Shown here piece after piece: positions 1 through 64,000 of a stretch of 64,000 bases of DNA. How positions within the stretch are numbered: position 1 is the stretch's first letter; the number at the start of each line of letters is the position of its first letter. The position numbers and the translations under genes were made by a program. The notes under the pieces are model-generated. The model was not told where the DNA came from and searched no databases. It worked only from the letters and a program-made list of their open reading frames with translations. The stretch is from the IMG/VR virus record IMGVR_UViG_3300044712_001255, positions 1-64,000 of that record; one strand, given 5' to 3'.

Positions 1-919
1 CAATGTTGATATGCTGGCGTGGTACGTTATCACGATCAAATTTCGGTAGAGCACTGGTTATTTGCGTCACATCAATCAACGGTGGATTGTCATAATCTTC
101 AAGCGAATACTCATATGGACATTGCTCGTTAAGCCCAATACCCCAGTCACGTACTATCTCCTTGGTGCCACCATCCAACGAGTGAATTACGGGTAAACCG
201 CAGGCAATTGCCTCAACTACCACGTTTGGACAGTGATCTAACCAAGCAAGGTGCAACATGTAATCAGCTTGACGATACATCTGTAAGCAAGCTTGATGAT
301 TCACATTTCCAGTGAAAAATACGTGTGGTTCACAATCTCTGATGTGACATTTCGTCGGAGAAGAACCCATAACGATCAAACAACTACGTGGATAGAAACT
401 TCTACGTAAGTGAGCAAACATTTCGTAGTTTGATCGAAGACGTTTTTGATTGTGCCAATTTGACGATGCAACAAAAATCTTGTCGTATGATTGACGTATC
501 GGTGTCAAGTCTACAGTTGTCTGATTACGAGGCACCTTGAATACATTGTCAACTTCAAGAAGGTCAATACCATTTGAAATTACGACAAATGACTTTGATT
601 GTCCCCACCACTTGGTGACCTGTGTAGCATTGAATTGTGATTGGAAGATGACTACATTGGCACGATGGTAGGCTGCTTTGATACCCACGTTCTTGTGCAA
701 GAATTCGCGAGGGCTAAACCATACACCATCTAAACGTTGCGCAAATGGTTTTCGTGGGTCTGCTCGAGAAGTCGGCTCAATGAACGTAAGTGAAACGTCA
801 TAATCAACAAGATCTGCGATGACATGACCACGATTAGCTAAAGCTTTTGCTATCCTTCCACCAAACGTATTTGGACCAGAGCGAGACGTAAAGTCAATTC
901 CATCAAACAGAACTTTCAC
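1..919 (-). CDS. Glycosyltransferase, GT4-like (GT-B); partial, runs off the left end
   Basis: Not in ORF track. Manual translation from GTG at 919 (MKVLFDGIDFTSRSGPNTFGGRIAKAL...) is open to the window edge and contains DHCPNVVVEAIACGLPVI, the GT4 C-terminal Rossmann motif. Confidence 0.85.
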   Translation of the reverse strand, partial: MKVLFDGIDFTSRSGPNTFGGRIAKALANRGHVIADLVDYDVSLTFIEPTSRADPRKPFAQRLDGVWFSPREFLHKNVGIKAAYHRANVVIFQSQFNATQVTKWWGQSKSFVVISNGIDLLEVDNVFKVPRNQTTVDLTPIRQSYDKIFVASSNWHNQKRLRSNYEMFAHLRRSFYPRSCLIVMGSSPTKCHIRDCEPHVFFTGNVNHQACLQMYRQADYMLHLAWLDHCPNVVVEAIACGLPVIHSLDGGTKEIVRDWGIGLNEQCPYEYSLEDYDNPPLIDVTQITSALPKFDRDNVPRQHINI

Positions 920-922
920 AAC

Positions 923-1312
923 CTAGTTCCTCTTTTTAATTGCTGCAACGATCTCTGCGGCGACAGGCGTTCCACGTAAAAATAGAGCACAATGAGCAAG
1001 TTCCTTTGTGCTCATGTCACTAGTTTTGGGACGCTTGTCGAAGATATTTGGGTCAAGTGCTTCTTCTCGACCGTTGATGGTGACCATGTCATAATACGCT
1101 TGAGATACGTAATTTACGCCAACGTCTGTCATGTGAGCCTTCAACGCAGGCACAAGAATGACAATTTCCTGCACGGTGAGAAAGATTTTCTGATAGATCT
1201 CAATGCACGCTGCCTTGTCAAGTGAACGATCCTTGTCGACAAATTCCTCGCTCAGCCTATCTTTTAACATCGCAGCTACAAGCTTATGAATCTCTAATGA
1301 TCTATCAGTCAT
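923..1312 (-). CDS. Hypothetical protein
   Basis: ORF 923..1366; start moved to ATG 1312 (MTDRSL) because of a GAGGT SD and overlap with the upstream stop. Confidence 0.7.
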   Translation of the reverse strand: MTDRSLEIHKLVAAMLKDRLSEEFVDKDRSLDKAACIEIYQKIFLTVQEIVILVPALKAHMTDVGVNYVSQAYYDMVTINGREEALDPNIFDKRPKTSDMSTKELAHCALFLRGTPVAAEIVAAIKKRN

Positions 1313-2291
1313 TGCATACCTCTTTGATGTACTCACAATACAAGCGAATACTTTCCTTCCAATCAATCAACACAGAATTGTTTTGTATAGGCAAAGATCT
1401 CAAACAATTGGCTCTTTTGGCGCTTAGATCAATGTCTAGCAATTTCACAAGATGATCAAAATCATCATAAGTGTATGATGAATCATTCACAAATTCAACA
1501 GCACCACCACCATCCTTGTGTACGTAAACGGGCAACTGACACGCTAAAGCTTCAAGAATGTGATTAGGACCAGGATCGAAACGTGATGCTGACACATACG
1601 TGTCGTACTTCCCAAGTTCATCTCCCAAGCGTCGACCAGACAATGGCCCAATCACCTTAGTATTTTTGAAAGTGTTTCGATGACGACCAATGTACGTAAA
1701 CGTAAAATCATCTTGTCTTGACGCAACGAGACGATCAAGGGCATCGTAGATATCAAATCCCTTTAGCTCATTGTTTGACCAATGATGGGCTACGATATTA
1801 AGACGCTGTGTTTCTTGCGTCAAGCTTGCATCATTGATCTTCTCATTCAACTTGAAGATATCACGATCAACTCCATTGATGATTACAGAGTTTTGCTGAC
1901 ATTGCCACCTAGAACCATAATACGATCGCAGCCACCTACTGACCCACACAGTTGCGTCAACGTACTGAGACGCTTTGATCCAAACGTCATCCACCCCTCT
2001 AGTAGCTTTACGTGCATCATTCTCGTTGACTCGTAGAATCAACTTGAATTTTTCGCCTTGACTTTCCTGCAACATCTTGTAACCAATCAAACGACCAACG
2101 CCGAGACCGGTAGTTTGCTGATCATCGTCCAGCGCAATTACGAGCGCAGCATCAGGAGGCGTCATATGATCATCAGGTGGAACAATATGCACATCAAATT
2201 CCTCGGCATATCGATACAGGGCCTGCACAAACATATTGCCACCGCCCCAAGGACCACGAACTGGAGCGCGATTCACGTATAGATTGATCAC
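1305..2291 (-). CDS. Glycosyltransferase, GT4-like
   Basis: N-terminal GPWGGGNMFV; C-terminal YVSASRFDPGPNHILEALACQLPV and KGFD motifs. Confidence 0.88.
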   Translation of the reverse strand: MINLYVNRAPVRGPWGGGNMFVQALYRYAEEFDVHIVPPDDHMTPPDAALVIALDDDQQTTGLGVGRLIGYKMLQESQGEKFKLILRVNENDARKATRGVDDVWIKASQYVDATVWVSRWLRSYYGSRWQCQQNSVIINGVDRDIFKLNEKINDASLTQETQRLNIVAHHWSNNELKGFDIYDALDRLVASRQDDFTFTYIGRHRNTFKNTKVIGPLSGRRLGDELGKYDTYVSASRFDPGPNHILEALACQLPVYVHKDGGGAVEFVNDSSYTYDDFDHLVKLLDIDLSAKRANCLRSLPIQNNSVLIDWKESIRLYCEYIKEVCND

Positions 2292-2533
2292 TTGTCTTTT
2301 CCGTTGTTGATTAGCGTACCCACAGCGGATGCGCTATAGTCGATGTTTGATATAGAAACACGTAGATGCTCATGTACAGCTTGCAACGCAGAAGCAATTC
2401 GCATCGCTGCGTCTCGTTGTTCATCAAGTTTCTTGCGCAAAGAAGCAACCTCACCTTCAAGAACATTGATACGTTGTCGAAGGTTATCAGCTTCTGCCCA
2501 TGCTATTGCAAGGTGCTCATTGTTATCCGACAT
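2288..2533 (-). CDS. Small coiled-coil protein
   Basis: 81 aa with heptad pattern; overlaps both neighbouring genes. Confidence 0.7.
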   Translation of the reverse strand: MSDNNEHLAIAWAEADNLRQRINVLEGEVASLRKKLDEQRDAAMRIASALQAVHEHLRVSISNIDYSASAVGTLINNGKDK

Positions 2534-3263
2534 AACCTCTACCTCTCAAGAACTCTGCCTCTGAGCGCTGGAATTTTGCGTCTGACGTTTGATACGTCTC
2601 AGGCACGTCATCAATCGTATAATGATACATCACACGCGGTATGAACACACGTCGCTTAGCGCGATGTAGACATGGTAAGTAAATTGCTTGGTCACCTGCA
2701 CGGCGTATGTAGGCGCCGTCTTCACCTCTGAAGTTCTCATCATGAACTCCAGAAATTAGACTCTTACGAAATGTCTTTAAATGACTTGACACCCACGGAT
2801 GTTTGTATGGGTCAGCGCCTTCTTGCATTGGTGCGCTGATGTTCTTGTCAGAGAATCCCCATCGATGAGCTGTCCACGCTATATCACAGCCAGTCTGATT
2901 GTAATACTCATTGATGATGTAGAGCGCATCAAGGTCTGTCAGCCAATCATCAGCGTCTATGCGGCAGACGATATCATCTTCTTCACACTCTTTGATTCCA
3001 GAAAGTACGTTTGCAACTTCCCACAATTTTTCCGTATTGAAACGAAGACTAATACGCTTGCAGCCACTTTCTTTGAGGGACTTGAATCGTGTGACAATCC
3101 GAGAACATTCAATACGTTGGTCGTAGTCGGACATATCGTCAATCAATATCAACTTCCAATACGGATACGATTGCCCGACTAACGAATGCAACAATGTTGG
3201 CAACGTGGATGACGCGTTGTAACACGGCGCAATGAAAACAAATTGGTTATTTGTTGTCACCAC
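2523..3263 (-). CDS. Glycosyltransferase family 2 (GT-A)
   Basis: FIAPCYNA...LIDDMSD N-terminus and RIDADDWL DxD motif. Confidence 0.92.
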   Translation of the reverse strand: MVTTNNQFVFIAPCYNASSTLPTLLHSLVGQSYPYWKLILIDDMSDYDQRIECSRIVTRFKSLKESGCKRISLRFNTEKLWEVANVLSGIKECEEDDIVCRIDADDWLTDLDALYIINEYYNQTGCDIAWTAHRWGFSDKNISAPMQEGADPYKHPWVSSHLKTFRKSLISGVHDENFRGEDGAYIRRAGDQAIYLPCLHRAKRRVFIPRVMYHYTIDDVPETYQTSDAKFQRSEAEFLRGRGYVG

Positions 3264-3982
3264 TCTCCCTCAACGCCGGGGGCCGTGAGAAGCACCTGCC
3301 CGTAATCAATTTCATCATCTGATTTGCCTCGTTCATCAAGAAACATTCGCCTGTCCATGATGATGAGTTCCTTACTAGCAAACTCTATCTCATCGATCAA
3401 GCGTTTGCACTCAATATCTGGAGACGGGGGGTTGGTGTGATAGTCGTCAAATAAGACGAACTTCCAATTTCGATCCTTTACCAATTCCCAGTCGAGCTTT
3501 GTAGCTGCGTACGAATGATCACCATCAACGTACGCAAAATCTACGTTCAGATCCTTCAGCTCTCCAGCTAATACGTCGCCAGATTTACCGCGATAGAAGT
3601 TGATGTTCTTAAACCACTCGTGTGGAAAAATACCAGTCAACCCCTTGACGTATTCTTCACTAAGATTTGGATCGATTGTGTAGACTTTACCATCATCTCC
3701 ATTGTCAACCATTGCCTTGGCGGCACACATTGTGCCGTACCCACGACCAAAGCCGATCTCAAGGAAGCTCTTTAGCTTGAACTTTCTGATGAGATAATAG
3801 ATGAGAATTCCTCTTTCATAGTTGCTGCGATAGAACGCACCATACTTTGCGTAGTTGGGTTCATCTGGGCGGCGATTACGCTTTGCTGTAAATTCTGCTA
3901 TTGAGTCAAAGTCGCCCAACACAATAGAATCAAGCGCAACGTCAATTTGAACAAGCTTGTCTTTGATATTGATTCTCTTCAT
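3257..3982 (-). CDS. Class I SAM-dependent methyltransferase (Methyltransf_24-like)
   Basis: FLEIGFGRGYG motif I and FAYVDGDHSY. Start moved to ATG 3982 (TAATG overlap, GAGGAAG SD). Confidence 0.88.
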   Translation of the reverse strand: MKRINIKDKLVQIDVALDSIVLGDFDSIAEFTAKRNRRPDEPNYAKYGAFYRSNYERGILIYYLIRKFKLKSFLEIGFGRGYGTMCAAKAMVDNGDDGKVYTIDPNLSEEYVKGLTGIFPHEWFKNINFYRGKSGDVLAGELKDLNVDFAYVDGDHSYAATKLDWELVKDRNWKFVLFDDYHTNPPSPDIECKRLIDEIEFASKELIIMDRRMFLDERGKSDDEIDYGQVLLTAPGVEGEW

Positions 3983-5925
3983 TACTTCCTCACGATCTTG
4001 GGCTCTGACATTGCGATCTTGATGCTTGGCGTGTGTTGGCCTGTCCACTTGCTGTGGAACACATGACCACCGGTGAGCGCTGACAGAGAAATAGCCAACA
4101 TCTTAATCATTTCATCCGTGACATCTGCCCATGGCACACCGAAAAACATGTTATTCTCAGCGGTATCTGCTGATGACTTATTGTAGAGGTCGTTCCAATG
4201 ATTCTGCCAATAGTCTCGATATAAACGTATCTTCCGTTCCATGTCATACCAGCTGTAGTGGAAGACACTCGGTACATCACGAACAATCTGGTTCATCACT
4301 TCCTGGTACTTCTGCAATGCACCGTCCTGATTATTGAGCGCAGCTTGTCGCAGCCCCTCAAGTTCAGCGTTCCAAAATGTGATGTGTGGAATTGGATCAC
4401 CAGTTTCGGTGTGAATTAGATCACATCCGTCAGTTCCTGGGCGAGCGTAAAGTTCTCCCTTGTCATCTTGCGCACGTAACTGACGTGGAATACCGTGAGT
4501 GATATACGGCTTGTTACGTGTCAAACGCCACTTCCACGGAGTGACGTCGATTCGTACCTTGTCTGCGCTTCCCCAATACTCAACAACAGGGAGACATACG
4601 ACATCAATTCCTGACGTTATTGATCGGCAAACTTCCTTCACCTTTTCTACGTGATCTTCATGGACAATTTCATCGCTGTCCATTTGCCAACAAAATTCCT
4701 TTGTGCACATTTTGCGAGCTTCGGCTTTTTGCATCCCGTCAAAGATTGCATGTCGAGGCGCAGCCCAATCACGAGGAATTTGTTTCACTTTCAAACGTTC
4801 GATTACAGACCCGTCGATTTCGTTAAATCGTTGGTACCCAAGCGCCATTTGTTGTAGAACGCTCCACGTTCCGTCTGTTGATCCACCGTCTACGACGCAA
4901 ACCTCATCGCAAAACTGCAACATAGATTCAATACATTCACGAAATGGATATCCTTGTTGCTTGCAATTGTAAGTCGTTGTGTATCCAGAAATGCTGGGCA
5001 CGTAATCGATGATCTTCTTGATGCTGTTCCAAAAAAGACCTGGAGCTGCATAGAGATATTGTTCGATCTCCTCTAAGTTGTCTGTTGCAAACCACTCTTC
5101 ATCCTTGTGCTGAACGTAGTTGTTAAGCTGCAGCTGACAACCTAAAAGTTTTGCTTCGATGACAAGACGTGGACATGTGTCAGCGCCCATAGGTAAATAC
5201 ACGAGTCCTGTACACGCTGCCAGCGTTGCAAGTAATTCATTGTAAGGCTTGTTCCAAACGACTGTGGTAGGCTTGTCATTGTCCTTTGCCCACTGCATTG
5301 CTTGGGAATACCCCTTAATTGGAGAATTTGAGCCAAGTACTACCCACTCCGGCGAGCGTTCCTTCCCGGCTGAAAGTTCACGTAACACTTTAATCTTTGC
5401 AAGCGTCTCAGCAGAGAGCACTGAGCTCAAGACGATATTGTCTCGTTCTGCGAGAAACGGAAACATTGTATGATAGCGAGCCTGCTGAGCTTCTGACATC
5501 CAATAAAGAGCTTGGGCGCCTAAGAAGAACGCAGATACCATCTTTCCATGCATTTGGTTGTGGCAATCGCATGGAACTTGTTCTGCGGCGAAATGAATCT
5601 CAGGTGACCTGTACTTGCAATATTTGTAGTCATATTCAAGCACTGCGTACTTGATGTTTCCAACGATAGTTGGAATCAACTGCATATTCATCTGCGTCCA
5701 ATTGCCGAAGATCCAAAACTTTTGGTGTGCTTCCTGCAAAAGCTTGATTGTTAGGTCCTTTGAATGAAGCTTAAACACCTTGAAAGGTGAAGAATCGATC
5801 AAAGCCTGAGTTGTTAGTTCGGCACCACCCACGTAGTCTTCAACAAACATGTCTGATACAACGACAATGTCTGTGTCTTCTGGGATGCTGATAGAATCGA
5901 ATAGTTGCTGGGATATGTTGAACAC
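3982..5925 (-). CDS. Bifunctional GT4-like + GT2 glycosyltransferase fusion
   Basis: N-half: SDMFVEDYVGGAELT...DTCPRLVIEAKLLGC. C-half: GYTTTYN...VVDGGSTDGT...QMDSDEIV. Start set at GTG 5925 from promoter geometry; ORF track start is 5982. Confidence 0.85.
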   Translation of the reverse strand: MFNISQQLFDSISIPEDTDIVVVSDMFVEDYVGGAELTTQALIDSSPFKVFKLHSKDLTIKLLQEAHQKFWIFGNWTQMNMQLIPTIVGNIKYAVLEYDYKYCKYRSPEIHFAAEQVPCDCHNQMHGKMVSAFFLGAQALYWMSEAQQARYHTMFPFLAERDNIVLSSVLSAETLAKIKVLRELSAGKERSPEWVVLGSNSPIKGYSQAMQWAKDNDKPTTVVWNKPYNELLATLAACTGLVYLPMGADTCPRLVIEAKLLGCQLQLNNYVQHKDEEWFATDNLEEIEQYLYAAPGLFWNSIKKIIDYVPSISGYTTTYNCKQQGYPFRECIESMLQFCDEVCVVDGGSTDGTWSVLQQMALGYQRFNEIDGSVIERLKVKQIPRDWAAPRHAIFDGMQKAEARKMCTKEFCWQMDSDEIVHEDHVEKVKEVCRSITSGIDVVCLPVVEYWGSADKVRIDVTPWKWRLTRNKPYITHGIPRQLRAQDDKGELYARPGTDGCDLIHTETGDPIPHITFWNAELEGLRQAALNNQDGALQKYQEVMNQIVRDVPSVFHYSWYDMERKIRLYRDYWQNHWNDLYNKSSADTAENNMFFGVPWADVTDEMIKMLAISLSALTGGHVFHSKWTGQHTPSIKIAMSEPKIVRK

Positions 5926-5931
5926 GTTGCT

Positions 5932-5960
5932 ATCGTACACCGTGATGATGTTTGTGTTCA
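5932..5960 (-). promoter_or_regulatory. Sigma70-like promoter TGAACA-17-TACGAT, 6 nt upstream of GTG 5925 (predicted leaderless)
   Basis: Hexamers and spacing read directly; the -35 is identical to that of the primase promoter. Confidence 0.65.
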
Positions 5961-5995
5961 ACCCGCGTCGACGCGGTTTCATCTAGATTTAAATT

Positions 5996-6024
5996 TTGAC
6001 CATTTGCCTTGTCCAGAGTAGAAT
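5996..6024 (+). promoter_or_regulatory. Sigma70-like promoter TTGACC-17-TAGAAT
   Basis: Near-consensus hexamers with 17-nt spacer, upstream of the GroEL-like gene. Confidence 0.7.
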
Positions 6025-6072
6025 CTGATCTAGAGTCTCTTAAAGAGATTTTAAGCTTCTGCTGAGACACAA

Positions 6073-7314
6073 ATGTCAAATACTACTAATCTAGTTAATG
6101 TACTTGCGGACGTGTACGCGGGCGAGGAACTTTCATGCGCAAAACGCAAAGAATTACTTTCGTTATATGATCTCATTCAAGACAAATTGATGCTATCGCA
6201 TGGCGAAGTGTCAATCGCTCAGGGATCTTCATTTGATGTGAAGACTAATGATGCAATACACGCCAGACTGCGTGAAATGATCTTGTCATTTGCCACGAAT
6301 GCTGAGGTGATTGGCCCAGGATCATTTACACATGTGATAAAGAATGCTATTGAACAACGTGGAGATGTGTCTACGTGGAGAAATGCTATTGATGGTGGTG
6401 CCACACGGCCAACGTTACTTGACGTTGAATGGCTCATAAATGAGCTTAATCTTGGTAACCTTCGCCACGCATTTGAAGAAGCTGTCAACTTTGCAGGGTT
6501 TGCCGGCCGAATCAAAGTTGAACAAACATCACATCATTTACCGATTGTTGAAAAATCACGTGGGTATACGTTTGATGTCAACGTCAATTCTACGTTCATT
6601 GGAAAATTTCGTGATGTTCGAGTTGTTGCGATTGACGGATTTCTAGAACATGAGTCTGAGGTTCACGGTCTATTAGAGTCATCTCACAATGCAAAAGAAC
6701 CATTTCTGTTATTCATTCGTGGAATGTCGCAAGATGTGGAACACACAATTTCCGTGAATTGGCAACGTGGAACATTACGTGCTATTCCAATCATTGTTCC
6801 ATTCGATGTTGATGGGATCAACATGATAAATGACATTGCCGTGGTATGCGGTACTGATGTTATTTCTTCTCACAAAGGACAACTAATATCAGCTGTGAAA
6901 TATTCTGACCTTTCGTACGTACCTGAAGTTGATGTTTGGGCAAATAGAATCACGATAATAAATGCTGCAACTCGTGTAGCAGTGAACCTACAAATACAAG
7001 AACTTAGACGTAAGCGTTCTGACGTCAAAGATGAATTGACTTCACTTTATGATAAGCGTATAAAGTCACTGTCGCCTGGACTCGTGACGATCAAAATACC
7101 AGATGGTGTTATGTTTCGCTGTAATCGACAACGAGTGGATTTTGCATTACGAGCGTACAGAAGCCTGGTGAATCACGGCACTGTGATCGTGAATGACGAA
7201 AAAATGTTGCTTGACACAGCGGTGGCAGTGACAACATATGCTCCAAAGTTAGTCGCAGCGCTAGATGATCTTGGTGCAGTGATTAACGTTTGTGCTTCTC
7301 AGGCTTCACAGTAG
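6073..7314 (+). CDS. Degenerate GroEL/chaperonin-60-like protein
   Basis: Apical-domain match (EPFLLFIRGMSQDVEHTISVNWQRGTL...INDIAVVCGTDVIS) and KRIKSLSPGLVTIKI...RVDFALRAYRSLVNHG. ATP motifs are degenerate and the protein is only 413 aa. Confidence 0.8.
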   Translation: MSNTTNLVNVLADVYAGEELSCAKRKELLSLYDLIQDKLMLSHGEVSIAQGSSFDVKTNDAIHARLREMILSFATNAEVIGPGSFTHVIKNAIEQRGDVSTWRNAIDGGATRPTLLDVEWLINELNLGNLRHAFEEAVNFAGFAGRIKVEQTSHHLPIVEKSRGYTFDVNVNSTFIGKFRDVRVVAIDGFLEHESEVHGLLESSHNAKEPFLLFIRGMSQDVEHTISVNWQRGTLRAIPIIVPFDVDGINMINDIAVVCGTDVISSHKGQLISAVKYSDLSYVPEVDVWANRITIINAATRVAVNLQIQELRRKRSDVKDELTSLYDKRIKSLSPGLVTIKIPDGVMFRCNRQRVDFALRAYRSLVNHGTVIVNDEKMLLDTAVAVTTYAPKLVAALDDLGAVINVCASQASQ

Positions 7315-8167
7315 CAACTTGCTGCATGTTACCACCTGCGTATGCCTTGATCACTTCCCCAGCTTCTTCTGGTGGTTTACCCTTTAGATCTTCTACGGCT
7401 TTTCTTGATAGCTTCTTTTGCTTGTCAGGAGATACTGAAGCGCGTTGTTGCGCTTCTTGATGTTTTCTCTCTGATTTTGCCTGCGCTACTTGCTTGTCTA
7501 TTTTGCCTGACAATACCTGTGAATCTTTGTCAAGTTGATCGAATGTCTTTTGCAACTTGATTACAGACATCGGAGAAATACGTAGAATTTCGTCTGGTGA
7601 CGCGTCAACTTCGACATCAAGTTGTTTCAGCTGTGTTGAAATATCATCAACGATACTCTCAATTGTCGTATTTTTTTCATCATCTGACATCTTTGTGTTT
7701 GTTTGCAAAGAAACGTCAATGATATCTTGCAAAGATGAGTTGGTATTTAGTTGTTGCTGTATGCCGATCTTATATGAATCTGTAAGAAACATAGATTTCA
7801 ATCCGGTCAAAATTGTATTGATCTTTTGCATTACTGCGACTAATGACGGGAATGCCGCAGAAACATCTTTGCTTTTGCCAGATTGATCTATTTTCTTGTT
7901 CAGAATCGGAATTTTGTCGTCATTAAATGTCTGAGAGTCAGCCTCTCTCAACGCGGCAAACAATACTTTGTGAATTGCGTCAGATAACGCATCATTCGTA
8001 TCGTTCTTAAGTGAATTGTCAATGTCTAACAATTGCTTGTAGAACTTCTTGAATAACAACGTTGTTTGTGCATCAAAGAATTGTCGAGGCTGTCTAGTTT
8101 CACCAGCTTCTTTCAAAACAATCAGATTACGCATCAATCGTCTAGATCTTAGTGTCTGATGGTCCAT
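7283..8167 (-). CDS. Hypothetical helical protein, possible internal head protein
   Basis: 294-aa ORF with N-terminal VLKEA motif; convergent 32-nt overlap with the GroEL-like gene. Confidence 0.7.
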   Translation of the reverse strand: MDHQTLRSRRLMRNLIVLKEAGETRQPRQFFDAQTTLLFKKFYKQLLDIDNSLKNDTNDALSDAIHKVLFAALREADSQTFNDDKIPILNKKIDQSGKSKDVSAAFPSLVAVMQKINTILTGLKSMFLTDSYKIGIQQQLNTNSSLQDIIDVSLQTNTKMSDDEKNTTIESIVDDISTQLKQLDVEVDASPDEILRISPMSVIKLQKTFDQLDKDSQVLSGKIDKQVAQAKSERKHQEAQQRASVSPDKQKKLSRKAVEDLKGKPPEEAGEVIKAYAGGNMQQVATVKPEKHKR

Positions 8168-8170
8168 GAC

Positions 8171-8199
8171 GTTTACGTAGATAGGTAGGTGGTTAGATT
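8171..8199 (+). promoter_or_regulatory. Sigma70-like promoter GTTTAC-17-TAGATT
   Basis: Same GTTTA(C/T)-17-TAnAnT form recurs at 11514 and 28530, with TTTTAC at 49857. Confidence 0.6.
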
Positions 8200-8218
8200 G
8201 TATCTCAGGAAGACTTCC

Positions 8219-8494
8219 ATGTCAAACACTGAAGCTATTTTGAAAAACTTTCGTGACGTTTCTTTGAATGCAAAGGATTCTACAAAGCAAATGTTTGTAG
8301 CAGCTGTACGATCAAAGAAGCTTACGCTGAGCGACGCTCAACTTGCACTTGTGTTTCAAATCATTGACGCAGGTATCGATAATGCTTGGGGAAATTCCGA
8401 GAAGATGATGAAGAATGTTATCGCAAAGGCGATTACTGAACCAGCTGCGACAACGCCGGCAACAAAGGCACCAGCAAACCCAAAAAAGAAATGA
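8219..8494 (+). CDS. Hypothetical protein with Ala/Pro/Lys tail
   Basis: ORF 8189..8494; ATG 8219 has an AGGAAG SD and lies downstream of the promoter. Confidence 0.7.
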   Translation: MSNTEAILKNFRDVSLNAKDSTKQMFVAAVRSKKLTLSDAQLALVFQIIDAGIDNAWGNSEKMMKNVIAKAITEPAATTPATKAPANPKKK

Positions 8495-8534
8495 ACCGAT
8501 TTGCACTTTGGCACTTATGGATTTTTGAGTTATC

Positions 8535-8996
8535 ATGGCGAACGGCATTAAGCATTTGATTAGATGCAGGTGTGTCCTGCCTCAGTTCAAGAACTCAAAT
8601 TCTCCCCCGCAGCATCGGTTCATTGTGTTTTCTGTAGTAAATGATGATGATTCTGTTGTGCCAAAGTTTGCGCAATGCAACAACTGCGGAATCATTCACA
8701 AGGTCATAGACGTTTGTCGCTCAGAGTTTACGACAAAAGAAGATATGACATCATTAAAAACGATCGAAGATGTTAAAGCTTCGATTCCTGAGAAGGCTGC
8801 GTTAGCCCTTGAACGTCACAGAGCTGATTTAGCTACGTGGGAAGCCGTGCAATTCATTATAGAAAATAAAAAGTGGGGTGAAGTGGTTGTATTGTCAACT
8901 GACGAGGCAGAAGGCTTGCGACAGGGGAAATACATTCACATTCTTGGCGAAAGCTTGTTTAAGATAGAATCTTTCGCATCGGAGTACGCAATATGA
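8535..8996 (+). CDS. Hypothetical protein, putative zinc-binding
   Basis: CRC...CNNCG...C cysteine pattern. Confidence 0.7.
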   Translation: MANGIKHLIRCRCVLPQFKNSNSPPQHRFIVFSVVNDDDSVVPKFAQCNNCGIIHKVIDVCRSEFTTKEDMTSLKTIEDVKASIPEKAALALERHRADLATWEAVQFIIENKKWGEVVVLSTDEAEGLRQGKYIHILGESLFKIESFASEYAI

Positions 8997-9235
8997 ACAT
9001 TGGTGAGTTTTCTTCCGAGCGTGATGCAAAGGAAAATCTAACGGCTCGGCAAATTGTGCAAGAGGTTTTGAACTTTGGTGTGAATGACAGGATGATTTTG
9101 CTGATCATACACCAACTAGCGCTTAATCTCGAGAACGTCGAGCACATGAAAGCAGTCGCTCGAGCTGTGGCAGGACTACAAAGCAACGTGTTTCTGATGG
9201 ATCGAACAGATGACGGAGAACTAAAAGATGGGTAG
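8993..9235 (+). CDS. Hypothetical protein
   Basis: ATGA overlap coupling with the upstream gene. Confidence 0.7.
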   Translation: MNIGEFSSERDAKENLTARQIVQEVLNFGVNDRMILLIIHQLALNLENVEHMKAVARAVAGLQSNVFLMDRTDDGELKDG

Positions 9236-9821
9236 AATTGTCGTAAAATCACAGGCAGGTGTTACACGTCCGAGAATGGCGACAACTATCAAGTTGCCAT
9301 TGATGGCTGGGAATTCTGAATCTAGGCTGGTGTATTTGACTGGAGATGTGACAGAAGAATCTATAGCTGAAGTACAGCGTACCATCTTAGATCTTTCGAC
9401 TCACAGCAAGCAGCCAATTCATCTTGTCGTATCCACATACGGTGGCGCCGTGCATGAAATGTTCTCATTGTATGATGTGATGAAGTTTGTGCCATGTCCC
9501 ATTCACACAGTTGCACTTGGTAAGGTGATGTCTGCTGGTAGCCTAATTTTTGCTGCTGGTGAAAAGGGCAATAGGTTGATTGGTGCGTCAACAAGGGTGA
9601 TGATTCACGCATTGTCGGCTGGATTCTATGGCAATTACTTTGAACTTCTAAACAGCGTTGATGAAGTGAAGGAATTGCAGAGGATGTATGTTGAGCGTTT
9701 GGCAAGGGAGACAAAGATGTCTCCAAAGAAGATTGAAGACTTGCTGAACTCAAAACTCGACATGACGATAACGCCAAAGCAAGCAGTTGAACTTGGTATC
9801 GCAGATCGCATCATTGAGTAA
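9228..9821 (+). CDS. clpP: ClpP protease proteolytic subunit
   Basis: RLVYLTGDV, STYGGAV, GKVMSAGS (Ser), VMIH (His), LDMTITPKQAVELGIAD (Asp); catalytic triad intact. Confidence 0.93.
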   Translation: MGRIVVKSQAGVTRPRMATTIKLPLMAGNSESRLVYLTGDVTEESIAEVQRTILDLSTHSKQPIHLVVSTYGGAVHEMFSLYDVMKFVPCPIHTVALGKVMSAGSLIFAAGEKGNRLIGASTRVMIHALSAGFYGNYFELLNSVDEVKELQRMYVERLARETKMSPKKIEDLLNSKLDMTITPKQAVELGIADRIIE

Positions 9822-9864
9822 TTGTTTGTGTAGAAAATGATCGTGCTAGGTAATGTTGTTCAAC

Positions 9865-11511
9865 ATGCCTAAGCACGATCTTCTGAAATATTTCCCGTTC
9901 TCAACAATCAGGCCACAACAACAAGAAGCAATTGCGTTTGCATTGAATGCATTTGAATCTGGCAAACGATTTGTCGTGTTGGAACTTGGCACAGGCGTTG
10001 GCAAGTCAGCCACAGGAGTCTGTATTTCTAGATACATGCGTTCTCACAGCGTGGCTGACACAACGTATGGCGTTGGATCGTGGTTTCTAACAACGCAAAA
10101 GATCCTGCAGCAGCAATACATGCGTGATTTTGGTGGTCCACGTCCTACTGACATGAAGACCATCAAGTCTTCTACGAGTTTCTGTTGCCAGATGCATGAT
10201 GATTCTGAGGAGTGTGACAAGCTGACATGCGGTGAAATTCACCGTCTGATGAACGCAAATCAGATTTTCAAAATGCTGTACAAGACCTGCGTGACAAAGT
10301 GCAGGTATAAGCAAGAAAAGTCTGTTTGGATGGAGGCATTGGAAAGCTGCACAAATTATGCATACTTCTTTGCAGAATCACAGTATGCAAAGCAAATTCA
10401 GCCTCGAGAGTTGCTTGTGCTTGATGAGGCGCACACCATAGAAGAACAGCTCAGTAGTTTCGTTGAAATCTCCGTTAGCGAGAGATTCGCTCAGCAACAT
10501 CTTGATGTGAAAATGCCACGTTCATTCGCTAACATGGCGGCTGCGGTGTCATGGATTCGATCAAAATATCTCAAGGCATTGCGCAAAAAGGTGGAAGAAA
10601 TGGGCAAAATGCTTGAGGATATGACGGATGCTGCCAAAAAGATAAAGTCATTTCAAGACTTTGCGCAACGCCACGACCTTCTAGATAAACACATGTGTAA
10701 GGTGAACAGGTTCCTCAAGTCGTACAGAGAAGAAAATTGGGTGATGAACGAGGTGGCACCGCAAGGTAAGGCAATGCGGAAGTTGGAGTTTAAACCTGTT
10801 GATGTGAGTGAATTTGCTCATGATCATCTTTTCAACTTCGGAAAGCACGTTTTGCTGATGTCGGCGACAATTCTTGACAAAGACGTGTTCTGCCGTTCTC
10901 TTGGCATAGACGTTACGCAGACAGAATTTTTGAGAATTGGTTCTCCATTTGATGTTTCAAACAGACCGATTCACATTATGCCCGTTGCGTCTATGTCAAA
11001 GGCTCGTATTGACGAGTCTCTTCCAACGATGGTAGAAGCTGTGAAATTCATTGTTGATCAACACAAGAATGACAAGGGAATTATTCACTGCGTAAATTTC
11101 AAAATAGCACAGTATTTGATTGAGCATTGTGGAAATCCGCGTCTTGTGACACATGACTCTACAAATCGAGATCTGATCTTGAAGATGCACGAAGAGTCAC
11201 CGCAACCATCAGTACTTGTCAGTCCTTCTATGATGGAAGGCGTTGATCTAGCTGATGACAAGAGCAGATTCCAGATTCTGTGCAAAGTTCCATTCCCGTA
11301 CTTGGGTGACAAAGTTATTCAGAAACGTATGCAACGTGATTCACGTTGGTATGACTACAAGACAGTAATGATGACAATCCAGGCGTTCGGTCGTTCTGTA
11401 AGAAATGAGGATGATCATGCAATTTCGTATGTGATAGATTCTGATTGGGAACGTTTCTTCCGTAAGACGAAAAGTATGTTTCCTGACGAGTTCATTCAGG
11501 CGATACGTTGA
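9865..11511 (+). CDS. DinG/Rad3/XPD-family SF2 helicase
   Basis: RPQQ Q-motif, LGTGVGKS Walker A, LVLDEAH, MSATI, EGVDL, QAFGRSVR, plus a Cys cluster. ORF track start is 9853; ATG 9865 follows TGTAGA-16-TAATGT. Confidence 0.92.
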   Translation: MPKHDLLKYFPFSTIRPQQQEAIAFALNAFESGKRFVVLELGTGVGKSATGVCISRYMRSHSVADTTYGVGSWFLTTQKILQQQYMRDFGGPRPTDMKTIKSSTSFCCQMHDDSEECDKLTCGEIHRLMNANQIFKMLYKTCVTKCRYKQEKSVWMEALESCTNYAYFFAESQYAKQIQPRELLVLDEAHTIEEQLSSFVEISVSERFAQQHLDVKMPRSFANMAAAVSWIRSKYLKALRKKVEEMGKMLEDMTDAAKKIKSFQDFAQRHDLLDKHMCKVNRFLKSYREENWVMNEVAPQGKAMRKLEFKPVDVSEFAHDHLFNFGKHVLLMSATILDKDVFCRSLGIDVTQTEFLRIGSPFDVSNRPIHIMPVASMSKARIDESLPTMVEAVKFIVDQHKNDKGIIHCVNFKIAQYLIEHCGNPRLVTHDSTNRDLILKMHEESPQPSVLVSPSMMEGVDLADDKSRFQILCKVPFPYLGDKVIQKRMQRDSRWYDYKTVMMTIQAFGRSVRNEDDHAISYVIDSDWERFFRKTKSMFPDEFIQAIR

Positions 11512-11513
11512 TC

Positions 11514-11542
11514 GTTTACGTCTAGATGCTGTTTGATACATT
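11514..11542 (+). promoter_or_regulatory. Sigma70-like promoter GTTTAC-17-TACATT with TGn extension
   Basis: Hexamers and spacing read directly. Confidence 0.6.
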
Positions 11543-11563
11543 TCAAACCGAACCGGAGATACT

Positions 11564-11785
11564 ATGACTACAAAAGACAGCACTACAGACAACGAACTTC
11601 TTGGAATGTGGAATGAGATTCGTCAGCTTGTCGATGATATTGACGTTGATGCGCTGAAGAATGCAAATGGCGTTGCGTCAGCAGGCGTTCGACTTCGCAA
11701 GGGCCTACGATTGCTCAAGGCAAAGGCTAGTAAGCTTGTGAAGCTGTCTGTTGAAAAGGGCAAGGCCGAACACGCAAAGAAGTAA
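11564..11785 (+). CDS. Histone H1-like Hc1-family protein
   Basis: NGVASAGVRLRKGLRLLKAKASKLVKLSVE resembles the Hc1 core KGNKAAGTRARKASLEL; basic C-terminus. Confidence 0.65.
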   Translation: MTTKDSTTDNELLGMWNEIRQLVDDIDVDALKNANGVASAGVRLRKGLRLLKAKASKLVKLSVEKGKAEHAKK

Positions 11786-11804
11786 CGCGTGAGTTTCATA
11801 AAGC

Positions 11805-11830
11805 CGAGCCTGCCAATGCTGGTGGGCTCG
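11805..11830 (+). terminator. Stem-loop, possible terminator
   Basis: CGAGCCTGCCA-ATGC-TGGTGGGCTCG: 11-bp stem with two G-U pairs and a weak U tract. Confidence 0.5.
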
Positions 11831-11874
11831 ATGCCATTTTGTGACCAAGTTGCCTAGATATAGCTGAGGAAAAT

Positions 11875-12231
11875 ATGCCCGCACCCAGAGCAGTTCTATA
11901 TGATGTTCATCATAAAGGTTTGAAGATTCATGTTCCGCACACAAAAATATCTGCAAGTGGAATGTTGAAGTCGGGCGCACCAGTAGACGAACTTGATGAA
12001 GTGATCGTAACGCAAATTGTCGTTCCTCCTCCCACGCCTGTTTATGTTCCCGTAGAGGTTCCAGTCGTTGAACCAATCGTGACGCAGGCCATTGAAGAGC
12101 CAGTTGTCGCAGAACAGATTGTTCAGGAGCCAGCACCAGTTATTGATGACCCAGCTCCAGAACAGACGCCAGAAGTTACTAATGATGATGCTGATAAGAA
12201 GGTCGTAAAGAAGAAGTTTGGTCGTAAGTGA
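11875..12231 (+). CDS. Pro/Val/Glu-rich hypothetical protein
   Basis: GAGGA SD; low-complexity C-half ending KKKFGRK. Confidence 0.7.
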   Translation: MPAPRAVLYDVHHKGLKIHVPHTKISASGMLKSGAPVDELDEVIVTQIVVPPPTPVYVPVEVPVVEPIVTQAIEEPVVAEQIVQEPAPVIDDPAPEQTPEVTNDDADKKVVKKKFGRK

Positions 12232-12492
12232 TCACAGTTCTAACGACTCTCTTATCTTAGTCTTGATCCCTTTCTCAATTTGACAAATTCTCATACGAGA
12301 TACATTGAACATTTGTCCAATCTTTTCAAGGGTATAGGGTCCGTCTTCTGCGGCTATGACGCTGCAATTTTGTTTCTCTTCCATAGAGACCCAATGACTA
12401 CACGTTTTACGTTCGCAAGAAATGCAACGATCTCTGTGCTCTTTGAAACAAGTCGTGCCGACTACGGGAAGTTTTTTGATAGTTGTTGGCAT
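12232..12492 (-). CDS. Cys-rich protein with sigma70 region-4-like HTH
   Basis: YTLEKIGQMFNVSRMRICQIEK matches the region 4.2 TLxEIGxxxxVSRERIRQIE pattern. Confidence 0.75.
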   Translation of the reverse strand: MPTTIKKLPVVGTTCFKEHRDRCISCERKTCSHWVSMEEKQNCSVIAAEDGPYTLEKIGQMFNVSRMRICQIEKGIKTKIRESLEL

Positions 12493-12572
12493 AAGGAAGA
12501 CAATTCCTCTTTTCTATGTTAGAATGTAATCACAAGCCGATTGCATGTACAAAACGATCGCGCAGGGAACAA

Positions 12573-13958
12573 ATGCAGAAAACGTACGTCATCGATACAA
12601 ATGTGTTGCTAAGTGATCCCAATGCTCTTCAATCATTTGAAGACAACTCTCTCATAGTTCCTCTCGCAGTATTAGAGGAACTTGATAGGCATAAGAATAG
12701 ACAAGATGATGTTGGCGCTTGCGCACGTCAAGTGAACAGAAATCTTGACAAGTTGCGAGAAAAAGGAAACTTGCTAGAAGGCGTTAAGACTGCCGGTGGT
12801 GGTACATTACGCATAGCAAGCATCGATCCAAACGCAACGTTACAGTTACTACCTCCAGAACTTGAGGGCGCAAAGGTCGACAATTTGATCATTGCGTTTA
12901 TGTTACAACAACGTGCATCAGGTAATCAGTCAATTTTGGTGTCAAAAGACATCAACGTTAGAATAAAGTGCGATGCGCTTGGAATCAAATGCGAAGATTA
13001 CAAGAAGATGCGTGTTGCCGATGATCCTAAAAAGTTCTATCGTGGCGTTGTTGTACACGAAGTATCAAAAGAGTTCATCAATCAATTCTACGCTGATGGT
13101 GGCATCACGCCAGATCCTTCTTGGGAATTGTTTCCAAATCAGATCGTTGTGTTGAAGAATGTCAGTGGAAATCAGACGCAATCTTCTGCGATTGCACGAT
13201 TTGTTTCTGTTGAGGAAAATGATCGTTGGCTACGGCCCACCCTAAAAATCGAATCTAGTTTTGGGTTGAGGCCTAGAAACAAGGAACAGAATTTTTCTCT
13301 CGACCTCCTGTATGACCCAAGCATCAAGTTGGTGACGCTTGTTGGCCCGTCTGGTACTGGTAAGACATTATTGGCAATTGCTGCCGGCCTTGAACAGAAT
13401 GTTCATATCGGTGATAAGAAGCTAGCAAGGTACGGTAGACTTGTTGTCACCCGTCCAGTTCAGCCAGTGGGTAGAGATATCGGTTTCTTGCCGGGTTCTT
13501 TGTATGAAAAAATGGAGCCTTGGCTCGCTCCTGTGCGTGACAACTTGGCGTTTCTGATGTCAAGTGGAGGCAAAAAGAAGCCTCAGATGAAAGCGACTGA
13601 TGCCTCTGGACAACGCATTGATCCGTACATGTCATTGATGATCGAAAAGGGTGTCATTGAGATCGAGGCGATCTCGTACATCAGAGGCAGATCAATCCCA
13701 GATTCTTATATCGTGATTGATGAAGCACAAAATTTGACGATTCATGAATTGAAGACAATCATCACACGTGTGGGAGAGAACACCAAGATCATTCTTACGG
13801 GTGATATTGAGCAGATCGACAACGTAAACGTCGATGTTTTTAGCAATGGGTTGTCTTATGCTATCGAGAAGTTCAAGAACACACCCATCGCTGCACACGT
13901 TACGCTTCTAAAGGGCGAGCGCAGCGAGTTAGCTACAATAGCAGCACAACTTCTATAA
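12573..13958 (+). CDS. phoH: PIN-domain + PhoH-family ATPase (YlaK/PhoH2-like)
   Basis: VIDTNVLL...EELDRHK...SKDINVR (PIN); GPSGTGKT, GFLPG, YIRGRS, IDEAQN, GDIEQID (PhoH). Confidence 0.93.
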   Translation: MQKTYVIDTNVLLSDPNALQSFEDNSLIVPLAVLEELDRHKNRQDDVGACARQVNRNLDKLREKGNLLEGVKTAGGGTLRIASIDPNATLQLLPPELEGAKVDNLIIAFMLQQRASGNQSILVSKDINVRIKCDALGIKCEDYKKMRVADDPKKFYRGVVVHEVSKEFINQFYADGGITPDPSWELFPNQIVVLKNVSGNQTQSSAIARFVSVEENDRWLRPTLKIESSFGLRPRNKEQNFSLDLLYDPSIKLVTLVGPSGTGKTLLAIAAGLEQNVHIGDKKLARYGRLVVTRPVQPVGRDIGFLPGSLYEKMEPWLAPVRDNLAFLMSSGGKKKPQMKATDASGQRIDPYMSLMIEKGVIEIEAISYIRGRSIPDSYIVIDEAQNLTIHELKTIITRVGENTKIILTGDIEQIDNVNVDVFSNGLSYAIEKFKNTPIAAHVTLLKGERSELATIAAQLL

Positions 13959-14015
13959 TTCAAGCGTTGATTCGGTACCTACATCGCCGCCTGCTGTATA
14001 TTTGTCTCAGACGGC

Positions 14016-15011
14016 ATGAGCGGTATTCTCGACAGCAAGACAAGAGTTTTAGACGTAGTTCTAACAGATGAGGGTCGTCGACAACTTGCATCTGGTAAGC
14101 TACGTCTAAAATATGCGTCATTCACGGATGACGGTGCGTTCTATCGTGCAGATGACGACGGTGTGACTGCTGATGACGCCACGCAAAGATTGTACCTTGA
14201 GAATTGTGAGCTCCCTCAGGACCAGGTGACGTTTCAATCAAACGTTGCAGGTAAAGTGACTCCGTTTAAAAACATCAGCGGTATTACGATAGCTGACGGC
14301 AAGATCATTTCAAATATCTCAAGCTCATTGCTGACGGGATCTAATGATGGATTGATTCTGTCTGGCAGTGATCTTGTTGTGTCTGTTGACGAGTTGCTCA
14401 ACGCATCTATTGACAGCTTCACAAAGCTACGAACTATTGGCACGGTGAATCATCTTCTAGATGATTTCAACTTCGCCGTTTCAGAGAATTCAATACGTTT
14501 TGTTATCACCAATGACAAGCCATTAGCAAAAACGCAACGAAAGATAGCTAACATCACTCAACTCGAGGGGTTGATAGCAGATCCACGCTTTAGTAATCAA
14601 GCAAATTTCCAGTTTTTGCCACCCATACAACGTATGTCTTCTGTCATTGACAAAAAGGACGTTGCTACAATCATTAAAACTTATGGCGTAGGTGACTATG
14701 TTCCTTGGGGGCTTACTTCTCCATTGACGATTTCAAACATAAATGATGAATTGTCGTCGTACGCCAATTTAGGTTTCAGCAAACGTATCAAGTTTGATCC
14801 AACTTCATATGATAATACGTTGTTTGGACAATTCTTTGAACAAACGGAGAATGAATTACGTAAGCTTGACGTGATTGATTACGGAACACATGCGTACGTT
14901 GGCGAGAGCGGACGTGATGTTTGGCAACACGTATTTTTTGCCGGTCGTATGTTGGTGGATGATAACGGAGATGATACGTTCATTCACTACTTTACGTTAG
15001 TGTTTTCTTGA
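14016..15011 (+). CDS. Putative baseplate/tail structural protein
   Basis: N-terminus GILDSKTRVLDVVLTDEGRRQLA is paralogous to that of 23612; lies in the virion cluster. Confidence 0.6.
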   Translation: MSGILDSKTRVLDVVLTDEGRRQLASGKLRLKYASFTDDGAFYRADDDGVTADDATQRLYLENCELPQDQVTFQSNVAGKVTPFKNISGITIADGKIISNISSSLLTGSNDGLILSGSDLVVSVDELLNASIDSFTKLRTIGTVNHLLDDFNFAVSENSIRFVITNDKPLAKTQRKIANITQLEGLIADPRFSNQANFQFLPPIQRMSSVIDKKDVATIIKTYGVGDYVPWGLTSPLTISNINDELSSYANLGFSKRIKFDPTSYDNTLFGQFFEQTENELRKLDVIDYGTHAYVGESGRDVWQHVFFAGRMLVDDNGDDTFIHYFTLVFS

Positions 15012-15019
15012 GGTGAACG

Positions 15020-17503
15020 GTGTCAATCATATACAGCGCAGACGCTCTCAGTCATGGCATCATATCGATAGATGAGCAACGATTTGCAAAACTCTATAAT
15101 GTCATGGATTCACAGGCTGGCAAGGTGCTATGCTTTAGGATGTGGTGTTCTGTTGACATTAATCGTGTATTTCAACAAAAAGCATTCATCATCAGGACTA
15201 CAGTATCTTCTCAACTAGTGCCATCGCCGTCTGTTACAGTGAATTTAGAAGGTCAAATAGATAATCAACAGGTTGTACAAAATATGTTGTTGCGTATGGC
15301 AAGACTACGTAACAGCCGTTCACAGATAAAATCATATCAATTGGCTAAGGTTGAAAGCGACATCTCAGCGTTCGTAAATAACGAGTCAGTTCAAGCATTA
15401 AACGCTGGAGTATCTGTTGAAAATGTTCCATCGCAATGGAATAAACAACTTGTTAATCGACAAGTTGCTAATCTACATGAAGCGGGCGATGAGACCGCCG
15501 TGCTTGATAAGTTGGCGTGGTCTACTGGTACGGTACGGAATGCAACTACAACAGCTGCAACAAGAAAATTGATGCTCGACATGATCATGCGTAGCGGGAT
15601 TGATCCAAGTTATGTAGCTGTTATGCATGATCGATCGTTAACGTCAAAACAACAAGTTGATGGTACGGTTCGACAAGCACCGCTTGCGAAAACAAATGAT
15701 GAAGATCATACATCGCAAACAAGACTATTGAACTTTCATGTTGCATCAAACGTAGAAACAACACCAAATACATCTGGTGATATAAGAAATACGTCAAAGA
15801 TAGTGCAAGTATTGGAAAGCACATTACAAAAATCATACGTTATCCCTATTGATGTGCAATTTTCAATTGCAGATCTTCCGTATGATGTTGTTGAGGTTAA
15901 ATTTGAACTTTTGAATGCAAAACGTCAAGCAATCGATACTGTTGTGGTTAGATTACCAGTTCACAATCATTATTCAAGCTATCGTTATCCCATAAAGGCG
16001 CCAAAAGTAAGCCTGTCTCGTGGTAAAGATGATAGTGATGTCACGTTAGAGATAACAAATCTTGACGATAAGACAAGCGGCATCAAGTTGCTACGCAAGA
16101 CGATACAACGTACCATATCTTCTATTGATGATTACGCTGAAGTTGGTGATTTTGATCTATCGCCGGGATCAAAAAGAATAAGCATTCCTGTTGTTGGAAC
16201 ATGGAATTCATATGTGATTTTACGTGTTATCCCATACGGAGTTCAAGGTGAATTATCTAATGAATTCACTAACGTAGTCATTCGACCAAAAAAGGTGTAT
16301 CAACTAACTTCAATTTCGTTAGTTACGAAGATTGTTGATACGGGTATTCAACTTGAGCTTAGGCGCATTCCTTACAACGTTACGTCAGTGCAATTCCTAG
16401 TTCGTAATAAGACATTGCATGAAACTCGATGGTCATTTCTTGGATCTCCACAAGTGATATCTGAAGAGACACGTGCAATTGACACGATATCAGTTGTTGA
16501 TACGCATGTCAAGAATCAACGCATTTACGAGTATTCAGCAAAGCTTTTCTATGATAACGGCGAAGAAGAGCAATGTGGTAGCGCGTTGTTAGAGTTCATC
16601 AAACCACAAGCAAACATAGTTGATACGAAGGTTACTAACGTTACGACACATACGCGTGATGATGATGGCGAAACGAATGTATCATTTTTGATTAATACAC
16701 AGCTTCTAGATAACAACTTCGATATGTTACATGGGTTGTTGAAGGTGCGTGAGATTGACGCCTTTTTTAGCAATGAAGTTGAAAAGGAACGTGCACTTTT
16801 CAAAAAGCTTGTTGCTCATAACGTACAACGAGTGAATATTGTTACGGGTGAACGAGAAGATTTTGGTGTGATTACGAGCGAATCATTTGATGATGCAAAG
16901 ATGCGTGTCAATAGCTCAGTAAAACCGCTGGATGAAGATTACGCGTATCGATACGAGATTTATCCTCTGCTAAGATCGCCTGAAACATTGTTCAAGACGT
17001 TCAATAAGCAGGTAGTTGATCAACGATCAAAGAGACCGTACGTGTTCAATCCAGCAAAATTCTTGCATCCACTGGCACATGATACTGGTACGTTGTATAC
17101 ACCTCTTGGAACACAAATGCTAAGTTCAAAGAGTGATTTTTCACACGGTGTTTTAGGAAATGTTGTAGCAGTAGACGCTACGTTTGGTACGAATACATTC
17201 AATATAGAAAATGTTGATTATTCCTGGAACGATCACGATACGATTAAGCTGTCTTGGCAAACTGAGGGTGATATGACAGCTATCGATCATTTTCTAGTGT
17301 CGAAAGATGTTATGGGCATTCGTACGATCATAGGAAAGACACATTCATCTTATTTGCACAATAACGTTGTGTTTTTGCATCATCTTAACAAGAATGATAT
17401 TGGTGCGTTTCGATATGTTGTGACGGCTATCACAAATGATTATCAAGTCGTTGGTAACGTTGGAGTTAGTGACGTCGTGGAGGTTACAAATGTCAACGGC
17501 TAA
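15020..17503 (+). CDS. Large putative virion protein, beta-rich
   Basis: 827 aa with Ig/Fn3-like YEY/YRY strands; operon context. Confidence 0.55.
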   Translation: MSIIYSADALSHGIISIDEQRFAKLYNVMDSQAGKVLCFRMWCSVDINRVFQQKAFIIRTTVSSQLVPSPSVTVNLEGQIDNQQVVQNMLLRMARLRNSRSQIKSYQLAKVESDISAFVNNESVQALNAGVSVENVPSQWNKQLVNRQVANLHEAGDETAVLDKLAWSTGTVRNATTTAATRKLMLDMIMRSGIDPSYVAVMHDRSLTSKQQVDGTVRQAPLAKTNDEDHTSQTRLLNFHVASNVETTPNTSGDIRNTSKIVQVLESTLQKSYVIPIDVQFSIADLPYDVVEVKFELLNAKRQAIDTVVVRLPVHNHYSSYRYPIKAPKVSLSRGKDDSDVTLEITNLDDKTSGIKLLRKTIQRTISSIDDYAEVGDFDLSPGSKRISIPVVGTWNSYVILRVIPYGVQGELSNEFTNVVIRPKKVYQLTSISLVTKIVDTGIQLELRRIPYNVTSVQFLVRNKTLHETRWSFLGSPQVISEETRAIDTISVVDTHVKNQRIYEYSAKLFYDNGEEEQCGSALLEFIKPQANIVDTKVTNVTTHTRDDDGETNVSFLINTQLLDNNFDMLHGLLKVREIDAFFSNEVEKERALFKKLVAHNVQRVNIVTGEREDFGVITSESFDDAKMRVNSSVKPLDEDYAYRYEIYPLLRSPETLFKTFNKQVVDQRSKRPYVFNPAKFLHPLAHDTGTLYTPLGTQMLSSKSDFSHGVLGNVVAVDATFGTNTFNIENVDYSWNDHDTIKLSWQTEGDMTAIDHFLVSKDVMGIRTIIGKTHSSYLHNNVVFLHHLNKNDIGAFRYVVTAITNDYQVVGNVGVSDVVEVTNVNG

Positions 17504-20500
17504 TACGAAAGCAAACGTTTCACTTAACGTTAACATTGCGACAATAGTGCCCTGGAACGTCGCCAATAGCACGCCAAATACGACATCAGTGACTACGTCT
17601 GTTTCAAAGACTAAGTCTGAGACGTACTTGTTAGCCACAAATCGTCATTTTTCTGGTGGTACATTAGGATCACAATTCTCAACAATATCACAAATCATTA
17701 CGAATATTGCTGATTTTAAGATTAGCACATCAAGTCCGGGCACGGACTCTAAGAGGGCGTACTTGAGTTACACGCATCGTGGTAACAATGTCATTCCAAA
17801 TAAACCTCTAACTGTGCGTCAATTTGATAACGTTGAAAAACTACTTGGTGTTGTACGAACGAGACCGGAAGTTATCATGGTCTCAGAATTCGTACCGCTG
17901 TATAACAAGTTAGATAACACAAATGGTACACGTACACAAACAGATGCAGGCGCATACGTAGACGCTAAGTTTGATTGGCACTCCATACAAAGACAAAAGC
18001 TTAGCAACATCTTGAATGGTGTTTTTTCAACTGCAAATGAGCAAGATACTAATGAGATAACAACGCAATTTGCAGACTATTCAAAGAAGATTGATCAAAT
18101 CATAACAGTTGCTCAAGATCTACAGGCGATCATTAACAAGGCGAATACAACAAAAAAGCAATTTGACTTCAGGAATCTACCATATCCAAGCATTGAGAAT
18201 ACTTTGCAAGGCAACTGGAGCACGTACGACACATACGTCGACCCAAATAACAAAAGTGTAACGCTAACAAAGAAATCAGCGCTATTGAGTTTTGCGCAAG
18301 CTTCATGGGGCGACAGCGTATCACTTGCGCAGTTTCTAGGATTGATGGGATATCAGAATGACAACATTGAACAACAATACACTTCCACCAAGGTATGGTT
18401 GCAAGCGTTGTATGAAGCAAAGTCAATGTTTGAAACGCATTCTTTGTCGTTAGCTGATCTGTCAAAAGTACAACAAGCAAGAGACACAAATTCATCAAAG
18501 TTATTGAAACCACCAGGGCGTTTCATGTTTAATGATACGTCAAATAGCTTCGATAAGGAATCAATACCAACCATCACTGAGATCATCAGTATGACGACAA
18601 CGTCAAATCTGAGCAGAAGATCTTACTTTTCAAATGTAATAGCTGGCGCATATGTCAGTTTGTTTCGTGAAATCCCGGGTGGTGATGTCATTAACGCGTC
18701 AACGTATTTGACATTGCTTAGCAAGGAATTTCGTTACAGCTATGGGTTAGCGACCAACAACGGACTAGGATCATTTTTTCGTAACATAGGATTTATCTCT
18801 CAAACAGCTGCGGCTCCTGGCGCAAATTTGAGCGTTTTTGCAAACATATTTGGTACGCTATTTGATTTTCCAACTACTGATCGTATCTTGATTGAAAACA
18901 ATTTCAATAATCAGTCGCTAGCGTCAATGTGTTGGACGTTTGACAAAACGCGTAATAACGGGCTCGTATTGAACACGCAGGCAATTGCAACAAATGGTGT
19001 GCAATCTGGCGCAGAATACTACGTTGACAGCGTGTTTGACATTGCAAATATTGTAGACGCTAATAAAGCATTTGATTTGACACGTGTCAAAGATTACGTT
19101 ACTGTAATCGATCAGAAGCTTACCAATTTACGTGGCGCTGCCCGAGCAATGAATTGGTTGTCAGAAAAGTATGATGAGAAAAAGGTCAACGCGGGCGGCA
19201 TAGAAGACCCGGCATTATACTATGATTATGTTTGGAAATTCTTTGTAGACAAAGATTCACAAATGATTCGTACGAATGACGGTATAGTTTCAGCGTTGAT
19301 GCGTTTAGCGAGGGATGATTATGAAATACGATCATGCTTGTTTGTGCTTATTCTAAACTTAATTTCAAGAGCAAATTTTGGTGGCACGTTTCCACCATGT
19401 ACCAACACGGCAGAACGCGATAACACAATCACACAGTTGTCACAAAAAATCATTTATCTGCTTGGACGAAAAGCGAATGTGTCATCAAAGAAGATAACTG
19501 TGAGAAATACGTCAATTGATTATGAAGCTAGGGCGTATGCTAAAAATAATAGTGGATGTTCAGAGGATGACATTCATGAAATTTTGACGCTACGAACGAA
19601 GGATTCAACGCTCGATTCGCTCATAATCTTTATGAAGTCCGTTTACTCAGCATTCAAAAGAAGCGGTGTGATATCTGGCGAAAATCGTACCATGTATTCT
19701 GGCGCAAAGGACACGGTTGTGTTAATGACCGTATTTCATGTTATTTGCATGATCTTTAAGCGTCATTCAAATTTCAAATTTGATATATCGAATCGTGTCA
19801 ATCTAACGGTGATTTCAGAAAAAAATCAACCACGCACATATGATGTTATTGTTGACAACTATGTTGTAGGACCAAATCTCATTAGCGTCAAGAGCGGACA
19901 AAAAATCGTCAAAAAGACGTACGATGCGTGGGTGTTCTCAGCATCAAAGGTGAAGCAAATCTTTACGTTAACAAATGATCAAGCAGTTTCTCAACAAGCA
20001 ACGACGAATCTTTACAACGCTCGTGTTCTAAATCAACAAATGATCACAAGCAAGTTGAATGCAGAGAAAGCTTTGCACATAGCTGGGTACGTTGCGTTGT
20101 TTGGTACGATAAAGCAATTTAGAGACAATCTACAATCGTTCATCTCTTTCGTAGAGATGCGTGAGACTACAAATGGATTCCAGAATATCTTGACACTCAT
20201 ATCAGGGTTGAGGCCAGAATATCGTAACATTCTGTTCTCAGAACAACAATTAATGTTGTTGATTTCTTCAGCATATGATGCATTTGGGGCAAATCAATTG
20301 CAACAACGCGCGCACCGTCACTGGACAGAGCCCGCAATCAACCAGCCTAGATTTGAGCTTAATTCTCTTGAAGAGAACGTTGTTGATACAAACTTACGTA
20401 ATATGTTCAACGCAACGTTCAATGACGGCATGTTCGCGTCAAAAACAGCAGCGAATAAACACATTATCACTGTTGGTTTACCAACGGGATTCATTGAAAA

Positions 20501-21656
20501 GCTCAAACACGACACAGCTGTTAGCACAAATCCAAATGCAAAACCGGTTGTTCGACAAAATGATTTGATTCGATTGAGCGTGTACAAGGTAGACTTGCGC
20601 TTCCCGGACATAGCATTTGTGCCACAACATTTTGTGTTTGAAACTACTAGATTTGCTATCAAAGATCCAACAAAGCGTTTTTACATCAGCGATTACGCAA
20701 CAATAGACGATGTGATAGATGCATTCCCAACACGCGATTTGCTGCAAAATAGCTTTACTAACAGTCCAAATTCAGTGTTTTACGGCGGCAAAATATTCCA
20801 AAGCGTTGAAGTTGCAATGGATACACCTGATTACAGCTTTTTGACAACTGCACAAAAGCGCCGCATTCAGTTGAATCATGTTGTAAGCTACATGCTTGAG
20901 ATCTACCTTAAGGCGCTTACAGATCTCAACGTTTCTGAACGAGCGTTTTGTTTCAATCCTGATGACAATAAAAAACAAGTGAATGCAAAGTTGCTAGACA
21001 TTCTTGTACGTTGTAGATTGCAATCAATCATTTCAACAGGAACACCAGCGTCAATAGTGAATAACACCCAACGTGCTGACACGTCTGGTTACTTGTTTGC
21101 CAATAGCTGCAATGTTGCGTTAGACTACACACAGAATCTTCTTTCACTGCGAGATAATTCAAGGGCAACAGTATCAGGAGACATACAAACTATCCTGAAC
21201 GGTTTAAATGACACTAATCTCGATACAGTGATGCATGAATTAAGAATGATCAATGAGCTGGCAAACACGTACAGCGGCCTTACAAACGCAGACGCAATTA
21301 CGAGATCATACTTTTCGCCACGAATGTACGACAGAATTTTCAATATTATCGTAGATCCTGATGATTTTGAAGTTGACGTTGATAAGACAAATCAATCAAA
21401 ATACGGTAGCAAACTGTTAGGTAGACTTGTTAATCCCGGCGACTCCACACAGGCGGAATTTGAAGACGTACGAAATGTGCCATATCGTAATTCAACGGCA
21501 CGAATTGTTGGTGGTGAATCATTTGTGAATAGATCACATTCATATATGTCATATGAACCAATCTATAAACAGCGCTTTCGTGATAAGAGTTCTGGTGATG
21601 TTACATTTGAGAAATATTTCATTGTTGCGTCAACTTATGATCAGGTGATTTCATGA
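17490..21656 (+). CDS. Very large putative virion protein (about 1390 aa)
   Basis: Uninterrupted ORF; start moved to ATG 17490 because of a GGAGGT SD. Confidence 0.6.
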   Translation: MSTANTKANVSLNVNIATIVPWNVANSTPNTTSVTTSVSKTKSETYLLATNRHFSGGTLGSQFSTISQIITNIADFKISTSSPGTDSKRAYLSYTHRGNNVIPNKPLTVRQFDNVEKLLGVVRTRPEVIMVSEFVPLYNKLDNTNGTRTQTDAGAYVDAKFDWHSIQRQKLSNILNGVFSTANEQDTNEITTQFADYSKKIDQIITVAQDLQAIINKANTTKKQFDFRNLPYPSIENTLQGNWSTYDTYVDPNNKSVTLTKKSALLSFAQASWGDSVSLAQFLGLMGYQNDNIEQQYTSTKVWLQALYEAKSMFETHSLSLADLSKVQQARDTNSSKLLKPPGRFMFNDTSNSFDKESIPTITEIISMTTTSNLSRRSYFSNVIAGAYVSLFREIPGGDVINASTYLTLLSKEFRYSYGLATNNGLGSFFRNIGFISQTAAAPGANLSVFANIFGTLFDFPTTDRILIENNFNNQSLASMCWTFDKTRNNGLVLNTQAIATNGVQSGAEYYVDSVFDIANIVDANKAFDLTRVKDYVTVIDQKLTNLRGAARAMNWLSEKYDEKKVNAGGIEDPALYYDYVWKFFVDKDSQMIRTNDGIVSALMRLARDDYEIRSCLFVLILNLISRANFGGTFPPCTNTAERDNTITQLSQKIIYLLGRKANVSSKKITVRNTSIDYEARAYAKNNSGCSEDDIHEILTLRTKDSTLDSLIIFMKSVYSAFKRSGVISGENRTMYSGAKDTVVLMTVFHVICMIFKRHSNFKFDISNRVNLTVISEKNQPRTYDVIVDNYVVGPNLISVKSGQKIVKKTYDAWVFSASKVKQIFTLTNDQAVSQQATTNLYNARVLNQQMITSKLNAEKALHIAGYVALFGTIKQFRDNLQSFISFVEMRETTNGFQNILTLISGLRPEYRNILFSEQQLMLLISSAYDAFGANQLQQRAHRHWTEPAINQPRFELNSLEENVVDTNLRNMFNATFNDGMFASKTAANKHIITVGLPTGFIEKLKHDTAVSTNPNAKPVVRQNDLIRLSVYKVDLRFPDIAFVPQHFVFETTRFAIKDPTKRFYISDYATIDDVIDAFPTRDLLQNSFTNSPNSVFYGGKIFQSVEVAMDTPDYSFLTTAQKRRIQLNHVVSYMLEIYLKALTDLNVSERAFCFNPDDNKKQVNAKLLDILVRCRLQSIISTGTPASIVNNTQRADTSGYLFANSCNVALDYTQNLLSLRDNSRATVSGDIQTILNGLNDTNLDTVMHELRMINELANTYSGLTNADAITRSYFSPRMYDRIFNIIVDPDDFEVDVDKTNQSKYGSKLLGRLVNPGDSTQAEFEDVRNVPYRNSTARIVGGESFVNRSHSYMSYEPIYKQRFRDKSSGDVTFEKYFIVASTYDQVIS

Positions 21657-23509
21657 GTGTATCTCAACCCTCTAAGTCAGTACACATTGTTGAATTGCCA
21701 CGTCCCGACAATTTCGCAGTACAGTTTCGATACAACTATTTCGTTTCAGACGAAAGCGTCGTAGAGAACGACACAACATCAAAATATGCAACGAAAAAGG
21801 TGTCAGATACGCCTGATTCTGTATTTGAACAAATCGTTACGTCAAAGGTGCCACGTTGCAACATTTTACGTTGGTCGATGGTGAACTTGAGAATGTTTGG
21901 TGCATCAAATACGTCAACAGAAGACAACACGGGTCTGATTACAAAGAACTTTCAAAAGATTGTCAATGAAGACACGTGTTCAGCGTATGATTTTGTTGCC
22001 ATCCTATTTCAGGACCCTGGCATAGCGCAAAAGATATATGACGCCGTTTCTGGGTCATATTTGCAACAAGGCATTGATACGCCACGCAGTATGATTGATA
22101 ATGTGTATCGTTCTTCGTTGAAGGTTGAACTATCGGCGCCAGCTGACATCAATCCGACATTTGTGAACAACGCTATGGTGCAACCGCTGCGTGGTCATGG
22201 CGTAATAACAGAATCACAGAATCCATTTGGACGTGACGCAAAGGTTGCGTCGTATCTTAAATCGTTGGAAAAGGTGAATGTCAACGCATCGATAAATGCG
22301 CGATTGTTGCCTCAAATGCTGCAAAACGCAGTGAATGACCCAACCGTTGATGATCCTGCTGATTTTAACGCATTGTTAGAATCTGCGCAATCTATTGCGG
22401 CAAATACACAAGGAAATACTGGAGACGTTGCTGACCAAGATTTTGATACATTCGTAACGCACTTTGATGTGCACATCACAGAAGATCCTACATCACAGGA
22501 TACGCCACAACAATTCATTCGAAATGTTGGGTATGTTATTGAAAAGTTTGAATTGCGTTCTGACGGGTCATTTGATAACAAGGATCCTATCATCATTGAA
22601 AATCCACGTATAAGTGAATTCATAGATTTGCAGGCTCGCTACGGCGCAACGTACGCTTACAAGATTCGAACGATATATGAGATTCGGCTCACGGCAATTG
22701 ACGCAATAACCAACCAATTCGTGTTGCTAAGGTCTTTGATAAGCTCAAAATCTACAAAGTTGAATTACGTTGGATGCGTTGAAAACATACCTCCGCCCCC
22801 GCCAGGCGACGTGAATTTTGTGTACGATCGAACTCGTATCAACCCAAATGTTGGTAAACCTGGTTCATTGATGATTCATTGGTCATTTCCCGTGAATTCG
22901 CAAAGAGACATCAAGCAATTCCAGGTTTTGCGTCGACGCTCGATTGATGTGCCATTCGAGGTACTGAAGATATATGACTTCGATGATTCTGTAGTCAAGG
23001 CGACATCACAGGAATCTTATGATGTCAACATCATAGAAAAATTCACGTCACCTCGCACCTTTTGGTATGATGATGACTTCTTACGTGGCTCTCACTACAT
23101 CTATGCAATATGTTGCGTCGATGCTCACGGCTATATTTCAAAATACAGCGCTCAATTTGAAGTGTGGTTCGATTCATACAAGAATGAATTACAGAAACGT
23201 ATTATAAGTCACCAGGGCGCCCCTCGTCCGTATCCAAATCTGTATCTCGAGAATGAGCTATTTGTTGACACTATCCGTGTCAAAGGGCAGAGATCAAAGA
23301 ATCTTGAGATCTTCTTCAATCCTGAGTACTACGAAATCACCAATAACTCAGGACGATCAATTGCATCGTTGGCTACCTCGGCAAACGGTAGATACATTTT
23401 GCAGTTTATCAACGTCGATAATCAAAAACAGCAAACGATTGAAATCAACATTGACGATAACGATCGACAGGTTGGAATGTATCGTCAGATCCCAACAAAC
23501 GTAAGATAA
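21653..23509 (+). CDS. Putative virion protein with Fn3-like C-terminal part
   Basis: PPPPGDV...LMIHWSFP...QFQVLRR...YIYAICCVDAHG pattern. Confidence 0.55.
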   Translation: MSVSQPSKSVHIVELPRPDNFAVQFRYNYFVSDESVVENDTTSKYATKKVSDTPDSVFEQIVTSKVPRCNILRWSMVNLRMFGASNTSTEDNTGLITKNFQKIVNEDTCSAYDFVAILFQDPGIAQKIYDAVSGSYLQQGIDTPRSMIDNVYRSSLKVELSAPADINPTFVNNAMVQPLRGHGVITESQNPFGRDAKVASYLKSLEKVNVNASINARLLPQMLQNAVNDPTVDDPADFNALLESAQSIAANTQGNTGDVADQDFDTFVTHFDVHITEDPTSQDTPQQFIRNVGYVIEKFELRSDGSFDNKDPIIIENPRISEFIDLQARYGATYAYKIRTIYEIRLTAIDAITNQFVLLRSLISSKSTKLNYVGCVENIPPPPPGDVNFVYDRTRINPNVGKPGSLMIHWSFPVNSQRDIKQFQVLRRRSIDVPFEVLKIYDFDDSVVKATSQESYDVNIIEKFTSPRTFWYDDDFLRGSHYIYAICCVDAHGYISKYSAQFEVWFDSYKNELQKRIISHQGAPRPYPNLYLENELFVDTIRVKGQRSKNLEIFFNPEYYEITNNSGRSIASLATSANGRYILQFINVDNQKQQTIEINIDDNDRQVGMYRQIPTNVR

Positions 23510-23611
23510 ACTGCATGTTGCGATTGAGTACGATATGTTTGATTGGCTGGTATCTCGAGCGTAAGGGATACATATTGGTGCGGTTGAAGCAGCAAAGGAC
23601 TAGATAACAAC

Positions 23612-24328
23612 ATGGGGTTTCTTGATAATAGCACAAATAACCTGATTCTTGACGCTGTGTTAACTGACACAGGGCGTCAGTTTCTTGCGCGTAATGATGG
23701 AAGCTTTTCAATTCACAAGTTTGCGCTTGGTGATGATGAGGTGAATTACGGTATCATCACCAAGTACGGACGCACCGTGGGTAAAGAGAAGATCGAAAAA
23801 AATACACCGATCTTTGAAGCGTTGACTAGCCCAACGCATGCCCTGAAGTACAAGATGGTTTCTGTCAGTAATCCCAATCTAATTCGATTGCCTAATTTTT
23901 CGTTGACAGGTGATCAGAACGTTGATGGATTGAACCAGACAATCACGCTTGGCCGCAATACGTCTAAAACCGCAACGCTGACGATTCAGCAGGTGATCAA
24001 GAATGAATCTCAGATTGACGTAGAACTAAGAGATTCTACGTTTATTGTTGAGATCCCGAACCTATTCGTTGAAATATCTCGTGATACGCCAGAGAACATC
24101 GATGGCCAGCAGCGTGCTACGTACATTATCCCACGTTCTCCGACTGAAAACTCATTCGGTGGATCTGCGGTTCAATTCACGCTTGCCGTCAAGTCGTTGA
24201 CGGACGCAACGTTTACGGTGTATGGTTCAACCGCAAATAAAAACAAGATCAATGCATTCATGAAGGTAACAGGTGTTCAATCGGGCGCCGTAATGGATGT
24301 TTCACTCATCATCGATAAGCTGCTGTAA
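23612..24328 (+). CDS. Putative baseplate/tail structural protein
   Basis: MGFLDNSTNNLILDAVLTDTGRQFLA...FALGDDEVNY; paralog of 14016. Confidence 0.6.
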   Translation: MGFLDNSTNNLILDAVLTDTGRQFLARNDGSFSIHKFALGDDEVNYGIITKYGRTVGKEKIEKNTPIFEALTSPTHALKYKMVSVSNPNLIRLPNFSLTGDQNVDGLNQTITLGRNTSKTATLTIQQVIKNESQIDVELRDSTFIVEIPNLFVEISRDTPENIDGQQRATYIIPRSPTENSFGGSAVQFTLAVKSLTDATFTVYGSTANKNKINAFMKVTGVQSGAVMDVSLIIDKLL

Positions 24329-24339
24329 GGAGTTAGAAA

Positions 24340-25578
24340 GTGCCCATCTTCAAAGAAATTTTGCCATCTGACGTCAAGACGACTCGCACGTTTTTGAATC
24401 AGCTTATCGACGTATTACAGGAAGACGTCAGCGCATCAGTATCTCGTAGAAAATACCAAGTGTTCGTCACTGGCGGTGTGGGTCCAGGAGTGACAAGCTC
24501 ACTTTTCCAAACCGTGTATGATCAAGATTTTACGCTTCAAACGGCAAATCCAATCTTTGATATCACATTTGGTATTCGTCCTGGTGGCACAATTGTGGGC
24601 ACCGCACAGACTGGAACTGACGCCGCTGGTAAGGAGCTGTTCAGAAGCTCTTCTTTGATGATGAGGGAAAAGCTCGATAACTATAGACAGTTTGCAAAGG
24701 CTTTGTTAGGAACCACTGACGGCATTTTCACTGCGCCATTTGATTCCAGTACTACAACTGATCAAATGGATGCTGCGCTATTCATACCATTCAAGCGTCT
24801 TTTTGCGAGAGACTCCATTAAGCGTGAAACTTTCGCGATGAAGTTCTACGTGTCAGCATCAGCTGTTGGCCCAAGTGGTCAGACTGATTCATATTCGTTC
24901 AATCCTGGCACAAATTGGGGTACTAATTTATATGTGCCTTCAACTAGCGGTTCAACGATCTATACAGATGTAGGGTCGTCAGCTAACAAACTGTTTACGT
25001 TCGGTGGTCAGGTAGGAAATATCGTAAACTCTGCCGATACATCGCAAAATGTTGGGTTGATGTTCTACGATCGTGGCGTTGCTGTATTTGATCTTGAAAA
25101 GATTACAAGCGCAAGTCAGTTCATGTCTGGTACCATTGATGCAATGTCTCCATTGGGACTCACGGTGTTGGGTGGAGCTAGCACGGAGACTTGGAAGAGA
25201 TCAAAGTTCTCTCCAGATTTTCTTGTGTCTGCTAGTATTGATAACGTAATTGATCATCTTTGCTACTCCAGATTCGGTAGTGGTAATGCTACGGCAATCA
25301 CGTTCCAAAATATCACAAATATCAATTCAACCTTGATCTTTTGTAGGGCGGCCGCTGATGAATTCAATTATTCATCAAACCCAACGTACATTGATTCTGA
25401 CAATCGTATTGTTGTAATTGACAATGGACAGGAAGACACACAACAATCATTTACGTTCATTACGTCTGTTGGACTATATGATGCAAATGATAACTTGTTG
25501 GCCGTAGCAAAGTTGAGTCGTCCAGTTGAGAAATCGCCCGAGAGAGATCTCACGTTACGTATCAGACTAGACTTCTAA
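24340..25578 (+). CDS. Putative baseplate/tail protein
   Basis: C-terminal ITSVGLYDANDNLLAVAKLSRPVEK...RIRLDF, a tail-fibre-attachment-like motif. Confidence 0.65.
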   Translation: MPIFKEILPSDVKTTRTFLNQLIDVLQEDVSASVSRRKYQVFVTGGVGPGVTSSLFQTVYDQDFTLQTANPIFDITFGIRPGGTIVGTAQTGTDAAGKELFRSSSLMMREKLDNYRQFAKALLGTTDGIFTAPFDSSTTTDQMDAALFIPFKRLFARDSIKRETFAMKFYVSASAVGPSGQTDSYSFNPGTNWGTNLYVPSTSGSTIYTDVGSSANKLFTFGGQVGNIVNSADTSQNVGLMFYDRGVAVFDLEKITSASQFMSGTIDAMSPLGLTVLGGASTETWKRSKFSPDFLVSASIDNVIDHLCYSRFGSGNATAITFQNITNINSTLIFCRAAADEFNYSSNPTYIDSDNRIVVIDNGQEDTQQSFTFITSVGLYDANDNLLAVAKLSRPVEKSPERDLTLRIRLDF

Positions 25579-25601
25579 CGTTGCCATGTGCGTTGTGAAC
25601 G

Positions 25602-28121
25602 ATGACAATCGTATCTATAAAGGATGATGACGTCACAGCATTTTCTGTTGTAACCACGCCTACGCGCTATTACGCGTCTAGTTCAACTGGTGGTGTCACT
25701 GGCTCAGTACATCTCTATACACATCGATCAACAATCGAAAAGGAACTTCATCCGTTAGATGCATTCATCGATCTTACACACGATGATGCAAATATCGAGG
25801 CGATGATTGAAGACATACAATCTGCTGTAAAAGTTGATCCAACGATCAACTTTTCTTCTAGAATGCAGGAGTATCTCACAAAAGTTCATCAACAATCATC
25901 GTCGGCTCGATTGGCACAAACGCATGATGTGATTCGATTTACTCCCTCTGTGTCATTTACGTCCAACACAGCACGTAAGCTTATCGTAAAGAACATTTTG
26001 AATGCGTATTACAGGGTGGTGTATCCATCTGCCCAGTGGGCGTATACAAACTACAATAGCCTAAACTTTTTCACATCATCAACTGTTCCTGAATCAACTG
26101 CTTTGTTGTACCCGATGCAACCTAGTCCTGTTGAGCACATTGATCACGTAACTGGCACATACATTCCAAGCGGGGCGTTTAGTTTTGACTTCTACATCAA
26201 TGCTCACCACGCAACAAATCGTGCAGGCACAATCTTACATGTTTCATCAACATACGCGTTATCGTTAGTGCCTGGATCGTATCTGGACGCTAATGGCCAA
26301 GCCGAAGCGTTCCGATTGATGTTACAACTAAGCCACTCGGCTGACGTACCACCTTCACGTGCAATGTCTTTGGCTGGGTCTGGGTACCCTAATGACTTGA
26401 TATTTTTGTCGAATAACAATTCTATTAAGAAAGACAATTGGCATCATGTGATTGTTCGTTGGGGAACGAAATTTATCAATGATGGAACAGGATCATTCGT
26501 AATTGATGGCGTAGAGTCTGGACAATTCTCATTACCGTCTGGAACAATTGCGCCGCTTGAATATGCTTCGCCTCAAGGTGATCCTGACATTCTTGTTGTC
26601 GGTAACTACTATGAAGGTAAGAACACCGGGAATGATGCGCAAGCACTATTCTTTGCTACAAGTCCAGCAAAGCGTGATGGGTTAGCAGAACTTGTTGGCG
26701 CGATTGAATCAATTGATGAACCTGCAGATTATTGGTTGCGCCACCCACTCAACGCTGAATTACATGACGTTGCAATACGTCGTCGGTATTTGACAGATAC
26801 TGAAATCACGATATCTGGTAATAAGGCACCTGAATCGTTAGACAATTCATTTGCGTTCTACCTTCCACCATTTTTCGTGCAAAGTTCTTCTTTCCGCCAA
26901 TATGTCTTCGGTCACGGTGGTATCATGCAAACGCCGTTCTTTGAAGTTGACGGAACAACGGACGACCCATTCAATATTGCGCTATCATTTGGTGTAAATG
27001 GACATTACATCAACCTTGAAAACTTTGTCAAGGATTTTGCGTCACATACATTCCCGCGCATCTTGGATTTGACTGGGTCCACTATAGATCATACCACAGA
27101 AGCGCGACCAGCTAATGAATTTTTGTATGATCAGATGTCAGTACGTAAGCGTAATCTGACGTTGTTACCATGTGATGATGGCAACTTCATACCTGGATGG
27201 GAGTTGCTACAAAATGAGACTCGTGCCACGAAGTTAGTTGATGATCTTGGTAATCAAGATCTTTCATTGATTCACATTGACAACATGGTAAACGAAAAGT
27301 CATTGTTGTTTGGTACAGAATTCACTGACATTTTCAACACGAGTTATGATAACGCCGTAGCTCAGGCAGCGTGGGCAACTGGTACAACGTCTCTTGATGA
27401 AAAATCAACGCAGTTCATTAATGAGTTGATTGGATTCACGCCAGAACAACCTGGCATGCTACCTGGTTCTGCGTTTACTCATTACGCTAAATCTGTTGAT
27501 GCGTTAGTCGCGTCCGGTACATATGAACCAGGCGTTGCAGCTGATTCACCACTGACAATTTTCAATCGAACGAGAGACCCAAGCAGCAATCAGGTGACGT
27601 TCTTTGATATTAGCAATCTATTTTATGGTGATCGTATCTCGCCAAAGTCATTGTCAATAACAGACAACAACATGACAGGTTCGGGCGGCGCCATTTCTAT
27701 TACGTTGAAAGACAATGGAAATGGTGGGTTGTATCGTTGCGATTGTTTGACGCCAGCTGCTACGTGGAACAATGTTGGTAATGTTTACTACGATGAAGGC
27801 ATTGTTTTGATCAAGAGCCCTCACCTCTATTTCTTCGGCAAAGACCAGTATCAACTACAGTTTAAGGGTGAGAGAAAAGTACATGTGATGAATACTAGCG
27901 TGATCGCTGACCGAAATCATATCAATTCATCTTCGAATCCAAATTGGATGGCGTTATCAGCGTCATCTGCGCCGGCAGATCCAGATCCACAGTTTGTTTA
28001 TATCACTGGATTGAACTTTCATGATGAGAACTTGAATGTTGTCATGAAAACACAACTTGCACAACCCATCATGAAGCGTCACAGGGATCGCCTGGTATTT
28101 CGAGTAAAGTACGATTTTTAG
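25602..28121 (+). CDS. Putative baseplate/tail protein with LamG-like domain
   Basis: FSFDFYI...WHHVIVRW...FVIDGV (LamG-like); C-terminus paralogous to 24340. Confidence 0.65.
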   Translation: MTIVSIKDDDVTAFSVVTTPTRYYASSSTGGVTGSVHLYTHRSTIEKELHPLDAFIDLTHDDANIEAMIEDIQSAVKVDPTINFSSRMQEYLTKVHQQSSSARLAQTHDVIRFTPSVSFTSNTARKLIVKNILNAYYRVVYPSAQWAYTNYNSLNFFTSSTVPESTALLYPMQPSPVEHIDHVTGTYIPSGAFSFDFYINAHHATNRAGTILHVSSTYALSLVPGSYLDANGQAEAFRLMLQLSHSADVPPSRAMSLAGSGYPNDLIFLSNNNSIKKDNWHHVIVRWGTKFINDGTGSFVIDGVESGQFSLPSGTIAPLEYASPQGDPDILVVGNYYEGKNTGNDAQALFFATSPAKRDGLAELVGAIESIDEPADYWLRHPLNAELHDVAIRRRYLTDTEITISGNKAPESLDNSFAFYLPPFFVQSSSFRQYVFGHGGIMQTPFFEVDGTTDDPFNIALSFGVNGHYINLENFVKDFASHTFPRILDLTGSTIDHTTEARPANEFLYDQMSVRKRNLTLLPCDDGNFIPGWELLQNETRATKLVDDLGNQDLSLIHIDNMVNEKSLLFGTEFTDIFNTSYDNAVAQAAWATGTTSLDEKSTQFINELIGFTPEQPGMLPGSAFTHYAKSVDALVASGTYEPGVAADSPLTIFNRTRDPSSNQVTFFDISNLFYGDRISPKSLSITDNNMTGSGGAISITLKDNGNGGLYRCDCLTPAATWNNVGNVYYDEGIVLIKSPHLYFFGKDQYQLQFKGERKVHVMNTSVIADRNHINSSSNPNWMALSASSAPADPDPQFVYITGLNFHDENLNVVMKTQLAQPIMKRHRDRLVFRVKYDF

Positions 28122-28128
28122 TGATGTC

Positions 28129-28527
28129 ATGCCAAAACGCAAACGTCGTAGACGTAGCAGATATCATAGAGGTCTACATCAATCGACAAAATTGACGAAT
28201 GGACCGGCGAAGTACCGCAGTGGCTGGGAGCTTGCGTATATGCAATGGCTCGATACAGAACCCTCTGTATTGAATTACGCATATGAAGTCATGAAGATTC
28301 CTTACTTGAGCAACGTGCGTACAGGTAAGATGCGCAACTATTTCCCTGATCTATTGGTGAGTTACGTAGACGGTCACCAAGAATTGATTGAGATTAAACC
28401 GTCTCGTAAGGTGAAACAGGCCACTAACGTGAAGAAGGCTAAGGCTGCTCAAGTATGGTGCAGTGCCCACGGTGTCACACTGAAAATATTGACAGAGCAC
28501 GAATTGAAGAGCCTAGGCGTGTTATAA
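28129..28527 (+). CDS. T4 gp4-like head completion nuclease (TnsA-like PD-(D/E)xK)
   Basis: YRSGWELAYMQWLD...YEVMKIPY...YFPDL...IEIKP. Confidence 0.85.
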   Translation: MPKRKRRRRSRYHRGLHQSTKLTNGPAKYRSGWELAYMQWLDTEPSVLNYAYEVMKIPYLSNVRTGKMRNYFPDLLVSYVDGHQELIEIKPSRKVKQATNVKKAKAAQVWCSAHGVTLKILTEHELKSLGVL

Positions 28528-28529
28528 CG

Positions 28530-28558
28530 GTTTATCTACGAAGTACTGGTGTTACAGT
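28530..28558 (+). promoter_or_regulatory. Promoter GTTTAT-17-TACAGT, 6 nt before ATG 28565 (predicted leaderless)
   Basis: Hexamers and spacing read directly; no SD. Confidence 0.6.
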
Positions 28559-28564
28559 GGCATC

Positions 28565-29149
28565 ATGTTAGTTTTAGGCATTGATGCTTCTACAACAATC
28601 ACTGCGTTTTCTGTGATTGACGCAAACAACAATTATGATCCCAAGAAGCATTTTGTTGACTACTGGGTTGAAGACTTTAAGGGGTGTTCTACGTTTTGGG
28701 AGAAGTGTGACAAGATTGTTGCCAAGTTAGTTGACATAGACAATGATATCAAGAACTGCGCGCCAGCATTTGATAAACCAAAAATTGAGGCGTTCTACAT
28801 AGAAGAACCCATGAAGCGATTCTCACCTGGAATGTCATCTGCCGAAACCATAAGCACGTTGCAACGTTTCAATGGCATCGTATGTTACCTAACGCGTGAA
28901 AGATTTGGTATTGACGTGAAGTATGTCAACGTGTCAGCTGCACGTAAGGCGTCTGGTGTTCGTGTTGTGCAGACTAAAAAGGATCCATTGGGTCGTAATG
29001 CAAAACATCAGACTTTTGATCACATGCTTGTCAACGATTTGTCTCACATTCAATGGCCAACAAAGAAATCAGGTAAGCCTAAGGACTGGGCATATGATGT
29101 CACAGATTCATATGTGGTAGCTCGCGGTGGCAGTATACTGAACAAGTAA
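28565..29149 (+). CDS. RuvC-like Holliday junction resolvase
   Basis: VLGIDAST, FYIEEP and YDVTDSYVVA supply the acidic tetrad. Confidence 0.82.
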   Translation: MLVLGIDASTTITAFSVIDANNNYDPKKHFVDYWVEDFKGCSTFWEKCDKIVAKLVDIDNDIKNCAPAFDKPKIEAFYIEEPMKRFSPGMSSAETISTLQRFNGIVCYLTRERFGIDVKYVNVSAARKASGVRVVQTKKDPLGRNAKHQTFDHMLVNDLSHIQWPTKKSGKPKDWAYDVTDSYVVARGGSILNK

Positions 29150-29167
29150 ACAGACGCAGTTTACAAT
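29139..29167 (+). promoter_or_regulatory. Promoter TGAACA-17-TACAAT, 6 nt before GTG 29174 (predicted leaderless)
   Basis: Hexamers and spacing read directly; no SD. Confidence 0.65.
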
Positions 29168-29173
29168 TGTTAC

Positions 29174-30142
29174 GTGCATACTCTCACCGAAAAGGTGAAC
29201 TTCATTCGGCGTGTTTTTGGGCAATATGAACTTGCTCGAAATGAAAAGAACATTGCCGTTAAGTGCCCATTTTGTAGCAAGATTACGTCAGACAAGAAAA
29301 AGCTTGTCATACGATTGTCTGACGATGCGTGTCATTGTTGGGTTTGTGGGTATAAATCACGTTCTCTTGTGAAGGTTCTTAAAAAGAAATCTCCCAATGA
29401 CGTACGTGAATACGTTGACAAGTTCTATCCAGAACTTCGAACGAAGTACCAAAAACAAGATGTTGCTCCACAACAAGAAGTTGTGCAGTTACCAAAAGAT
29501 TTTGTGTTGTTGCAGCTTGCTTCAATGTCAAACCCAGATTACCGAGCCGTGAAGAAGTACGTCGAAGATCGCAACATTTCAGATAGAGACATGTGGTTCT
29601 ATAAGCTTGGTGTTTCTAACGAACCACGTTGGCAACGTCGAGTGATAATTCCTTCTTTTGACGACATTGGGCTGTTAAATGATTACGTAGGTAGAGCAAT
29701 CAACCCGAACGTCTATAACAAATATGATTCTCCAACTGACGATAAGCTCTCGCACATTTTCAATGAGATGTACATTGATTGGAAAAAGCAGCTAGTTCTT
29801 TGCGAGGGACCATTTGACATGATGAAATGTGGTGAGAACACTGTTCCACTATTGGGTTCTGAGCTGAATGAGGAATCATTGTTATTTGAACGTATCATAG
29901 TCAACAATACGCCGATTGCTTTGGCACTCGATTCTGATATGCTTGAAACAAAGGTTCCTAAGATGTCACGAGTCCTTCAAGAATATGATATAGATGTGAA
30001 GGTTGTTCGTGTGCCAGATGATCCTGGTGCTCTTACGAAAGAAGAATTTCAAGAGTGTTTGATGAACGCAACGCCGCTTACGTGGGAGTCAAATCTCAAG
30101 AGCAGGCTCAAAAAGATGGCGTCATTACGTTTGACACTTTGA
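29174..30142 (+). CDS. DNA primase (gp61/DnaG-like, Zn finger + Toprim)
   Basis: CPFC...CHCWVCG zinc finger; LCEGPFD and LALDSD Toprim motifs. Confidence 0.9.
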   Translation: MHTLTEKVNFIRRVFGQYELARNEKNIAVKCPFCSKITSDKKKLVIRLSDDACHCWVCGYKSRSLVKVLKKKSPNDVREYVDKFYPELRTKYQKQDVAPQQEVVQLPKDFVLLQLASMSNPDYRAVKKYVEDRNISDRDMWFYKLGVSNEPRWQRRVIIPSFDDIGLLNDYVGRAINPNVYNKYDSPTDDKLSHIFNEMYIDWKKQLVLCEGPFDMMKCGENTVPLLGSELNEESLLFERIIVNNTPIALALDSDMLETKVPKMSRVLQEYDIDVKVVRVPDDPGALTKEEFQECLMNATPLTWESNLKSRLKKMASLRLTL

Positions 30143-30144
30143 AT

Positions 30145-30173
30145 TGTAAATGGTTGAATTTACTTGGTAGTAT
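30145..30173 (+). promoter_or_regulatory. Promoter TGTAAA-17-TAGTAT, 8 nt before ATG 30182
   Basis: Hexamers and spacing read directly. Confidence 0.5.
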
Positions 30174-30181
30174 GGAGTCCG

Positions 30182-33100
30182 ATGGTACGTGTAGCTCACC
30201 TTGCTGATGTTCATTTTAGGGGTTTGTCACGGCACTCAGAATACAGAGAAGTATTTGATGCCTTCGCAGAAGATGCTAAGCAGGCGAAGGTAGATGCTAT
30301 ATTAGTAGCAGGCGATATTTTTCACACGAAAACAACGGGTATAAGCCCTGAGTACATTCAAGAGATTTCTCGTTGGATGACACTGTTATCTACAATTGCA
30401 CCAACGCATATTACGCTTGGTAATCACGACGGCAACTTGGTCAATATGTCACGTCAAGATGCCGTGACGCCCATCTATGACATCGTTCAAGCAAACGTAC
30501 CTGCGGGTCGTCTGTTTTTGCACAAGTTTAGTGGCGTGTATGATTTCTTGCCTGGCATAAAACTGTGCGTATTGAGTATCTTTGATGAAGACAACTGGAA
30601 GGTAGTGAATCCGGTTGACGGACACATCAACATTGCAACTTATCATGGTCCTGTCAAAGGTGCTCAGACTGAATCAGATTGGACCATTGACGATGGGTTG
30701 TTGGTGGATTCGTTCTCTAGATACGATTTCGCAATGCTGGGTGATATTCACAAGACACAATTCCTTGGATATCGAAAAACTAAGAACGGTGAAAAGCCAT
30801 GGATAGCGTACCCCGGGTCAACGCTTCAGCAGACATACAAGGAATCGCTAGACCACGGTTATTTGCTATGGAACATTGAATCACGTGATGATTTTAATGT
30901 TGAGTTTCGCATTCTTCCCAATCCACGTCCATTTGTAACGCTGAATTGGCATGATGACGTTGAAGCAACTGCCAATGATGCGTTTAAGTACGAAAAGGGA
31001 TCTAGATTTCGTATCAAAAGCGATGTGCATCTTACGCAAAAAGACATTCAGGGATTGTCATCAATCCTCAAGAATGATCGTAACGCATCTGAGGTTACTT
31101 TCAAAATTGACGTGGCTGAGAAGATAAGTGCGCAGGCTCAATATGGTTCTCTTGACTTAGCACACGAAGATATTAGAAATCCTGAGGCTATTGTGAAACT
31201 TATTATGAAGTTTCACGAAAACACAAAGCTTGATGACGATGAGTCAAAGCAAATCAAAGACTTAGTACGAACATACCTCCAGCAAGCTACCTTAGGAGAT
31301 GAAGTATCTCGAGGTTCAAAGTGGTCTCTGCGTCAGCTTAAGTTTGATAACACGTTCACATATGGGCCAAATAACGTAATCAATTTTGACAAGTTGTCTG
31401 GTGTGACTGGAATTTTTGGGCCAAATCGTGTTGGTAAATCTTCAATACCTGGAACTCTTGCATATGTGCTGTACAATGATACAGACCGTGGTTCGATAAA
31501 GAATCAATACGTGTGTAACATTCGCAAGCCCTTTTGTTATGGAAGGGCGTTGATTGCGGTAAATGGCGTTGATTATGTGATTGAACGACAAACAACAAAG
31601 TTTGAGTCAAAGAGCGGCGTTGAACATGCTATCACTTCATTGAATGCTTGGCGAGTTCTACCAAATGGTGAGCTTGAAGATCTTGCTGGTGAAGCCCGCA
31701 ATGATACTGAAAAGGTGATTCGTAGGTTACTTGGTACGTCTGATGATTTTTTGATTACCGCGTTGTCGTCACAGGGTGATGCTGATTCATACGTCAAGTA
31801 TGGGTCAACAAGACGCTGGCAAGTACTTGCAAGATTTCTTGACATTGATGTCTTTGCCAAGATGGCAGATCTTGTGAAAGAAGACATCAAGGTTGCAAAG
31901 GCACAACTACGTAACTACCCAGAAAAGAATTGGTCTGAGCTTGCCGTTGCGCTAAAGGCCGATTTTAAAAGCTGTGATCACGATCTAGCACAAAAGGTAG
32001 CAGATTTGCTCGTTGTGCAGAATCAACTTGCGTTGTTGCGAGCGCAACTGGCAAAATACGATGACATCACGCCAGTTACTGAAGATGAACTTTCTTCTGC
32101 TAAGACAAAGAAAGTAACTCTCACAAGTAGATTAGGAAAGCTACAACGGCAAATTGACACGTGCAACGCATCAATTAAAACTATCAATGATGATAGTGAT
32201 AAACTACGAGATGAATTGCAAACATATGATGTTGAAACTCTCAACACAAGATTGGTATTATTGAAGTCGCTACGTGAACAACTTGCAACGTTGCGTCACA
32301 ATAGTGAAAAGCAACAAACGGCATCATCTACTGCAAAGAAATCTGTGAAGTTGCTTGATACTGTTCCTTGTGGAGACACGTTTCCAACGTGCAGATTCAT
32401 CAAAGATGCTCACGAAAATCGTAAAAATTTAGCTACGCTTGAAGCTACGACAAAGGCTGCGCTCGATGCAGTCTCAGAAGCTGAAGACACATTACAGACT
32501 CTAATAGCTGAAAGGGTTGAAGACGCGTTGTCTAACATTCAACGAATTCAGGAACAAATTAAGACATTCGATATTGATCTCTTGAAAAAAGAGAATGAAA
32601 TCGTTCGCCTGCAAGCTGAGTTTGATGCAACCACGATCGCCCTACGTGATGCTACGGCTGCTCTTGGCAAGCTTGAAGAGTCTGTACACAATGATCAGAA
32701 CACGGCAATCATCGACCTACAACAACAAATAGATGCTCTCGATGCTGAGGCTCATGCAATTGATAAAGAAAAACTTGCGCTTGCTTCTCGAAAGGGACGC
32801 ATCGAATCAGACGTATTGAAGTTAGCAGATGAAAGACGTCAACGCGAAAAGATTCTAAAGAGCATGAAGGTACATGAGTTGTTGTTCTTGGCGTTTTCAA
32901 AGAAGGGCATTCCAAGAATGATCATCAGCACGCAGTTGCCTGCGATCAATGCAGAGATTTCAAAAATCTTGTCTGGCATCGTGAATTACACTGTTGAATT
33001 TGAAAATGATGAAGATTCTGACAAGCTTGATCTATACCTCAACTACGGAGATTCTCGTCGTATCATTGAGCTTGGTTCTGGCATGGAGAAGATGATGGCG

Positions 33101-33349
33101 TCAATAGCCATTCGTGTCGCAATGACAAATGTATCTTCTTTACCGCGACCAGATATTTTCATCATTGATGAAGGATTTGGTAATCTTGATGAGAGTAATC
33201 TTGAATCATGCACTCGCTTGTTGCGGTCACTCACCCAATACTTCAGGAATGTGCTTGTCATTAGCCATGTTGATGCTATCAAGGATGCAATTGATAACAT
33301 GATCGAGATTACAAGGGACGAACGTGAGTCTCGAGTGGTGTATGATTGA
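30182..33349 (+). CDS. Fused Mre11/SbcD nuclease - Rad50/SbcC ATPase (gp47-gp46-like)
   Basis: HLADVH, AGDIFH, GNHD, GDIH; GPNRVGKS Walker A; coiled coil; GSGMEK signature; IIDEGFGNLD Walker B; all in one frame. Confidence 0.93.
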   Translation: MVRVAHLADVHFRGLSRHSEYREVFDAFAEDAKQAKVDAILVAGDIFHTKTTGISPEYIQEISRWMTLLSTIAPTHITLGNHDGNLVNMSRQDAVTPIYDIVQANVPAGRLFLHKFSGVYDFLPGIKLCVLSIFDEDNWKVVNPVDGHINIATYHGPVKGAQTESDWTIDDGLLVDSFSRYDFAMLGDIHKTQFLGYRKTKNGEKPWIAYPGSTLQQTYKESLDHGYLLWNIESRDDFNVEFRILPNPRPFVTLNWHDDVEATANDAFKYEKGSRFRIKSDVHLTQKDIQGLSSILKNDRNASEVTFKIDVAEKISAQAQYGSLDLAHEDIRNPEAIVKLIMKFHENTKLDDDESKQIKDLVRTYLQQATLGDEVSRGSKWSLRQLKFDNTFTYGPNNVINFDKLSGVTGIFGPNRVGKSSIPGTLAYVLYNDTDRGSIKNQYVCNIRKPFCYGRALIAVNGVDYVIERQTTKFESKSGVEHAITSLNAWRVLPNGELEDLAGEARNDTEKVIRRLLGTSDDFLITALSSQGDADSYVKYGSTRRWQVLARFLDIDVFAKMADLVKEDIKVAKAQLRNYPEKNWSELAVALKADFKSCDHDLAQKVADLLVVQNQLALLRAQLAKYDDITPVTEDELSSAKTKKVTLTSRLGKLQRQIDTCNASIKTINDDSDKLRDELQTYDVETLNTRLVLLKSLREQLATLRHNSEKQQTASSTAKKSVKLLDTVPCGDTFPTCRFIKDAHENRKNLATLEATTKAALDAVSEAEDTLQTLIAERVEDALSNIQRIQEQIKTFDIDLLKKENEIVRLQAEFDATTIALRDATAALGKLEESVHNDQNTAIIDLQQQIDALDAEAHAIDKEKLALASRKGRIESDVLKLADERRQREKILKSMKVHELLFLAFSKKGIPRMIISTQLPAINAEISKILSGIVNYTVEFENDEDSDKLDLYLNYGDSRRIIELGSGMEKMMASIAIRVAMTNVSSLPRPDIFIIDEGFGNLDESNLESCTRLLRSLTQYFRNVLVISHVDAIKDAIDNMIEITRDERESRVVYD

Positions 33350-33352
33350 TTA

Positions 33353-33637
33353 GTGAAAATAAGCAATGACAGAATCGTTGTAGAACACGATAGTCACCTA
33401 ACGATCTATCCAGATGAGATGGGTGAATTGATTCCCGCCGCGTGTCCTGTGTGTGATCATTTGCTACGTACGTCTGATGATGAAATGATGTACGTAAAAT
33501 TTGGTTGCTGTGATGCGTGTGCAGCGGAATGGGCCTGGCGTGACACGAAATCGTGGAATGATGGAATTCGTCCTACAAAAGACGATATTGAAAAGCGATG
33601 CGCCTGTAGACCAAAGTTGTTTTTAAGCGTGGCGTGA
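33353..33637 (+). CDS. Small zinc-finger-like protein
   Basis: CPVC...CCDAC; preceded by TATGAT-N6-GTG. Confidence 0.7.
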   Translation: MKISNDRIVVEHDSHLTIYPDEMGELIPAACPVCDHLLRTSDDEMMYVKFGCCDACAAEWAWRDTKSWNDGIRPTKDDIEKRCACRPKLFLSVA

Positions 33638-33646
33638 TATCGGTGT

Positions 33647-33653
33647 ATAGTTA
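33647..33653 (+). promoter_or_regulatory. Candidate late promoter ATAGTTA (terminase operon)
   Basis: ATA(G/C)TTA recurs before head/virion genes at 35721, 48280, 53751 and 63480. Confidence 0.45.
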
Positions 33654-33671
33654 TTGCAGGAGTCACAGCAC

Positions 33672-34073
33672 ATGCCGACAAGCAAAGAGATCGATATCAA
33701 TGCACTGGGTCAGGCCATTGATACAACGTGGGGTCGTTCGTCTACGCCCCTCACTGCTACAACGTCTGTCAAAATGCAATTGATGGGTGCTGGCCTGTTA
33801 AAGGTAGTATTCAATAACGTAGTCACATTCAGGTCACAAGAAAGTTTTTCTCGTGTCAAGGCGTCGTGTGCCGATGAGGCAACTCGCATCATCAATGAAA
33901 CGATGAAGAATGTCAAGGCTTCGTACAAAGATCTCGCGCACCCTGATTGCAAGGCAACAATAACCTTGAAAGAAACGTCTTCAAACGACAGCGTTGAGAT
34001 GCTTTCAATGAATGTGTATAACCCAAAGCGCACTGCGAAGTATTGTCGGACGGCTGTGTTTGAATTTGCATGA
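33672..34073 (+). CDS. Hypothetical protein upstream of terminase
   Basis: CAGGAG SD before ATG 33672; ATGA overlap with terminase. Not recognisable as a small terminase. Confidence 0.7.
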   Translation: MPTSKEIDINALGQAIDTTWGRSSTPLTATTSVKMQLMGAGLLKVVFNNVVTFRSQESFSRVKASCADEATRIINETMKNVKASYKDLAHPDCKATITLKETSSNDSVEMLSMNVYNPKRTAKYCRTAVFEFA

Positions 34074-35716
34074 GCACACCGATAAGTCAAAAACAACAAG
34101 TCGCAGAAATCGTAAAATGTGGTAAAGATCCGGCATATTTCATTCGAAAGTATGTCAAGATCCAGCATCCTCTAAAGGGATTGATCCCATTTGAGATGTA
34201 CCCATACCAGGATACGTGCCTCGAAGATTTTGAGAAGCATCGTTTCAATATTGTTCTTAAGTCAAGGCAGCTTGGCTTGTCAACGTTAGGCGCAGCGTAT
34301 GCTTTGTGGCTAGCGATATTCTATCGTGAAAAGAACATTCTTGTTATTGCAACGAAGCTTTCTACCGCAATCAACTTCATCAAGAAGGTGAAAGTTGCTC
34401 TGGCGGCACTGCCTGCTTGGCTGAAGATTCCCAAGGAGATTGGCATTGCAAAGTCGGAAGTATCATTTGATAATGGCTCGCAGATCAAGGCAGTGCCCAC
34501 TGCGGAAGACGCTGGACGTTCAGAGGCTTTGTCGTTATTGATTGTCGATGAGGCTGCATTCATTAGAGATTTCGGGGAGATCTGGACAGGTCTTTTCCCA
34601 ACTCTCAGTACTGGCGGACGTGCGTTGATCATTTCAACGCCAAATGGCGTAGCAGGTGTCGGGGCACAATACTACCGGATGTGGACTGAGGGTGAGGCGG
34701 GACAAAACGATTTCAATACAGTGCGTCTTGAGTGGACAATTCATCCAGAGCACGACAAGAAATGGTACGACGATCAGTGTCGTCAGTTAGGTGATCCAAA
34801 GCGCATTGCGCAGGAGTTGCTATGTGACTTCTTATCGTCAGGAGACACGTACCTTCAACCAGAAGATTTGTCATGGGTACGAAGCCAAATCAAGGATCCC
34901 ATTTCAAGGGAGGGCCCGTCTCATAATGTGTGGATCTGGCACCGCCCAAACCCAGCACACAAGTACATCATATCAGCAGACGTAGCTCGTGGCGATGGAG
35001 CTGACTATTCAACGTTTCACATCTATGATTTTGAAGGATGTGAGATGGTCGCAGAATTTATGGGTAAGTTGCCGCCAGATCGTTTCGCAGAATTGCTTGA
35101 AACGTGGGGACACACGTATAATGATGCATTGATAGCGCCAGAGGTAAACACATATGGGTACATGACATGTGTTAAGCTTCGTGATGATGGATATCCCAAG
35201 TTATTCTACAAAAAGAACAAGGGTGATCCGTTCAACTATCTTCCAAAACAGGACGAGCTTCCAGGTTTCGATAATCAACAAAAGTCACGTACTCAAGTAC
35301 TATCAAAGCTTGAGGAGATGATTCGTAACAAACAACTGTGGATTCATTCTCGACGCCTGTATGAGCAGCTCAATACGTTTGTTTGGAATAACGGCAAGGC
35401 AATGGCGTCATCAGATAGCCACGATGATCTTGTTATCTCCGCTGCTATTGGCGCGTGGTTGTGTGGTGACGGCGGCAAAGTAAGCGAAACAGAACTACAA
35501 ATGATGTACGCAATGTTGAATGCGTCGAAGGTTGAATCCTCAGGCAGAGGATCAAAGTTGGAGGACATTGATCGCATCAAACCGCTTACGAGCGCAAACA
35601 TGTCTGCGTACAACTCTGCAAACATTGGAAAGCCACGAGATCCAACGGCTGTGCAGAGAAATTCATCTCGTAAGATGGGAAATGAACTTTCTGACTTCAC
35701 GTGGCTTCTTAGGTGA
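34070..35716 (+). CDS. terL: Terminase large subunit (T4 gp17-like)
   Basis: MYPYQ, LKSRQLGLST Walker A, LIVDEAAF Walker B, ISTPNG, ADVARGDGADYS, HDDLV. Confidence 0.95.
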   Translation: MSTPISQKQQVAEIVKCGKDPAYFIRKYVKIQHPLKGLIPFEMYPYQDTCLEDFEKHRFNIVLKSRQLGLSTLGAAYALWLAIFYREKNILVIATKLSTAINFIKKVKVALAALPAWLKIPKEIGIAKSEVSFDNGSQIKAVPTAEDAGRSEALSLLIVDEAAFIRDFGEIWTGLFPTLSTGGRALIISTPNGVAGVGAQYYRMWTEGEAGQNDFNTVRLEWTIHPEHDKKWYDDQCRQLGDPKRIAQELLCDFLSSGDTYLQPEDLSWVRSQIKDPISREGPSHNVWIWHRPNPAHKYIISADVARGDGADYSTFHIYDFEGCEMVAEFMGKLPPDRFAELLETWGHTYNDALIAPEVNTYGYMTCVKLRDDGYPKLFYKKNKGDPFNYLPKQDELPGFDNQQKSRTQVLSKLEEMIRNKQLWIHSRRLYEQLNTFVWNNGKAMASSDSHDDLVISAAIGAWLCGDGGKVSETELQMMYAMLNASKVESSGRGSKLEDIDRIKPLTSANMSAYNSANIGKPRDPTAVQRNSSRKMGNELSDFTWLLR

Positions 35717-35720
35717 TACT

Positions 35721-35727
35721 ATACTTA
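35721..35727 (+). promoter_or_regulatory. Candidate late promoter ATACTTA
   Basis: Recurrent motif in a short intergenic gap. Confidence 0.45.
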
Positions 35728-35749
35728 TAACGTTAGCGAGGCCCAACAA

Positions 35750-36217
35750 ATGAAGACTCAGATCAGCCGAAAGCGGATAAATCAGATCGTCAGCGAAGAA
35801 CTTGCAAAATTTCTTGTTGAGGAAGATGAAAAGAAGGGCAAAGAAACACCACCTCACGCCATCTCCAAGGCTGCTAGTGAATTCAAGGCCGCCGTTAGCA
35901 AGTCTCTCAAGCAGGCTGTGAAAGAATCTCTTGAGGGCTTCAAGGCTTCCGTGAAGAAGTTTGATGAGTCTGGCATTCCAAAAATGCCCGATGAACTCAC
36001 TGAAAAGCTCGCTGGTATTTCTGACGGTATGAATCAAATGAGCGAATTGCTCGATCAGCTTGATCCCGTCATCTCAGAAATTGAAGAGATACTCGATCAC
36101 ATGATCAATAACCCAGGCGAATATATCGTAAAGCCTGAAGAGAAGTCGTTTGCTCAAGAATACCCAGCTGCAGTTGACGTCAAGTCGCCTGCTGATGGTC
36201 CTATGATCTCTGGCTGA
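35750..36217 (+). CDS. Hypothetical head-module protein
   Basis: Between terminase and portal; contains LVEE and VKES motifs. Confidence 0.7.
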   Translation: MKTQISRKRINQIVSEELAKFLVEEDEKKGKETPPHAISKAASEFKAAVSKSLKQAVKESLEGFKASVKKFDESGIPKMPDELTEKLAGISDGMNQMSELLDQLDPVISEIEEILDHMINNPGEYIVKPEEKSFAQEYPAAVDVKSPADGPMISG

Positions 36218-36286
36218 AATATACGTTCGATTGATCCTTGGTAGGATCTAGACAGCTGACCTTACCAATGGGCCAGCGAGGTAAAG

Positions 36287-39200
36287 ATGACAAAAAAGAA
36301 AGAAGACGCATCGCTGTTTCAACGTTTGACTCGCCTGTTTCGTTCAGGTGGCAAACTACGTCGTAAGGTAAAGACGTCTGATACGTTGCAAGCGGTGCCA
36401 GATAAGACAAAGTCGTCTGGCGTTCTTCTTTTTCAAAAGTCGATGTCTCCGACGTATGCGACTGTAACAAGCAACGCATACAATCTTTCTGAACGCCTGA
36501 TGCGATATCAGGATTTTCAAGAGATGGAATACACCGCTGAATTAGCATCAGCGCTTGACATATACGCTGATGAGTCTGTTCCACAAGATGACAAGGGACG
36601 CGTTCTTCACATCCATTCAGAGAACGAGAAAATCAAAGAGATTCTTGAGGACTTGTTCTACAATGTGTTGAACATCAGTTTTAACGGGCGTCCATGGGTA
36701 AGAAATCTTTGTAAGTACGGATGCTTCTTTTTGTATCTTGACGTATCGCCAGAATATGGCGTGATGAATGCTTTCCCAATCCCGGTGAACGAGATTGAGC
36801 GTGAGGAAAATTACGATAGAGAAGATCCGTTCGCTGTAAGATTTCGTTGGGTGACGCTTGGCAACAAGACGTTAGAGAATTGGGAAGTTGCTCACTTTAG
36901 GCTTTTGGGCAATGACATGTTCTTGCCTTACGGCTCTTCTGTTTTGGAACCAGCTCGACGCATTTGGCGACAGCTAATTCTTGCTGAGGACGCGATGCTT
37001 GTGTATCGTGTCGTAAGAGCTCCAGAACGTCGAGTATTCTACATTGACGTTGGTAATATCCCGGCAGACGAAGTTGATGCTTACATGGAGAAGCAGAAAA
37101 CACAGCTTCGTTCCAGCAGCGTTGTTGAGAACACCACCGGAAAACAAGATCTGCGGTACAACCCCATGCCGGTGCATAAAGATACACCCGTACCATTATT
37201 GGATGGTCGTACGGTGACGATAGAAAACTTAGCGCAAGAAATATCAGAGAACCCAAATAATGATGTGTGGGTTTATTCTGTGAATGACAGTGATCATAGA
37301 ATTGTTCCCGGTAGAGTTATATGGTGTGGTAAGAACTACTCCGCAGAAAAACTCATAAAAGTATGGTTAGATAACGACAGTTATGTCACGACTGCGCCTG
37401 AGCATCCATTTGTAATGCGTGACGGGTCAAATAAGAGAGCAGACGAACTTGTCGTGAATGACAGTTTAATGCCATTCTATCGTATAGAAACTAATAACGG
37501 GTATGAAGAAATTTATGACCCTCGTAGCAATGCATACGTCAAAACTCATAAAGTTGTTGCTAGTAATGTTTTAGTTGAGGAGTGGAATAACACAGAACAT
37601 AAGGTTGTTCATCACAAACATCCTGAGATCATTGGGAATAAGAGAAATAATCATCCAGATAATTTGCAAGTGATGTCATTTTGGGATCATCGAAGGTGGC
37701 ATATTGATAGATTACCATTGACATTACACAGACCTGATGTTTTACAAAAGACGCGTGAACGTTTGACGGCATGGAATAAGAGCTCGATAAAGAAACAACG
37801 TGTTTCTGAACTGAATAAGGAACGTAATTCTGTTGTAGCTATGGCAGGCTATAATGGAAGTGAGCTTCATAAATCACATAATGAAAATCGTCGTCAAGGC
37901 CAGAAGCGATCATGGGCAACAAATAAACAACAACGTTCACAAACTATGAAATGGATCATACCCGATGAATTTTTTGTCATCGGCGCACAGAAATTGCGTG
38001 AAGATCCTACGCTTAATAGACAAAGATTTCATGCTACAATGATGGCTGATTCTAATGTGATACGTTTGCTTAGAAGGGCGCAAATTACTAAGCGTGACGT
38101 CAATAAGATGTCAGAGGCAGCGTGGATTCGTCAATTACAAGAAAACACCGGCGCAACGTTTGGCACATTTAAGAGAACGACATTGGGCGATGCGTATGTT
38201 GCTCGCAAAAATCATAAAGTTTCACGAGTTGAGCATCTTGATGTGCAAGGTGAAGACGTCTATTGCATGACAGTTGTTGGACCAAACGGAGAAAATGACA
38301 GACACAACTTTGCAGTTTGTGGTTTGACGCCTTCAACTGATGGATCAACAAATGTAACGCAAGTAGATGGAATTATTCTTAAAAACTCAATTGAAGAGGA
38401 CTACTTCATAGCTGTTCGTGGCGGTGATACTGGCACAAAGATTGATACTCTCGCCGGCGGGCAAAATGCTGCCGCCGTTGAAGACGTCGAGTACATTCAG
38501 AAGAAGATGATTGCTGCTATCAAGATTCCACGTGCGTATCTTGGATATGATGACATGCTTTCGTCAAAGGCAACGCTGGCGCAAGAGGACATTCGTTTTG
38601 CGCGTACCATCAATTCAATTCAAAAGACCGTTGTTGCTGAGTTCAATAAGATCGCAATCATTCACCTATTTTCACATGGATATGATGGCGAAGATTTGAT
38701 GAACTTTACGCTAAGGCTGACCAACCCTTCGTCAATCGCAGAACAACAGAAGCTTGAGCTTTGGCGCGCAAGATTCGATATTGCTGGCACGGCGCCAGAT
38801 GGTATGCTATCAAAGCGCTGGATTGGAAAGACAATTCTCAACCTCACGGATTCTGAAATTCGTGAGATTCGCGAGGACATAGTCGCTGAAGGAGGAGAAG
38901 CTGAAGCCGGTGGCGGCGGAGGTGGAGGAGGCGGCGGTGGAGGGGGTCTGTTTGGTGGTGGAGGTGACCTTGGTGGTGGCGAAGGCGAAGCCGGTGGTGA
39001 AGAAGCCGCAGGCGGTGAAGAAGCAGCGCCAGAAGAAACAGAAGAGACTGAGGGCGATGTTCTCAAATCATCTGAAGATCACTCAGGTACGCCTATAAAG
39101 GTGACTGCTCGCGTAAAGTTACCGTCCGATAACGGATACGCAGGTACTGGAACGTATCAAAATTCTTCTGATATTTCCTCATCGAGATCTCAGCCCACAG

Positions 39201-39592
39201 ACGCAAAGAGCAAGCGTCATTCCAATTACGTCAATCGTGAAAAGAAAGGCCCAGAAGGTGGGTATCGAGATTTTGAAGGTGTTATATCTGCCCAACAAAA
39301 GGTGGGAGATCATACAGATATGAACTCTTTCAAAACATTGTTTGGCACGAAGGTATCTCGTCGTTATGGCGAATCAGTTGAACAGCCAGAGCGTACTATG
39401 TTGGCGATGGCACCTGATATGATTTCCTTATTTGAAAAGATGTCTCATGTCGGATTCGGTCGCAAGAAGGCGACGTTACGTCAAGGTGTCAATAGTGACA
39501 TCATCAGAGACAGCGTTGATATCCAAGATGAGATTGACGCAGGCGCAGGAGTCTTGTTAGAGGACCTAGATATTGTTGAGAACGAGGACTAA
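36287..39592 (+). CDS. Portal protein (T4 gp20-like) with an intein and a Gly/Glu-rich C-terminal extension
   Basis: ASALDIYADE, VAHFRLLG, PYGSSVLE, RAPERRVFYIDVGNIP, EEDYFIAVRGG...IDTLAGG, FARTINSIQ. Confidence 0.95.
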   Translation: MTKKKEDASLFQRLTRLFRSGGKLRRKVKTSDTLQAVPDKTKSSGVLLFQKSMSPTYATVTSNAYNLSERLMRYQDFQEMEYTAELASALDIYADESVPQDDKGRVLHIHSENEKIKEILEDLFYNVLNISFNGRPWVRNLCKYGCFFLYLDVSPEYGVMNAFPIPVNEIEREENYDREDPFAVRFRWVTLGNKTLENWEVAHFRLLGNDMFLPYGSSVLEPARRIWRQLILAEDAMLVYRVVRAPERRVFYIDVGNIPADEVDAYMEKQKTQLRSSSVVENTTGKQDLRYNPMPVHKDTPVPLLDGRTVTIENLAQEISENPNNDVWVYSVNDSDHRIVPGRVIWCGKNYSAEKLIKVWLDNDSYVTTAPEHPFVMRDGSNKRADELVVNDSLMPFYRIETNNGYEEIYDPRSNAYVKTHKVVASNVLVEEWNNTEHKVVHHKHPEIIGNKRNNHPDNLQVMSFWDHRRWHIDRLPLTLHRPDVLQKTRERLTAWNKSSIKKQRVSELNKERNSVVAMAGYNGSELHKSHNENRRQGQKRSWATNKQQRSQTMKWIIPDEFFVIGAQKLREDPTLNRQRFHATMMADSNVIRLLRRAQITKRDVNKMSEAAWIRQLQENTGATFGTFKRTTLGDAYVARKNHKVSRVEHLDVQGEDVYCMTVVGPNGENDRHNFAVCGLTPSTDGSTNVTQVDGIILKNSIEEDYFIAVRGGDTGTKIDTLAGGQNAAAVEDVEYIQKKMIAAIKIPRAYLGYDDMLSSKATLAQEDIRFARTINSIQKTVVAEFNKIAIIHLFSHGYDGEDLMNFTLRLTNPSSIAEQQKLELWRARFDIAGTAPDGMLSKRWIGKTILNLTDSEIREIREDIVAEGGEAEAGGGGGGGGGGGGGLFGGGGDLGGGEGEAGGEEAAGGEEAAPEETEETEGDVLKSSEDHSGTPIKVTARVKLPSDNGYAGTGTYQNSSDISSSRSQPTDAKSKRHSNYVNREKKGPEGGYRDFEGVISAQQKVGDHTDMNSFKTLFGTKVSRRYGESVEQPERTMLAMAPDMISLFEKMSHVGFGRKKATLRQGVNSDIIRDSVDIQDEIDAGAGVLLEDLDIVENED
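37169..38386 (+). mobile_element. Intein (406 aa) with HNH homing endonuclease and atypical Pro1
   Basis: Interrupts portal YNPM|SIEEDYF. Block A PVHKDTPVPLLDG, block B TAPEHPF, HNH VVHHKH...GNKRNNHPDNL, block F VYCMTV...HNF, block G ILKN|S. Confidence 0.93.
38888..39054 (+). repeat. Poly-Gly (13 Gly) and GGE(E/A) low-complexity tract in the portal
   Basis: Mixed GGN codons, so protein-level low complexity rather than a DNA microsatellite. Confidence 0.85.
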
Positions 39593-39595
39593 GAA

Positions 39596-40453
39596 ATGAG
39601 CACACGACATCGTAAGAAGCGCAATGCTGGACTCATGTATGAGTTTTTGGTTCGCACAATTTCTCGTGCGTTGTTGGACGACGACAAGCGTCGTCAGGCC
39701 ATTTCTCTTCGCATACTAAAACGTCATTTCAAGCCAGGATCTGAGCTATTCAGGGAGTTTCGTATTGCGAACGCCTTGTATAAGTCTACTGTATCATCAC
39801 CTGCCGTAGCTGCATCAATTATGCAAGAGGCAAAGGTTGCCGTGAAGGCTCTTGATGGTGCTCGCCTGGAACGAGAAAAATCAATTCTCATACGTGAGGT
39901 AAACCACAACCTGCAAGATCCTACATTCTACGATCAATCGATCAAGGACTATAAGGTGCTTGCTACGATTCAAACTCTGTTTGATGAATGGCGTGAACCT
40001 ACTGACATCGCCCTCCTTGCCGAGTACGAAGATAAGGTGAATCAGTGGCTTGTTACAAATAAGCAGATTGCCGAGTCGATTGATACAGACGCTGATCCTG
40101 GTACGGTGCGTCTTGTTTCACGAATAATGACACAGCGACTCAACGAAAAGTATTCTGATGCGTTGAATGAAGATCAGAAGGCTCTTGTGAGGGCGTACGC
40201 ATTGAGTGAAGCTGTTGGTAGTTCTGATACGATTAGACAACACCTTGAATCTGTCAGAACAAGATTACTACAGCAGATTAGAGAGCACGAAAGTGCCGCA
40301 GGGGGCGACAGGGAAAAGATAAATGAAGTGAAGCAAATGTTGCTGGATGAAAACATCACAACAATTGATGATGATACCGTAACACGTTTTATGCTTTACT
40401 CGAAGTTGTGTGCTGATCTTGCGCTCTCAGAGGTGCAGAATGCAAAAGTCTAA
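39596..40453 (+). CDS. Head-module protein (putative prohead core)
   Basis: RHRKKRNAGLMYEFL; located between portal and prohead protease. Confidence 0.7.
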   Translation: MSTRHRKKRNAGLMYEFLVRTISRALLDDDKRRQAISLRILKRHFKPGSELFREFRIANALYKSTVSSPAVAASIMQEAKVAVKALDGARLEREKSILIREVNHNLQDPTFYDQSIKDYKVLATIQTLFDEWREPTDIALLAEYEDKVNQWLVTNKQIAESIDTDADPGTVRLVSRIMTQRLNEKYSDALNEDQKALVRAYALSEAVGSSDTIRQHLESVRTRLLQQIREHESAAGGDREKINEVKQMLLDENITTIDDDTVTRFMLYSKLCADLALSEVQNAKV

Positions 40454-41108
40454 TAGACAACGGCTTCTAAGATCCTGGCCAACAAACTTCAACTTTTCTG
40501 TTGACAAGTTGAATGAATCATCTGGATTTGGCGTTGTTTCCGCTGATCAAGAACGCACCATTCTACGTGGTATCATACAAAAAGCAGATACTCTCAACCA
40601 AAATGGAAGAATCTATCCACGTGCAATCTTGATGCGTGAGGTACAAAACTATCAGAAGTACATTGCTGAACGTAGGTCAACTGGTGAATTAGATCATCCA
40701 GATTCATCTGTTGTCAGCCTGAAAAATGCATCGCACCTTATCACTAAGGCGTGGATGGAAGGTGACGTTGTCTATGGAGAGTTGATGGTACTGTCAACCC
40801 CGTCAGGACAGATTCTGATGAATCTTCTAGCAGATGGCGTGAAGCTTGGTATTTCATCACGCGGTGTGGGTACAACGAAACGTGATGGTGATTATCACGT
40901 TGTGCAGGATGATTTTCAAATCATCTGCTGGGATATGGTGAGCGAACCCTCAACGCCAGATGCGTTCATGTTGCCCACTAATTCTGCATATATGCCAGAA
41001 GGAAGAGAACTTGTTGGCATGCCGTCGATCTCCGAAAATATCGATTCGCATCAACCACGAATTTCTTTGCATTCTACTTTGGATGATATCCTATCATTTC
41101 GAAAGTGA
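40440..41108 (+). CDS. Prohead core protease (T4 gp21-like)
   Basis: NQNGRIYP, GELDHP, SLKNASH, LGISSRGVG, DMVSEPSTPDAF. Start moved to ATG 40440 (GAGGT SD). Confidence 0.95.
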   Translation: MQKSNRQRLLRSWPTNFNFSVDKLNESSGFGVVSADQERTILRGIIQKADTLNQNGRIYPRAILMREVQNYQKYIAERRSTGELDHPDSSVVSLKNASHLITKAWMEGDVVYGELMVLSTPSGQILMNLLADGVKLGISSRGVGTTKRDGDYHVVQDDFQIICWDMVSEPSTPDAFMLPTNSAYMPEGRELVGMPSISENIDSHQPRISLHSTLDDILSFRK

Positions 41109-41123
41109 TGACGGTCATGTCTT

Positions 41124-41609
41124 ATGAGCGGTCACTTTGATGATGGAATTCTGGATGCAGTTTGTGCGCTTATCACAGACGTAGCGTCGGCAAAAGTAAC
41201 CGCTGCTCACATGATTGACGTGATGCGGCACACAAATTGTATTGGGCTGTCTGCGCCACAAATAGGCGTAACATCACGTATGATATTGTTGAACGGTCAT
41301 GTTCTTGACATGACACGTCAAGAGATCATTATGCTCAATCCAAACATCATAGTCAAAGCTGATGAATGGCGATCAATGTCTGAGACGTGTACATCATTCC
41401 CAGGATTCAGCGCAACAATTCCTCGAGCAAAGAGTGTCTTTGTTGAGTACATTGATTTGAGTGGAACAGTGCGCCGTGAAGAATTTCAAGACATTGCCGC
41501 TCGCGTTGTTCAACATGAAATTGATCACCTTGACGGAATCACGATACTGGATCGAGCACCGAGACCCATCAGGAAGAAATATATTTCATCTAAGAGGAGT
41601 CGCCAATGA
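41124..41609 (+). CDS. def: Peptide deformylase
   Basis: GLSAPQIG, ETCTS (variant of EGCLS) and QHEIDHLDG. Confidence 0.92.
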   Translation: MSGHFDDGILDAVCALITDVASAKVTAAHMIDVMRHTNCIGLSAPQIGVTSRMILLNGHVLDMTRQEIIMLNPNIIVKADEWRSMSETCTSFPGFSATIPRAKSVFVEYIDLSGTVRREEFQDIAARVVQHEIDHLDGITILDRAPRPIRKKYISSKRSRQ

Positions 41610-42064
41610 AGGTAACTAAAGAATGGTTGAAGGGTCTTATCAAGGAATGCCTCGTAGAGATCTTACGAGATGGGCTTAATGAATCAGCTGCGCCATTAGC
41701 TGAAGCTGCACGTCGTCCTGTGCAGCAGCAACGACAACTTCCAAAACAAAATGTTCAGCAACGACCACCACAACAACGAATGAATCAAACATTGGCGATG
41801 GCAGTAAAACAATCAGCGGGTGGAAATCCAGTGATGGAGTCAATCCTTGCCGATACGGCTGCAACAACCTTACAGCAACAAATTCAAGCAGACGGTATGT
41901 CACGACCTAATGTTCCACCAGCGGCTTATGCAGGCGATGAACCTGATATCGCCGCGTTGCAAGAAGCGGCAAATAAAGACGGTGATAGTCCATGGGCAGC
42001 GTTGGCATTTGATACACCAAAGCCTGACGCAACATCATTGTTGGCTATGGGATTTAAACCGTAA
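41606..42064 (+). CDS. Gln/Ala-rich hypothetical head-module protein
   Basis: LIKE and LNES motifs; ATGA overlap with def. Confidence 0.7.
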   Translation: MKVTKEWLKGLIKECLVEILRDGLNESAAPLAEAARRPVQQQRQLPKQNVQQRPPQQRMNQTLAMAVKQSAGGNPVMESILADTAATTLQQQIQADGMSRPNVPPAAYAGDEPDIAALQEAANKDGDSPWAALAFDTPKPDATSLLAMGFKP

Positions 42065-42142
42065 CGCTGTTGTCAAACGCAATTCTAAGCATTCTTTGTG
42101 AGTGTGCCTATTTACTTCTAGCACTTTTGCTGAGAGGTATCC

Positions 42143-42412
42143 ATGCAATTGAACGACAACATGTTACGTAAGCTAATCCTTCAAGAGGCCGCGAAGTTTG
42201 GCAAGATGAAGCCAGCTGATTCCGTGAAGGCCAAGGAAACTGGTCCTGATGAGCTTGCTGATTCTCTTGAGAAGCACGAAGATTTCACCGTAAAGGAGCA
42301 CCTCCAACAGGCACGTGACCTGCGACTCGAGGAAGCTCGCTTGACTCGTCGACTGGAGTCTGTCCGTCGTCGCCGCAAGAGCATCATTGAGTCGTTGCTG
42401 AAGCGCGTATAA
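42143..42412 (+). CDS. Hypothetical head-module protein
   Basis: GAGAGG SD; ILQEA motif; preceded by CTATTTA at 42108. Confidence 0.75.
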   Translation: MQLNDNMLRKLILQEAAKFGKMKPADSVKAKETGPDELADSLEKHEDFTVKEHLQQARDLRLEEARLTRRLESVRRRRKSIIESLLKRV

Positions 42413-42423
42413 GGAGCTGAACA

Positions 42424-42987
42424 ATGGCACTCGGAGACGGAATTCACACGACATATTACGATGGCGTTTCTTGGTCAGTTGCTGACAGAGAAAAAGTCAA
42501 CAAGGATATGTTTGAAAAATTGTTCAAGACAAGTCCTTTTGTTAACAAAGGATACGATAAAAGTGTTGTCTTGGATACTGCTCGTAAGTACATGTTTGGA
42601 CATAAATCAGGTTACGTCCAGGGTGTGCCGGCTTCTGGCGGCGTAAATGCCATGTTTCCGAATGGTGTCAACATGGCGTTCCAGGGCGTTGGAGACATTG
42701 CAAAGGATGTTGTGCACAAAGTTGCAGGTGATCCTGCTAATGCATACGTACCTGATGTAAGATCACCCGGCGCTAATGAAGACGGAAGCGTTAACATAAC
42801 ACCTCAGGATAGTGATCCGAAGATTGAGTTCAAGGATATCAAGCCAAATTACCAGGTTGGTACAGATGGTACTCGCGATCCAGCAAATACTGGTAAGTCA
42901 ATTCATGACGCAATTATTGGCGCTACGCAGGAGCAACAAGTGACTTTGAAGTTGGGCGCCGCATTTGCAGGTGAGTGGAAATCATAA
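42424..42987 (+). CDS. Hypothetical head-module protein
   Basis: AAGGAG SD; located upstream of the scaffold gene. Confidence 0.75.
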   Translation: MALGDGIHTTYYDGVSWSVADREKVNKDMFEKLFKTSPFVNKGYDKSVVLDTARKYMFGHKSGYVQGVPASGGVNAMFPNGVNMAFQGVGDIAKDVVHKVAGDPANAYVPDVRSPGANEDGSVNITPQDSDPKIEFKDIKPNYQVGTDGTRDPANTGKSIHDAIIGATQEQQVTLKLGAAFAGEWKS

Positions 42988-43002
42988 TCAGGAGTGAAAT
43001 AG

Positions 43003-44793
43003 ATGTCAAAGGAACTCTACAAAGAAGCACTCGCAGACGCAAAGCGTCTTCGTGATATTGCAACCAAGGATGCAGAGAATGCTTTGCTCGAGGCGCTCGC
43101 TCCAAGAATCAAGTCATTGATCGATGAACAGATTCTTAACGAGGCTGAGCAGCTTCCTCCTGTCATTAGCAAGCGCCAGACTGTACCGCCAGGTGCGTCT
43201 GTTGTTGCTGATGAAACATGTGATGATGAATGCGTAGCGGCAGAAGAAGAAATTGCTGCCACTGAGGAATGTGAACCAGTGGCACAAGAAATTGATGTCA
43301 TGGTCGCTGCACCTGAGGTTGCTGCCTTGGGGAATCCTAAATTGGGCGCTGCACTACAAACATGCTCAAAGAATATTGAACAGCTAACGTCCTTGGCGAA
43401 GGCTGGTTTCAAGACCACACGCATATTCGAAAGTAAAATCGCAAAAACGATTGCATGTGTGGAGAATACATATGACTACGTGCAAGAGGTTGTTTCTGAT
43501 CTTGCACTCAAGTCAAAGCTTGAAGAAGCGCTGGAAGGCCAGTACGAAAATCTGAAACAACTTCGAGAGGACGCAATGAAGAACCGCAAACAACTGACTG
43601 AAGCTGATGACCTTGACCTCGGCGGTGATGCCGGTGGTGATGACCTCGATCTCGGTGGAGAAGAGGATGTTTCCGGCGGCGACGAGGGCGGTGAGGGCAA
43701 GAAGGTTGAACTCACGGTTAGTTTCGACGCTCCTGGTGATTTTGATACCGATATGCTGAAGGACCTTCAGGTCACTGTCGGCGACGGCGAAGAGGAAGAT
43801 GAGGGCGCTGAGGGTGAGCCCGATGGTGATGAAGGTGGCGACCTTGATCTTGGTGGAGACACTGAGGCTGAGGCTCCTACACTTGAGTCGCTTAGTCATC
43901 TGTCTGATGACACGATCATTGAGCTCGATGAGAACATGCTTCGCCGCGAATTGCGCCGTATGCGTGCCATCAACGAGGAAGGCTTCCCGGTTCCGTCTGT
44001 TGACGGCAACGGCGTAGACGATGCAGCGATGGACGATTTCGGTGGTGGCGATGACGAGGGCGAGCCCCTTGACGTCGACGTTGAAACTGCTGAAAATCAG
44101 AAGGAAGGACGCACTCGTTCTCGTACGGCATCTCGTAGGGCAACCAACGAGTCACGCATCTTCGAAGAAGCAGATGCTGATATGGAGACAGAGGAAGATC
44201 CCGAGAAGAAGACTGAGGAAGTCGCCGAGGGTCTGAAGCGTCGTCTTGCATATGAGCAGCGCATTCAGGCAGCAGCACAGTCTAAGGGTGCTCAGCTGAA
44301 GCGTGAAGGAATCAAGGCTCGCAAGGCAAATGATTCTAAGCGTTATGAGACACTGCGTAAGGCATACGTTGCCGAGTCTCGCCGATTCTCTGAGTCGGTT
44401 CGTAGAACAGAACAGATTAAGGCACGCCTCACTGAGGCTGCTCGTAGCAATCGCTCAAATAGCGGTAGCGCAAAGGCGGATGTCCTCCGCAGAAAGTTGG
44501 AAGAGTCAAATCTCGACAACGTGAAGCTGCAGCTTGCAAACAAGCTGTTGCAGATGTCAAACATTCCGAATGACAAGAAGCTCAAGATCGTTGAGCAGCT
44601 CGATACTGTTAGGTCAGCTCGCGAAGCCAATCTGGTTTTCGAGAGTGCAACCAAGCTCATTGACGCAGCTCCCGCTCCTCGCCGAGTCGGCGCAGGATCA
44701 TCTTCTCGCCCCACCACTTCGGGTGGAGCGTCAACGCTGATGACTGAGGGCTTCGAGGTCAACCGCTGGTCACGATTGGCGGGTCTCAAGTAA
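43003..44793 (+). CDS. Prohead scaffolding/core protein (gp22-like position)
   Basis: Acidic Gly/Asp/Glu tracts, coiled coils, several LxE sites, C-terminal RWSRLAGLK; immediately upstream of MCP. Confidence 0.8.
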   Translation: MSKELYKEALADAKRLRDIATKDAENALLEALAPRIKSLIDEQILNEAEQLPPVISKRQTVPPGASVVADETCDDECVAAEEEIAATEECEPVAQEIDVMVAAPEVAALGNPKLGAALQTCSKNIEQLTSLAKAGFKTTRIFESKIAKTIACVENTYDYVQEVVSDLALKSKLEEALEGQYENLKQLREDAMKNRKQLTEADDLDLGGDAGGDDLDLGGEEDVSGGDEGGEGKKVELTVSFDAPGDFDTDMLKDLQVTVGDGEEEDEGAEGEPDGDEGGDLDLGGDTEAEAPTLESLSHLSDDTIIELDENMLRRELRRMRAINEEGFPVPSVDGNGVDDAAMDDFGGGDDEGEPLDVDVETAENQKEGRTRSRTASRRATNESRIFEEADADMETEEDPEKKTEEVAEGLKRRLAYEQRIQAAAQSKGAQLKREGIKARKANDSKRYETLRKAYVAESRRFSESVRRTEQIKARLTEAARSNRSNSGSAKADVLRRKLEESNLDNVKLQLANKLLQMSNIPNDKKLKIVEQLDTVRSAREANLVFESATKLIDAAPAPRRVGAGSSSRPTTSGGASTLMTEGFEVNRWSRLAGLK

Positions 44794-44828
44794 TCGCTCT
44801 TTCCAACACTCACACAAACGGAGAAACA

Positions 44829-46736
44829 ATGTCTAGATACTTTACACTCAATCAGCTCGCTGAGGGCATCAAGCAGAAGCACGTCGGTGCAGAGCGTGCT
44901 CGTCTCATCGAGAAATGGGCCCGTACGGGTCTTCTGCGTGGCCTTGATGGCCGCAAGCGCGAAAACATGGCGCAGCTCCTGGAAAACCAGGCTGGTCAGG
45001 TGCTCCTCGAGAGCAACGCCCTGTCGACAGGCGGCGGTGGTCTGACTTCCTCGGGACAGATCCAGGGTTTCAGCAACATCGCATTCCCGATCGTTCGTCG
45101 TGTATTCGGTGGCCTTGTTGCCAACGAGCTCGTGTCGATCCAGCCGATGTCCTTGCCTTCTGGTCTGATCTTCTATATCGACTACACCTACGGCAGCAAT
45201 GTCGGTGGTACAGCCGGTATCGGTCTGTCCAATACGGCGACGGCAGACACATATGCCCGTGGCCAGTCACTCTACAACAACCCCGCAGGTAAGGGAATCC
45301 AGTCTGGATCTCTTGCAACGGGTGGTCAGTATGACCTTGTTGGCACTGGATACACCAAGCTTCACACTGGATCAACTTTGATCTCCGTGAATGCAAACGC
45401 AATCGGTGCATGGTCCGGAGCATCCGACACCTTCGTGTCTGGTACGACCGTGGCGGCTCTCACTGACTTCTCTGGCTCGAATGCTCGCTTCGCTAACTAC
45501 GATCCGCAACTTCAGACTGACCTGTCTCTGAACACGCTCGATTACTGCTTCGCCCACTTCGCAGTTGCTGACATCGTGTCTGCTCTGCCGACAGCGAACG
45601 TTGCTGATGTTGATCAGTTCGCAGTGACCGGTTTCACAACGGCTGGAAGCTCCCAGGCATGGGGACAGGCATATCAGGCAGGAACTGGTGTGTTGAACCT
45701 CCGTCGCCTCAACAAGCGCGGCGATTTCTCTGGCGGCGTGTTCACTCCGAATCCGCTGAACGGAACTCACATCCAGACGGTTGTTCGTCTGTCTGCTGCT
45801 GGCGGTAAGCCAGGTCCAGCAACCACTGGTACCGAGACAACTACCTGCTCCATCACGGTGGCGGATGTTGTGAAGGCTGGTGACTCTGTTGGAGCAACCC
45901 TGACGATTCCGTCGTTTGAGTCTGACTTCGGTTCGACTCCTTCGCCGGCAATCCCGGACATCGACATCAAGATCGAGACCATCTCGATCACCGCAACCAC
46001 ACGCAAGCTGCGTGCTCGTTGGACTCCCGAGCTTGCTCAGGACCTCAACGCGTACCACAGCACTGACGCTGAGGTTGAGCTCACCAGCATTCTCTCCGAG
46101 CAGATCGCTCTTGAAATCGACCGCGAGATCTTGAACGAGCTTCTCCTTGAGGCAAACGGTGCGAACTACTACTGGAGCCGTGCTCCTGGCCGCTTCGTGG
46201 ACAAGACCACTGGCGCTCCGATCCAGCTCGCCAACGCGCTGTCAATCGGTCCGGCCTTCACCGGTACTGTTCAGGATTGGTACCAGACACTTGTCGAGAC
46301 CGTCATCGACGTTGCGAACACCATTCATAGGAAGACCCTCCGTGGAGCGGCAAACTTCTGCGTGACTGGCCCCGACGTTGCCACGATCTTCGAGGCATCG
46401 ATCCTCTACAAGCCGAAGTACACCATCGATGGTGAGGGGCAGATCGCTTCCCCGTTCACTGTCGGAGCCGAGGCTGTTGGAACGCTGTCGAATCGTTTCA
46501 CTGTCTACAAGGATCCTTACTTCCCTCGCAACCGCATCCTAGTCGGTTTCAAGGGTGGAAGCTACCTGGAGACAGGATTCGTGTACGCTCCTTACGTCCC
46601 GCTGATTGTCACCCCGACGATCTACGCGCCAGAGGACTTTACGCCTCGCAAGGGTGTGATGACTCGCTATGGCAAGAAGATGGTCAGAAGCGATTTTTAC
46701 GGCACCGTGACCATATTGGACATGAACATCGTCTAA
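44829..46736 (+). CDS. Major capsid protein (T4 gp23-like)
   Basis: EKW.RTGLL, FPIVRRVF, VQPMSLPSGLIF, RKLRARWTPELAQDL..YH..DAE.EL, EIDREI, YAPYVPL, MTRYG. Confidence 0.97.
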   Translation: MSRYFTLNQLAEGIKQKHVGAERARLIEKWARTGLLRGLDGRKRENMAQLLENQAGQVLLESNALSTGGGGLTSSGQIQGFSNIAFPIVRRVFGGLVANELVSIQPMSLPSGLIFYIDYTYGSNVGGTAGIGLSNTATADTYARGQSLYNNPAGKGIQSGSLATGGQYDLVGTGYTKLHTGSTLISVNANAIGAWSGASDTFVSGTTVAALTDFSGSNARFANYDPQLQTDLSLNTLDYCFAHFAVADIVSALPTANVADVDQFAVTGFTTAGSSQAWGQAYQAGTGVLNLRRLNKRGDFSGGVFTPNPLNGTHIQTVVRLSAAGGKPGPATTGTETTTCSITVADVVKAGDSVGATLTIPSFESDFGSTPSPAIPDIDIKIETISITATTRKLRARWTPELAQDLNAYHSTDAEVELTSILSEQIALEIDREILNELLLEANGANYYWSRAPGRFVDKTTGAPIQLANALSIGPAFTGTVQDWYQTLVETVIDVANTIHRKTLRGAANFCVTGPDVATIFEASILYKPKYTIDGEGQIASPFTVGAEAVGTLSNRFTVYKDPYFPRNRILVGFKGGSYLETGFVYAPYVPLIVTPTIYAPEDFTPRKGVMTRYGKKMVRSDFYGTVTILDMNIV

Positions 46737-46760
46737 TAGAAACAACCACTTAGGTGGTCA

Positions 46761-46791
46761 AAGGGCTCGGGCAACCGAGCCCTTGTCGTTT
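46761..46791 (+). terminator. Rho-independent terminator after MCP
   Basis: AAGGGCTCGG-GCAA-CCGAGCCCTT, a perfect 10-bp stem with GNRA loop followed by GTCGTTT; a smaller ACCAC-TTAG-GTGGT hairpin lies at 46745-46758. Confidence 0.85.
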
Positions 46792-46793
46792 AA

Positions 46794-46822
46794 TGTACTA
46801 GACACAACGTACCATGTATAAT
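46794..46822 (+). promoter_or_regulatory. Promoter TGTACT-17-TATAAT, 6 nt before ATG 46829 (predicted leaderless)
   Basis: Perfect -10 hexamer; no convincing SD. Confidence 0.7.
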
Positions 46823-46828
46823 TGAGAC

Positions 46829-47692
46829 ATGATCAAGTGTAAAGAGTGTGGATATGAATGCTCGGCACAAAATGCGTTAGGCTATCACTTACGTTCTCAT
46901 GGAATGTCTTACGATGATTACGTTGTGAAACATGATCACAATGGTGTTTGGCCAATATGCTCATGTGGCAAACGATTGCAACGTAAAAAGGGAGGGTTTA
47001 GCAAACATTGCGGCAAATCATGTGCGTCAAAAGGCGCTAACAACGGAATGTTTGGTAAGAAGGGCGACGATTCTCCGAACTTTGGGTTGATTCGTTCAGA
47101 GCAACAACGTAAGAATTATTCGAAAGGCGCAAAGAAACGTTGGGAATTACACGGCGATAACCTTCGATCTATGATGAAGACACCAGAATATCGACAATCC
47201 CAAAGAGATGCAAACATAATATCGTATGCAACAACAGATCGTGCTGAGAAAACATCTCAATCTGTTAGAAAATTTTGGCAATCTGATTCTGAGATCACTA
47301 AACAACGTCGTAAAGAAGCGTCTAACAGAGCGATTCAATTGCTAGAGATTGGAAAGATTGGTCCACAAGCTCCGTTCAAGGCAGAGTGGATATTAAATCC
47401 TTTCACAAATCAACAAGAATACATGCATTCGTCTTGGGAAACTTTGTTCTTAAATGAATGCATAAAATCAAACTTTCCAGTTACAAAGGCGCATTTAATT
47501 CGTATTGCATATCTTTTGCCAGATGGTAGCGAACATATTTACGTACCTGATTTTGTTTCAATCGATGGTTCGAATTTGTTGATTGAAATCAAGGGTCGAC
47601 GTACAGAAGTTGATGATATCAAATTCAAAGCTTGCAAAGCATGGTGTGTTCAAAATGGATATGAAGTTGTAATGATTGGTGATGCACGATAA
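46829..47692 (+). CDS. Putative free-standing homing endonuclease (C2H2 Zn finger, NUMOD3-like, C-terminal PD-(D/E)xK)
   Basis: CKEC...HLRSH; CSCG...HCGKSC; NGMFGKK; HSSWE...YVPDF...IEIKG. Confidence 0.75.
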   Translation: MIKCKECGYECSAQNALGYHLRSHGMSYDDYVVKHDHNGVWPICSCGKRLQRKKGGFSKHCGKSCASKGANNGMFGKKGDDSPNFGLIRSEQQRKNYSKGAKKRWELHGDNLRSMMKTPEYRQSQRDANIISYATTDRAEKTSQSVRKFWQSDSEITKQRRKEASNRAIQLLEIGKIGPQAPFKAEWILNPFTNQQEYMHSSWETLFLNECIKSNFPVTKAHLIRIAYLLPDGSEHIYVPDFVSIDGSNLLIEIKGRRTEVDDIKFKACKAWCVQNGYEVVMIGDAR

Positions 47693-47717
47693 TTCGTGTG
47701 TTAGATATTGGGTAACC

Positions 47718-48287
47718 ATGGACGAGCTAACACAGTTTATCAGAGAGACGGTGGATGACCACCTGCGGTCTCGTGGTATGGACTCTGCCAAAACGTATGT
47801 TGTGGTGGACGAAGCATCAAATGTTGCGACGTTTCTGCTGTTCAATTTGACGGGTCAACTCGTTGGGTATCAACAGTATCGTCCTGACGCAGATAAAAAG
47901 GTTGGCAATGATCCATCACTTGCTCGATACTTCACATACGTCGGGTCAGAAGGCAAGGGCAAGAAGCTTGCTGTGTGGGGGTTAGAAACAGTTGAATGGA
48001 CTGATGATTACCTGTTTGTTGTTGAAGGCATTTTTGATGCCGTAAAGGTGCATAACGCAGGTCACCCTTGCATTGCTGTATTGTGTAATGACCCTCGACC
48101 GATGAAAGCATGGTTCAAGGCAATGGGCAAACACGTGATCGCCGTGTTAGATCGTGACGCAGCTGGTAATAAGCTGCGAAATATTGCAAACGCTAATGTT
48201 GTCGTACCTGAACCATACAAGGATTTGGGTGATATGCCACAGGAAGAGGCAACTCGTTTCATTGACCATGCATTGACGAATACTTAG
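47718..48287 (+). CDS. Toprim-domain primase-like protein without Zn finger
   Basis: FVVEGIFD, VLDRDAAG, YKDLGD. ORF track start is 47676. Confidence 0.8.
   Translation: MDELTQFIRETVDDHLRSRGMDSAKTYVVVDEASNVATFLLFNLTGQLVGYQQYRPDADKKVGNDPSLARYFTYVGSEGKGKKLAVWGLETVEWTDDYLFVVEGIFDAVKVHNAGHPCIAVLCNDPRPMKAWFKAMGKHVIAVLDRDAAGNKLRNIANANVVVPEPYKDLGDMPQEEATRFIDHALTNT
48280..48286 (+). promoter_or_regulatory. Candidate late promoter ATACTTA
   Basis: Recurrent motif, 6 nt before ATG 48293. Confidence 0.4.
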
Positions 48288-48292
48288 AAAGC

Positions 48293-49015
48293 ATGGGTTT
48301 GTTGTCTGAAGGGCTTATGGAGCCAGAGGCGATTATCGAAGCGTATATCAAGCAACATGCTTCTGAACTTGCGACATTGCAAGGATGGTTGAGCATTGGA
48401 ACATTTCTACGAAGAGTAGCATCCGAATATTTTACGCCCAAGAAACCAGCTGAGCCACGAGTGAATAGACCATTAAACGCACGTCAGCAACAGGCGTCAA
48501 GAAGCATTTATGAAGTATCAGCCGAGGAACAAAGAATCGCTGAAAGAATTGTCAAGAACAGCGCAAAGATCGCCACTCACTTGTGGGGCATTGTACAAAT
48601 AGCCTCAAAGAAACAAGCAACCGAGATAGACGGCGCAATATCAAATGCGTTAAATACGATGTGGCCAATAATCATAGGGCGACAAAATTCATCATTAGAT
48701 AAGGTAAAATCTTACTTGCAATTGTTATTGTCTGAGGCAGACAATGGTGACAAGGGCGATGATAAGAAGACAACTTCTGGTCCATCAAAAGATCGTGACA
48801 CTGGCGAAATTCTATATCACCTTGACATGGCAACTCGTCACCTTGATGTGTTGGTGGATTATACGCTTGTGATGGGTCATGAAGAAGAGATCGTAAGCAT
48901 TTCTTCGTCTGTCCAAGAACTTGCCCAGAGATTACGTTCTGAGCTTGAGGCTGCTCGTGTTCCTCTTGATGAACGTGAGCCAGAAGGCGGAGAACCGCCC
49001 GCTGGTCCTGGGTGA
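48293..49015 (+). CDS. Hypothetical protein, possible internal head protein
   Basis: N-terminal LLSEG and LME motifs. Confidence 0.7.
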   Translation: MGLLSEGLMEPEAIIEAYIKQHASELATLQGWLSIGTFLRRVASEYFTPKKPAEPRVNRPLNARQQQASRSIYEVSAEEQRIAERIVKNSAKIATHLWGIVQIASKKQATEIDGAISNALNTMWPIIIGRQNSSLDKVKSYLQLLLSEADNGDKGDDKKTTSGPSKDRDTGEILYHLDMATRHLDVLVDYTLVMGHEEEIVSISSSVQELAQRLRSELEAARVPLDEREPEGGEPPAGPG

Positions 49016-49061
49016 TACATCTTTCATACAGTAGTGTATAGTCTCTTCAATTAGGAGAGAC

Positions 49062-49469
49062 ATGAGTTTGAAGCTTAAACTGACGCCGGCTGAGACGCTT
49101 GCGCTTTATGACATTGTAACGTTGTTAGATCATGCCAAGGATCTTCCTGAGGATCACCCGCTTGTAGCAGAAACTATCTTGGGAGGCGTGAGACGTAAGC
49201 TTCGATTTCTGATTGAGAAGACTCTTAATACTAGTAAGAGCGACGAGGCAGAACCATTTTACGTTGACGCTGGGAACTTGAAAAAGGAGAAACTTGAGGA
49301 GTGGTTGTCAATTCAACACGAAAAGCTTGCGTCATTGCAAGATAAGCGTGTGGGTCTACCACAACAAGCCGCAGACCAATCTGTAGATGTTGTTCTGGAC
49401 GACCTACAGAATCGACCAGATTATCCAAAGAACTTTGTTCGTCGCGACAAGAAACGTCGTGGACGATAG
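49062..49469 (+). CDS. Hypothetical protein abutting tmRNA
   Basis: AGGAGA SD; basic tail RRDKKRRGR; stop codon 3 nt before the tmRNA. Confidence 0.75.
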   Translation: MSLKLKLTPAETLALYDIVTLLDHAKDLPEDHPLVAETILGGVRRKLRFLIEKTLNTSKSDEAEPFYVDAGNLKKEKLEEWLSIQHEKLASLQDKRVGLPQQAADQSVDVVLDDLQNRPDYPKNFVRRDKKRRGR

Positions 49470-49472
49470 AAT

Positions 49473-49830
49473 GGGACCGACAGGATTCGACGGAGGTAAT
49501 AACTAAACAATTGCACGCAGGCGGTGCTCGCGTCCGCCTCAAACAATGTGAGCAAACGTTCAGTTGCAAACGACAACGCAACAGTTCTTCGGGCTGCGGC
49601 TTGAGAACCGATCCTAAGATGAGATAGTTCTTGTAATCTGTGGATCGTCAACCCACCAGAGCTTGGCCAAGCGGTAATTGTGTGATAGGCCGATGGCGAG
49701 AAAAATACACACAGGCCTCCTTTGGCAGCACAAAGGAACTCACCCGTCAGGGATATGATGGGCAAGCGTGTGAATGAAATTGAATAGAGAAGACTTGCGG
49801 ACGGTGGTTCAAATCCACCCGGTTCCACTA
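49473..49830 (+). ncRNA. ssrA: tmRNA (transfer-messenger RNA), tag ANDNATVLRAAA
   Basis: 5' GGGACCG pairs with 3' CGGTTCC-A including the G3-U wobble; GGATTCGAC D-loop mimic; T arm GGTGG-TTCAAAT-CCACC; pk1 GCAC/GTGC with AGGCG/CGCCT; tag ORF 49566-49604. Confidence 0.97.
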
Positions 49831-49856
49831 TGATCAATTTTCATTAGTTCCACCAT

Positions 49857-49885
49857 TTTTACGTTTCATAAGAGAAGCGTACAGT
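49857..49885 (+). promoter_or_regulatory. Promoter TTTTAC-17-TACAGT
   Basis: Same form as 8171, 11514 and 28530. Confidence 0.5.
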
Positions 49886-49901
49886 TATTAGCGAGGACAC
49901 T

Positions 49902-50087
49902 ATGTCAGCACAAACAGATATTTTGGCAGAGAAGATCAGAGAAATTGAAACGCAGCTAACGGAGGCTAAGACTTCCGGGAATGCGGATCGCATCACAGAG
50001 TTGCAGACACGCAAGGATGATCTCGCAAAGCAGCTTGCTACTGCAAATTCATCGTTGAATGAGGGACGTCAACTTTTGAAGGGGTAA
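49902..50087 (+). CDS. Small helical-hairpin protein
   Basis: GAGGA SD; 61 aa. Confidence 0.75.
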   Translation: MSAQTDILAEKIREIETQLTEAKTSGNADRITELQTRKDDLAKQLATANSSLNEGRQLLKG

Positions 50088-50088
50088 T

Positions 50089-50316
50089 ATGCCACAGAAT
50101 CCTCCCGTAGATCTATATCAGCCGCTTGTTGCAAATCGTGTTGGGCCACCGCCTGTTGTGATTCGTGCGATTGTAACACCTCATCAGGCAGGCCTCGTAG
50201 AAGGTGTGCCAGCGTCAACTACGCGTGGTGAACATTACGTGTTGCTGTCAATTCTACCAACGGAACTGCGTCGTCGTGTTGAGCTTGCAGTACAGACAGT
50301 TACGCAGGGTCAGTGA
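50089..50316 (+). CDS. Hypothetical protein
   Basis: Starts 1 nt after the upstream stop; 75 aa. Confidence 0.7.
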   Translation: MPQNPPVDLYQPLVANRVGPPPVVIRAIVTPHQAGLVEGVPASTTRGEHYVLLSILPTELRRRVELAVQTVTQGQ

Positions 50317-50333
50317 TACAGTGATATGATACT

Positions 50334-50342
50334 TGATACGAT
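50334..50342 (+). promoter_or_regulatory. Extended -10 TGA-TACGAT, 6 nt before ATG 50349 (predicted leaderless)
   Basis: Motif and spacing read directly. Confidence 0.5.
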
Positions 50343-50348
50343 GCCAGG

Positions 50349-50939
50349 ATGGCGTATCATGGGTATTTGCAACTGGTAAAGGAATTTTTATATTCCAAGG
50401 AAACACCTACGTTTCTTGAAATAGGTGTTGATAACGGCGCCTCATTGGTGCCGTTGGTCGTTTTCCTTACACGCACAAAGCAACGTTTCTTCGTATCGGG
50501 AATTGATGTTCGATTTCATGAGCATCTAAAGATCATTCTTGGTAACATCGACTTGTCAGAGGGACAAGTCATTCAGATGTTCGAAGAGAGTAGCCTCAAG
50601 GTTCTTCCAGCGCTTGTAGAAGCAAAGGCAAAGTTTGATCTTCTACTCATAGACGGCGATCACAACTATTACACAGTTGCGCAGGAATTGCAATATGTGC
50701 CAGACCTCACCCACGATCATAGCATGATTATCATTGATGATTATGCAGGTCGATGGTCAGATAAGGACCTTTGGTATTCGCAGCGAGACGGATATCAGAA
50801 TGTGACATCTGCAACAACACCCGTTGATACTGAAAAACACGGTGTGAAAGCAGCTGTTGATGAATTTGTTGCTGCACATCCAGAGTGGAAGATTCATACA
50901 CCAATTCCTGGAGAGCCTGTTCTACTCGTTAAACAGTGA
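50349..50939 (+). CDS. Class I SAM methyltransferase (Methyltransf_24-like)
   Basis: FLEIGVDNGAS and FDLLLIDGDHNY...IIDDY. Confidence 0.88.
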   Translation: MAYHGYLQLVKEFLYSKETPTFLEIGVDNGASLVPLVVFLTRTKQRFFVSGIDVRFHEHLKIILGNIDLSEGQVIQMFEESSLKVLPALVEAKAKFDLLLIDGDHNYYTVAQELQYVPDLTHDHSMIIIDDYAGRWSDKDLWYSQRDGYQNVTSATTPVDTEKHGVKAAVDEFVAAHPEWKIHTPIPGEPVLLVKQ

Positions 50940-50957
50940 TCTCTCAAGGCATACAAT
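50929..50957 (+). promoter_or_regulatory. Promoter TTAAAC-17-TACAAT, 6 nt before ATG 50964 (predicted leaderless)
   Basis: Motif and spacing read directly; no SD. Confidence 0.55.
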
Positions 50958-50963
50958 AGACGT

Positions 50964-51620
50964 ATGCATAAGGTAATTGAATACGTTGATGACTCTGATA
51001 ATGAGCGCCAGACTGAAAGTTGGCAATCAAAGCGCATCGAACAGTACGTGTCTATTGACACTGCGTCCGGACCAATTTTGGTGCGTTCTTCTGCGATAGA
51101 TGAAGCAGTCAGTCGACCTGCTACTGGAAATTCTCCCGACATTCACAATGAGCAAAAGCTATTTCAGCGTCAACAGGCAGACAAGGAATTTCAGACTTTT
51201 CGCGAGGCGGTGAATGAAAGCGTAAAGACTGTTCCCGCTATTGTGTCCGAACAGACTATTACTGATCTACGGGCGCCAATCTATTCAAATATTACAAGCG
51301 ATGATGTTCCTACAGCGCTACACGTTAAGTGTGTAAAGAGGAATGATATGTCTGAAGACACGCTGTTTGATTGGCAGAATCAGACGTATGTGCACCTTGA
51401 ATCTATGCCACCCGAGCTTCGTGATGTGGTTGTTGCGTACACAAGATTGTTGGTGATGAATGACATCGCAGTAAGGATTGGGTCAAAGAACGTTTACTTC
51501 GAAAAGCTAACTGTTGCCGTTGATAACTTTCGTCAAGCAATTCAGTCTCTAAATCGTGCGCATGATCTGCACGAGTATGCCACGCTGGATGAGATCTATG
51601 AGCAGTGTGGCGTACGGTAA
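50964..51620 (+). CDS. Hypothetical protein
   Basis: 218-aa ORF with promoter support. Confidence 0.75.
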   Translation: MHKVIEYVDDSDNERQTESWQSKRIEQYVSIDTASGPILVRSSAIDEAVSRPATGNSPDIHNEQKLFQRQQADKEFQTFREAVNESVKTVPAIVSEQTITDLRAPIYSNITSDDVPTALHVKCVKRNDMSEDTLFDWQNQTYVHLESMPPELRDVVVAYTRLLVMNDIAVRIGSKNVYFEKLTVAVDNFRQAIQSLNRAHDLHEYATLDEIYEQCGVR

Positions 51621-52356
51621 TGCGTTAGATGAGCTTCGTAAGTTACCTGACGCAAGCATAGATCTCATATACACTGACCCTCCGTTCAACACAGGACAGC
51701 ACCAAAAATCTGCAAGATCAGGGTTAAGTTACCTTGATAAGCACGATGATTATATGTCTTGGGTGAAGCAGTGGGTCAGTGAATGTCATCGTGTGTTGGC
51801 AGATCATGGTACAATCTATTTGCATTTGGACGAAAGAGAAGCTTACAAGGTACGTTTGCTTGTCTTAGATGCCATTTTTGGTGAGCAAAATTATCTATCA
51901 ACAGTGATATGGGCATATGATTTTGGAGGTCGCGGCAAAGATAGGTGGCCAGCAAAACACGATGTCATCCTAGTGTATGCAAAGTTAAAGGGAAAGCACA
52001 CATTCAATTGGGACGCCATTGAACGTATCCCGTACATGGCGCCTGGCCTGCAAAAGGATCAAACCCGCGCTACAGCTGGCAAAGTTCCAACAGACGTGTG
52101 GTGGATGTCAATTGTTGGTACGAATTCAAAAGAACGTATTGGATATCCCAATCAGAAACCACGTAAGTTGATTGAACGAGCAATACAGGCGTCATCCAAC
52201 CCAGGTGCAATTGTATTAGACCCATTCGCTGGATCTGGTACAACTGGAGATGCCGCTGCGTCTCTTGGACGCAAGTTTATGCTATTTGACAATAATCCTG
52301 ATGCAATCAAGGTGATGAATGAGCGTCTTGCAGGGTACCTAACTTGTTCGAGTTGA
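51598..52356 (+). CDS. Beta-class N4-C/N6-A DNA methyltransferase
   Basis: IYTDPPFN (motif IV) precedes YPNQKP and VLDPFAGSGTT (motif I). Confidence 0.93.
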   Translation: MSSVAYGNALDELRKLPDASIDLIYTDPPFNTGQHQKSARSGLSYLDKHDDYMSWVKQWVSECHRVLADHGTIYLHLDEREAYKVRLLVLDAIFGEQNYLSTVIWAYDFGGRGKDRWPAKHDVILVYAKLKGKHTFNWDAIERIPYMAPGLQKDQTRATAGKVPTDVWWMSIVGTNSKERIGYPNQKPRKLIERAIQASSNPGAIVLDPFAGSGTTGDAAASLGRKFMLFDNNPDAIKVMNERLAGYLTCSS

Positions 52357-52375
52357 ACGCTGGAGGACTAGTTAA

Positions 52376-53182
52376 ATGACCATGAGAACCATCGGCAAAG
52401 GAACATCAGGAGATGATGTTTCACAATGGCAAACATTTTTACGTGGTCTTGAATACAACGTTGTTATCAACGGAGAATTTGATGATGCAACAGAAACTGC
52501 AACGATAGCGTTTCAAGGTAATGTTGGGTTATATGCTGATGGACTTGTCGGAGACGATACATACAAGGCTGCAATAGATGCAGGATTTCATGTCGTTCTC
52601 GATGATTTTGATAACGAATTTGGCACGAAGTGGCCGCCGCAATCAATCAATTACATCACGCCAGCAGAGAGAGAACAACTATTTGGAAAGTTTAGCTATA
52701 AGTCAACACCCGTAGCAGGAATGCCTGAGGCTATCACAATCACGGATGGGTGGGCTTCTCGCAACATTGCTGTGTATGAAATCCCTCAGTTAGCAGGTAT
52801 CTTGGGTGCTCCGAAAAATTGTAAGGTAGAAATCAACAAGAAAGCTGCACCTCAAATCATCAAAACATTTCAAGATTGGGAAGACGCTGGACTAAAAGAT
52901 CGTGTGATAGCATGGGCAGGATGTTGGGCTCCACGATTCATAAGGGGTTCAACTACTACGCTGTCAAATCACTCTTGGGCAACTGCATTTGATATCAACG
53001 CTGGCCAAAATGGATTGGGTTGTACGCCTGCGCTAAAGGGAAAGTTGGGTTGCGTAAGAGAATTAGTACAGATAGCTGCAAGCAATGGGTTATTCTGGGG
53101 CGGGTGGTGGGGATATTCAAATTCCGGCTCTGGAAGATCTGACGGTATGCATTTTGAGGTTGCTTATCTAATTGAAAGCTAA
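52376..53182 (+). CDS. Endolysin: peptidoglycan-binding domain + M15 peptidase
   Basis: DVSQWQTFL...FQGNVGLYADGLVG (PG-binding); R...SNHSWATAFDIN...DGMHFE (M15). Confidence 0.9.
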   Translation: MTMRTIGKGTSGDDVSQWQTFLRGLEYNVVINGEFDDATETATIAFQGNVGLYADGLVGDDTYKAAIDAGFHVVLDDFDNEFGTKWPPQSINYITPAEREQLFGKFSYKSTPVAGMPEAITITDGWASRNIAVYEIPQLAGILGAPKNCKVEINKKAAPQIIKTFQDWEDAGLKDRVIAWAGCWAPRFIRGSTTTLSNHSWATAFDINAGQNGLGCTPALKGKLGCVRELVQIAASNGLFWGGWWGYSNSGSGRSDGMHFEVAYLIES

Positions 53183-53185
53183 TAG

Positions 53186-53644
53186 ATGACTGCTATTCGG
53201 GTCACAGAGGGCGTTGTTGACGCCCAATACGTAATACTGCAACCCGACCCAGATTTACCCAACGCTCGGCAGCTCATCACAGGGTCTGGAATCATACTAA
53301 CGGACAACCCAGCGTCTGGAACTTTAACAATCTCAATAGATTCTGCGTACATTCAAACTTTAGTTTCTGCGTCCACTCGAACGGTATCAAGAGCAAGTGT
53401 TACGCAAAGAGTCCCTGCGGGTACAAATGTGACATTTGGATCCAACCTTGACGCGTCATTAGCAAATTACACAGGGAAAAATTTCTCAACAAACGTAGAC
53501 GTATTTTTGAATGGTAGATTTCTTTGGCCTGGCATATTGTCGTCTTCGTGCGACGTTTATCCTGGAGATTCTCCTGCGTCTGGAGATCTAAAGTTCACTG
53601 ATGATTTAATGTCGGGATCTGTTGTTAGTCTTATCGTGTATTGA
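53186..53644 (+). CDS. Putative virion/fibre-associated protein
   Basis: DAQYVIL...LPNARQLITGSGI motif shared with 54239; VDVFLNG motif. Confidence 0.6.
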   Translation: MTAIRVTEGVVDAQYVILQPDPDLPNARQLITGSGIILTDNPASGTLTISIDSAYIQTLVSASTRTVSRASVTQRVPAGTNVTFGSNLDASLANYTGKNFSTNVDVFLNGRFLWPGILSSSCDVYPGDSPASGDLKFTDDLMSGSVVSLIVY

Positions 53645-53672
53645 CACAGAATAATCGAGTTATTCTTGTGTT
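53643..53672 (+). terminator. Stem-loop after 53644
   Basis: GACACAGAATAA-TCGAG-TTATTC(T)TGTGTT with one bulge. Confidence 0.5.
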
Positions 53673-53750
53673 GGCTTCTTCATTTACGCACAATGAAAAA
53701 ACTAACCATTTCCTGAAGACACGAATGCTCAATTGCAAGTGTTGTGTCTG

Positions 53751-53757
53751 ATAGTTA
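53751..53757 (+). promoter_or_regulatory. Candidate late promoter ATAGTTA (fibre operon)
   Basis: Recurrent motif, 8 nt before ATG 53766. Confidence 0.45.
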
Positions 53758-53765
53758 CTCGTTGA

Positions 53766-54239
53766 ATGACATTCAAAACACCAGATCAATTTCCTGGCGT
53801 GTCTATCGAAGAAGGACAAATCTTTGAAGACGTAGGCGTTGTTCCAACACAACAGGGCGAAGTACGTTATTTGTCTGGGTCATTCATTATGAGTGATTCA
53901 TTGGGCGCATTCAATCCGCGTCATACTGGATCAACGTTTGATGAACAACAACATGAAGGATTATATACACTTACGCATTTTCAAACTATGAATACGTTTG
54001 ACGAAGTGATCTACACAGGGTTGCCACGACGAATTTCAAATGTAATTTCTTGGGATAGTCCATCAAAAATTCGTAAGGTGCGTGAGCAACGTTACATATA
54101 CACGCAACACAGGGTAACGCAGTTGATAGATGCACAATATGATGCTATTGGTACACTAAAATACGTACTCACAGAAAGTGTTTCATATGTTGATTCACTT
54201 AGCTTTTATGTTTCAAATATCAACAGGACAAGAAACTGA
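53766..54239 (+). CDS. Putative virion protein
   Basis: TGATG overlap coupling; fibre operon context. Confidence 0.6.
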   Translation: MTFKTPDQFPGVSIEEGQIFEDVGVVPTQQGEVRYLSGSFIMSDSLGAFNPRHTGSTFDEQQHEGLYTLTHFQTMNTFDEVIYTGLPRRISNVISWDSPSKIRKVREQRYIYTQHRVTQLIDAQYDAIGTLKYVLTESVSYVDSLSFYVSNINRTRN

Positions 54240-54895
54240 TGCCGTCAACAGTAGCAATCATTCAAATTGATGATTCGTCTGACAAGACGATTCATGGCAT
54301 TTGGCAATTCGACAAGAGTCTTGGTGGTACAATCGTCTTGCCATTTGTTACGGGCGCTTTACCTGCGTCTGGTATGACACACGAAGTCATCATATCTGGT
54401 ACATATATGTACACCTGGGATGGCGTTGCGTGGGTACCACTGCAGACAGTGTGTCCCGCCGGCGCCGATCCAAACGCTCAATATCTTGTATTATCATCGT
54501 CGACATTTAATCCGAATGAACGTGTATTAGTTTTGGGAACGGGGCTGTCAGGATCAGATGGCGGCCCGACATCTGTATTTTCAGCAAGTGTTGATTTCCG
54601 TCAAACATCATTTGTGAATGATACAGGACCATTTGAATTATTGGCGCAAGCAGAATCAGCGTACAAGGTGACGCAAAATACAGTATTTCCGCTGACTGTT
54701 TCGTGGTACGCAGACGCTGGACACACTACACTATTACAACGCAAAACTATGGTACGTAATGCGCAACAAAATCCAACAACAATAAATTGGTTCTTATATG
54801 AAGCTGATGGCGTGTCATTGCGGCGGCAATATCAGGAAACCATTACTTATACAGGCGTAAATGAGACGAACCGAATCCGTACAAGGATACTATGA
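54239..54895 (+). CDS. Putative virion protein
   Basis: NAQYLVL...NPNERVLVLGTGL motif; C-terminal domain resembles 53766. Confidence 0.6.
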   Translation: MPSTVAIIQIDDSSDKTIHGIWQFDKSLGGTIVLPFVTGALPASGMTHEVIISGTYMYTWDGVAWVPLQTVCPAGADPNAQYLVLSSSTFNPNERVLVLGTGLSGSDGGPTSVFSASVDFRQTSFVNDTGPFELLAQAESAYKVTQNTVFPLTVSWYADAGHTTLLQRKTMVRNAQQNPTTINWFLYEADGVSLRRQYQETITYTGVNETNRIRTRIL

Positions 54896-57800
54896 GCATT
54901 GATTCACCTGCATCAATACTGTTTGACACGAATGGCACAGAACTAGCCGTTACTGGCTCGACACCTATTCCATCTGGAACTCGTGGATTGTTAGTGCTTG
55001 GAGTCGATTCTTCTGGTAATGCTCAATTTTTAGCAATAGATTCTTCTGGTAATCAAGTCATTGTAGGGGATGGACTTAGCGGGTCAATTCGTGTTCAGGG
55101 CGTAGTGGGTGGCGCGCCACTCATCGCTACGTTGTCGGGATCAAATACGATTACTGGCTCAGTTGGAATTACAAATTGGCCGATTACGCAGAATGTTACA
55201 GGTTCTGTTCTGATTTTGAATCAAGTGAGCATAACTACGACAGGCTCATTACCCGTTGCGATAATAAGTCAACCAAATATCACCGGATCGGTGAATATCA
55301 CAAATCAACTGTTGAACGTAACGGGTTCAGTTGGAATCAATGGCATAACGTTCCCATCATCACAGACGGTGACTGGCTCGGTTGCAATTCTGAATCAAGT
55401 ATCAATCACAACATCTGGAACATTGCCAACGACTATTGTCGGCGTTTCTACGATCACAGGCTCAGTGAGTGTAACAGGGTCTGTTGGAATTACCAATTTC
55501 CCTGTTGTGCAACGAATAACGGGATCGGTGGGCGTTGACGGAATCACATTTCCAGAATCGATTGTTGTTACGTCCACTGGTTCTCTAGCCGTCGCAGTAC
55601 AAAGCCTACCAAATATCACAGGTTCAGTAAATGTTACAAATTCATTATTGAATGTAGCCGGTAATGTAATTGTTACGTCTACTGGTTCATTGCCTGTGGT
55701 GATTCAAGGAACACCAACGATAACGGGATCAGTCGCTGTAGTTACGCCGATAAGCATAGCAGGTGTTGTATCTGTCACAACTACTGGATCCTTGTCTGTA
55801 GCTGTTCAATCATTGCCTAACATTACCGGTTCTGTCAATATCACAAATCAGGTGCTCAATGTCACAGGTTCAGTTGGCGTCGATGGAATCACATTCCCAG
55901 AATCGATCGCAGTTACATCAACAGGATCACTTGCTGTAGCCGTACAGACGTTACCAAATATAACAGGGTCTGTCAATGTAACAAATTCTGTATTAACGAT
56001 CACAGGATCGGTGGGAGTGAATGGCATTACATTCCCGTCTTCACAGACAGTGACTGGTTCTGTTAGTATCACAAACCAAGTCACTGTTACATCGACGGGT
56101 TCACTGGCTGTTTCGCTTTCAGGGGTAGACGTAATCTCTGGCGCATTGTCGACTGGATTTATCAATTCAGTTGATCTAAGTAACTCGACTTCCACGCCGA
56201 TGACTGGTAGCGGAATCTTTCAAGGGTCCACTATTGATCTATTGGGATACGCATCATTAGCTTATTCTGTCTTCTCTGATAAGGATAGCGCAACAAATGG
56301 CGTAATTGTACAGTTTAGTCCGAATGGGAACGACTGGGATGATCGCGTCAAGAACACGTATACAGCCGACGGCACGGTATCTGATCTCGTCGTTCGCCCT
56401 CACGACAGGTACGCGAGAATCAAGTATATCAATGGTAATCAGGCACAGTCTACGTTTCGTTTCCAGACGATCCTGAGCAGGATACCAACAATGGGAGATT
56501 CGATTGGCATCGATCATCCGCCAACATCAGGCGATGATGCGATGCTTGTCAAGGCGATCATATCAGGTAAATCGAGTGCAGGTGGAGGCGCATACGTTGA
56601 CGTGAAGGTCAACCCAGCAGGATCTTTGTTGCTGGGCGGGGGTGTTACACCAACTGATACGTACGCGAATCCAACAGACGCTTTACCTTCCGTCGCGTTC
56701 AACATGGGATGGAATGGCACAAGTTGGGATCGTATCACAAGTGATGGTATTAACACTGATGCAACGGTGCAATATACGTCCGGTACTTTACATGTTCGTT
56801 CATTCCCGCAACTATTCAACGGAACAACATGGGATCGTCAACGTGGCACGATTGCGAACGGTCTGCTGGTAGATGTATCACGCATCATCAGCGGCGTGTC
56901 TGTATATACGACGGGAACATTGCAGACTACTGGTTCAGTAGGAATCACCAATCAAGTTGTTATCACCACAACGGGATCTTTGCCTGTGTCTGTGGGTAAC
57001 TTTCCGACATCATATTCAATCACAAGCACGGGATCGCTTGCAGTCGCAATACAGTCACAGCCAAATATCACAGGTAGTGTAAACGTCACAAATAGTTTAT
57101 TCAATGTCACTGGGTCTGTTGGCGTCAATGGCATCGTGTTTCCAACAACACAGACAGTGACGGGTTCTGTTGCCATATTAAACCAAGTTGTTATAACATC
57201 AACAGGATCATTACCAGTTACGTTTTCTGGTGTTTCAAATATTACTGGTTCCGTAGACGTAACAGGAAGTGTTGGTGTTACTAACTGGCCAGCTACATTG
57301 ACTGTAACTGGTTCTGTGTTATCATTGCCTGCCGGCATTCAACCCATCACCGGGTCGGTTGCGATCTTGAATCAAGTATCAATTACGACATCTGGAACAT
57401 TGCCTGTAACATTTTCTGGTACGTCTACAATTACTGGTTCAGTTGGAATATCACAGGAAGTCGCAGTAACTGTTCAAGACAAAATAACATCATATACCTT
57501 TAACGCAATAAATTCATCTGTAACGTTAGCGGTGAATGGTCGTCAGGGTATCGCGATTCGTGTACCCGCAGGAAATACACATGATGGCTCAATAAACATT
57601 CAATATTCAATGGATGATGGTGCAACATGGTTAGGTCTTGCTGCGTATTACGCAGGTGATCTACAATATACTCTTGATTCTACAAAATCAAGTGCCATCT
57701 ATCCGGCGGCGTGGGTGGCGCAAGGACAAACGTACGTGTGTGATGTGCCGTCAGGTATTACACATGTCAGATTGAATACAAATACTTGGACATCAGGCGC

Positions 57801-60360
57801 GGTGACAGTGTCTATTTCATTGACAGCTGCGCATACCGTGTTTCCATATCACAGATTTGAGGCTCAAAATCATGCTGCGGCTCCGACGACATGCGCAGTG
57901 ATTGGTGGCGTTGTTGCAAATGATTCAAGCACAGTGCGTTTTGCAACTGTAAAAGAACCGAATACGACAGCATTAATGTCAGATCCTGCGCTTGTCGTAG
58001 CAATCAACCCGACTACGACAGCGTCCGTAAATGTGTTAAACAGTGTATCTGTCACTGGTTCTGTGGGTATCACGAACTGGCCAGTCGTGCAACAGGTGAC
58101 GGGTTCTGTTGAACTCGTCGGTTCAATCACAGCAACAAACCCATCGGTACTATTGACAGGTAGCACAGAACCGAGCTATGCTACGCTCGTTGCCGGTCTC
58201 GACGAAGACACAGGTCAGGTGATTCCTATCAATGTGGGTCCCATGGGCCACCTTGGCATCGCAGGCAACACAATGGTTGGGTACGCGGGTGAAGTGACTG
58301 TTTGGTCGGCAACAGGTAATACAGCGCCGGCAGTTGACGCATATGGAGGTCTTTACACACGTGGTCAGGTGATGACTGACGAAGGTAGCTTCAATGAAGA
58401 TTTTCGTCTGACGCTGAGTAGTTCGCTTGCGGGTACTGTGATTTTCACAAGTGGGTCTAGCACAGTTACAGGTACTGGCACGTCTTTCTTGACGCAAGTA
58501 AACTACTATTCGTTCATCAAAGCCGAATCAGATACAGACGCCTTTTGGATTCCTGTCGATAACGTGACATCTGATTCAGAACTTACGTTGACAGCACCTT
58601 ACGCTTCCGCGACCGTCACAGGTTCTGCCGTTGTATCGAACTGGCAGCCTCACGTTGGTGCGGGTGGTCTCATTGCGATGTCAGGTTCGTCGGTGAACGT
58701 CGGTGCCGGTCCGACGAGCGGGTCTGTGACTGGGTTTCACACGATCGCTGACTATATCCCAGTCTTGGGAACAATGAAGTTCTCTCTGTCACAGCGAATC
58801 GCCAACCAACAACTGTTCTTTGGGTTCTTCAATGACATCGACAACCCGCAGATGACAGCAGGGTTCCTCTTTGATGGCACCACAAATACAACAGTCAAGA
58901 CAGTGTCTTCAACGACGTCATACGATCTAGACACGCAGACGACACCCGTCACGCTTCCCAACGGCGTGACATCAGCGGTCCAGAACACGTATCAGGTCAT
59001 CGCCCGTCAGGGTAACCTAGCGTTTCTTGTCAACGGGTATCAGGTCTCGACTCATAACCAACACGTGCTGTCGCCCTACGCTGACCTGAAGTTCGGTTTC
59101 TACGCTCGCAACCTTGCCAACGTTTCAAATGCTACGACGGCGTCAATCGATTCGGCGATCTTTGAGTCGATCGACAGGCTAGACGCTCAGGTCTGGAACA
59201 CCAACCCAGACTGGTTGCAGACAACAGTAAACGGTAAGACGACCACAGGTGTCACTGTACCGATCCAGGTTAGCACTGCCGGTATCGTCACAGTCGCAGG
59301 CGCCGTCACTGTCACAAATGCGACAGCCGCAAACCTCAACGCTCGTGTTGTTGGGCCCAATACACCATCTGACGCATTTGCTAACCCAACAACAGCAGTG
59401 CCAGATCAAGCATTTCTACAAATTTGGAATGCATCTGGTAACTCTTGGACTCGTGCCCGTGGCATGAATACCAACGTTGACTCAGTTGCTGTAACAACAG
59501 GATCTACGGCGTTAGCTGTTGGGGCTCATTTGTTCGGATATAACGATACGTCAACAGCATGGGATCGCATTCGTACTGTTAATGGTGCGCTTACAGTAGA
59601 TTTGACATGTTCAGTGGCAACGGGTTCAACTGCGCCGCAACAAGCAATTGCTCTCGGTGCAGTTGATTCTGGTAACATTATTCGTGGTCTTCAGGTCACA
59701 AATTCATCAGCATCATTCTGGTTGAAGACACAAAATCCAAGTGAGTATTTGACAGGCTCTGGCGCACCACAATACGCAACATTAATTGGTGGCTCTGATA
59801 ATGGAACAATGAGAGCGTTCCATGTTGAGTCGGATGGTACGTTACGTATTGACCCAACTGGGACGACTACACAACCAATATCCGGTGCTGTGAACGTAAC
59901 AAACACAGTTCTTACCGTCACAGGCTCAGTGCTTTCGCTCCCAGCTGGTACGCAATCAATCACCGGTTCAGTTGCAATTCTGAATCAAGTATCAATTACT
60001 ACGTCAGGCTCGTTGCCAGTTACTCTTGTAGGCGTATCAACGATAACTGGTTCAGTAGCTACACTACCAATACGTGCGAATAATCAGACAACAACGTCAG
60101 TGTCTGCGTCAACAGGCGCAGTGACTTTGTTAGCGGCAAATGGAAGTCGTTTGGCGGCATCAATCTATAACAACACCAACCAAGATTTGTACGTAAAGTA
60201 TGGTTCTGGTGCATCACTAACGCCAGCGTTGTGGAAGGTACGTATTACCAAGAGTGGTGGGTACTTTGAATTTCCACAGCCGGTATTCACGGGTCTAGTA
60301 TCAGGCGTATGGGCGGCGTCCGGATCAGGTTCTGCATTGATATCAGAAGAGACGCCGTAA
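54892..60360 (+). CDS. Long tail-fibre-like protein with TGS(V/L) repeats
   Basis: 1822 aa, Thr/Ser/Gly/Val-rich; repeat blocks alternate with globular modules. Confidence 0.75.
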   Translation: MSIDSPASILFDTNGTELAVTGSTPIPSGTRGLLVLGVDSSGNAQFLAIDSSGNQVIVGDGLSGSIRVQGVVGGAPLIATLSGSNTITGSVGITNWPITQNVTGSVLILNQVSITTTGSLPVAIISQPNITGSVNITNQLLNVTGSVGINGITFPSSQTVTGSVAILNQVSITTSGTLPTTIVGVSTITGSVSVTGSVGITNFPVVQRITGSVGVDGITFPESIVVTSTGSLAVAVQSLPNITGSVNVTNSLLNVAGNVIVTSTGSLPVVIQGTPTITGSVAVVTPISIAGVVSVTTTGSLSVAVQSLPNITGSVNITNQVLNVTGSVGVDGITFPESIAVTSTGSLAVAVQTLPNITGSVNVTNSVLTITGSVGVNGITFPSSQTVTGSVSITNQVTVTSTGSLAVSLSGVDVISGALSTGFINSVDLSNSTSTPMTGSGIFQGSTIDLLGYASLAYSVFSDKDSATNGVIVQFSPNGNDWDDRVKNTYTADGTVSDLVVRPHDRYARIKYINGNQAQSTFRFQTILSRIPTMGDSIGIDHPPTSGDDAMLVKAIISGKSSAGGGAYVDVKVNPAGSLLLGGGVTPTDTYANPTDALPSVAFNMGWNGTSWDRITSDGINTDATVQYTSGTLHVRSFPQLFNGTTWDRQRGTIANGLLVDVSRIISGVSVYTTGTLQTTGSVGITNQVVITTTGSLPVSVGNFPTSYSITSTGSLAVAIQSQPNITGSVNVTNSLFNVTGSVGVNGIVFPTTQTVTGSVAILNQVVITSTGSLPVTFSGVSNITGSVDVTGSVGVTNWPATLTVTGSVLSLPAGIQPITGSVAILNQVSITTSGTLPVTFSGTSTITGSVGISQEVAVTVQDKITSYTFNAINSSVTLAVNGRQGIAIRVPAGNTHDGSINIQYSMDDGATWLGLAAYYAGDLQYTLDSTKSSAIYPAAWVAQGQTYVCDVPSGITHVRLNTNTWTSGAVTVSISLTAAHTVFPYHRFEAQNHAAAPTTCAVIGGVVANDSSTVRFATVKEPNTTALMSDPALVVAINPTTTASVNVLNSVSVTGSVGITNWPVVQQVTGSVELVGSITATNPSVLLTGSTEPSYATLVAGLDEDTGQVIPINVGPMGHLGIAGNTMVGYAGEVTVWSATGNTAPAVDAYGGLYTRGQVMTDEGSFNEDFRLTLSSSLAGTVIFTSGSSTVTGTGTSFLTQVNYYSFIKAESDTDAFWIPVDNVTSDSELTLTAPYASATVTGSAVVSNWQPHVGAGGLIAMSGSSVNVGAGPTSGSVTGFHTIADYIPVLGTMKFSLSQRIANQQLFFGFFNDIDNPQMTAGFLFDGTTNTTVKTVSSTTSYDLDTQTTPVTLPNGVTSAVQNTYQVIARQGNLAFLVNGYQVSTHNQHVLSPYADLKFGFYARNLANVSNATTASIDSAIFESIDRLDAQVWNTNPDWLQTTVNGKTTTGVTVPIQVSTAGIVTVAGAVTVTNATAANLNARVVGPNTPSDAFANPTTAVPDQAFLQIWNASGNSWTRARGMNTNVDSVAVTTGSTALAVGAHLFGYNDTSTAWDRIRTVNGALTVDLTCSVATGSTAPQQAIALGAVDSGNIIRGLQVTNSSASFWLKTQNPSEYLTGSGAPQYATLIGGSDNGTMRAFHVESDGTLRIDPTGTTTQPISGAVNVTNTVLTVTGSVLSLPAGTQSITGSVAILNQVSITTSGSLPVTLVGVSTITGSVATLPIRANNQTTTSVSASTGAVTLLAANGSRLAASIYNNTNQDLYVKYGSGASLTPALWKVRITKSGGYFEFPQPVFTGLVSGVWAASGSGSALISEETP
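55147..56121 (+). repeat. TGSV repeat block 1; further blocks at about 56926-57450, 58045-58165 and 59890-60065
   Basis: Units such as NITGSVNVTN, TVTGSVAILNQVSITT and STGSLAV; DNA copies of GTTGCAATTCTGAATCAAGTATCAAT at 55381 and 59971. Confidence 0.9.
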
Positions 60361-60378
60361 TTTAGAATAGGAAAGAAT

Positions 60379-61932
60379 ATGCCTCTTTTTCCATCTGTTG
60401 ACGCACAAACCGTATTCAATAACGCCCAAGAGCCTTCCGGGTGGCGACCTACCGGCGGCATGGGTACGACGGAGACATATGCAAGTTCATCGTCAGCAAT
60501 CAGCGTAAATGATGGTACACGTACTTTTTCTATCACGCCTATTGGAAATTCATTCACATTCTACGTGTATGGCGTGCCATTCACAAAATTCTCAGCAGAT
60601 TCCATAACATTCACAAATACTGAGGGCACTTGGTTTTTCTACTATGATATAAACGGCGTATTACAATCTACGCAGAATAACGCTAATTGGACTAATACGT
60701 TACTCGGTAATGGCGCGTTAGTTGCATCAATCTATTGGGACGCTCAAAACGCTCAAACAATTTTGTTTTCTGAGGAGCGACATGGGTTCATGCAAGGTGA
60801 TATCCATCTTGAAATGCATAATACGTTTGGTACGGAATGGGTATCTGGTGGCGTAATCACTAATAGCGTCTCTGGCTCAGGCAACGTAGCGGCCGACGCA
60901 CAATTAGATGTTTCAACCGTAACAATCTATGATGAAGACATTAGAATGACATGGGCAAATGGGTTGCCACAAAAGTTAGCAACGCCAGCTAGAATTCCGA
61001 TTTATTATCGTTATGGTAATCTAGGTGTTTGGCGTAAAAAAGCGGCTGATGATTACCCAATGATTTATCCAGGCGCCGCACCATTTGCTACGGGATCAAG
61101 AGTGCCATATAATCAGAACACTGGTACAAATTGGCAACTTACGGATATTGGTAATGCGAATTACGTATTGATACACTATTACGCAACGAACGATATTCGT
61201 GAGCCAATTATCGGTATTCAAGGACAATCTGTATATACTACGTTAGCGTCTGCACAATCCGGTGTTCAGACTGAACTTTTGAGAATTTCGTCAATAAACA
61301 AGACGTTAAGCGCTGAGATTGCACCGTTAGGTAGTGTTATAGTGCAATCAGCAAATGCATATGCAAATACACCAAAGGCGAGATTTGTTGCTGTAGATGC
61401 TTCAAATAACACATATGTCGATTTTCGTGGTAACACGTATCGAGGGGGAGCGTCTGCTGGCATCACAGTGCACGGGCAATTGTCTGGGCTGTCAGCAGAT
61501 GATCACCAACAATACATCTTGGTTGACGGTAGTCGTCCGTTCACTGGTCCTCAATCAATGGGCAACAATAACTTGTCTAATATCAAGGTTGCTTATTACA
61601 ATACGTGGCAAGTGATTACAGCATCAACAGCAACGACAACTGTAGATTTTTCTTCATATCAACAGGCTACAGTGTTGTTGGCAACAAGCTCAACAACAAT
61701 TACGCTTGCACAACCACCTGGGCCTGGCACGTTTCGCTTGACACTGATTCAAGATACAACTGGTTCACGTAGCGTATCATGGGCGGTATCTGGTACTGGC
61801 GTGCAGCTGTGGGGTGTTTCAGGATCACTACAAATTGCAACGTCAGCGTCAGCTCGTACCGCTGTAGGGCTTTGGTATGACAACTTTCTTTGGACGGGTG
61901 TTGCTTCGTCACCAATGCAGAGGATTGTCTAA
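60379..61932 (+). CDS. Putative tail fibre/virion protein
   Basis: HGQLSGLSADDHQQY and C-terminal FRLTLIQDTTGSRSVSW motifs, typical of phage fibres. Confidence 0.65.
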   Translation: MPLFPSVDAQTVFNNAQEPSGWRPTGGMGTTETYASSSSAISVNDGTRTFSITPIGNSFTFYVYGVPFTKFSADSITFTNTEGTWFFYYDINGVLQSTQNNANWTNTLLGNGALVASIYWDAQNAQTILFSEERHGFMQGDIHLEMHNTFGTEWVSGGVITNSVSGSGNVAADAQLDVSTVTIYDEDIRMTWANGLPQKLATPARIPIYYRYGNLGVWRKKAADDYPMIYPGAAPFATGSRVPYNQNTGTNWQLTDIGNANYVLIHYYATNDIREPIIGIQGQSVYTTLASAQSGVQTELLRISSINKTLSAEIAPLGSVIVQSANAYANTPKARFVAVDASNNTYVDFRGNTYRGGASAGITVHGQLSGLSADDHQQYILVDGSRPFTGPQSMGNNNLSNIKVAYYNTWQVITASTATTTVDFSSYQQATVLLATSSTTITLAQPPGPGTFRLTLIQDTTGSRSVSWAVSGTGVQLWGVSGSLQIATSASARTAVGLWYDNFLWTGVASSPMQRIV

Positions 61933-62645
61933 TGGCAATTACAATAGGCACCGCGGCGTCAATAGGCGCGTATCCATTAAATCCAGTGAGCGTAAGTCAT
62001 ACGTTAGGATCGAGCACTAACAGAGCTGTCATCGCGTTTTTTTGTCTTCACGGTGCAACATCATACACAATAACGCAAGCAAAATACAATAATGTCAATA
62101 TGGTGTTAGCTGGTTCAGGAATTTGTCCTGCTCTTTACAGCCGAGCAATTGCTATTTACGCGTACTATTTGCTTGAGGCAAATTTACCGGCGGCAGGCAC
62201 ATATACATGCACATTTCAGTCAAGTGCGGGATATGCTGGTGGTCTCTTGGTACTTGATTTGGCCGGCGTCGTTCAATCAGCCCCTAGCTACACAGCAACA
62301 GGAAATAGTAGAAATCCTGATTTGACTGGCGCATACAATTATACGATAAATGCAGCAGCATCAACTACGTTGATTCTTGATGCAACATCAACTGAGATTA
62401 ACAACACAAATACGCCCGATGCAGGACAAACAGACGTATTTGGTACCGTCAATGAAACTGGTAGCACATATTGTTGGGGGTCACGAAAGTTCGCCTCAGG
62501 TGCTGGATCTCAAACAATGGGATGGACTCCTGGTGGTCAATATTCTCACTACGAACAATTGTTACTTGCAATAGACGCATATGCTACGCCAGCACCCCCA
62601 GGAAACCCTGCGCTTGATAATGCTTGTTTCATGAGTGGCTTTTGA
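61932..62645 (+). CDS. Putative virion beta-sandwich protein
   Basis: TAATG overlap with the upstream gene; start moved from 61890. Confidence 0.6.
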   Translation: MAITIGTAASIGAYPLNPVSVSHTLGSSTNRAVIAFFCLHGATSYTITQAKYNNVNMVLAGSGICPALYSRAIAIYAYYLLEANLPAAGTYTCTFQSSAGYAGGLLVLDLAGVVQSAPSYTATGNSRNPDLTGAYNYTINAAASTTLILDATSTEINNTNTPDAGQTDVFGTVNETGSTYCWGSRKFASGAGSQTMGWTPGGQYSHYEQLLLAIDAYATPAPPGNPALDNACFMSGF

Positions 62646-62671
62646 TGTAGTATACTTGCCTACATATCGTT

Positions 62672-63121
62672 ATGACGATTCAACAACTTCGTAACTGTAA
62701 TATGGGTCGTCGGTTAGCGAATGCAACCGGGTCGAATGGTGTTGGGTACACGTTGATCAATTACGATGGAAGCACATATCAACCACGTACTGTATCGGGC
62801 GTATACCAACTCGCTATTGATAGTGGAATTTATTCAGCATACATCACTTTTCCTGATCAATGGCGAGGTCAGATTTTGTGGGATACGGGGACGTTTTTTT
62901 CTGGATCTGTTCCATATTTTGCGACAGAACAATACAACTACGAAGAAAATAACCCACGAGTCGATAGCATCTACAATATCGAATATGGTCGCTGGCGAAT
63001 TGTTGCAAATCAGATGATTTTTTATAAAGATGATAACGTCACAGAAGTTGCACGCTTTAACTTGTTTGATGAGAACGGTGCGCCGACGATGGACGCTGTG
63101 TTCGAGCGTCAGAAAGCTTGA
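62672..63121 (+). CDS. Putative virion protein
   Basis: C-terminal GRWRIVANQMIFY...VARFNLFD...FER. Confidence 0.6.
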   Translation: MTIQQLRNCNMGRRLANATGSNGVGYTLINYDGSTYQPRTVSGVYQLAIDSGIYSAYITFPDQWRGQILWDTGTFFSGSVPYFATEQYNYEENNPRVDSIYNIEYGRWRIVANQMIFYKDDNVTEVARFNLFDENGAPTMDAVFERQKA

Positions 63122-63124
63122 TGT

Positions 63125-63472
63125 GTGGGTATTGTTAATAAAATCATCACTAGAGGATTTGGATTTGCTCGTGATGGCATAGGAAATCGAGCGGGTCCTG
63201 TCACTCGTGGGTATGGCGGCAAGTTCATTGAACAAATAGTTGAACTTGTTCGTCACCGAGTTTTAGGCGGAAAAGCAAAGCGTCGCTATGAAGACATTGA
63301 TGAAATTATCGTGCATGCAAAACTGATTGACGTGAATGACGCTCCACCATCGCATAAAATTGAGGGATGGGTGCGAGTCAAGGTGTCAGGTGAGTACGTT
63401 CGATCGTTGGTGAAGTTGGTGACTAGCAGAGTAAAATCGTACCTAGTTAAGGCAACTCGCATCAAGCGATAG
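63125..63472 (+). CDS. Hypothetical protein
   Basis: IITRGFG...VTRGYG internal repeat. Confidence 0.65.
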   Translation: MGIVNKIITRGFGFARDGIGNRAGPVTRGYGGKFIEQIVELVRHRVLGGKAKRRYEDIDEIIVHAKLIDVNDAPPSHKIEGWVRVKVSGEYVRSLVKLVTSRVKSYLVKATRIKR

Positions 63473-63479
63473 GAACGAC

Positions 63480-63486
63480 ATAGTTA
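63480..63486 (+). promoter_or_regulatory. Candidate late promoter ATAGTTA
   Basis: Recurrent motif, 9 nt before ATG 63496. Confidence 0.45.
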
Positions 63487-63495
63487 TTGGGAGCT

Positions 63496-64000
63496 ATGCA
63501 ACCACTTAAAGAATCAATAGATCTTGATGTCGATAGCGTCAATGAGTTACTGTTCAAGGTTCAGGTTGAAGGAACTGATGTCGCGCCTGCTCGCGTAAGG
63601 TTGGCAGTTGAAGGCGATGATGTGTCATATATGTTCAAAGGACATAGCACAGAACAACCAGGAATAGTGCAATTTGACATTCCAAACATGGCAGGTCGTT
63701 TGAAGGAGGGGCTTTATTCGTCTAGGGTTGAAGTATTCATCGACAATCGATACTTTGCGCCAGTTGAATTTGACATAAACTTCAAGCAACCTCTTAAGGT
63801 ATCCGCAGAAAGCATAGTCGTCAATCGACCGCGAAAACAGGATGTATCGGTAAAGGTTACGCCTGTCATTATCGAACAGCCTGTTCAACAACGACCACAA
63901 GTTACCAGACATGTTGGCCCACAACCCGTCAAAATCGAAGAAGATACGCCAGTCAAACCACGCGTAAGCCAACAACAAAGAACTCCAGTAGTTGAAACAA
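63496..64000 (+). CDS. Hypothetical protein; partial, runs off the right end
   Basis: Not in ORF track. MQPLKESIDLDVDSVNELLFKVQVEG... is open to the window edge; GGAG SD. Confidence 0.75.
   Translation, partial: MQPLKESIDLDVDSVNELLFKVQVEGTDVAPARVRLAVEGDDVSYMFKGHSTEQPGIVQFDIPNMAGRLKEGLYSSRVEVFIDNRYFAPVEFDINFKQPLKVSAESIVVNRPRKQDVSVKVTPVIIEQPVQQRPQVTRHVGPQPVKIEEDTPVKPRVSQQQRTPVVET

What the first reader, a model, noticed from the sequence alone, without database searches (positions are those of the whole stretch)
1..5925. Phage glycan-building operon: four GT genes (five GT domains) plus a methyltransferase
Seen: a tightly packed minus-strand operon with two GT4-like genes, one GT2, a GT4-GT2 fusion and a Methyltransf_24-like gene under one promoter; it may continue leftwards. 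Established: some mycobacteriophages glycosylate virion proteins, chloroviruses build O-methylated capsid glycans with their own GTs and methyltransferases, and T-even phages glucosylate DNA. Inference: this many linkage-forming domains plus a methyltransferase suggests an oligosaccharide, possibly methyl-capped, on the virion or host surface rather than single-sugar DNA modification.
Basis: partly seen in the sequence, partly recalled or inferred. Interest (0 to 1): 0.6.

Follow-up and report, generated by a model that had tools for sequence, protein, structure and literature searches.

The report
Jumbo-phage glycan-building gene island
A 324-kb T4-like soil phage carries a large set of soluble enzymes that make unusual activated sugars and link them into a complex, probably methylated glycan, most likely to coat its own particle rather than to modify its DNA, for which it has a separate small gene module.

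Summary
Window 1-5982 contains seven overlapping minus-strand genes: a GT-B+GT-A fusion of 666 aa, an O-methyltransferase, a GT2, two GT1/GT4 genes and two small unknown ORFs.

It is only the first third of the unit. The window starts at base 1 of a 324,468-bp phage contig. Synteny in more than 10 related phage contigs shows the operon runs on at the contig's other end: GDP-mannose 4,6-dehydratase, GT1, a GT2-like gene, PseB/PseC/PseH-like enzymes and a UDP-sugar dehydrogenase. Further on lie a second GT-B pair, a late sigma factor and baseplate/fibre genes. That makes about nine GT domains, none with a membrane segment.

The stated refutation test is partly triggered, because the genome does encode a cytosine hydroxymethylase. 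However, it lies about 136 kb away, in its own conserved module with a cryptic GT-B and a sugar 4-epimerase. A cultured relative with a homologous GT pair has DNA without sugar-modified bases.

Best reading: cytoplasmic assembly of a complex, O-methylated hetero-glycan on a non-DNA acceptor, most likely virion proteins (confidence about 0.45). Modification of a host-envelope glycan and elongation of a DNA glycan remain open. The fusion enzyme family is phage-specific, widespread and uncharacterised.

The parts
3982..5982 (-). Gene A: 666-aa bifunctional glycosyltransferase. aa 35-327 form a GT-B (GT4-like) domain with a conserved Cys/His cluster (C122, H130, C138, C140). aa 330-666 form a GT-A (GT2) domain with DGGSTD and DSDE (DXD) motifs and a Trp-rich C-terminal part. 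It is the first gene of the operon and the conserved anchor of the locus.
   Evidence: Pfam GT2. AF2 model pLDDT 90.9. Foldseek and VIA. Invariant residues. More than 2293 homologs at 55-66% identity, all metagenomic. No homolog in cultured phages. In bacterial genome collections found only on MAG contigs.
3257..3982 (-). Gene B: class I SAM-dependent, cation-dependent-type O-methyltransferase (Methyltransf_24 / Methyltransf_3). The likely start is ATG at 3982, which overlaps the stop codon of A by one base. The mechanical ORF extends to 4048.
   Evidence: Homologs in 18 of 34 related loci at the same position.
2523..3263 (-). Gene C: GT2 (GT-A) glycosyltransferase, 246 aa.
   Evidence: Pfam 53 bits. 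Homologs in 26 of 34 related loci at about 61% identity.
2288..2533 (-). Gene D: 81-aa ORF of unknown function. A small ORF occupies the same position in relative L003.
   Evidence: No detectable homolog in related loci by tblastn.
1305..2291 (-). Gene E: probable GT-B (GT1/GT4-like) glycosyltransferase, 328 aa.
   Evidence: Pfam 25-26 bits, just below the cut-off. PHROG glycosyltransferase 1e-10. Homologs in 20 loci.
923..1312 (-). Gene F: conserved small protein (about 129 aa from ATG 1312; the mechanical ORF extends to 1366), function unknown. It always lies just upstream of gene G.
   Evidence: Homologs in 18 loci at about 38% identity. No family hit.
1..919 (-). Gene G: GT4 (GT-B) glycosyltransferase. 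The contig end cuts off its C-terminus; about 20-25 aa are missing.
   Evidence: Pfam 60.5 bits. No stop before base 1. In relatives it is followed within about 100 bp by gmd, which is the first gene at the other end of this contig.
5983..6072 (.). 90-bp divergent intergenic region between gene A and a GroEL-like gene (6073-7314, +). This is the presumed promoter region of the operon; no promoter could be identified.

Best explanation
Extent of the unit. Window 1-5982 is the head of a co-directional operon of about 15 kb, inside a glycan island of about 22 kb, in a roughly 324-kb T4-like jumbo phage from a rhizosphere metagenome. The operon crosses the break between the two contig ends.

Step 1, precursor supply. 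Soluble phage enzymes make activated sugars:
- Gmd gives GDP-4-keto-6-deoxymannose and derived 6-deoxyhexoses.
- PseB/PseC/PseH-like enzymes probably give a UDP-2,4-diacetamido-2,4,6-trideoxyhexose.
- An NDP-sugar dehydrogenase-like enzyme may supply a uronic acid.

Step 2, assembly. About seven GT domains in the operon, plus a conserved GT-B pair further downstream, link these sugars in the cytoplasm into a hetero-oligosaccharide or short polymer. The O-methyltransferase methylates it. The invariant two-domain enzyme A (a retaining-type GT-B fused to a GT-A) is the conserved core step. It either primes the acceptor or adds a disaccharide unit. The genes after it vary between relatives and diversify the glycan.

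Step 3, acceptor. The most likely acceptor is a virion protein. Candidates are the Ser/Thr-rich hypervariable insertion of the major capsid protein, or baseplate and fibre proteins. This would resemble capsid and tail glycosylation in mycobacteriophages and the self-encoded glycosylation machinery of chloroviruses and mimiviruses. DNA glycosylation is assigned to a separate three-gene module (GT-B, 4-epimerase, dCMP hydroxymethylase) 136 kb away.

Shown versus inferred. Shown here: gene content, folds, synteny, absence of membrane proteins, and the separate hydroxymethylase module. Inferred: the sugar identities, methylation of the glycan, and the acceptor.
For: 1. Continuity across the contig ends. 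The order A-MT-GT2-GT1-F-GT4-gmd-GT1-J-PseB-PseC-PseH-O is found in L005, L006, L008, L010, L015, L036 and others. In this genome the second half lies at C1:324433-315552.

2. Precursor enzymes. Gmd scores 441 bits against a cut-off of 415. PseB-like scores 251, PseC-like 205 and PseH-like 73 bits. The NDP-sugar dehydrogenase scores 184 bits. There is no NeuB, so no nonulosonic acid is made.

3. GT census. Five GT1 and two GT2 Pfam hits, all inside this island. Added to these are the GT-B half of A and the GT2-like J (a lead only).

4. Solubility. No cluster protein has a predicted membrane segment, and the genome has no Wzx/Wzy-like polytopic proteins. Most of the GTs are acidic (A has pI 5.8).

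5. A separate DNA module. The 429-aa ORF at C1:136314-137603 is a GT-B (AF2 pLDDT 94.3; MshA 3c4q at E 1e-13; the Atlas hits include a DNA alpha-glucosyltransferase cluster). It lies next to a GalE/TviC-like SDR and the only ThyA-family gene of the genome. That gene's best PDB matches are MilA (141 bits) and T4 dCMP hydroxymethylase, not thymidylate synthases. The module is syntenic in complete relatives, which carry a T4-gp42-type hydroxymethylase instead (252 bits). Published DNA-glycosylating phages likewise place the first GT next to the ThyA homolog (PMC13326640).

6. A cultured relative. Flavobacterium phage immuto has the homologous PD-(D/E)XK nuclease - GT - GT block, followed by further glycan genes. 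LC-MS of its virion DNA showed canonical dA, dC and dT, with only dG replaced by a deazaguanine (bioRxiv 10.1101/2023.04.13.536721).

7. Neighbourhood. The island runs, on the same strand, into a gp55-like late sigma factor and baseplate and fibre genes.

8. Candidate acceptor. The major capsid protein has a Ser/Thr-rich insertion that is 16-38% invariant, against 56-84% for the core.
Against: - No direct evidence identifies any acceptor.
- Timing of expression could not be inferred. No late-promoter motif was found.
- The clade almost certainly makes 5-hydroxymethylcytosine. In RB69 and RL38J1 the second and third DNA glycosyltransferases are encoded far from the ThyA homolog, so distance does not exclude a DNA role.
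- The published DNA GTs give the same generic structural hits (6kih, BshA, MshA, BGluT) as the GT-B half of A.
- The immuto argument covers only the downstream GT pair and an aminotransferase, at 30-34% identity. It does not cover genes A to G.
- GTs that act on undecaprenyl-linked intermediates are also soluble, so the lack of membrane proteins does not exclude a host-envelope glycan.
- The PseB/C/H-like scores are below the equivalog cut-offs, and the dehydrogenase lacks its C-terminal domain.
Confidence: 0.45

Rival explanations
1. Host-envelope remodelling. The soluble phage GTs and sugar-nucleotide enzymes act on the host's undecaprenyl-linked O-antigen, capsule or S-layer glycan intermediates during infection. 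This changes the cell surface, for example to block superinfection or to stop progeny adsorbing to debris. Export relies on host machinery.
For: - The gene content (Gmd, amino-sugar pathway, many GT4 and GT2 genes, a methyltransferase) is that of O-antigen or capsule loci.
- Structural neighbours include PglA, WaaG, WbnH, TarS and the K4CP polymerase, which act on lipid- or polymer-linked acceptors.
- The gene set varies between relatives as serotype loci do.
- Cyanomyoviruses are known to carry LPS-type genes (my own knowledge, not tested here).
Against: - The phage encodes no initiating phosphoglycosyl transferase, flippase, polymerase, ligase or ABC transporter, and the island has no membrane protein.
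- Enzyme A is a conserved core gene found only in phage contigs and has no cellular counterpart. That is unexpected for an enzyme that has to fit varied host pathways.
- The island is contiguous with late and structural genes.
Confidence: 0.22
2. DNA hyper-glycosylation. The hydroxymethylase module installs 5hmC and a first sugar. GTs of the large operon then extend it into a longer, methylated oligosaccharide on DNA, which protects the genome from restriction and CRISPR.
For: - The genome and all three near-complete relatives encode a cytosine-type hydroxymethylase with D169 and D177 in E. coli ThyA numbering.
- Phage DNA is known to carry mono- to tri-saccharides built by GT-A and GT-B enzymes recruited from LPS or teichoic-acid families (10.1101/2023.12.21.572611; PMC13326640).
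- Elongating DNA GTs can be encoded far from the ThyA homolog.
- All other recognisable GTs of the genome are in this island.
Against: - A dedicated GT-B and epimerase already sit with the hydroxymethylase, and that module is conserved independently.
- The operon lies 136 kb away, among late and structural genes.
- About 151,000 cytosines each carrying a 5-9-sugar glycan would roughly double the packaged mass (my estimate from 324 kb at 46.6% GC).
- Sugars of the diacetamido-trideoxyhexose or GDP-deoxyhexose type, and O-methylation, are not reported on DNA in the papers read.
- Most of the GTs are acidic.
- Immuto, which has the homologous GT pair, has unglycosylated DNA.
Confidence: 0.15
3. 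Soluble or non-covalently attached product. The enzymes make a free or lipid-anchored methylated polysaccharide, comparable to mycobacterial polymethylated polysaccharides or chlorovirus-induced hyaluronan. This would be a polymerase-type product of the bifunctional enzyme A, used inside the cell or as an extracellular matrix.
For: - The GT-B+GT-A layout of A resembles that of bifunctional polymerases such as EXT1/EXT2, and A also gives whole-length matches to LARGE1 and K4CP.
- A dehydrogenase-like gene is present that could supply a uronic acid.
- All the enzymes are soluble.
Against: - The whole-length matches have TM of only about 0.2, so they reflect domain composition and not a shared architecture.
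- The dehydrogenase is truncated.
- The many additional single GTs fit a defined hetero-oligosaccharide better than a repeating disaccharide.
- No export function is encoded.
Confidence: 0.08

Closest known systems
[quoted passage not shown] A similar GT pair occurs in Microcystis phage Mel-JY01 and Rhodothermus phage RM378.
   Same: - These are the closest cultured relatives by capsid protein (37-47% identity).
- They share the PD-(D/E)XK nuclease - GT-B - GT-B block (30-33% identity), followed by a GT2, sugar aminotransferases, a methyltransferase and an NDP-sugar epimerase.
- A GroEL-like gene lies nearby in both.
   Different: - Immuto has no homolog of enzyme A or of genes B to G.
- Immuto modifies guanine (fdPreQ1) and keeps canonical dC. 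The present clade encodes a dCMP hydroxymethylase and no TGT/DpdA.
- No function has been shown for the immuto island either.
Virion glycosylation of mycobacteriophages (Che8, Corndog, Myrna; Freeman et al. 2023, cited in PMC12619734)
   Same: Phage-encoded soluble GTs act in the cytoplasm and decorate capsid and tail-tube subunits. This is the mechanism proposed here.
   Different: - Those operons are small, with a few GTs and no nucleotide-sugar pathway as far as I recall (the paper is not held).
- Here there are about nine GT domains plus three precursor pathways.
- Homology was not tested, and no acceptor has been shown here.
Self-encoded glycosylation machinery of giant viruses: chlorovirus PBCV-1 (multi-domain GT/methyltransferase A064R, GMD) and mimivirus fibril glycosylation clusters (from my own knowledge)
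   Same: - A virus-encoded Gmd.
- Sugar aminotransferase and N-acetyltransferase steps.
- Multi-domain GTs.
- O-methylation of the glycan.
- Cytoplasmic assembly on capsid or fibre proteins, independent of host secretory systems.
   Different: - Those hosts are eukaryotic.
- Only generic GT fold similarity was seen. The best BFVD matches are giant-virus multi-GT proteins at TM no higher than about 0.34.
- Here the methyltransferase is a separate gene and not a domain.
Phage DNA cytosine glycosylation clusters: T4 alpha/beta-GT, RB69/DLP3 arabinosyl-5hoC, RL38J1 hexosyl-5hoC, and 5mYOX-linked GT clusters (PMC13326640; 10.1101/2023.12.21.572611)
   Same: - The genome has a ThyA-homolog pyrimidine-modifying enzyme with an adjacent GT-B and a sugar-nucleotide enzyme.
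- The GT-B folds give the same PDB neighbours (MshA, 6kih, BshA).
   Different: - That description fits the separate 136-143 kb module, not the operon in the finding.
- The active-site signature is D169/D177 (hydroxymethylase type), not the D169N of 5-hydroxy-dCMP synthases.
- Known DNA glycans have three sugars or fewer.
Bifunctional GT-B+GT-A glycan polymerases (exostosins EXT1/EXT2)
   Same: The same order of an N-terminal GT-B and a C-terminal GT-A domain in one chain. Whole-length Foldseek matches reach E about 2e-7.
   Different: - TM is only about 0.2, so the relative domain arrangement is not shared.
- There is no sequence similarity.
- Polymerase activity is untested.

Membership tests
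CAZy-type GT-B retaining glycosyltransferases (GT4-like) | Two Rossmann-like domains (GT-B fold) with a Glycos_transf_1-type C-terminal domain | tested here: met
   - Gene G: Pfam PF00534, 60.5 bits.
- N-half of A: VIA Z 17-20 to 6kih, HepE, BshA, PglA and MshA over aa 35-327.
- Gene E: 25-26 bits only, just below the cut-off, with PHROG 1e-10. For E this is probable, not certain.
- No CAZy/dbCAN assignment was run.
GT2 (GT-A inverting glycosyltransferases) | GT-A fold with a nucleotide-binding motif and a DXD motif | tested here: met
   - Gene C: PF00535, 53 bits.
- Gene A, aa 336-451: 34 bits. Invariant D365-G-G-S-x-D370 and D435-x-D437-E438 across 50 homologs. GT-A matches to SunS, K4CP and TarS.
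Pseudaminic acid pathway (PseB, C, H, G, I, F) | All six enzymes present, including the nonulosonate synthase PseI (NeuB family) and the CMP-transferase PseF | tested here: not met
   - The PseB-, PseC- and PseH-like genes score 251, 205 and 73 bits. All are below the equivalog cut-offs of 408, 424 and 93.
- No NeuB family gene occurs anywhere in the genome.
- PseF and PseG were not searched genome-wide. No such family was hit among the island's ORFs.
- The pathway probably stops at a UDP-2,4-diacetamido-2,4,6-trideoxyhexose.
GDP-mannose 4,6-dehydratase (Gmd) | Score above the TIGR01472 equivalog cut-off over the full length | tested here: met
   441.4 bits against a cut-off of 415, model positions 1-340 of 342. 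The gene is at C1:323438-324433, outside the window.
Bacterial O-antigen or capsule loci (Wzx/Wzy- or ABC-dependent) | An initiating phosphoglycosyl transferase plus a flippase/polymerase or ABC transporter encoded with the GTs | tested here: not met
   - No predicted membrane segment in any island protein.
- Only four proteins in the whole genome have three or more hydrophobic segments, and none is in the island (a crude hydropathy scan).
- Family-specific searches (Bac_transf, Glycos_transf_4, Wzy) were not run.
Phage DNA base glycosylation clusters | A GT encoded next to the enzyme that creates the reactive base (ThyA homolog or 5mYOX) | tested here: not met
   - The only ThyA-family gene is at C1:141897-142898, about 136 kb from the operon.
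- The feature is met instead by a different gene, the 429-aa GT-B at C1:136314-137603.
Phage DNA base glycosylation clusters | Sugar-bearing nucleosides in virion DNA | not testable with these tools
   This needs nucleoside LC-MS. The only related datum is that immuto phage DNA shows canonical dC, dA and dT.
Virus-encoded virion glycosylation systems (mycobacteriophage, chlorovirus and mimivirus type) | Virus-encoded soluble GTs, with or without nucleotide-sugar enzymes, that need no host secretory pathway | tested here: met
Virus-encoded virion glycosylation systems (mycobacteriophage, chlorovirus and mimivirus type) | Glycan demonstrated on a structural protein | not testable with these tools
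   Only suggestive evidence is available: the Ser/Thr-rich hypervariable insertion in the major capsid protein and adjacency to baseplate and fibre genes.

The most novel reading that the evidence does not exclude
The large operon extends the sugar placed on 5-hydroxymethylcytosine by the separate GT-B/epimerase/hydroxymethylase module. The result would be a methylated hetero-oligosaccharide containing deoxyhexose and diacetamido-trideoxyhexose, by far the most complex DNA glycan known, in a widespread clade of soil and aquatic jumbo phages.
Probability: 0.12. Interest if true: 0.9.

Novelty: new variant of a known kind. Interest (0 to 1): 0.6.

Why it matters
If the glycan coats the virion, tailed phages of bacteria, and not only giant eukaryotic viruses and a few mycobacteriophages, would carry complete and autonomous glycosylation factories with their own nucleotide-sugar supply.

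Such a coat would affect particle stability in soil, adsorption, and recognition by hosts, grazers and immune systems. It would also bear on the design of phage-based products.

Enzyme A defines a large, phage-only family of bifunctional glycosyltransferases (more than 2000 sequence clusters) with no studied member.

The same genomes also carry a compact, previously unannotated candidate module for 5hmC glycosylation. The clade is therefore a natural system in which virion glycosylation and DNA glycosylation can be told apart experimentally.

Tried and rejected
- Megablast of window 1-6000, and tblastn of enzyme A, against 50,697 phage records found no match.
- Simply joining the two contig ends gives an in-frame read-through of GT4 into gmd with no stop. 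Some sequence is therefore missing, and the ends share no terminal overlap. Logan's independent contig of the source run starts at window base 28, so it does not bridge the break.
- Promoter and timing analysis led nowhere. Sigma-70-like sites are at chance level. T4's TATAAATA occurs once in the genome. A k-mer enrichment upstream of 185 genes gave no motif. An inspection by eye of the 120 nt upstream of gene A in 22 loci gave no shared motif.
- A true pseudaminic-acid pathway is rejected because there is no NeuB. A 7-deazaguanine DNA modification like that of immuto is rejected because there is no TGT/DpdA.
- A 5-hydroxy-dCMP synthase of the RB69 type is rejected for the ThyA homolog. It has Asp and not Asn at the diagnostic position 169 (this rests on my reading of the printed alignment and my recollection of the E. 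coli motif).
- PDB sequence searches of the unknown ORFs L, O and P and of the GT2 gene C gave nothing.
- The three roughly 180-aa paralogs next to the hydroxymethylase are not P-loop kinases. They look like Ntn hydrolases.
- The bacterial genome collection holds enzyme A only on short MAG contigs, which are probably mis-binned phage. This gave no host or functional context.
- I could not establish whether this clade equals the published 'moraphages', which have four core GT orthogroups (PMC12619734).
- The paper by Freeman et al. 2023 is not held.
- Complex prediction and the large representative-protein search were not used, because no binding claim or absence claim depended on them.

Full report
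**1. What is in the window**

The window is bases 1-64000 of a single 324,468-bp IMG/VR virus contig (linear; CheckV completeness 86%; 46.6% GC). The only public run that holds it fully is a rhizosphere metagenome.

It is a distant T4-like jumbo phage. The major head protein is gp23-like. The best cultured matches are Microcystis phage Mel-JY01 (37% identity) and Flavobacterium phage immuto (47% over part of the protein). Portal, SbcCD, PhoH and helicase genes are also present.

Bases 1-5982 carry seven minus-strand ORFs that overlap by 1-11 nt or are 3 nt apart:

| Gene | Coordinates | Assignment |
|---|---|---|
| A | 3982-5982 | 666 aa, GT-B + GT-A fusion |
| B | 3257-3982 | Methyltransf_24 / Methyltransf_3 |
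| C | 2523-3263 | GT2 |
| D | 2288-2533 | 81 aa, unknown |
| E | 1305-2291 | probable GT1 |
| F | 923-1312 | conserved, unknown |
| G | 1-919 | GT4, C-terminus cut by the contig end |

**2. Enzyme A**

Pfam sees only the GT2 part. An AlphaFold2 model built on 50 homologs (pLDDT 90.9) shows two domains:
- aa 35-327 form a GT-B fold. It matches GT4 enzymes at Z 17-20 (sucrose-phosphate synthase 6kih, HepE, BshA, PglA, MshA).
- aa 330-666 form a GT-A fold. The nearest structures are the glycocin S-glycosyltransferases SunS and ThuS, chondroitin polymerase K4CP, and TarS.

The GT-A nucleotide and DXD motifs are invariant, as are a Cys/His cluster in the GT-B half and many Trp residues in the C-terminal part.

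The family has more than 2293 members at 55-66% identity. All are from metagenomes, on contigs of up to 351 kb. There are none in 50,697 phage records. In 185,579 bacterial and archaeal genomes it appears only on six MAG contigs, and in two of those the halves occur as separate genes. Enzyme A is a phage-specific core enzyme.

**3. The operon is three times longer than the finding**

The other end of the contig is also a minus-strand block. Its first genes, in order, are:
- Gmd (441 bits, cut-off 415)
- a GT1
- a 272-aa protein, J, which the ESM Atlas places with GT2 (score 0.96; a lead only)
- a PseB-like 4,6-dehydratase
- a 263-aa unknown ORF
- a PseC-like aminotransferase
- a PseH-like N-acetyltransferase
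- two unknown ORFs
- a 324-aa NDP-sugar dehydrogenase that lacks its C-terminal domain

In 33 related IMG/VR loci and one JGI contig the order A-B-C-E-F-G-gmd-GT1-J-PseB-PseC-PseH-O is contiguous, with G followed by gmd within about 100 bp. The two contig ends are therefore neighbours. Joining them directly gives a read-through without a stop, so roughly 0.1-0.2 kb is missing. An independent assembly of the same run also breaks there.

Downstream on the same strand lie:
- DUF7487, phosphatase, PTH2, PanD and PD-(D/E)XK nuclease genes
- a second GT-B pair (Y, 414 aa; Z, 385 aa)
- a gp55-like late sigma factor
- gp25- and gp6-like baseplate proteins
- very large fibre-like proteins

All Pfam GT1 and GT2 hits of the genome fall inside this island of about 22 kb. 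Enzyme A is present in every related locus, while the genes after it fall into at least three different arrangements.

**4. The DNA-modification question**

The genome has one ThyA-family gene, at C1:141897-142898.

Its best solved relatives are CMP hydroxymethylase MilA (141 bits) and T4 dCMP hydroxymethylase (61 bits). Thymidylate synthases score 50 bits or less. Its motif MRSSDLVLGIANDI puts Asp at positions 169 and 177 in E. coli numbering. That is the cytosine-hydroxymethylase pattern. It is not the D169N signature of the 5-hydroxy-dCMP synthases of RB69 and DLP3 (PMC13326640).

The near-complete relatives G001 and G002 (and G003, a weaker hit with an in-frame TGA that I did not characterise) have a ThyA-family gene at the corresponding place. 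In G001 and G002 it is a T4-gp42-type enzyme (252 bits for G002). The clade very probably makes 5hmC DNA.

This gene is about 136 kb from the operon and has its own partners:
- A 429-aa ORF without any Pfam or NCBIfam hit is a GT-B enzyme. Its AF2 model has pLDDT 94.3. The top Foldseek match is MshA 3c4q at E 1e-13 and TM about 0.7, followed by 6kih and BshA. The Atlas feature hits include a DNA alpha-glucosyltransferase cluster.
- A GalE/TviC-like 4-epimerase-type SDR lies beside it.

The order GT-B - SDR - hydroxymethylase - (Ntn-hydrolase-like paralogs) - thymidine kinase - dCMP deaminase is conserved in G001 and G002. This is the layout of published DNA-glycosylation clusters, in which the first GT, with the same PDB neighbours, sits beside the ThyA homolog. 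The DNA function therefore has a dedicated candidate, and the operon in the finding does not cluster with it.

**5. Evidence from a cultured relative**

The Y-Z pair, preceded by a PD-(D/E)XK nuclease, is conserved as an adjacent pair in Flavobacterium phage immuto and Microcystis phage Mel-JY01. Rhodothermus phage RM378 and an uncultured 484-kb phage carry a homolog of Y only.

In immuto the pair is followed by a GT2, sugar aminotransferases, a methyltransferase, a mannosyltransferase, an acetyltransferase and an epimerase. Only the nuclease, Y, Z and the aminotransferase are detectably homologous to the genes here.

LC-UV-MS/MS of immuto virion DNA showed canonical dA, dC and dT, with complete replacement of dG by a formylated deazaguanine (10.1101/2023.04.13.536721). 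A related glycan island thus exists in a phage whose DNA carries no sugars.

**6. Acceptor and mechanism**

No island protein has a predicted membrane segment. The genome has no Wzx/Wzy-like proteins, no NeuB and no TGT. Glycan assembly is therefore cytoplasmic and uses soluble enzymes.

Taken together, the following favour a complex glycan on a non-DNA acceptor, most plausibly virion proteins:
- three precursor pathways
- about nine GT domains
- an O-methyltransferase of the cation-dependent class
- variable downstream gene content behind an invariant first enzyme
- position next to late and structural genes
- the separate DNA module

A candidate acceptor is the major capsid protein. It has a Ser/Thr-rich insertion (aa about 150-350) that is 16-38% invariant among five relatives, against 56-84% for the core. 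This is inference only.

I put virion glycosylation at about 0.45, host-envelope glycan remodelling at about 0.22, DNA glycan elongation at about 0.15 and a free polymer at about 0.08. DNA elongation cannot be dismissed. In RB69 and RL38J1 the elongating DNA GTs lie far from the ThyA homolog, and they give the same generic fold matches. Phage DNA glycans of up to three sugars are documented.

**7. Novelty**

Virus-encoded glycosylation machinery is known from mycobacteriophages, chloroviruses and mimiviruses, and cyanophages carry LPS-type genes.

What is new here:
- the scale (about nine GT domains plus precursor synthesis in a tailed phage)
- the uncharacterised, widespread, phage-only bifunctional enzyme A
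- its coexistence with a compact, unannotated candidate 5hmC-glycosylation module

A 2025 survey of another aquatic jumbo-phage lineage noted four core GT orthogroups without resolving their role (PMC12619734). I could not tell whether that is the same lineage. I rate this a new variant of a known kind, with interest 0.6.

Read laying was given 3000 letters. Only genetic code 11 was used.

Noticed in passing
G000:C1:136314-144600 (outside the window; locus L037:2315-10577): A conserved module: cryptic 429-aa GT-B (no Pfam hit), DUF7487, GalE/TviC-like SDR, cytosine-type pyrimidine hydroxymethylase, thymidine kinase and dCMP deaminase. It is a candidate 5hmC DNA-glycosylation unit. The hydroxymethylase is MilA-like here but T4-gp42-like at the same place in relatives G001 and G002, which is a non-orthologous replacement.
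   Followed up: yes
window 49473-49828 (+): A phage-encoded tmRNA gene with tag peptide ANDNATVLRAAA (ARAGORN).
   Followed up: no
window 36287-39592 (+): The portal protein ORF is unusually long (1101 aa) and contains an HNH-endonuclease-like stretch at aa 400-474. This may be an intein or homing-endonuclease insertion.
   Followed up: no
window 44829-46736 (+): The major capsid protein lies in a locally GC-rich stretch (55% against about 44%). It has a Ser/Thr/Gly-rich insertion (aa about 150-350) that is hypervariable among relatives, making it a possible surface-exposed glycosylation target.
   Followed up: partly
G000:C1:314794-315555, 310801-311724 and 137600-138625; also L003:17334-18287 and L033:10499-11032: Three DUF7487 hits in this genome, one of them below the Pfam cut-off. 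Copies sit at different positions inside the glycan island in different relatives, which suggests a mobile (homing-type) gene.
   Followed up: no
G000:C1:139738-140860 and 142834-143502 (L037:5739-6861, 8835-9503): Three paralogous proteins of about 180-220 aa carrying the motif MTC(I/V)(I/V)G at or near the N-terminus. A relative's homolog gives a weak Proteasome Pfam hit. They look like Ntn hydrolases and flank the hydroxymethylase in all three genomes compared.
   Followed up: partly
G000:C1:315552-316526: The NDP-sugar dehydrogenase-like gene is only 324 aa and lacks the C-terminal UDP-binding domain. The same short form (327 aa) is found in relative L003, so it is a conserved truncation and not a break.
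   Followed up: partly
G000:C1:312592-314597: Aspartate decarboxylase (PanD), peptidyl-tRNA hydrolase PTH2 and a dual-specificity phosphatase lie between the two GT blocks of the island.
   Followed up: no
window 6073-7314 (+): A GroEL-like 413-aa gene is transcribed divergently from gene A. The adjacency is conserved in 20 related loci, and a GroEL gene also lies near the glycan island of Flavobacterium phage immuto.
   Followed up: partly
L048:5633-6475 and L049:8001-8894: On MAG contigs labelled Pelagibacter and Bdellovibrionales, only the N-terminal GT-B half or only the C-terminal GT-A half of enzyme A was matched (40-43% identity). The fusion may therefore have arisen from, or split into, separate genes; whether they are stand-alone ORFs was not checked.
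   Followed up: no

What the first reader, a model, noticed from the sequence alone, without database searches (positions are those of the whole stretch)
5925..50964. Recurrent TAnnnT-N6-start architecture predicts leaderless mRNAs for non-structural genes
Seen: a -10-like hexamer sits exactly 6 nt before the start codon, with no convincing SD, at seven genes: 5925(-) TACGAT, 28565 TACAGT, 29174 TACAAT, 33353 TATGAT, 46829 TATAAT, 50349 TACGAT and 50964 TACAAT. Five have a -35-like box 17 nt upstream, and TGAACA occurs twice. Two more genes (9865, 30182) have 8-nt spacing. Most structural genes instead show SD motifs or stop-start overlaps. Established: this spacing puts the transcription start at or beside the start codon, and leaderless mRNAs initiate on 70S ribosomes independently of the anti-SD. 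Inference: the phage routes replication, recombination and modification genes through leaderless initiation, which constrains the likely host and may protect them from translation shutdown.
Basis: partly seen in the sequence, partly recalled or inferred. Interest (0 to 1): 0.7.

Follow-up and report, generated by a model that had tools for sequence, protein, structure and literature searches.

The report
Leaderless-mRNA promoters in a jumbo phage
An uncultivated 324-kb phage and its closest relative place a promoter -10 box exactly six bases before the start codon of about 45 to 55 genes, so these genes are predicted to be made as mRNAs with no leader and no ribosome-binding site; this is real and lineage-wide, but it is a known kind of gene architecture.

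Summary
All seven TAnnnT-N6-start sites are at the stated coordinates.

- **Whole genome (324,468 bp):** TAnnnT lies exactly 6 nt before the first start codon of 40 of 429 crude genes, against 6.5 at other spacings (P=7e-19).
- **Test without gene calls:** GTG-N20-TAnnnT is followed by ATG at N6 in 40 of 193 cases, against 4.3 (P=3e-25).
- **Consensus:** GTG(T/A)A -35 element, 17-nt spacer, G-rich -15 to -13, TAnnnT, pyrimidine at -1, then A of ATG at +1. This is sigma-70 geometry that places the transcript start on the AUG.
- **Start codons:** the predicted leaderless genes use ATG in 43 of 45 cases.
- **Gene classes:** DNA-metabolism genes and an array of small ORFs at 221-254 kb carry the architecture. 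Terminase, portal and capsid genes have Shine-Dalgarno (SD) sites.
- **Relatives:** the closest relative (190 kb, proteins 50-65% identical) shows the same enrichment (33 vs 3.8), the same consensus, and shared status at orthologues.

No RNA data could test the 5' ends. The host is unresolved. The idea of protection from translation shutdown is untested. The phage has no RNA polymerase of its own. It encodes an RpoD-like sigma lacking region 4.2, and a separate small protein that carries region 4.2.

The parts
5923..5961 (-). Promoter plus start of the glycosyltransferase gene: -35-like TTGAACA (5955-5961), -10 TACGAT (5932-5937), 6-nt spacer, GTG at 5925-5923. The ORF is open up to an ATG at 5982, but that extension runs through a palindrome and through the promoter.
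   Evidence: the G001 orthologue keeps TTGAACA-N17-TAGAAT with a 9-nt spacer
28529..28567 (+). Promoter plus start of the RuvC-like resolvase gene: TGn-TACAGT (28553-28558), N6, ATG at 28565. The -35 element is weak.
   Evidence: (PHROG match from residue 1)
29138..29176 (+). Promoter plus start of the DNA primase gene: CTGAACA (29138-29144), 17-nt spacer, TACAAT (29162-29167), N6, GTG at 29174. The promoter lies inside the 3' end of the upstream gene.
   Evidence: the same N6 architecture occurs at primase orthologues in loci L007, L008/9, L016, L018/19, L020 and L036/37
33317..33355 (+). Promoter plus start of a 94-aa ORF at the head of the terminase module: TATGAT (33341-33346), N6, GTG at 33353.
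   Evidence: (PWM score 13.6); the G001 orthologue has TATGAT-N6-ATG
46793..46831 (+). Promoter plus start of the HNH-type endonuclease gene, just after the capsid gene and a hairpin: TATAAT (46817-46822), N6, ATG at 46829.
   Evidence: the G001 orthologue has TACAAT-N7-GTG
50313..50351 (+). Promoter plus start of the methyltransferase gene (Methyltransf_24): GTGATA -35-like, TGn-TACGAT (50337-50342), N6, ATG at 50349.
50928..50966 (+). Promoter plus start of a 218-aa ORF of unknown function: TAAACA, 16-nt spacer, TACAAT (50952-50957), N6, ATG at 50964.
   Evidence: (PWM score 12.4)
9828..9867 (+). Promoter of the DNA helicase gene: GTGTAG (9828-9833), 17-nt spacer, TAATGT (9851-9856), 8-nt spacer, ATG at 9865. 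The predicted +1 is at 9863, giving a 2-nt leader.
   Evidence: (PWM score 13.3 with +1 at 9863)
30168..30184 (+). Upstream region of the fused SbcD-SbcC gene: TAGTAT, then an 8-nt spacer containing GGAG, then ATG at 30182. Ambiguous; may be SD-led rather than leaderless.
   Evidence: (Metallophos match from residue 3)
12235..12492 (-). 86-aa protein with four N-terminal cysteines and a sigma-70 region 4.2 helix-turn-helix. Candidate -35-reading partner of the phage's truncated sigma.

Best explanation
The sites are sigma-70-family promoters whose -10 hexamer occupies -12 to -7 relative to the A (or G) of the start codon. Host core RNA polymerase, carrying a sigma-70-type factor, is therefore predicted to start the transcript on the start codon itself. 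That yields mRNAs with no 5' UTR and no Shine-Dalgarno site. By the established leaderless pathway, such mRNAs are bound at their 5'-terminal AUG by 70S ribosomes and initiator tRNA.

This is the standard way in which this jumbo-phage lineage expresses promoter-proximal genes. It applies to about 45-55 genes in the 324-kb genome. They comprise a dense array of small, probably early, ORFs at 221-254 kb and many DNA replication, repair, nucleotide and modification genes, including the seven in the window. Structural genes lie in longer operons and use SD sites.

**Shown here:** the motif, its rigid spacing, its statistics, the gene classes, and its conservation in a relative.

**Inferred:** that the 5' end lies exactly at the AUG, the mode of translation, the temporal classes, and which sigma reads the promoters (the host primary sigma or the phage's own).
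For: - **Spacing:** TAnnnT at spacer 6 before first starts occurs 40 times vs 6.5 (P=7e-19).
- **Test without gene calls:** GTG-N20-TAnnnT is followed by ATG at N6 in 40 of 193 cases vs 4.3 (P=3e-25).
- **Logo of 72 sites:** T-34, G-33, A-31 and A-29 (17-nt spacer), G at -14/-13, G at -6, C at -1.
- **Position -1:** a pyrimidine in 43 of 45 leaderless genes vs 43% of SD genes, as expected for a pyrimidine(-1)/purine(+1) transcript start.
- **PWM without the start codon:** of 47 hits scoring 14 or more, 31 have a start codon exactly at +1; 8 hits are expected by chance. Of the hits scoring 13 or more that face a gene, 40 of 47 predict a leader of 5 nt or less.
- **Start codon:** ATG in 43 of 45 leaderless genes vs 144 of 205 SD genes (P=1e-4).
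- **Start codon placement:** 39 of 45 have no SD-led in-frame alternative within 120 nt, and 28 of 45 have no upstream in-frame start. Family matches begin at residues 1-5 for PNKP, ligase, UDP-glucose dehydrogenase, RuvC and SbcD.
- **Not stop codons:** the third base of the hexamer is mostly T or C.
- **Relative G001:** 33 vs 3.8 (P=3.5e-20), with the same consensus including GGTATACT-(G/A)AGACC-ATGG.
- **Orthologues:** leaderless status is shared, 7 of 14 vs 2 of 58 (P=7e-5). The sequence between the boxes has diverged, for example at the ligase gene.
- **RNA polymerase:** none found in the genome, but one RpoD-like sigma is present.
- **Literature:** a TA-like box about 10 nt before the start is the accepted computational mark of bacterial leaderless genes (PMC3160421).
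Against: - No transcript 5' ends are available. The only RNA run holding related sequence gave three read-sized contigs in the capsid gene.
- My gene calls are crude: longest ORFs scored by codon usage.
- The PWM was trained on N6 sites, which inflates its share of leaderless hits. The pattern test does not have this problem.
- Three of the seven window sites use GTG, which is rare in the genome-wide leaderless set (2 of 45).
- The seven have weaker -35 elements than the genome consensus, and two of them score near zero on the PWM.
- Some promoters of the same type have leaders of 21-80 nt with SD sites, for example before the sigma operon.
- The host, and therefore its capacity for leaderless translation, is unknown.
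Confidence: 0.8

Rival explanations
1. The promoters are real, but the phage's own sigma reads them, not the host primary sigma. The RpoD-like protein has regions 1.2 to 4.1 only. It would be completed by the separate 86-aa zinc-ribbon plus region-4.2 protein, which would read the unusual GTGTAG -35 element. Leaderless expression would then be a phage-autonomous programme.
For: - The sigma ends after region 4.1 (RpoD_Cterm profile positions 1-197 of 238).
- More than 100 metagenomic homologues at 50-61% identity carry only the r2 and r3 domains.
- The 86-aa protein matches Sigma70_r4 positions 19-50, and its recognition helix reads RMRICQ where the RpoD equivalent, recalled from memory, is RERIRQ.
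- Both proteins are conserved in G001.
- The -35 consensus is GTG(T/A)A rather than TTGACA, and it is shared by G000 and G001.
- Complex test: score 0.46 against a best control of 0.00; the three runs agree in at least 86% of contacts; partner pLDDT at least 70. This is weak support. The mark was reached by 51 of 78 solved complexes and 2 of 108 mismatched pairs. At a score of 0.60 or below, however, only 5 of the 78 solved complexes passed, as did all 4 mismatches that passed out of 180.
Against: - The sigma operon itself sits behind a promoter of the same GTGTAC-N17-TATAAT type. Something else must therefore fire that promoter first.
- Presumed early genes must be read before any phage protein has been made, unless the factor is injected with the DNA.
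- The complex score is in the range where passes are more often wrong than right.
- The word-based search found only 5 homologues of the small protein.
Confidence: 0.3
2. One reading: leaderless initiation is a dedicated route that shields replication and modification genes from a shutdown of translation, or from changes to the ribosome during infection.
For: - There is a partition between leaderless non-structural genes and SD-led structural genes.
- The phage carries translation genes: IF1, tmRNA and 46 tRNAs.
- Precedent: Thermus phage phiYS40 makes leaderless middle and late mRNAs while IF2 rises and IF3 falls (PMC3594737).
Against: - Nothing in the sequence shows a shutdown mechanism. No IF3, S1 or S21 gene was found.
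- The partition is explained more simply: genes that carry their own promoter are leaderless, and genes inside operons need an SD.
- The 33353 site heads the terminase module.
- Orthologues switch between leaderless and SD-led forms.
- About 10-13% leaderless genes is ordinary for hosts in which leaderless genes are common (PMC3160421).
Confidence: 0.15
3. The start codons are mis-assigned, or the polymerase starts several bases away. In that case the mRNAs have leaders, or begin inside the ORF, and translation starts elsewhere.
For: - Gene starts were inferred, not measured.
- Start-site choice can vary by 1-2 nt. Several promoters have 5-, 7-, 8- or 9-nt spacers.
Against: - There is a sharp peak at exactly N6, with only small shoulders at N5 and N7.
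- The -1 pyrimidine / +1 A rule holds.
- ATG is strongly preferred.
- Few alternative starts exist.
- Family profiles align from residues 1-5.
- The spacing is conserved in relatives.
Confidence: 0.1
4. The box is not a promoter. It is either a compositional by-product (for example the upstream gene's stop codon) or an RNA-level translation signal in read-through transcripts.
For: - TA-rich words are common before gene starts.
- 26 of the 45 sites lie less than 40 nt from the upstream gene.
Against: - The third base of the hexamer is T or C in 52 of 72 sites, so the boxes are not TAA or TAG stop codons.
- A second element, GTG, sits at a fixed 20-nt distance.
- The geometry equals a sigma-70 promoter.
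- The same box occurs with 21-80-nt leaders before other genes.
Confidence: 0.03

Closest known systems
Bacterial leaderless ('TA-led') genes, as in Actinobacteria and Deinococcus-Thermus (Zheng et al. 2011, PMC3160421)
   Same: A TAnnnT -10 box about 10 nt before the translation start, no SD, and an accepted reading as transcription starting on the start codon. Information-processing genes are over-represented in both.
   Different: Here the architecture is in an uncultivated jumbo phage. It comes with a distinct GTG(T/A)A -35 element and a near-invariant GGTATACT-GAGACC-ATGG cassette repeated before an array of small ORFs. The 5' ends have not been measured.
Thermus phage phiYS40 (and, from memory, P23-45): phages with mostly leaderless transcripts (PMC3594737)
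   Same: A large lytic phage that uses the host polymerase and expresses a whole class of genes as leaderless mRNAs.
   Different: In phiYS40 the middle and late genes are leaderless. Here the structural (presumed late) genes are SD-led, and the leaderless set is DNA-metabolism genes plus small presumed-early genes. There is no sequence relationship, and the host here is unknown.
Jumbo phages with mapped transcriptomes: phiKZ (PMC8244752) and AR9 (PMC5312081)
   Same: Genome size class; many small early genes, each with its own promoter.
   Different: Those phages encode their own multisubunit RNA polymerases and have no leaderless transcripts. In phiKZ most 5' UTRs are 31-40 nt long; in AR9 they range from 26 to 491 nt. 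This phage has no detectable RNA polymerase and has sigma-70-type promoters set on the start codon.
Split or minimal phage sigma systems: T4 gp55 with gp33, and the RpoD-like and minimal sigmas of 'group 2' jumbo phages (PMC7824862)
   Same: A phage-encoded sigma that lacks a -35-reading region 4.2, plus a separate small helix-turn-helix protein that could occupy the beta-flap.
   Different: Here the large piece is a near-complete RpoD (regions 1.2 to 4.1). The small piece is a recognisable region 4.2 fused to a Cys4 module, not a gp33 homologue. Their association has only weak computational support.

Membership tests
Bacterial leaderless (TA-led) gene architecture | A -10-like TAnnnT box at a fixed position about 10 nt upstream of the translation start, enriched genome-wide | tested here: met
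   40 vs 6.5 at spacer 6 (P=7e-19). 40 vs 4.3 in the pattern test without gene calls. Replicated in G001, 33 vs 3.8.
Bacterial leaderless (TA-led) gene architecture | No Shine-Dalgarno element before the start | tested here: met
   No GGAG, GAGG or AGGA within -18 to -4 at the six window sites that were classified. The 6-nt spacer leaves no transcribed room for one.
Bacterial leaderless (TA-led) gene architecture | Transcript 5' end mapped on the start codon | not testable with these tools
   Only one RNA run holds related sequence. It gave three 150-nt contigs in the capsid gene and none at a promoter.
Bacterial leaderless (TA-led) gene architecture | Dependence on a 5'-terminal AUG (strong ATG preference) | tested here: met
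   ATG in 43 of 45 leaderless genes vs 144 of 205 SD-led genes, Fisher P=1.2e-4. Three of the seven window sites use GTG.
Sigma-70-family promoter | -10 TAnnnT plus a -35 element at a 17±1 nt spacer | tested here: met
   The logo shows T-34, G-33, A-31 and A-29 at a 17-nt spacer. The element reads GTG(T/A)A, not TTGACA. For the seven window sites the match to TTGACA is only 3-4 of 6, and the E. coli-consensus scan is not enriched.
Sigma-70-family promoter | Start at a purine 7 nt after the -10 box, preceded by a pyrimidine | tested here: inconclusive
   The sequence fits: -1 is C or T in 43 of 45 sites and +1 is A. The actual start site has not been measured.
phiYS40-type phage programme (late genes leaderless) | Middle, late and structural genes transcribed as leaderless mRNAs | tested here: not met
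   The portal and capsid genes carry SD sites. The terminase gene has no SD call and no TAnnnT box, and follows the upstream gene closely. The leaderless set is DNA metabolism genes plus small ORFs.
phiKZ/AR9-type jumbo phage transcription | Phage-encoded RNA polymerase | tested here: not met
   No hit over cut-off for PF00940, PF00623 or PF00562 in the 324-kb record. The record is estimated 86% complete, and very divergent polymerases could escape Pfam.
Two-piece sigma factor | The large and small pieces bind each other and core polymerase | tested here: inconclusive
   Complex score 0.46 vs best control 0.00, weak support. Both genes are conserved in G001. There is no biochemical test.

The most novel reading that the evidence does not exclude
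A lineage of uncultivated jumbo phages, represented by more than 100 metagenomic sigma homologues, carries a two-piece sigma factor: an RpoD-like body that ends after region 4.1, and a separate Cys4 plus region-4.2 protein. This factor reads a phage-specific promoter class (GTGTAG-N17-TAnnnT) set so that transcription begins on the AUG. Early and DNA-metabolism gene expression would then be independent of both the host sigma and the host anti-SD interaction.
Probability: 0.2. Interest if true: 0.8.

Novelty: new member of a known kind. Interest (0 to 1): 0.55.

Why it matters
- **Annotation.** It gives a rule for annotating this phage clade: the start is the ATG 6 nt after TAnnnT, and many ORFs should not be extended upstream. 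It also provides a ready-made promoter map of roughly 50-60 transcription units from sequence alone.
- **Jumbo-phage diversity.** It shows that jumbo phages are not uniform in how they express genes. Unlike phiKZ and AR9, this lineage depends on the host core polymerase, uses sigma-70-type promoters, and dispenses with 5' UTRs for a tenth or more of its genes.
- **Host range.** If the 5' ends are confirmed, the architecture limits hosts to bacteria whose ribosomes translate 5'-AUG mRNAs well.
- **Sigma factor.** The associated truncated sigma and free region-4.2 protein would be a testable new way of building promoter specificity.

Tried and rejected
- **RNA evidence.** Two run searches found DNA runs from rhizosphere samples and one freshwater metatranscriptome. 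Laying that run on 44700-50600 gave three read-sized contigs at 97-98% identity in the capsid gene and nothing at any promoter, so it carries no start-site information.
- **Generic sigma-70 consensus scan.** On 28000-34200 and 46000-52000 the scan found no more sites than in shuffled sequence. It flagged only 29174 and 50964 among the seven.
- **Host assignment.**
  - No DNA match among cultured phages.
  - The helicase is at most 31% identical to those of Tunturiibacter, Xanthomonas and Bacillus jumbo phages.
  - No cultured phage has a close homologue of the sigma.
  - The phage IF1 is 51-64% identical to IF1 of Chloroflexota, Actinomycetota and Gemmatimonadota, which is too distant to name a host.
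  - The pattern GTG-N20-TAnnnT-N6-ATG is not enriched over its reversed control in 12 assorted genomes or in 41 Chloroflexota genomes. The exception is one groundwater Chloroflexi MAG, 19 vs 7.
  - A look-alike site on a Nitrospira MAG contig has no similarity to the phage.
  - The endolysin (PG_binding_1 plus Peptidase_M15_4) is uninformative.
- **Distant relatives.** G003 (sigma 32% identical) shows at most a weak signal, and G004 (391 kb, GC 33%) shows none. The feature therefore belongs to the close clade only.
- **RNA structure.** Leaderless and SD-led genes do not differ in predicted hairpin stability upstream of the promoter (P=0.28) or in the first 40 nt of the coding region (P=0.60). 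There is thus no evidence that each leaderless gene is insulated by a terminator.
- **Late promoter motif.** A k-mer search upstream of non-leaderless genes gave only SD words, tRNA fragments and a TGATAGTTA-like -10 variant with short leaders.
- **Translation genes.** IF3, S1 and S21 were not found.

Full report
**Context.** The window is the first 64 kb of a 324,468-bp linear IMG/VR virus record. The record is estimated 86% complete, has 46.6% GC, and was assembled from a rhizosphere metagenome. It has no DNA match among cultured phages. Its helicase is at most 31% identical to those of any cultured jumbo phage. The window holds the terminase (34070), a portal with an HNH insert (36287), the major head protein (44829), an endolysin, PhoH, a tmRNA and many DNA-metabolism genes.

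**The observation.** All seven sites are exactly as described: a TAnnnT hexamer, six bases, then ATG or GTG. None of the six that I classified has an SD-like word upstream. The -35 claim is weaker. The best matches to TTGACA are 3-4 of 6 at spacers of 16-18 nt, although TGAACA does occur twice at 17 nt. A generic E. coli-type promoter scan of these regions is not enriched over shuffles. Seven sites alone would therefore not be convincing.

**Genome-wide test.**
- I called 429 genes crudely, using long ORFs scored by codon usage. TAnnnT ends exactly 6 nt before the first start codon of 40 genes. The mean at the other spacings from 0 to 40 nt (5 and 7 excluded) is 6.5 (Poisson P=7e-19).
- Allowing any start candidate within 150 nt of the first gives 72 vs about 25.
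- The signal survives without gene calls. Among all 13,118 ATG trinucleotides, spacer 6 gives 218 vs about 162.
- The loose pattern GTG-N20-TAnnnT occurs 193 times and is followed by ATG at spacer 6 in 40 cases, against 4.3 at other spacers (P=3e-25).

**What the motif is.**
- The logo of the 72 sites has T-34, G-33, A-31 and A-29. A 17-nt spacer follows if the element is aligned to a -35 hexamer. G is enriched at -15 to -13. Then come TAnnnT at -12 to -7, G at -6, C at -1 and A at +1. This is sigma-70-family geometry, and the predicted start falls on the A of the ATG.
- Position -1 is a pyrimidine in 43 of 45 classified leaderless genes, against 43% of SD-led genes.
- The third base of the hexamer is mostly T or C, so the boxes are not upstream stop codons.
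- A PWM that excludes the start codon finds 47 hits scoring 14 or more, where 8 are expected by chance. Of these, 31 have a start codon exactly at +1.
- Of the hits scoring 13 or more that face a gene, 32 have no leader, 5 are off by one base, 3 have a 2-5-nt leader, and 7 have longer leaders with SD sites. This PWM was trained on N6 sites, so these shares are upper estimates.

**Start codons.**
- Leaderless genes use ATG in 43 of 45 cases, against 70% in SD-led genes (P=1.2e-4). This fits the known need for a 5'-terminal AUG.
- 39 of 45 have no SD-led in-frame alternative within 120 nt, and 28 of 45 have no upstream in-frame start at all.
- Family profiles align from residues 1-5 for PNKP, DNA ligase, UDP-glucose dehydrogenase, the RuvC-like protein and SbcD.
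- At 5925 the ORF can be extended to an ATG at 5982. That extension runs through a palindrome and through the promoter itself.

**Which genes.**
- In the window: glycosyltransferase, RuvC-like resolvase, primase, a 94-aa ORF ahead of the terminase module, an HNH-type nuclease, a methyltransferase and an unknown 218-aa protein. The helicase has a predicted 2-nt leader.
- Elsewhere: a PolA domain protein, FEN-type exonuclease, ThyX, PNKP, ATP-dependent ligase, methyltransferase, HNH nuclease and UDP-glucose dehydrogenase.
- 21 of the 45 lie in a 33-kb array at 221-254.5 kb. The array has 63 mostly small genes, 59 of them on one strand, and 52.6% GC. Its promoters are near-identical: GTG, about 19 nt, then GGTATACT-GAGACC-ATGG. 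I take this to be an early region, by analogy only.
- Overall I classify 45 genes as leaderless, 205 as SD-led and 179 as neither. AGGA, GGAG and GAGG are enriched 5-9 nt before starts.
- The partition is best described by position. Genes that carry their own promoter are leaderless, and genes inside operons use SD sites.

**Relatives.**
- Primase homologues were found on 35 viral contigs. Several of them (proteins 28-64% identical, GC 28-48%) keep TAnnnT-N6-start at the orthologous start. One subgroup has a 9-nt spacer.
- The closest relative, G001, is 190,723 bp with 51% GC, and its sigma is 52% identical. Its whole sequence reproduces the enrichment (33 vs 3.8, P=3.5e-20) and the consensus, including the GAGACC/AAGACC-ATGG cassette.
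- Among 72 reciprocal-best orthologue pairs, leaderless status is shared far more often than chance would give: 7 pairs shared, 7 leaderless in G000 only, 2 in G001 only, 56 neither (Fisher P=7e-5). The sequence between the boxes has diverged.
- Some orthologues have shifted to 7-, 9- or 10-nt spacers or to SD-led leaders.
- More distant relatives show a weak signal (G003) or none (G004).

**Transcription and translation machinery.**
- No T7-like or multisubunit RNA polymerase was detected.
- There is one RpoD-like sigma, at G000 263.7-264.5 kb. It aligns to RpoD only up to region 4.1, as do more than 100 metagenomic homologues, some of them on contigs of 324-370 kb. No cultured phage has a close homologue.
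- A separate 86-aa protein (window 12235-12492, minus strand) combines four cysteines with a clear region-4.2 helix-turn-helix. It is conserved in G001.
- A complex prediction for the sigma C-terminus with this protein scored 0.46, against a best control of 0.00. The three runs agree in at least 86% of contacts, and partner pLDDT is at least 70. The tool rates this as weak support. The mark was reached by 51 of 78 solved complexes and 2 of 108 mismatches. At 0.60 or under, however, only 5 of the 78 solved complexes passed, as did all 4 mismatches that passed out of 180.
- Whether the host sigma or this possible two-piece sigma reads the GTG(T/A)A promoters is open. The sigma operon itself lies behind a promoter of the same type with a 25-nt SD-bearing leader, which argues that the host enzyme can fire at least some of them.
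- The phage also encodes IF1, a tmRNA and 46 tRNAs, but not IF3, S1 or S21. Such genes are known in huge phages (PMC7162821).

**Comparison with what is known.**
- A TA-like box about 10 nt before the start is the standard computational mark of bacterial leaderless genes. It is common in Actinobacteria and Deinococcus-Thermus and is present in several other phyla (PMC3160421).
- A phage precedent exists in Thermus phage phiYS40, where the middle and late genes are the leaderless ones (PMC3594737). The pattern here is the reverse.
- The two jumbo phages with mapped transcriptomes have no leaderless transcripts (phiKZ, PMC8244752; AR9, PMC5312081).
- The finding is therefore a new, well-supported instance of a known architecture in a new phage lineage, with an unresolved and possibly novel sigma arrangement attached.

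**Limits.**
- No 5' ends were measured.
- The host remains unknown.
- Temporal classes are inferred.
- The gene calls are my own.
- The proposed benefit, protection from translation shutdown, is untested.

Noticed in passing
window 12235-12492 (-) and G000 263717-264532 (+): The phage's RpoD-like sigma stops after region 4.1. A separate 86-aa protein carries four cysteines plus a region-4.2 helix-turn-helix whose recognition helix reads RMRICQ. Both are conserved in relative G001. This may be a two-piece sigma.
   Followed up: partly
window 49473-49830 (+): A phage-encoded tmRNA (Rfam RF00023, 97 bits) with tag peptide ANDNATVLRAAA. A promoter-like TAGAAT box ends right at the 5' end of the gene.
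   Followed up: partly
G000 194660-194881 (+) (L055:1474-1695): A 74-aa homologue of translation initiation factor IF1 (PF01176, 72 bits). The closest bacterial IF1s, at 51-64% identity, are from Chloroflexota, Actinomycetota and Gemmatimonadota.
   Followed up: partly
G000 257926-283308 and 313007-313079 (-): An array of about 46 tRNA genes, plus a separate tRNA with anticodon TTA, which would read the UAA stop codon. No sign of stop-codon recoding was looked for.
   Followed up: no
G000 221000-254500: A 33-kb array of 63 mostly small ORFs, 59 on one strand, with 52.6% GC against 46.6% for the genome. Many are preceded by an almost identical GTG-N19-GGTATACT-GAGACC-ATGG cassette. The same cassette precedes a similar array in G001 at 38-52 kb.
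   Followed up: partly
window 36287-39592 (+): The 1101-aa portal ORF contains an HNH endonuclease domain (residues 400-474), set between an N-terminal portal match at residues 214-325 and the main one at 701-872. It may be an inserted mobile element or intein-like insertion.
   Followed up: no
window 30182-33349 (+): The SbcD-like nuclease and the SbcC-like ATPase are fused in one 1055-aa ORF.
   Followed up: no
window 33640-33672, 49030-49062, 49870-49902: A second promoter arrangement: a TATAGT or TACAGT box, 6 nt, then a transcript that would begin at or just before the SD (AGGAG or GAGG). This gives leaders of only about 10-15 nt.
   Followed up: partly
window 5963-5976: A perfect 14-nt palindrome (CCGCGTCGACGCGG) in the divergent region between the glycosyltransferase gene and the gene at 6073, directly upstream of the -35 box. 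It may be an operator or a bidirectional terminator.
   Followed up: no
window 44700-46360: A freshwater metatranscriptome run holds three read-sized contigs 97-98% identical to the capsid gene region. A close relative therefore occurs, and is possibly transcribed, in fresh water as well as in rhizosphere soil.
   Followed up: partly

Follow-up and report, generated by a model that had tools for sequence, protein, structure and literature searches.

A shortened GroEL paralog that lacks the ATP site in a giant soil phage that also carries a canonical GroEL

Results

Gene content and organization of the locus

The window analyzed in this work is a stretch of 64,000 nucleotides that corresponds to positions 1 to 64,000 of the 324 kb phage record IMGVR_UViG_3300044712_001255. 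It includes a gene encoding a short GroEL-like protein of 413 aa (hereafter sGroEL), which is divergent from a glycosyltransferase gene and is followed, after a variable insert, by a group of co-directional genes that includes a small helical ORF (orf101), a Cys/His zinc-ribbon protein (orf153), a second small ORF (orf80), and a ClpP-family protease (Table 1). The sGroEL ORF is intact, starts with ATG and ends with a stop codon at 7312-7314.

Table 1. Features of the sGroEL locus, with coordinates in the window and the data that support each one
Feature	Position	Strand	Supporting data
sGroEL gene (413 aa, P0001), including the stop codon	6073..7314	+	ORF; GroEL homology by sequence and by predicted fold; intact in all 76 related viral loci; dN/dS 0.07-0.18
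N-terminal equatorial remnant (residues 1-135): N-terminal strand, stem-loop-like hairpin, shortened helix D; GroEL T30-K34 loop and Asp52 deleted	6073..6477	+	hhalign gaps at GroEL 30-36, 52-53 and about 95-104; 1.20 bits per site; model strands 11-16, 39-42 and 45-48
GPGSFT loop (residues 81-86), remnant of the GDGTTT phosphate/Mg loop; Pro82 replaces Asp87	6313..6330	+	Family at the Asp87 position: P138 A17 S7 T1 V1 of 164; best-conserved part of the equatorial remnant, 2.53 bits
First intermediate-domain segment (residues 136-163)	6478..6561	+	Aligned to GroEL about 164-191; 2.32 bits per site
Apical domain (residues 164-336), with hinge Gly164 and the helix H and helix I equivalents	6562..7080	+	VIA Z 22-23, rmsd 2.1-2.5 A to isolated GroEL/Cpn60 apical domains (5cdj, 1kid, 1fya); 2.25 bits per site, helix I 2.84
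Second intermediate-domain segment (residues 337-369), including the helix M equivalent and hinge Gly369	7081..7179	+	Aligned to GroEL 376-410
VDFAL (residues 355-359), equivalent of GroEL VEDAL; Phe357 replaces Asp398, Asp356 at the Glu397 position	7135..7149	+	Family at the Asp398 position: Y62 R25 V11 L9 N9 F8 K8 and others; D356 in 163 of 164, R360 invariant
C-terminal equatorial remnant (residues 370-413): two short strands, one helix, a final strand; GroEL 411-491 missing	7180..7311	+	Model elements E370-373, E376-379, H380-399, E402-407; structural alignment runs to GroEL 526; a locally confident hhalign sub-alignment places residues 362-410 on GroEL 485-527
Sigma-70-like promoter match (TTGACC, 17 nt, TAGAAT) upstream of the gene	5996..6024	+	Weak: such matches in the region are not above shuffled controls
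Convergent 294 aa ORF overlapping the last 32 nt of sGroEL; variable insert	7283..8167	-	No Pfam, PHROG or NCBIfam match; a reverse ORF of 176-529 aa in this position in 39 of 73 loci; no tblastn match to the window's copy
orf101, small helical ORF just upstream of orf153	8189..8494	+	A same-strand small ORF (mostly 67-104 aa) in the gap in 69 of 73 loci, 40 of which form one BLAST family
orf153, Cys/His zinc-ribbon protein	8535..8996	+	Downstream on the same strand in 73 of 76 sGroEL loci; invariant H7, C11, C13, C48, C51, H55; AF2 pLDDT 91.7
orf80, small helical ORF	8993..9235	+	In 64 of 76 loci; no family match
ClpP-family serine protease, last gene of the conserved cluster	9228..9821	+	Pfam PF00574 E 4e-34; NCBIfam ClpP subfamily 108 bits and head-maturation variant 58 bits, both below cut-off; in 63 of 76 and 70 of 78 loci
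666 aa family-2 glycosyltransferase, conserved upstream neighbour	3982..5982	-	Pfam PF00535; upstream on the opposite strand in 60 of 76 loci

The order sGroEL, small ORF, orf153, orf80, ClpP is near-invariant, and it is kept in 63-73 of 76 loci even though the sGroEL proteins share only 25-45% identity. The linkage was also evident when the search was started from orf153; in this case, 69 of 70 loci showed sGroEL upstream, and the remaining locus showed a weak hit. Nonetheless, the whole block, including the helicase, PIN-PhoH and the glycosyltransferase, is syntenic across the lineage, and ClpP is absent from about 13 loci that keep sGroEL and orf153. No Clp-type AAA_2 unfoldase was found in the record, which does encode a tmRNA whose tag ends in AAA. 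The model of orf153 did not show a match above noise in the PDB (Foldseek E of 0.07 or worse, best VIA Z of 3.9), and the hits to zinc ribbons such as LysW and Tim15 are below noise and are not considered evidence. For orf153, no match was found in Pfam, PHROG, NCBIfam or PDB sequences, a search of the protein atlas gave only unnamed viral clusters, and the protein is not GroES-like. Pfam and PHROGs gave no match for the other small neighbours, nor for the large ORFs located at 14-28 kb. No RNA sequencing run was listed for the sGroEL gene.

sGroEL is a member of the GroEL/Cpn60 superfamily

The homology of sGroEL with GroEL is far above chance. A phmmer search against the GroEL chains of the PDB gave an E value of 1e-11 over residues 134-374, the family profile gave 1e-26, and hhalign gave probabilities of 99.4-99.7%. 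The AF2 model (pLDDT 84.7) matches GroEL chains over its whole length (Foldseek E 1e-23; VIA Z 21-23.5), with residues 10-409 of the model placed on GroEL 2-526, in agreement with the three-domain equatorial, intermediate and apical fold. In contrast, the protein is below the curated thresholds of this family: no hit to PF00118 was obtained at E up to 10, and the NCBIfam GroEL models (the family is also represented by TIGR02348) scored 32-52 bits against cut-offs of 352-1041; only PHROG 5725 (chaperonin groEL) matched, over residues 177-371.

The initial annotation proposed that this protein keeps GroEL landmarks but reads GPGSFT instead of GDGTTT and VDFAL instead of VEDAL, that its equatorial domain is shortened, and that no GroES gene is nearby; this observation is confirmed by our analyses. 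GPGSFT aligns with G86-D87-G88-T89-T90-T91 in three independent profile alignments, VDFAL aligns with V396-E397-D398-A399-L400, and KRIKSLSPGLVTIKI aligns with GroEL ERVAKLAGGVAVIKV. The protein is about 135 residues shorter than GroEL and all of the loss is in the equatorial domain. Only one of the proposed landmarks was wrong: VNVLAD (residues 8-13) is not the homolog of GroEL V20-D25, given that profile and structural alignments place residues 11-17 on GroEL 3-9, and that this hexamer is absent even from the 76%-identical relative; it is a coincidence.

The ATP pocket is lost across the family

The loss of the nucleotide pocket goes further than the two aspartates. Asp52 and the TLGPKG loop (T30-K34) are deleted, GGG414-416 is not conserved, and N479/A480/D495 are removed with a deletion of about 80 residues (GroEL 411-491) that includes adenine contacts. 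By alignment, the inter-ring contacts (helix D end; E434, R452, E461-V464) are also lost, since the 411-491 segment that carries these residues is absent and helix D is about 10 residues shorter. In the 164 relatives analyzed the position of Asp87 is never acidic, and that of Asp398 is aromatic or variable; an invariant Asp (D356) is located one position before the lost Asp398. The profile alignments did not show intact acidic residues at these positions, and the relatives did not show decay, two of the outcomes that could have argued against the initial annotation.

Conservation in sGroEL is shifted to the apical and intermediate domains, with 2.25-2.32 bits per site against 1.20-1.22 for the equatorial remnants, whereas canonical GroELs show 3.09, 3.11 and 2.65. 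Two of the three hinge glycines are retained, G164 (156 of 164) and G369 (164 of 164), which correspond to G192 and G410 of GroEL. In the apical domain T225 and N229 (GroEL T261 and N265) are invariant, and R232 (R268), L201 (L237) and V228 (V264) are kept; however, L234 is replaced by His/Asn (H198 in sGroEL), V263 by Lys/Arg (residue 227), and L259 is mixed, so only part of the hydrophobic client-binding set of GroEL is kept. In addition, there are invariant apical residues that GroEL lacks, such as H198, the D188-G189 pair, E192, and D254. The conserved motif LAGFAGR was considered as an IGF-like loop, but this reading was discarded because it aligns with the structured VGKEG turn of GroEL.

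The N-terminal strand, the stem-loop-like hairpin and the C-terminal strand, which in GroEL knit neighbouring subunits into a ring, are retained in the model and the alignments. A complex prediction for two copies of sGroEL, using a 137-row alignment, returned a score of 0.00 without an answer, which is neither support nor evidence against self-association. The template-free model superposes on GroES-bound or football-complex subunits with rmsd of 4.6-4.8 A, against 12.6-13.2 A for closed apo GroEL, although this open arrangement is a feature of a predicted monomer and may not be the only state.

Distribution of sGroEL and coexistence with a canonical GroEL

The family is large (about 700 clusters at 50% identity score at E 1e-30 or better), it was found only in phages, and occurs in a lineage of uncultured jumbo phages. 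No member was found in 50,697 cultured-phage records, among which 248 encode GroEL, nor in BFVD. A search of genome contigs using orf153 as a proxy for sGroEL gave only four MAG contigs. The family appears not to have been described previously; it lacks a Pfam or NCBIfam model and its members are labelled either hypothetical protein or, misleadingly, chaperonin GroEL.

The same phage encodes a canonical GroEL of 526 aa at positions 187579-189159 of the complete record, about 180 kb apart from sGroEL. It has intact GDGTTT and IEDAL motifs (Pfam E 5e-66), shares 42-45% identity with bacterial GroEL, and keeps the GroES-binding residues. A canonical GroEL is also present in the five relatives that are at least 84% complete; therefore, the pairing occurs in 6 of 6 near-complete genomes, and no Cpn10/GroES gene was found in any of the six. 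This co-occurrence is confounded by shared ancestry, since both may simply be core genes of one lineage. A search for close relatives of the full-length GroEL in viral contigs found only three loci. The short family is a long branch; its profile shows no preferred sister group and no special affinity for the full-length GroELs of this lineage (67-105 bits, against 90 bits for Salmonella GroEL).

Discussion

From these analyses we conclude that the locus encodes a genuine and selectively maintained member of the GroEL/Cpn60 superfamily that has been reduced to a core without the nucleotide pocket and the inter-ring interface, and that it accompanies a canonical GroEL, without GroES, in every near-complete genome of its lineage. 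These conclusions rest directly on the sequence comparisons and the predicted fold, whereas the absence of ATPase activity, the binding of other proteins, the expression of the gene, the oligomeric state and any partnership are inferred. The interpretation given in the initial annotation is partly supported: a pseudo-chaperonin that lacks the catalytic aspartates can be stated even more strongly, given that the whole pocket is dismantled across the family under purifying selection, and GroEL-type ATPase activity is therefore very unlikely; its two functional proposals, a holdase or a subunit that co-assembles with or inhibits the host GroEL, remain only possible. The canonical GroEL of the phage would be a more natural partner than that of the host, and the partial conservation of the apical groove fits a specific partner better than a general holdase.

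We infer that sGroEL cannot run an ATP-driven folding cycle and that it works as an ATP-independent binding module, with the conserved helix H/I groove as the working surface. The conserved GPGSF loop, together with the invariant Asp356 and Arg360 on the helix M equivalent, may hold the intermediate domain clamped on the equatorial remnant, and this would fix an open, GroES-bound-like arrangement. The most likely role, to which we assign tentatively a probability of about 0.45, is the capture or presentation of one or a few specific phage clients for the canonical GroEL of the phage, as BBS6 and BBS12 do for CCT, a precedent for chaperonin paralogs with a degenerate ATP motif that hand a client to the canonical chaperonin (PMC5534436). 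If the protein forms rings, they should be single rings. This partnership is inferred, not shown; the two genes lie about 180 kb apart, whereas the tight neighbours of sGroEL are the zinc-ribbon protein and ClpP.

Other explanations seem less likely. sGroEL could be inserted as a non-catalytic subunit into the heptameric rings of the phage or the host GroEL, to tune allostery, client range or lid dependence, much as the inactive ClpR subunits in plastid ClpP rings; the retained ring-knitting elements and the coexistence with a canonical GroEL agree with this idea, and pseudoenzymes commonly pair with active paralogs, but the equatorial remnant that would form the interface is the least conserved part of the protein, it lacks about 110 residues of the domain and would leave a gap in a GroEL ring, and the profile scores do not reveal a special affinity for the GroELs of the lineage. 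Equally unlikely on present evidence is that sGroEL, alone or with orf101, orf153 and orf80, acts with ClpP as a seven-fold ATP-independent cap or adaptor that captures substrates and matches the symmetry of the ClpP heptamer. The conserved cluster, the absence of an AAA_2 unfoldase in the record and the tmRNA are in favor of this possibility, given that ssrA-type tags are ClpP degrons; in contrast, adjacency is not specific in a block that is syntenic as a whole and ClpP is missing from some loci, no ClpP-docking IGF-like loop is evident, orf153 has no recognisable adaptor fold, and degradation of folded proteins through ClpP normally needs an ATP-driven unfoldase, although that of the host could serve.

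The idea that sGroEL is a decoy that sequesters host GroES or poisons host GroEL rings, to redirect the folding capacity of the host, is still less probable. Several helix H/I positions that line the GroES and client groove in GroEL are kept (L237, V264, N265, R268, T261), the model shows the GroES-accepting arrangement and no phage GroES is present, but other groove residues are changed, and the canonical phage GroEL probably needs host GroES itself, so its sequestration would be self-defeating. Similarly doubtful is the use of the fold for something unrelated to protein folding, such as a virion or assembly component or a binding protein for a non-protein ligand, as some GroELs moonlight through their apical domain; the complete loss of the ATP machinery, the new invariant apical residues and the large uncharacterised, possibly structural, genes that follow at 14-30 kb would be consistent with it, whereas the immediate neighbours are not recognisable structural genes and the conserved hinges and groove-lining residues of helix I suggest a chaperonin-like mode of binding. 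A degenerating pseudogene is close to refuted by the dN/dS values, the intact ORFs in 76 of 76 loci and the hundreds of diverged members, and an ATPase that persists through the invariant Asp356 is very unlikely because, besides Asp398, the Mg/phosphate loop Asp, Asp52, the TLGPKG loop, the GGG turn and the adenine-binding segment are all missing, and one neighbouring Asp cannot restore a pocket. A more speculative and improbable possibility, not excluded by our data, is that sGroEL forms a nucleotide-free single seven-fold ring fixed in the open, lid-accepting conformation, which would dock either on ClpP, as a symmetry-matched gate that feeds tmRNA-tagged or unfolded proteins to a protease lacking its own unfoldase, or, apical face to apical face, on the canonical GroEL as a protein lid, with orf153 as its adaptor.

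Chaperonins are the standard example of ATP-driven folding machines, and in this large and old phage family the ATP pocket and the inter-ring interface have been removed while the client-binding end remains under strong selection. Its occurrence with a normal GroEL, and without GroES, in the near-complete genomes makes it a natural experiment on what a GroEL scaffold can do without nucleotide, and it would be a prokaryotic-virus counterpart of the BBS6/BBS12-CCT arrangement. It also shows that these jumbo phages carry a sizeable proteostasis kit that includes GroEL, the short paralog, ClpP and a tmRNA.

In comparison with bacterial GroEL (group I chaperonin; e.g. E. coli GroEL, PDB 1AON/1KP8), sGroEL shares the predicted fold over the whole chain and about 20-27% identity in the apical and intermediate domains, but it lacks the ATP pocket, the inter-ring interface, the GGM tail and a groES partner gene. 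The characterized phage chaperonins (phiEL gp146, OBP gp246, AR9 gp228) are also encoded by jumbo phages without a phage GroES, diverge from cellular GroEL (phiEL gp146 shares 22% identity) and tend towards single rings (PMC7185714, PMC9598537), and that of AR9 is the top structural match of sGroEL in BFVD; nonetheless, these proteins are full-length (about 550 aa) ATPases with an ATP-driven conformational cycle (PMC7185714), whereas sGroEL has no ATP site and exists alongside a canonical GroEL. The 526 aa GroEL of this phage fits the length and ATP-site criteria of that group better, although it is much closer to cellular GroEL than the EL protein is. The chaperonin-like proteins BBS6/MKKS and BBS12 have a three-domain architecture with a degenerate ATP-hydrolysis motif, are fast-evolving, coexist with the canonical chaperonin and are thought to present a specific client (BBS7) to it rather than fold proteins themselves (PMC5534436); sGroEL shares with them the degenerate motif and the coexistence with a canonical paralog, but they are eukaryotic group II proteins that carry insertions rather than deletions and are believed not to form rings, and the similarity is a functional analogy only. 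The GroEL apical-domain minichaperones (residues 191-376; PDB 1KID, 1FYA, 1LA1) act without ATP and superpose well on the apical domain of the model, yet sGroEL is a natural protein that also keeps the intermediate domain and an equatorial stump, and its groove is only partly hydrophobic. Finally, the chlamydial GroEL2 and GroEL3 are extra copies that coexist with a canonical GroEL1 and differ in the ATP-binding/hydrolysis and GroES-binding regions, and only GroEL1 complements a GroEL defect (PMC1892554); these are full-length cellular proteins with point divergence and not a wholesale deletion of the pocket, and the weak hit of sGroEL to the NCBIfam model for variant chaperonin GroEL3 (24.7 bits against a cut-off of 600) does not indicate a specific relationship.

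Results

The predicted protein is a relative of GroEL

The open reading frame described in the initial annotation as a GroEL-like pseudo-chaperonin is intact and encodes a protein of 413 aa that is a true relative of GroEL. A phmmer search against the GroEL chains of the PDB returned E values of about 1e-11 over residues 134–374, and PHROG 5725 (chaperonin groEL) matched residues 177–371 with an E value of 4e-16; a profile built from 25 sequences of the family reached an E value of 1e-26, and profile-profile comparisons gave probabilities of 98.5–99.7%. An AlphaFold2 model generated from the family alignment is confident (mean pLDDT 84.7) and matches GroEL over its whole length, with a Foldseek E value of 1e-23 and VIA-align Z scores of 21–23.5, placing model residues 10–409 on GroEL 2–526. 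In this model, the apical domain alone superposes on the crystal structures of isolated apical domains at 2.1–2.5 Å. The coordinates of this gene and of the other features mentioned in this work are collected in the following table.

Coordinates of the features described in this work. Positions are those of the window, except for the full-length GroEL gene (G000:C1 is the whole viral record, and L002 is a stretch of it)
Feature	Position	Strand
Short GroEL-like protein, 413 aa	6073–7314	+
VNVLAD hexapeptide (residues 8–13)	6094–6111	
Convergent ORF, 294 aa	7283–8167	−
orf153, Cys/His zinc-ribbon protein	8535–8996	+
ClpP-family protease	9228–9821	+
Glycosyltransferase and methyltransferase genes	2–5982	−
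PIN-PhoH fusion protein (PIN_4 plus PhoH)	12516–13958	+
String of large ORFs	14016–28121	+
tmRNA	49473–49830	+
Full-length GroEL, 526 aa	G000:C1:187579–189159, outside the window (L002:901–2481)	

The initial annotation proposed that the two catalytic aspartates of GroEL are replaced in this protein, and both substitutions were found where it had placed them. The residues G81-P82-G83-S84-F85-T86 align with G86-D87-G88-T89-T90-T91 of GroEL in three independent profile alignments, and V355-D356-F357-A358-L359 align with V396-E397-D398-A399-L400 without gaps around them; in addition, KRIKSLSPGLVTIKI is the counterpart of ERVAKLAGGVAVIKV. In contrast, the N-terminal sequence VNVLAD, which had been taken as a GroEL landmark, is spurious. 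The exact hexapeptide is also present in GroEL (residues 20–25), but residues 11–17 of the short protein align with GroEL 3–9 in both sequence and structure, and the hexamer is not conserved in the family, being missing even from the 76%-identical relative; it is a chance match that misled the manual alignment. Apart from this detail, the observation is confirmed.

The nucleotide pocket is lost across the family

To determine how far the loss extends, 164 family members were aligned and mapped onto an enterobacterial GroEL that has the E. coli numbering.

State of GroEL features in the short family (164 aligned members)
GroEL feature	State in the short family
Asp87	Pro 138, Ala 17, Ser 7, Thr 1, Val 1; never acidic
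Asp398	Variable: Tyr 62, Arg 25, Val 11 and others
Glu397 position	Asp in 163 of 164; Arg360 on the same helix is invariant
T30-K34 phosphate loop and Asp52	Fall in gaps
G414-G416	Not conserved
Helix D	About ten residues shorter
GroEL about 411–491	Absent

The C-terminal 45 residues correspond to the last helix and strand of GroEL (about 497–526), and the sequence appears fused between the similar EEG(V) and MG(I)L motifs. The missing 411–491 segment carries N479 and A480 as well as the inter-ring contacts E434, R452 and E461-V464, whose functional roles are taken from the GroEL literature. What remains is the apical domain, both intermediate segments, the hinge glycines G192 (Gly in 156 of 164) and G410 (164 of 164), and the N-terminal strand, a stem-loop-like hairpin and the C-terminal strand; in GroEL these last three elements form the sheet that joins the subunits within a ring.

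The short family is maintained by purifying selection

A word-index search identified 27 relatives of about 400 aa, and an exhaustive profile search returned 5,457 hits with E values up to 1e-3, of which 728 were at 1e-30 or better; the best 150 are all short proteins. Given that canonical GroELs reach at most about 114 bits against the family profile, the 728 hits are probably almost all members of the short family, although this is inferred from the scores. All 76 related loci found in viral contigs hold intact ORFs, mostly of 370–416 aa. The dN/dS ratio for 14 pairs with 70–97% identity is 0.07–0.18, with values of 0.04–0.15 in the apical and intermediate domains and 0.07–0.29 in the equatorial remnants. 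The information content is 2.25–2.32 bits per site in the apical and intermediate domains and 1.20–1.22 in the equatorial remnants, with the exception of the GPGSF loop that shows 2.53 bits, whereas a set of 120 full-length GroELs shows no such skew (3.09, 3.11 and 2.65). These results are not those expected for a decaying gene; selection therefore protects the putative binding end of the molecule together with one loop and one helix that used to surround the nucleotide.

The near-complete genomes that carry the short form also encode a canonical GroEL

The window is the first 64 kb of a viral record of 324,468 bp that is estimated to be 86% complete, and the public runs that hold it are rhizosphere metagenomes. 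The same genome encodes a canonical GroEL of 526 aa in which GDGTTT, Asp52, IEDAL, GGG and the apical hydrophobic set are all intact. This protein is 42–45% identical to bacterial GroELs, and it has a short acidic tail (YEDEE) instead of GGM repeats; the full-length GroELs of related phages likewise lack GGM tails. No Cpn10 was found in this genome. From a search of 19 viral records that carry the short form, it was observed that a canonical Cpn60 is present in all five that are at least 84% complete, two of them closed by terminal repeats, and that it is missing only from fragments estimated at 61% complete or less. None of those five genomes has a Cpn10. Conversely, 248 cultured-phage records have a GroEL, and none has the short form.

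The short form is also absent from BFVD and from the AlphaFold DB clusters, and in the ESM Atlas its neighbours are unnamed, purely viral clusters. The sources that include it refer to it as hypothetical protein or, by automatic annotation, as chaperonin GroEL, and the papers searched on phage and viral chaperonins and on jumbo-phage genomics do not describe it.

Genes adjacent to the short GroEL gene

The surroundings of the short GroEL gene were compared across the 76 viral loci.

Conservation of neighbouring genes in the loci that carry the short GroEL gene
Neighbour	Loci of 76
666 aa family-2 glycosyltransferase, upstream and divergent	60
orf153, downstream on the same strand	73
orf80	64
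ClpP	63
XPD-like helicase	63
PIN-PhoH, downstream of the helicase	64

A small helical ORF, orf101 in the window, usually precedes orf153. In about half of the loci, this window included, a fast-evolving reverse-strand gene is inserted after the short GroEL gene; in the window it is a convergent ORF of 294 aa without family match that overlaps the last 32 nt of the short GroEL gene, and the equivalent reverse ORFs are of 176–529 aa. When the search was started from orf153 instead, 69 of 70 loci showed the short GroEL gene upstream, and the remaining locus has a weak hit. The product of orf153 is highly conserved (40–65% identity), was found on at least 274 viral contig stretches and, in the loci examined, always next to the short GroEL gene, and has invariant His7, Cys11, Cys13, Cys48, Cys51 and His55. 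Its AlphaFold2 model is very confident (pLDDT 91.7), but it has no match in the PDB or in any of the family libraries searched. Contigs carrying the orf153 marker are filed inside bacterial MAGs, i.e. Halobacteriovorax (101 kb), Legionellales, an uncultured gammaproteobacterium, and Methylococcaceae TMED69 (306 kb); these look like phage contigs binned into MAGs, and at best they are a weak hint of proteobacterial hosts.

The record has no Clp-type AAA+ unfoldase. In the ClpP-family protease, Ser, His and Asp appear by eye to be present at the positions of the catalytic triad, but the protein scores below the NCBIfam cut-offs of both ClpP and the ClpP-like head-maturation protease, and a precise role cannot be assigned from these scores. 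The tmRNA was detected with ARAGORN, which gave the tag peptide ANDNATVLRAAA, and Rfam RF00023 matched with 97.1 bits over the full model; with ClpP, GroEL and the short GroEL paralog, the phage carries an unusually broad proteostasis kit. On the other side of the short GroEL gene and divergent from it, there is a run of genes that includes two GT2 glycosyltransferases and a Methyltransf_24, which in relatives is extended by NDP-sugar epimerase/dehydratase and nucleotidyltransferase genes, making a conserved sugar-modification cassette. Further downstream, the window shows a string of large ORFs (331, 827, 1406, 618, 238, 412 and 839 aa) with no Pfam or PHROG match, except for a weak concanavalin-like lectin hit in the last one; they are possibly virion or tail proteins of a lineage far from cultured phages. 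Since the entire block is syntenic in this lineage, adjacency alone does not prove a functional tie.

Discussion

The results presented here show a protein with a predicted GroEL fold from which the nucleotide pocket and the inter-ring interface have been removed, while the hinges and the apical groove are partly preserved, and which is accompanied by a canonical paralog in every genome that is at least 84% complete among those examined. The remaining aspects of its mechanism are inferred. The protein would not bind or hydrolyse ATP in the manner of GroEL, and its function would lie in binding through the apical domain. In this domain T261, N265, R268, L237 and V264 are kept, but His/Asn replaces L234 and Lys/Arg replaces V263, which suggests a narrower and more polar specificity than the general hydrophobic capture of GroEL. 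The template-free model adopts the domain arrangement of GroES-bound subunits, with an rmsd of 4.6–4.8 Å against about 13 Å to closed apo GroEL; it is possible that the conserved GPGSF loop together with the invariant D356 and R360 may substitute for the nucleotide in clamping the intermediate domain. If rings are formed, they should be single rings.

The initial annotation considered this protein an ATP-independent holdase, or a subunit that co-assembles with host GroEL to redirect or inhibit it. Its interpretation is partly supported: the ATP-independent reading is well supported, but the specific roles remain as proposals, and the likely partner shifts from the GroEL of the host to that of the phage. 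The role that we favour is that of an ATP-independent factor that captures or presents clients for the phage's own GroEL, and we assign to this statement as a whole a tentative probability of about 0.45. Among the alternatives, a subunit of mixed rings and a module linked to ClpP seem unlikely and are about equally so; a decoy for host GroES/GroEL and a repurposing unrelated to protein folding are somewhat less likely still, and decay of the gene or a residual ATPase activity is very improbable.

The capture or presentation role follows the documented precedent of BBS6/BBS12 and CCT (PMC5534436). With respect to GroEL itself, the protein belongs to the Cpn60 superfamily by its predicted fold, but judging from its sequence it fails the defining functional features, and it also fails the curated thresholds of GroEL. 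It is best considered as part of a new and apparently undescribed family of uncultured jumbo phages, formed by compact GroEL paralogs that are inferred to be nucleotide-free.
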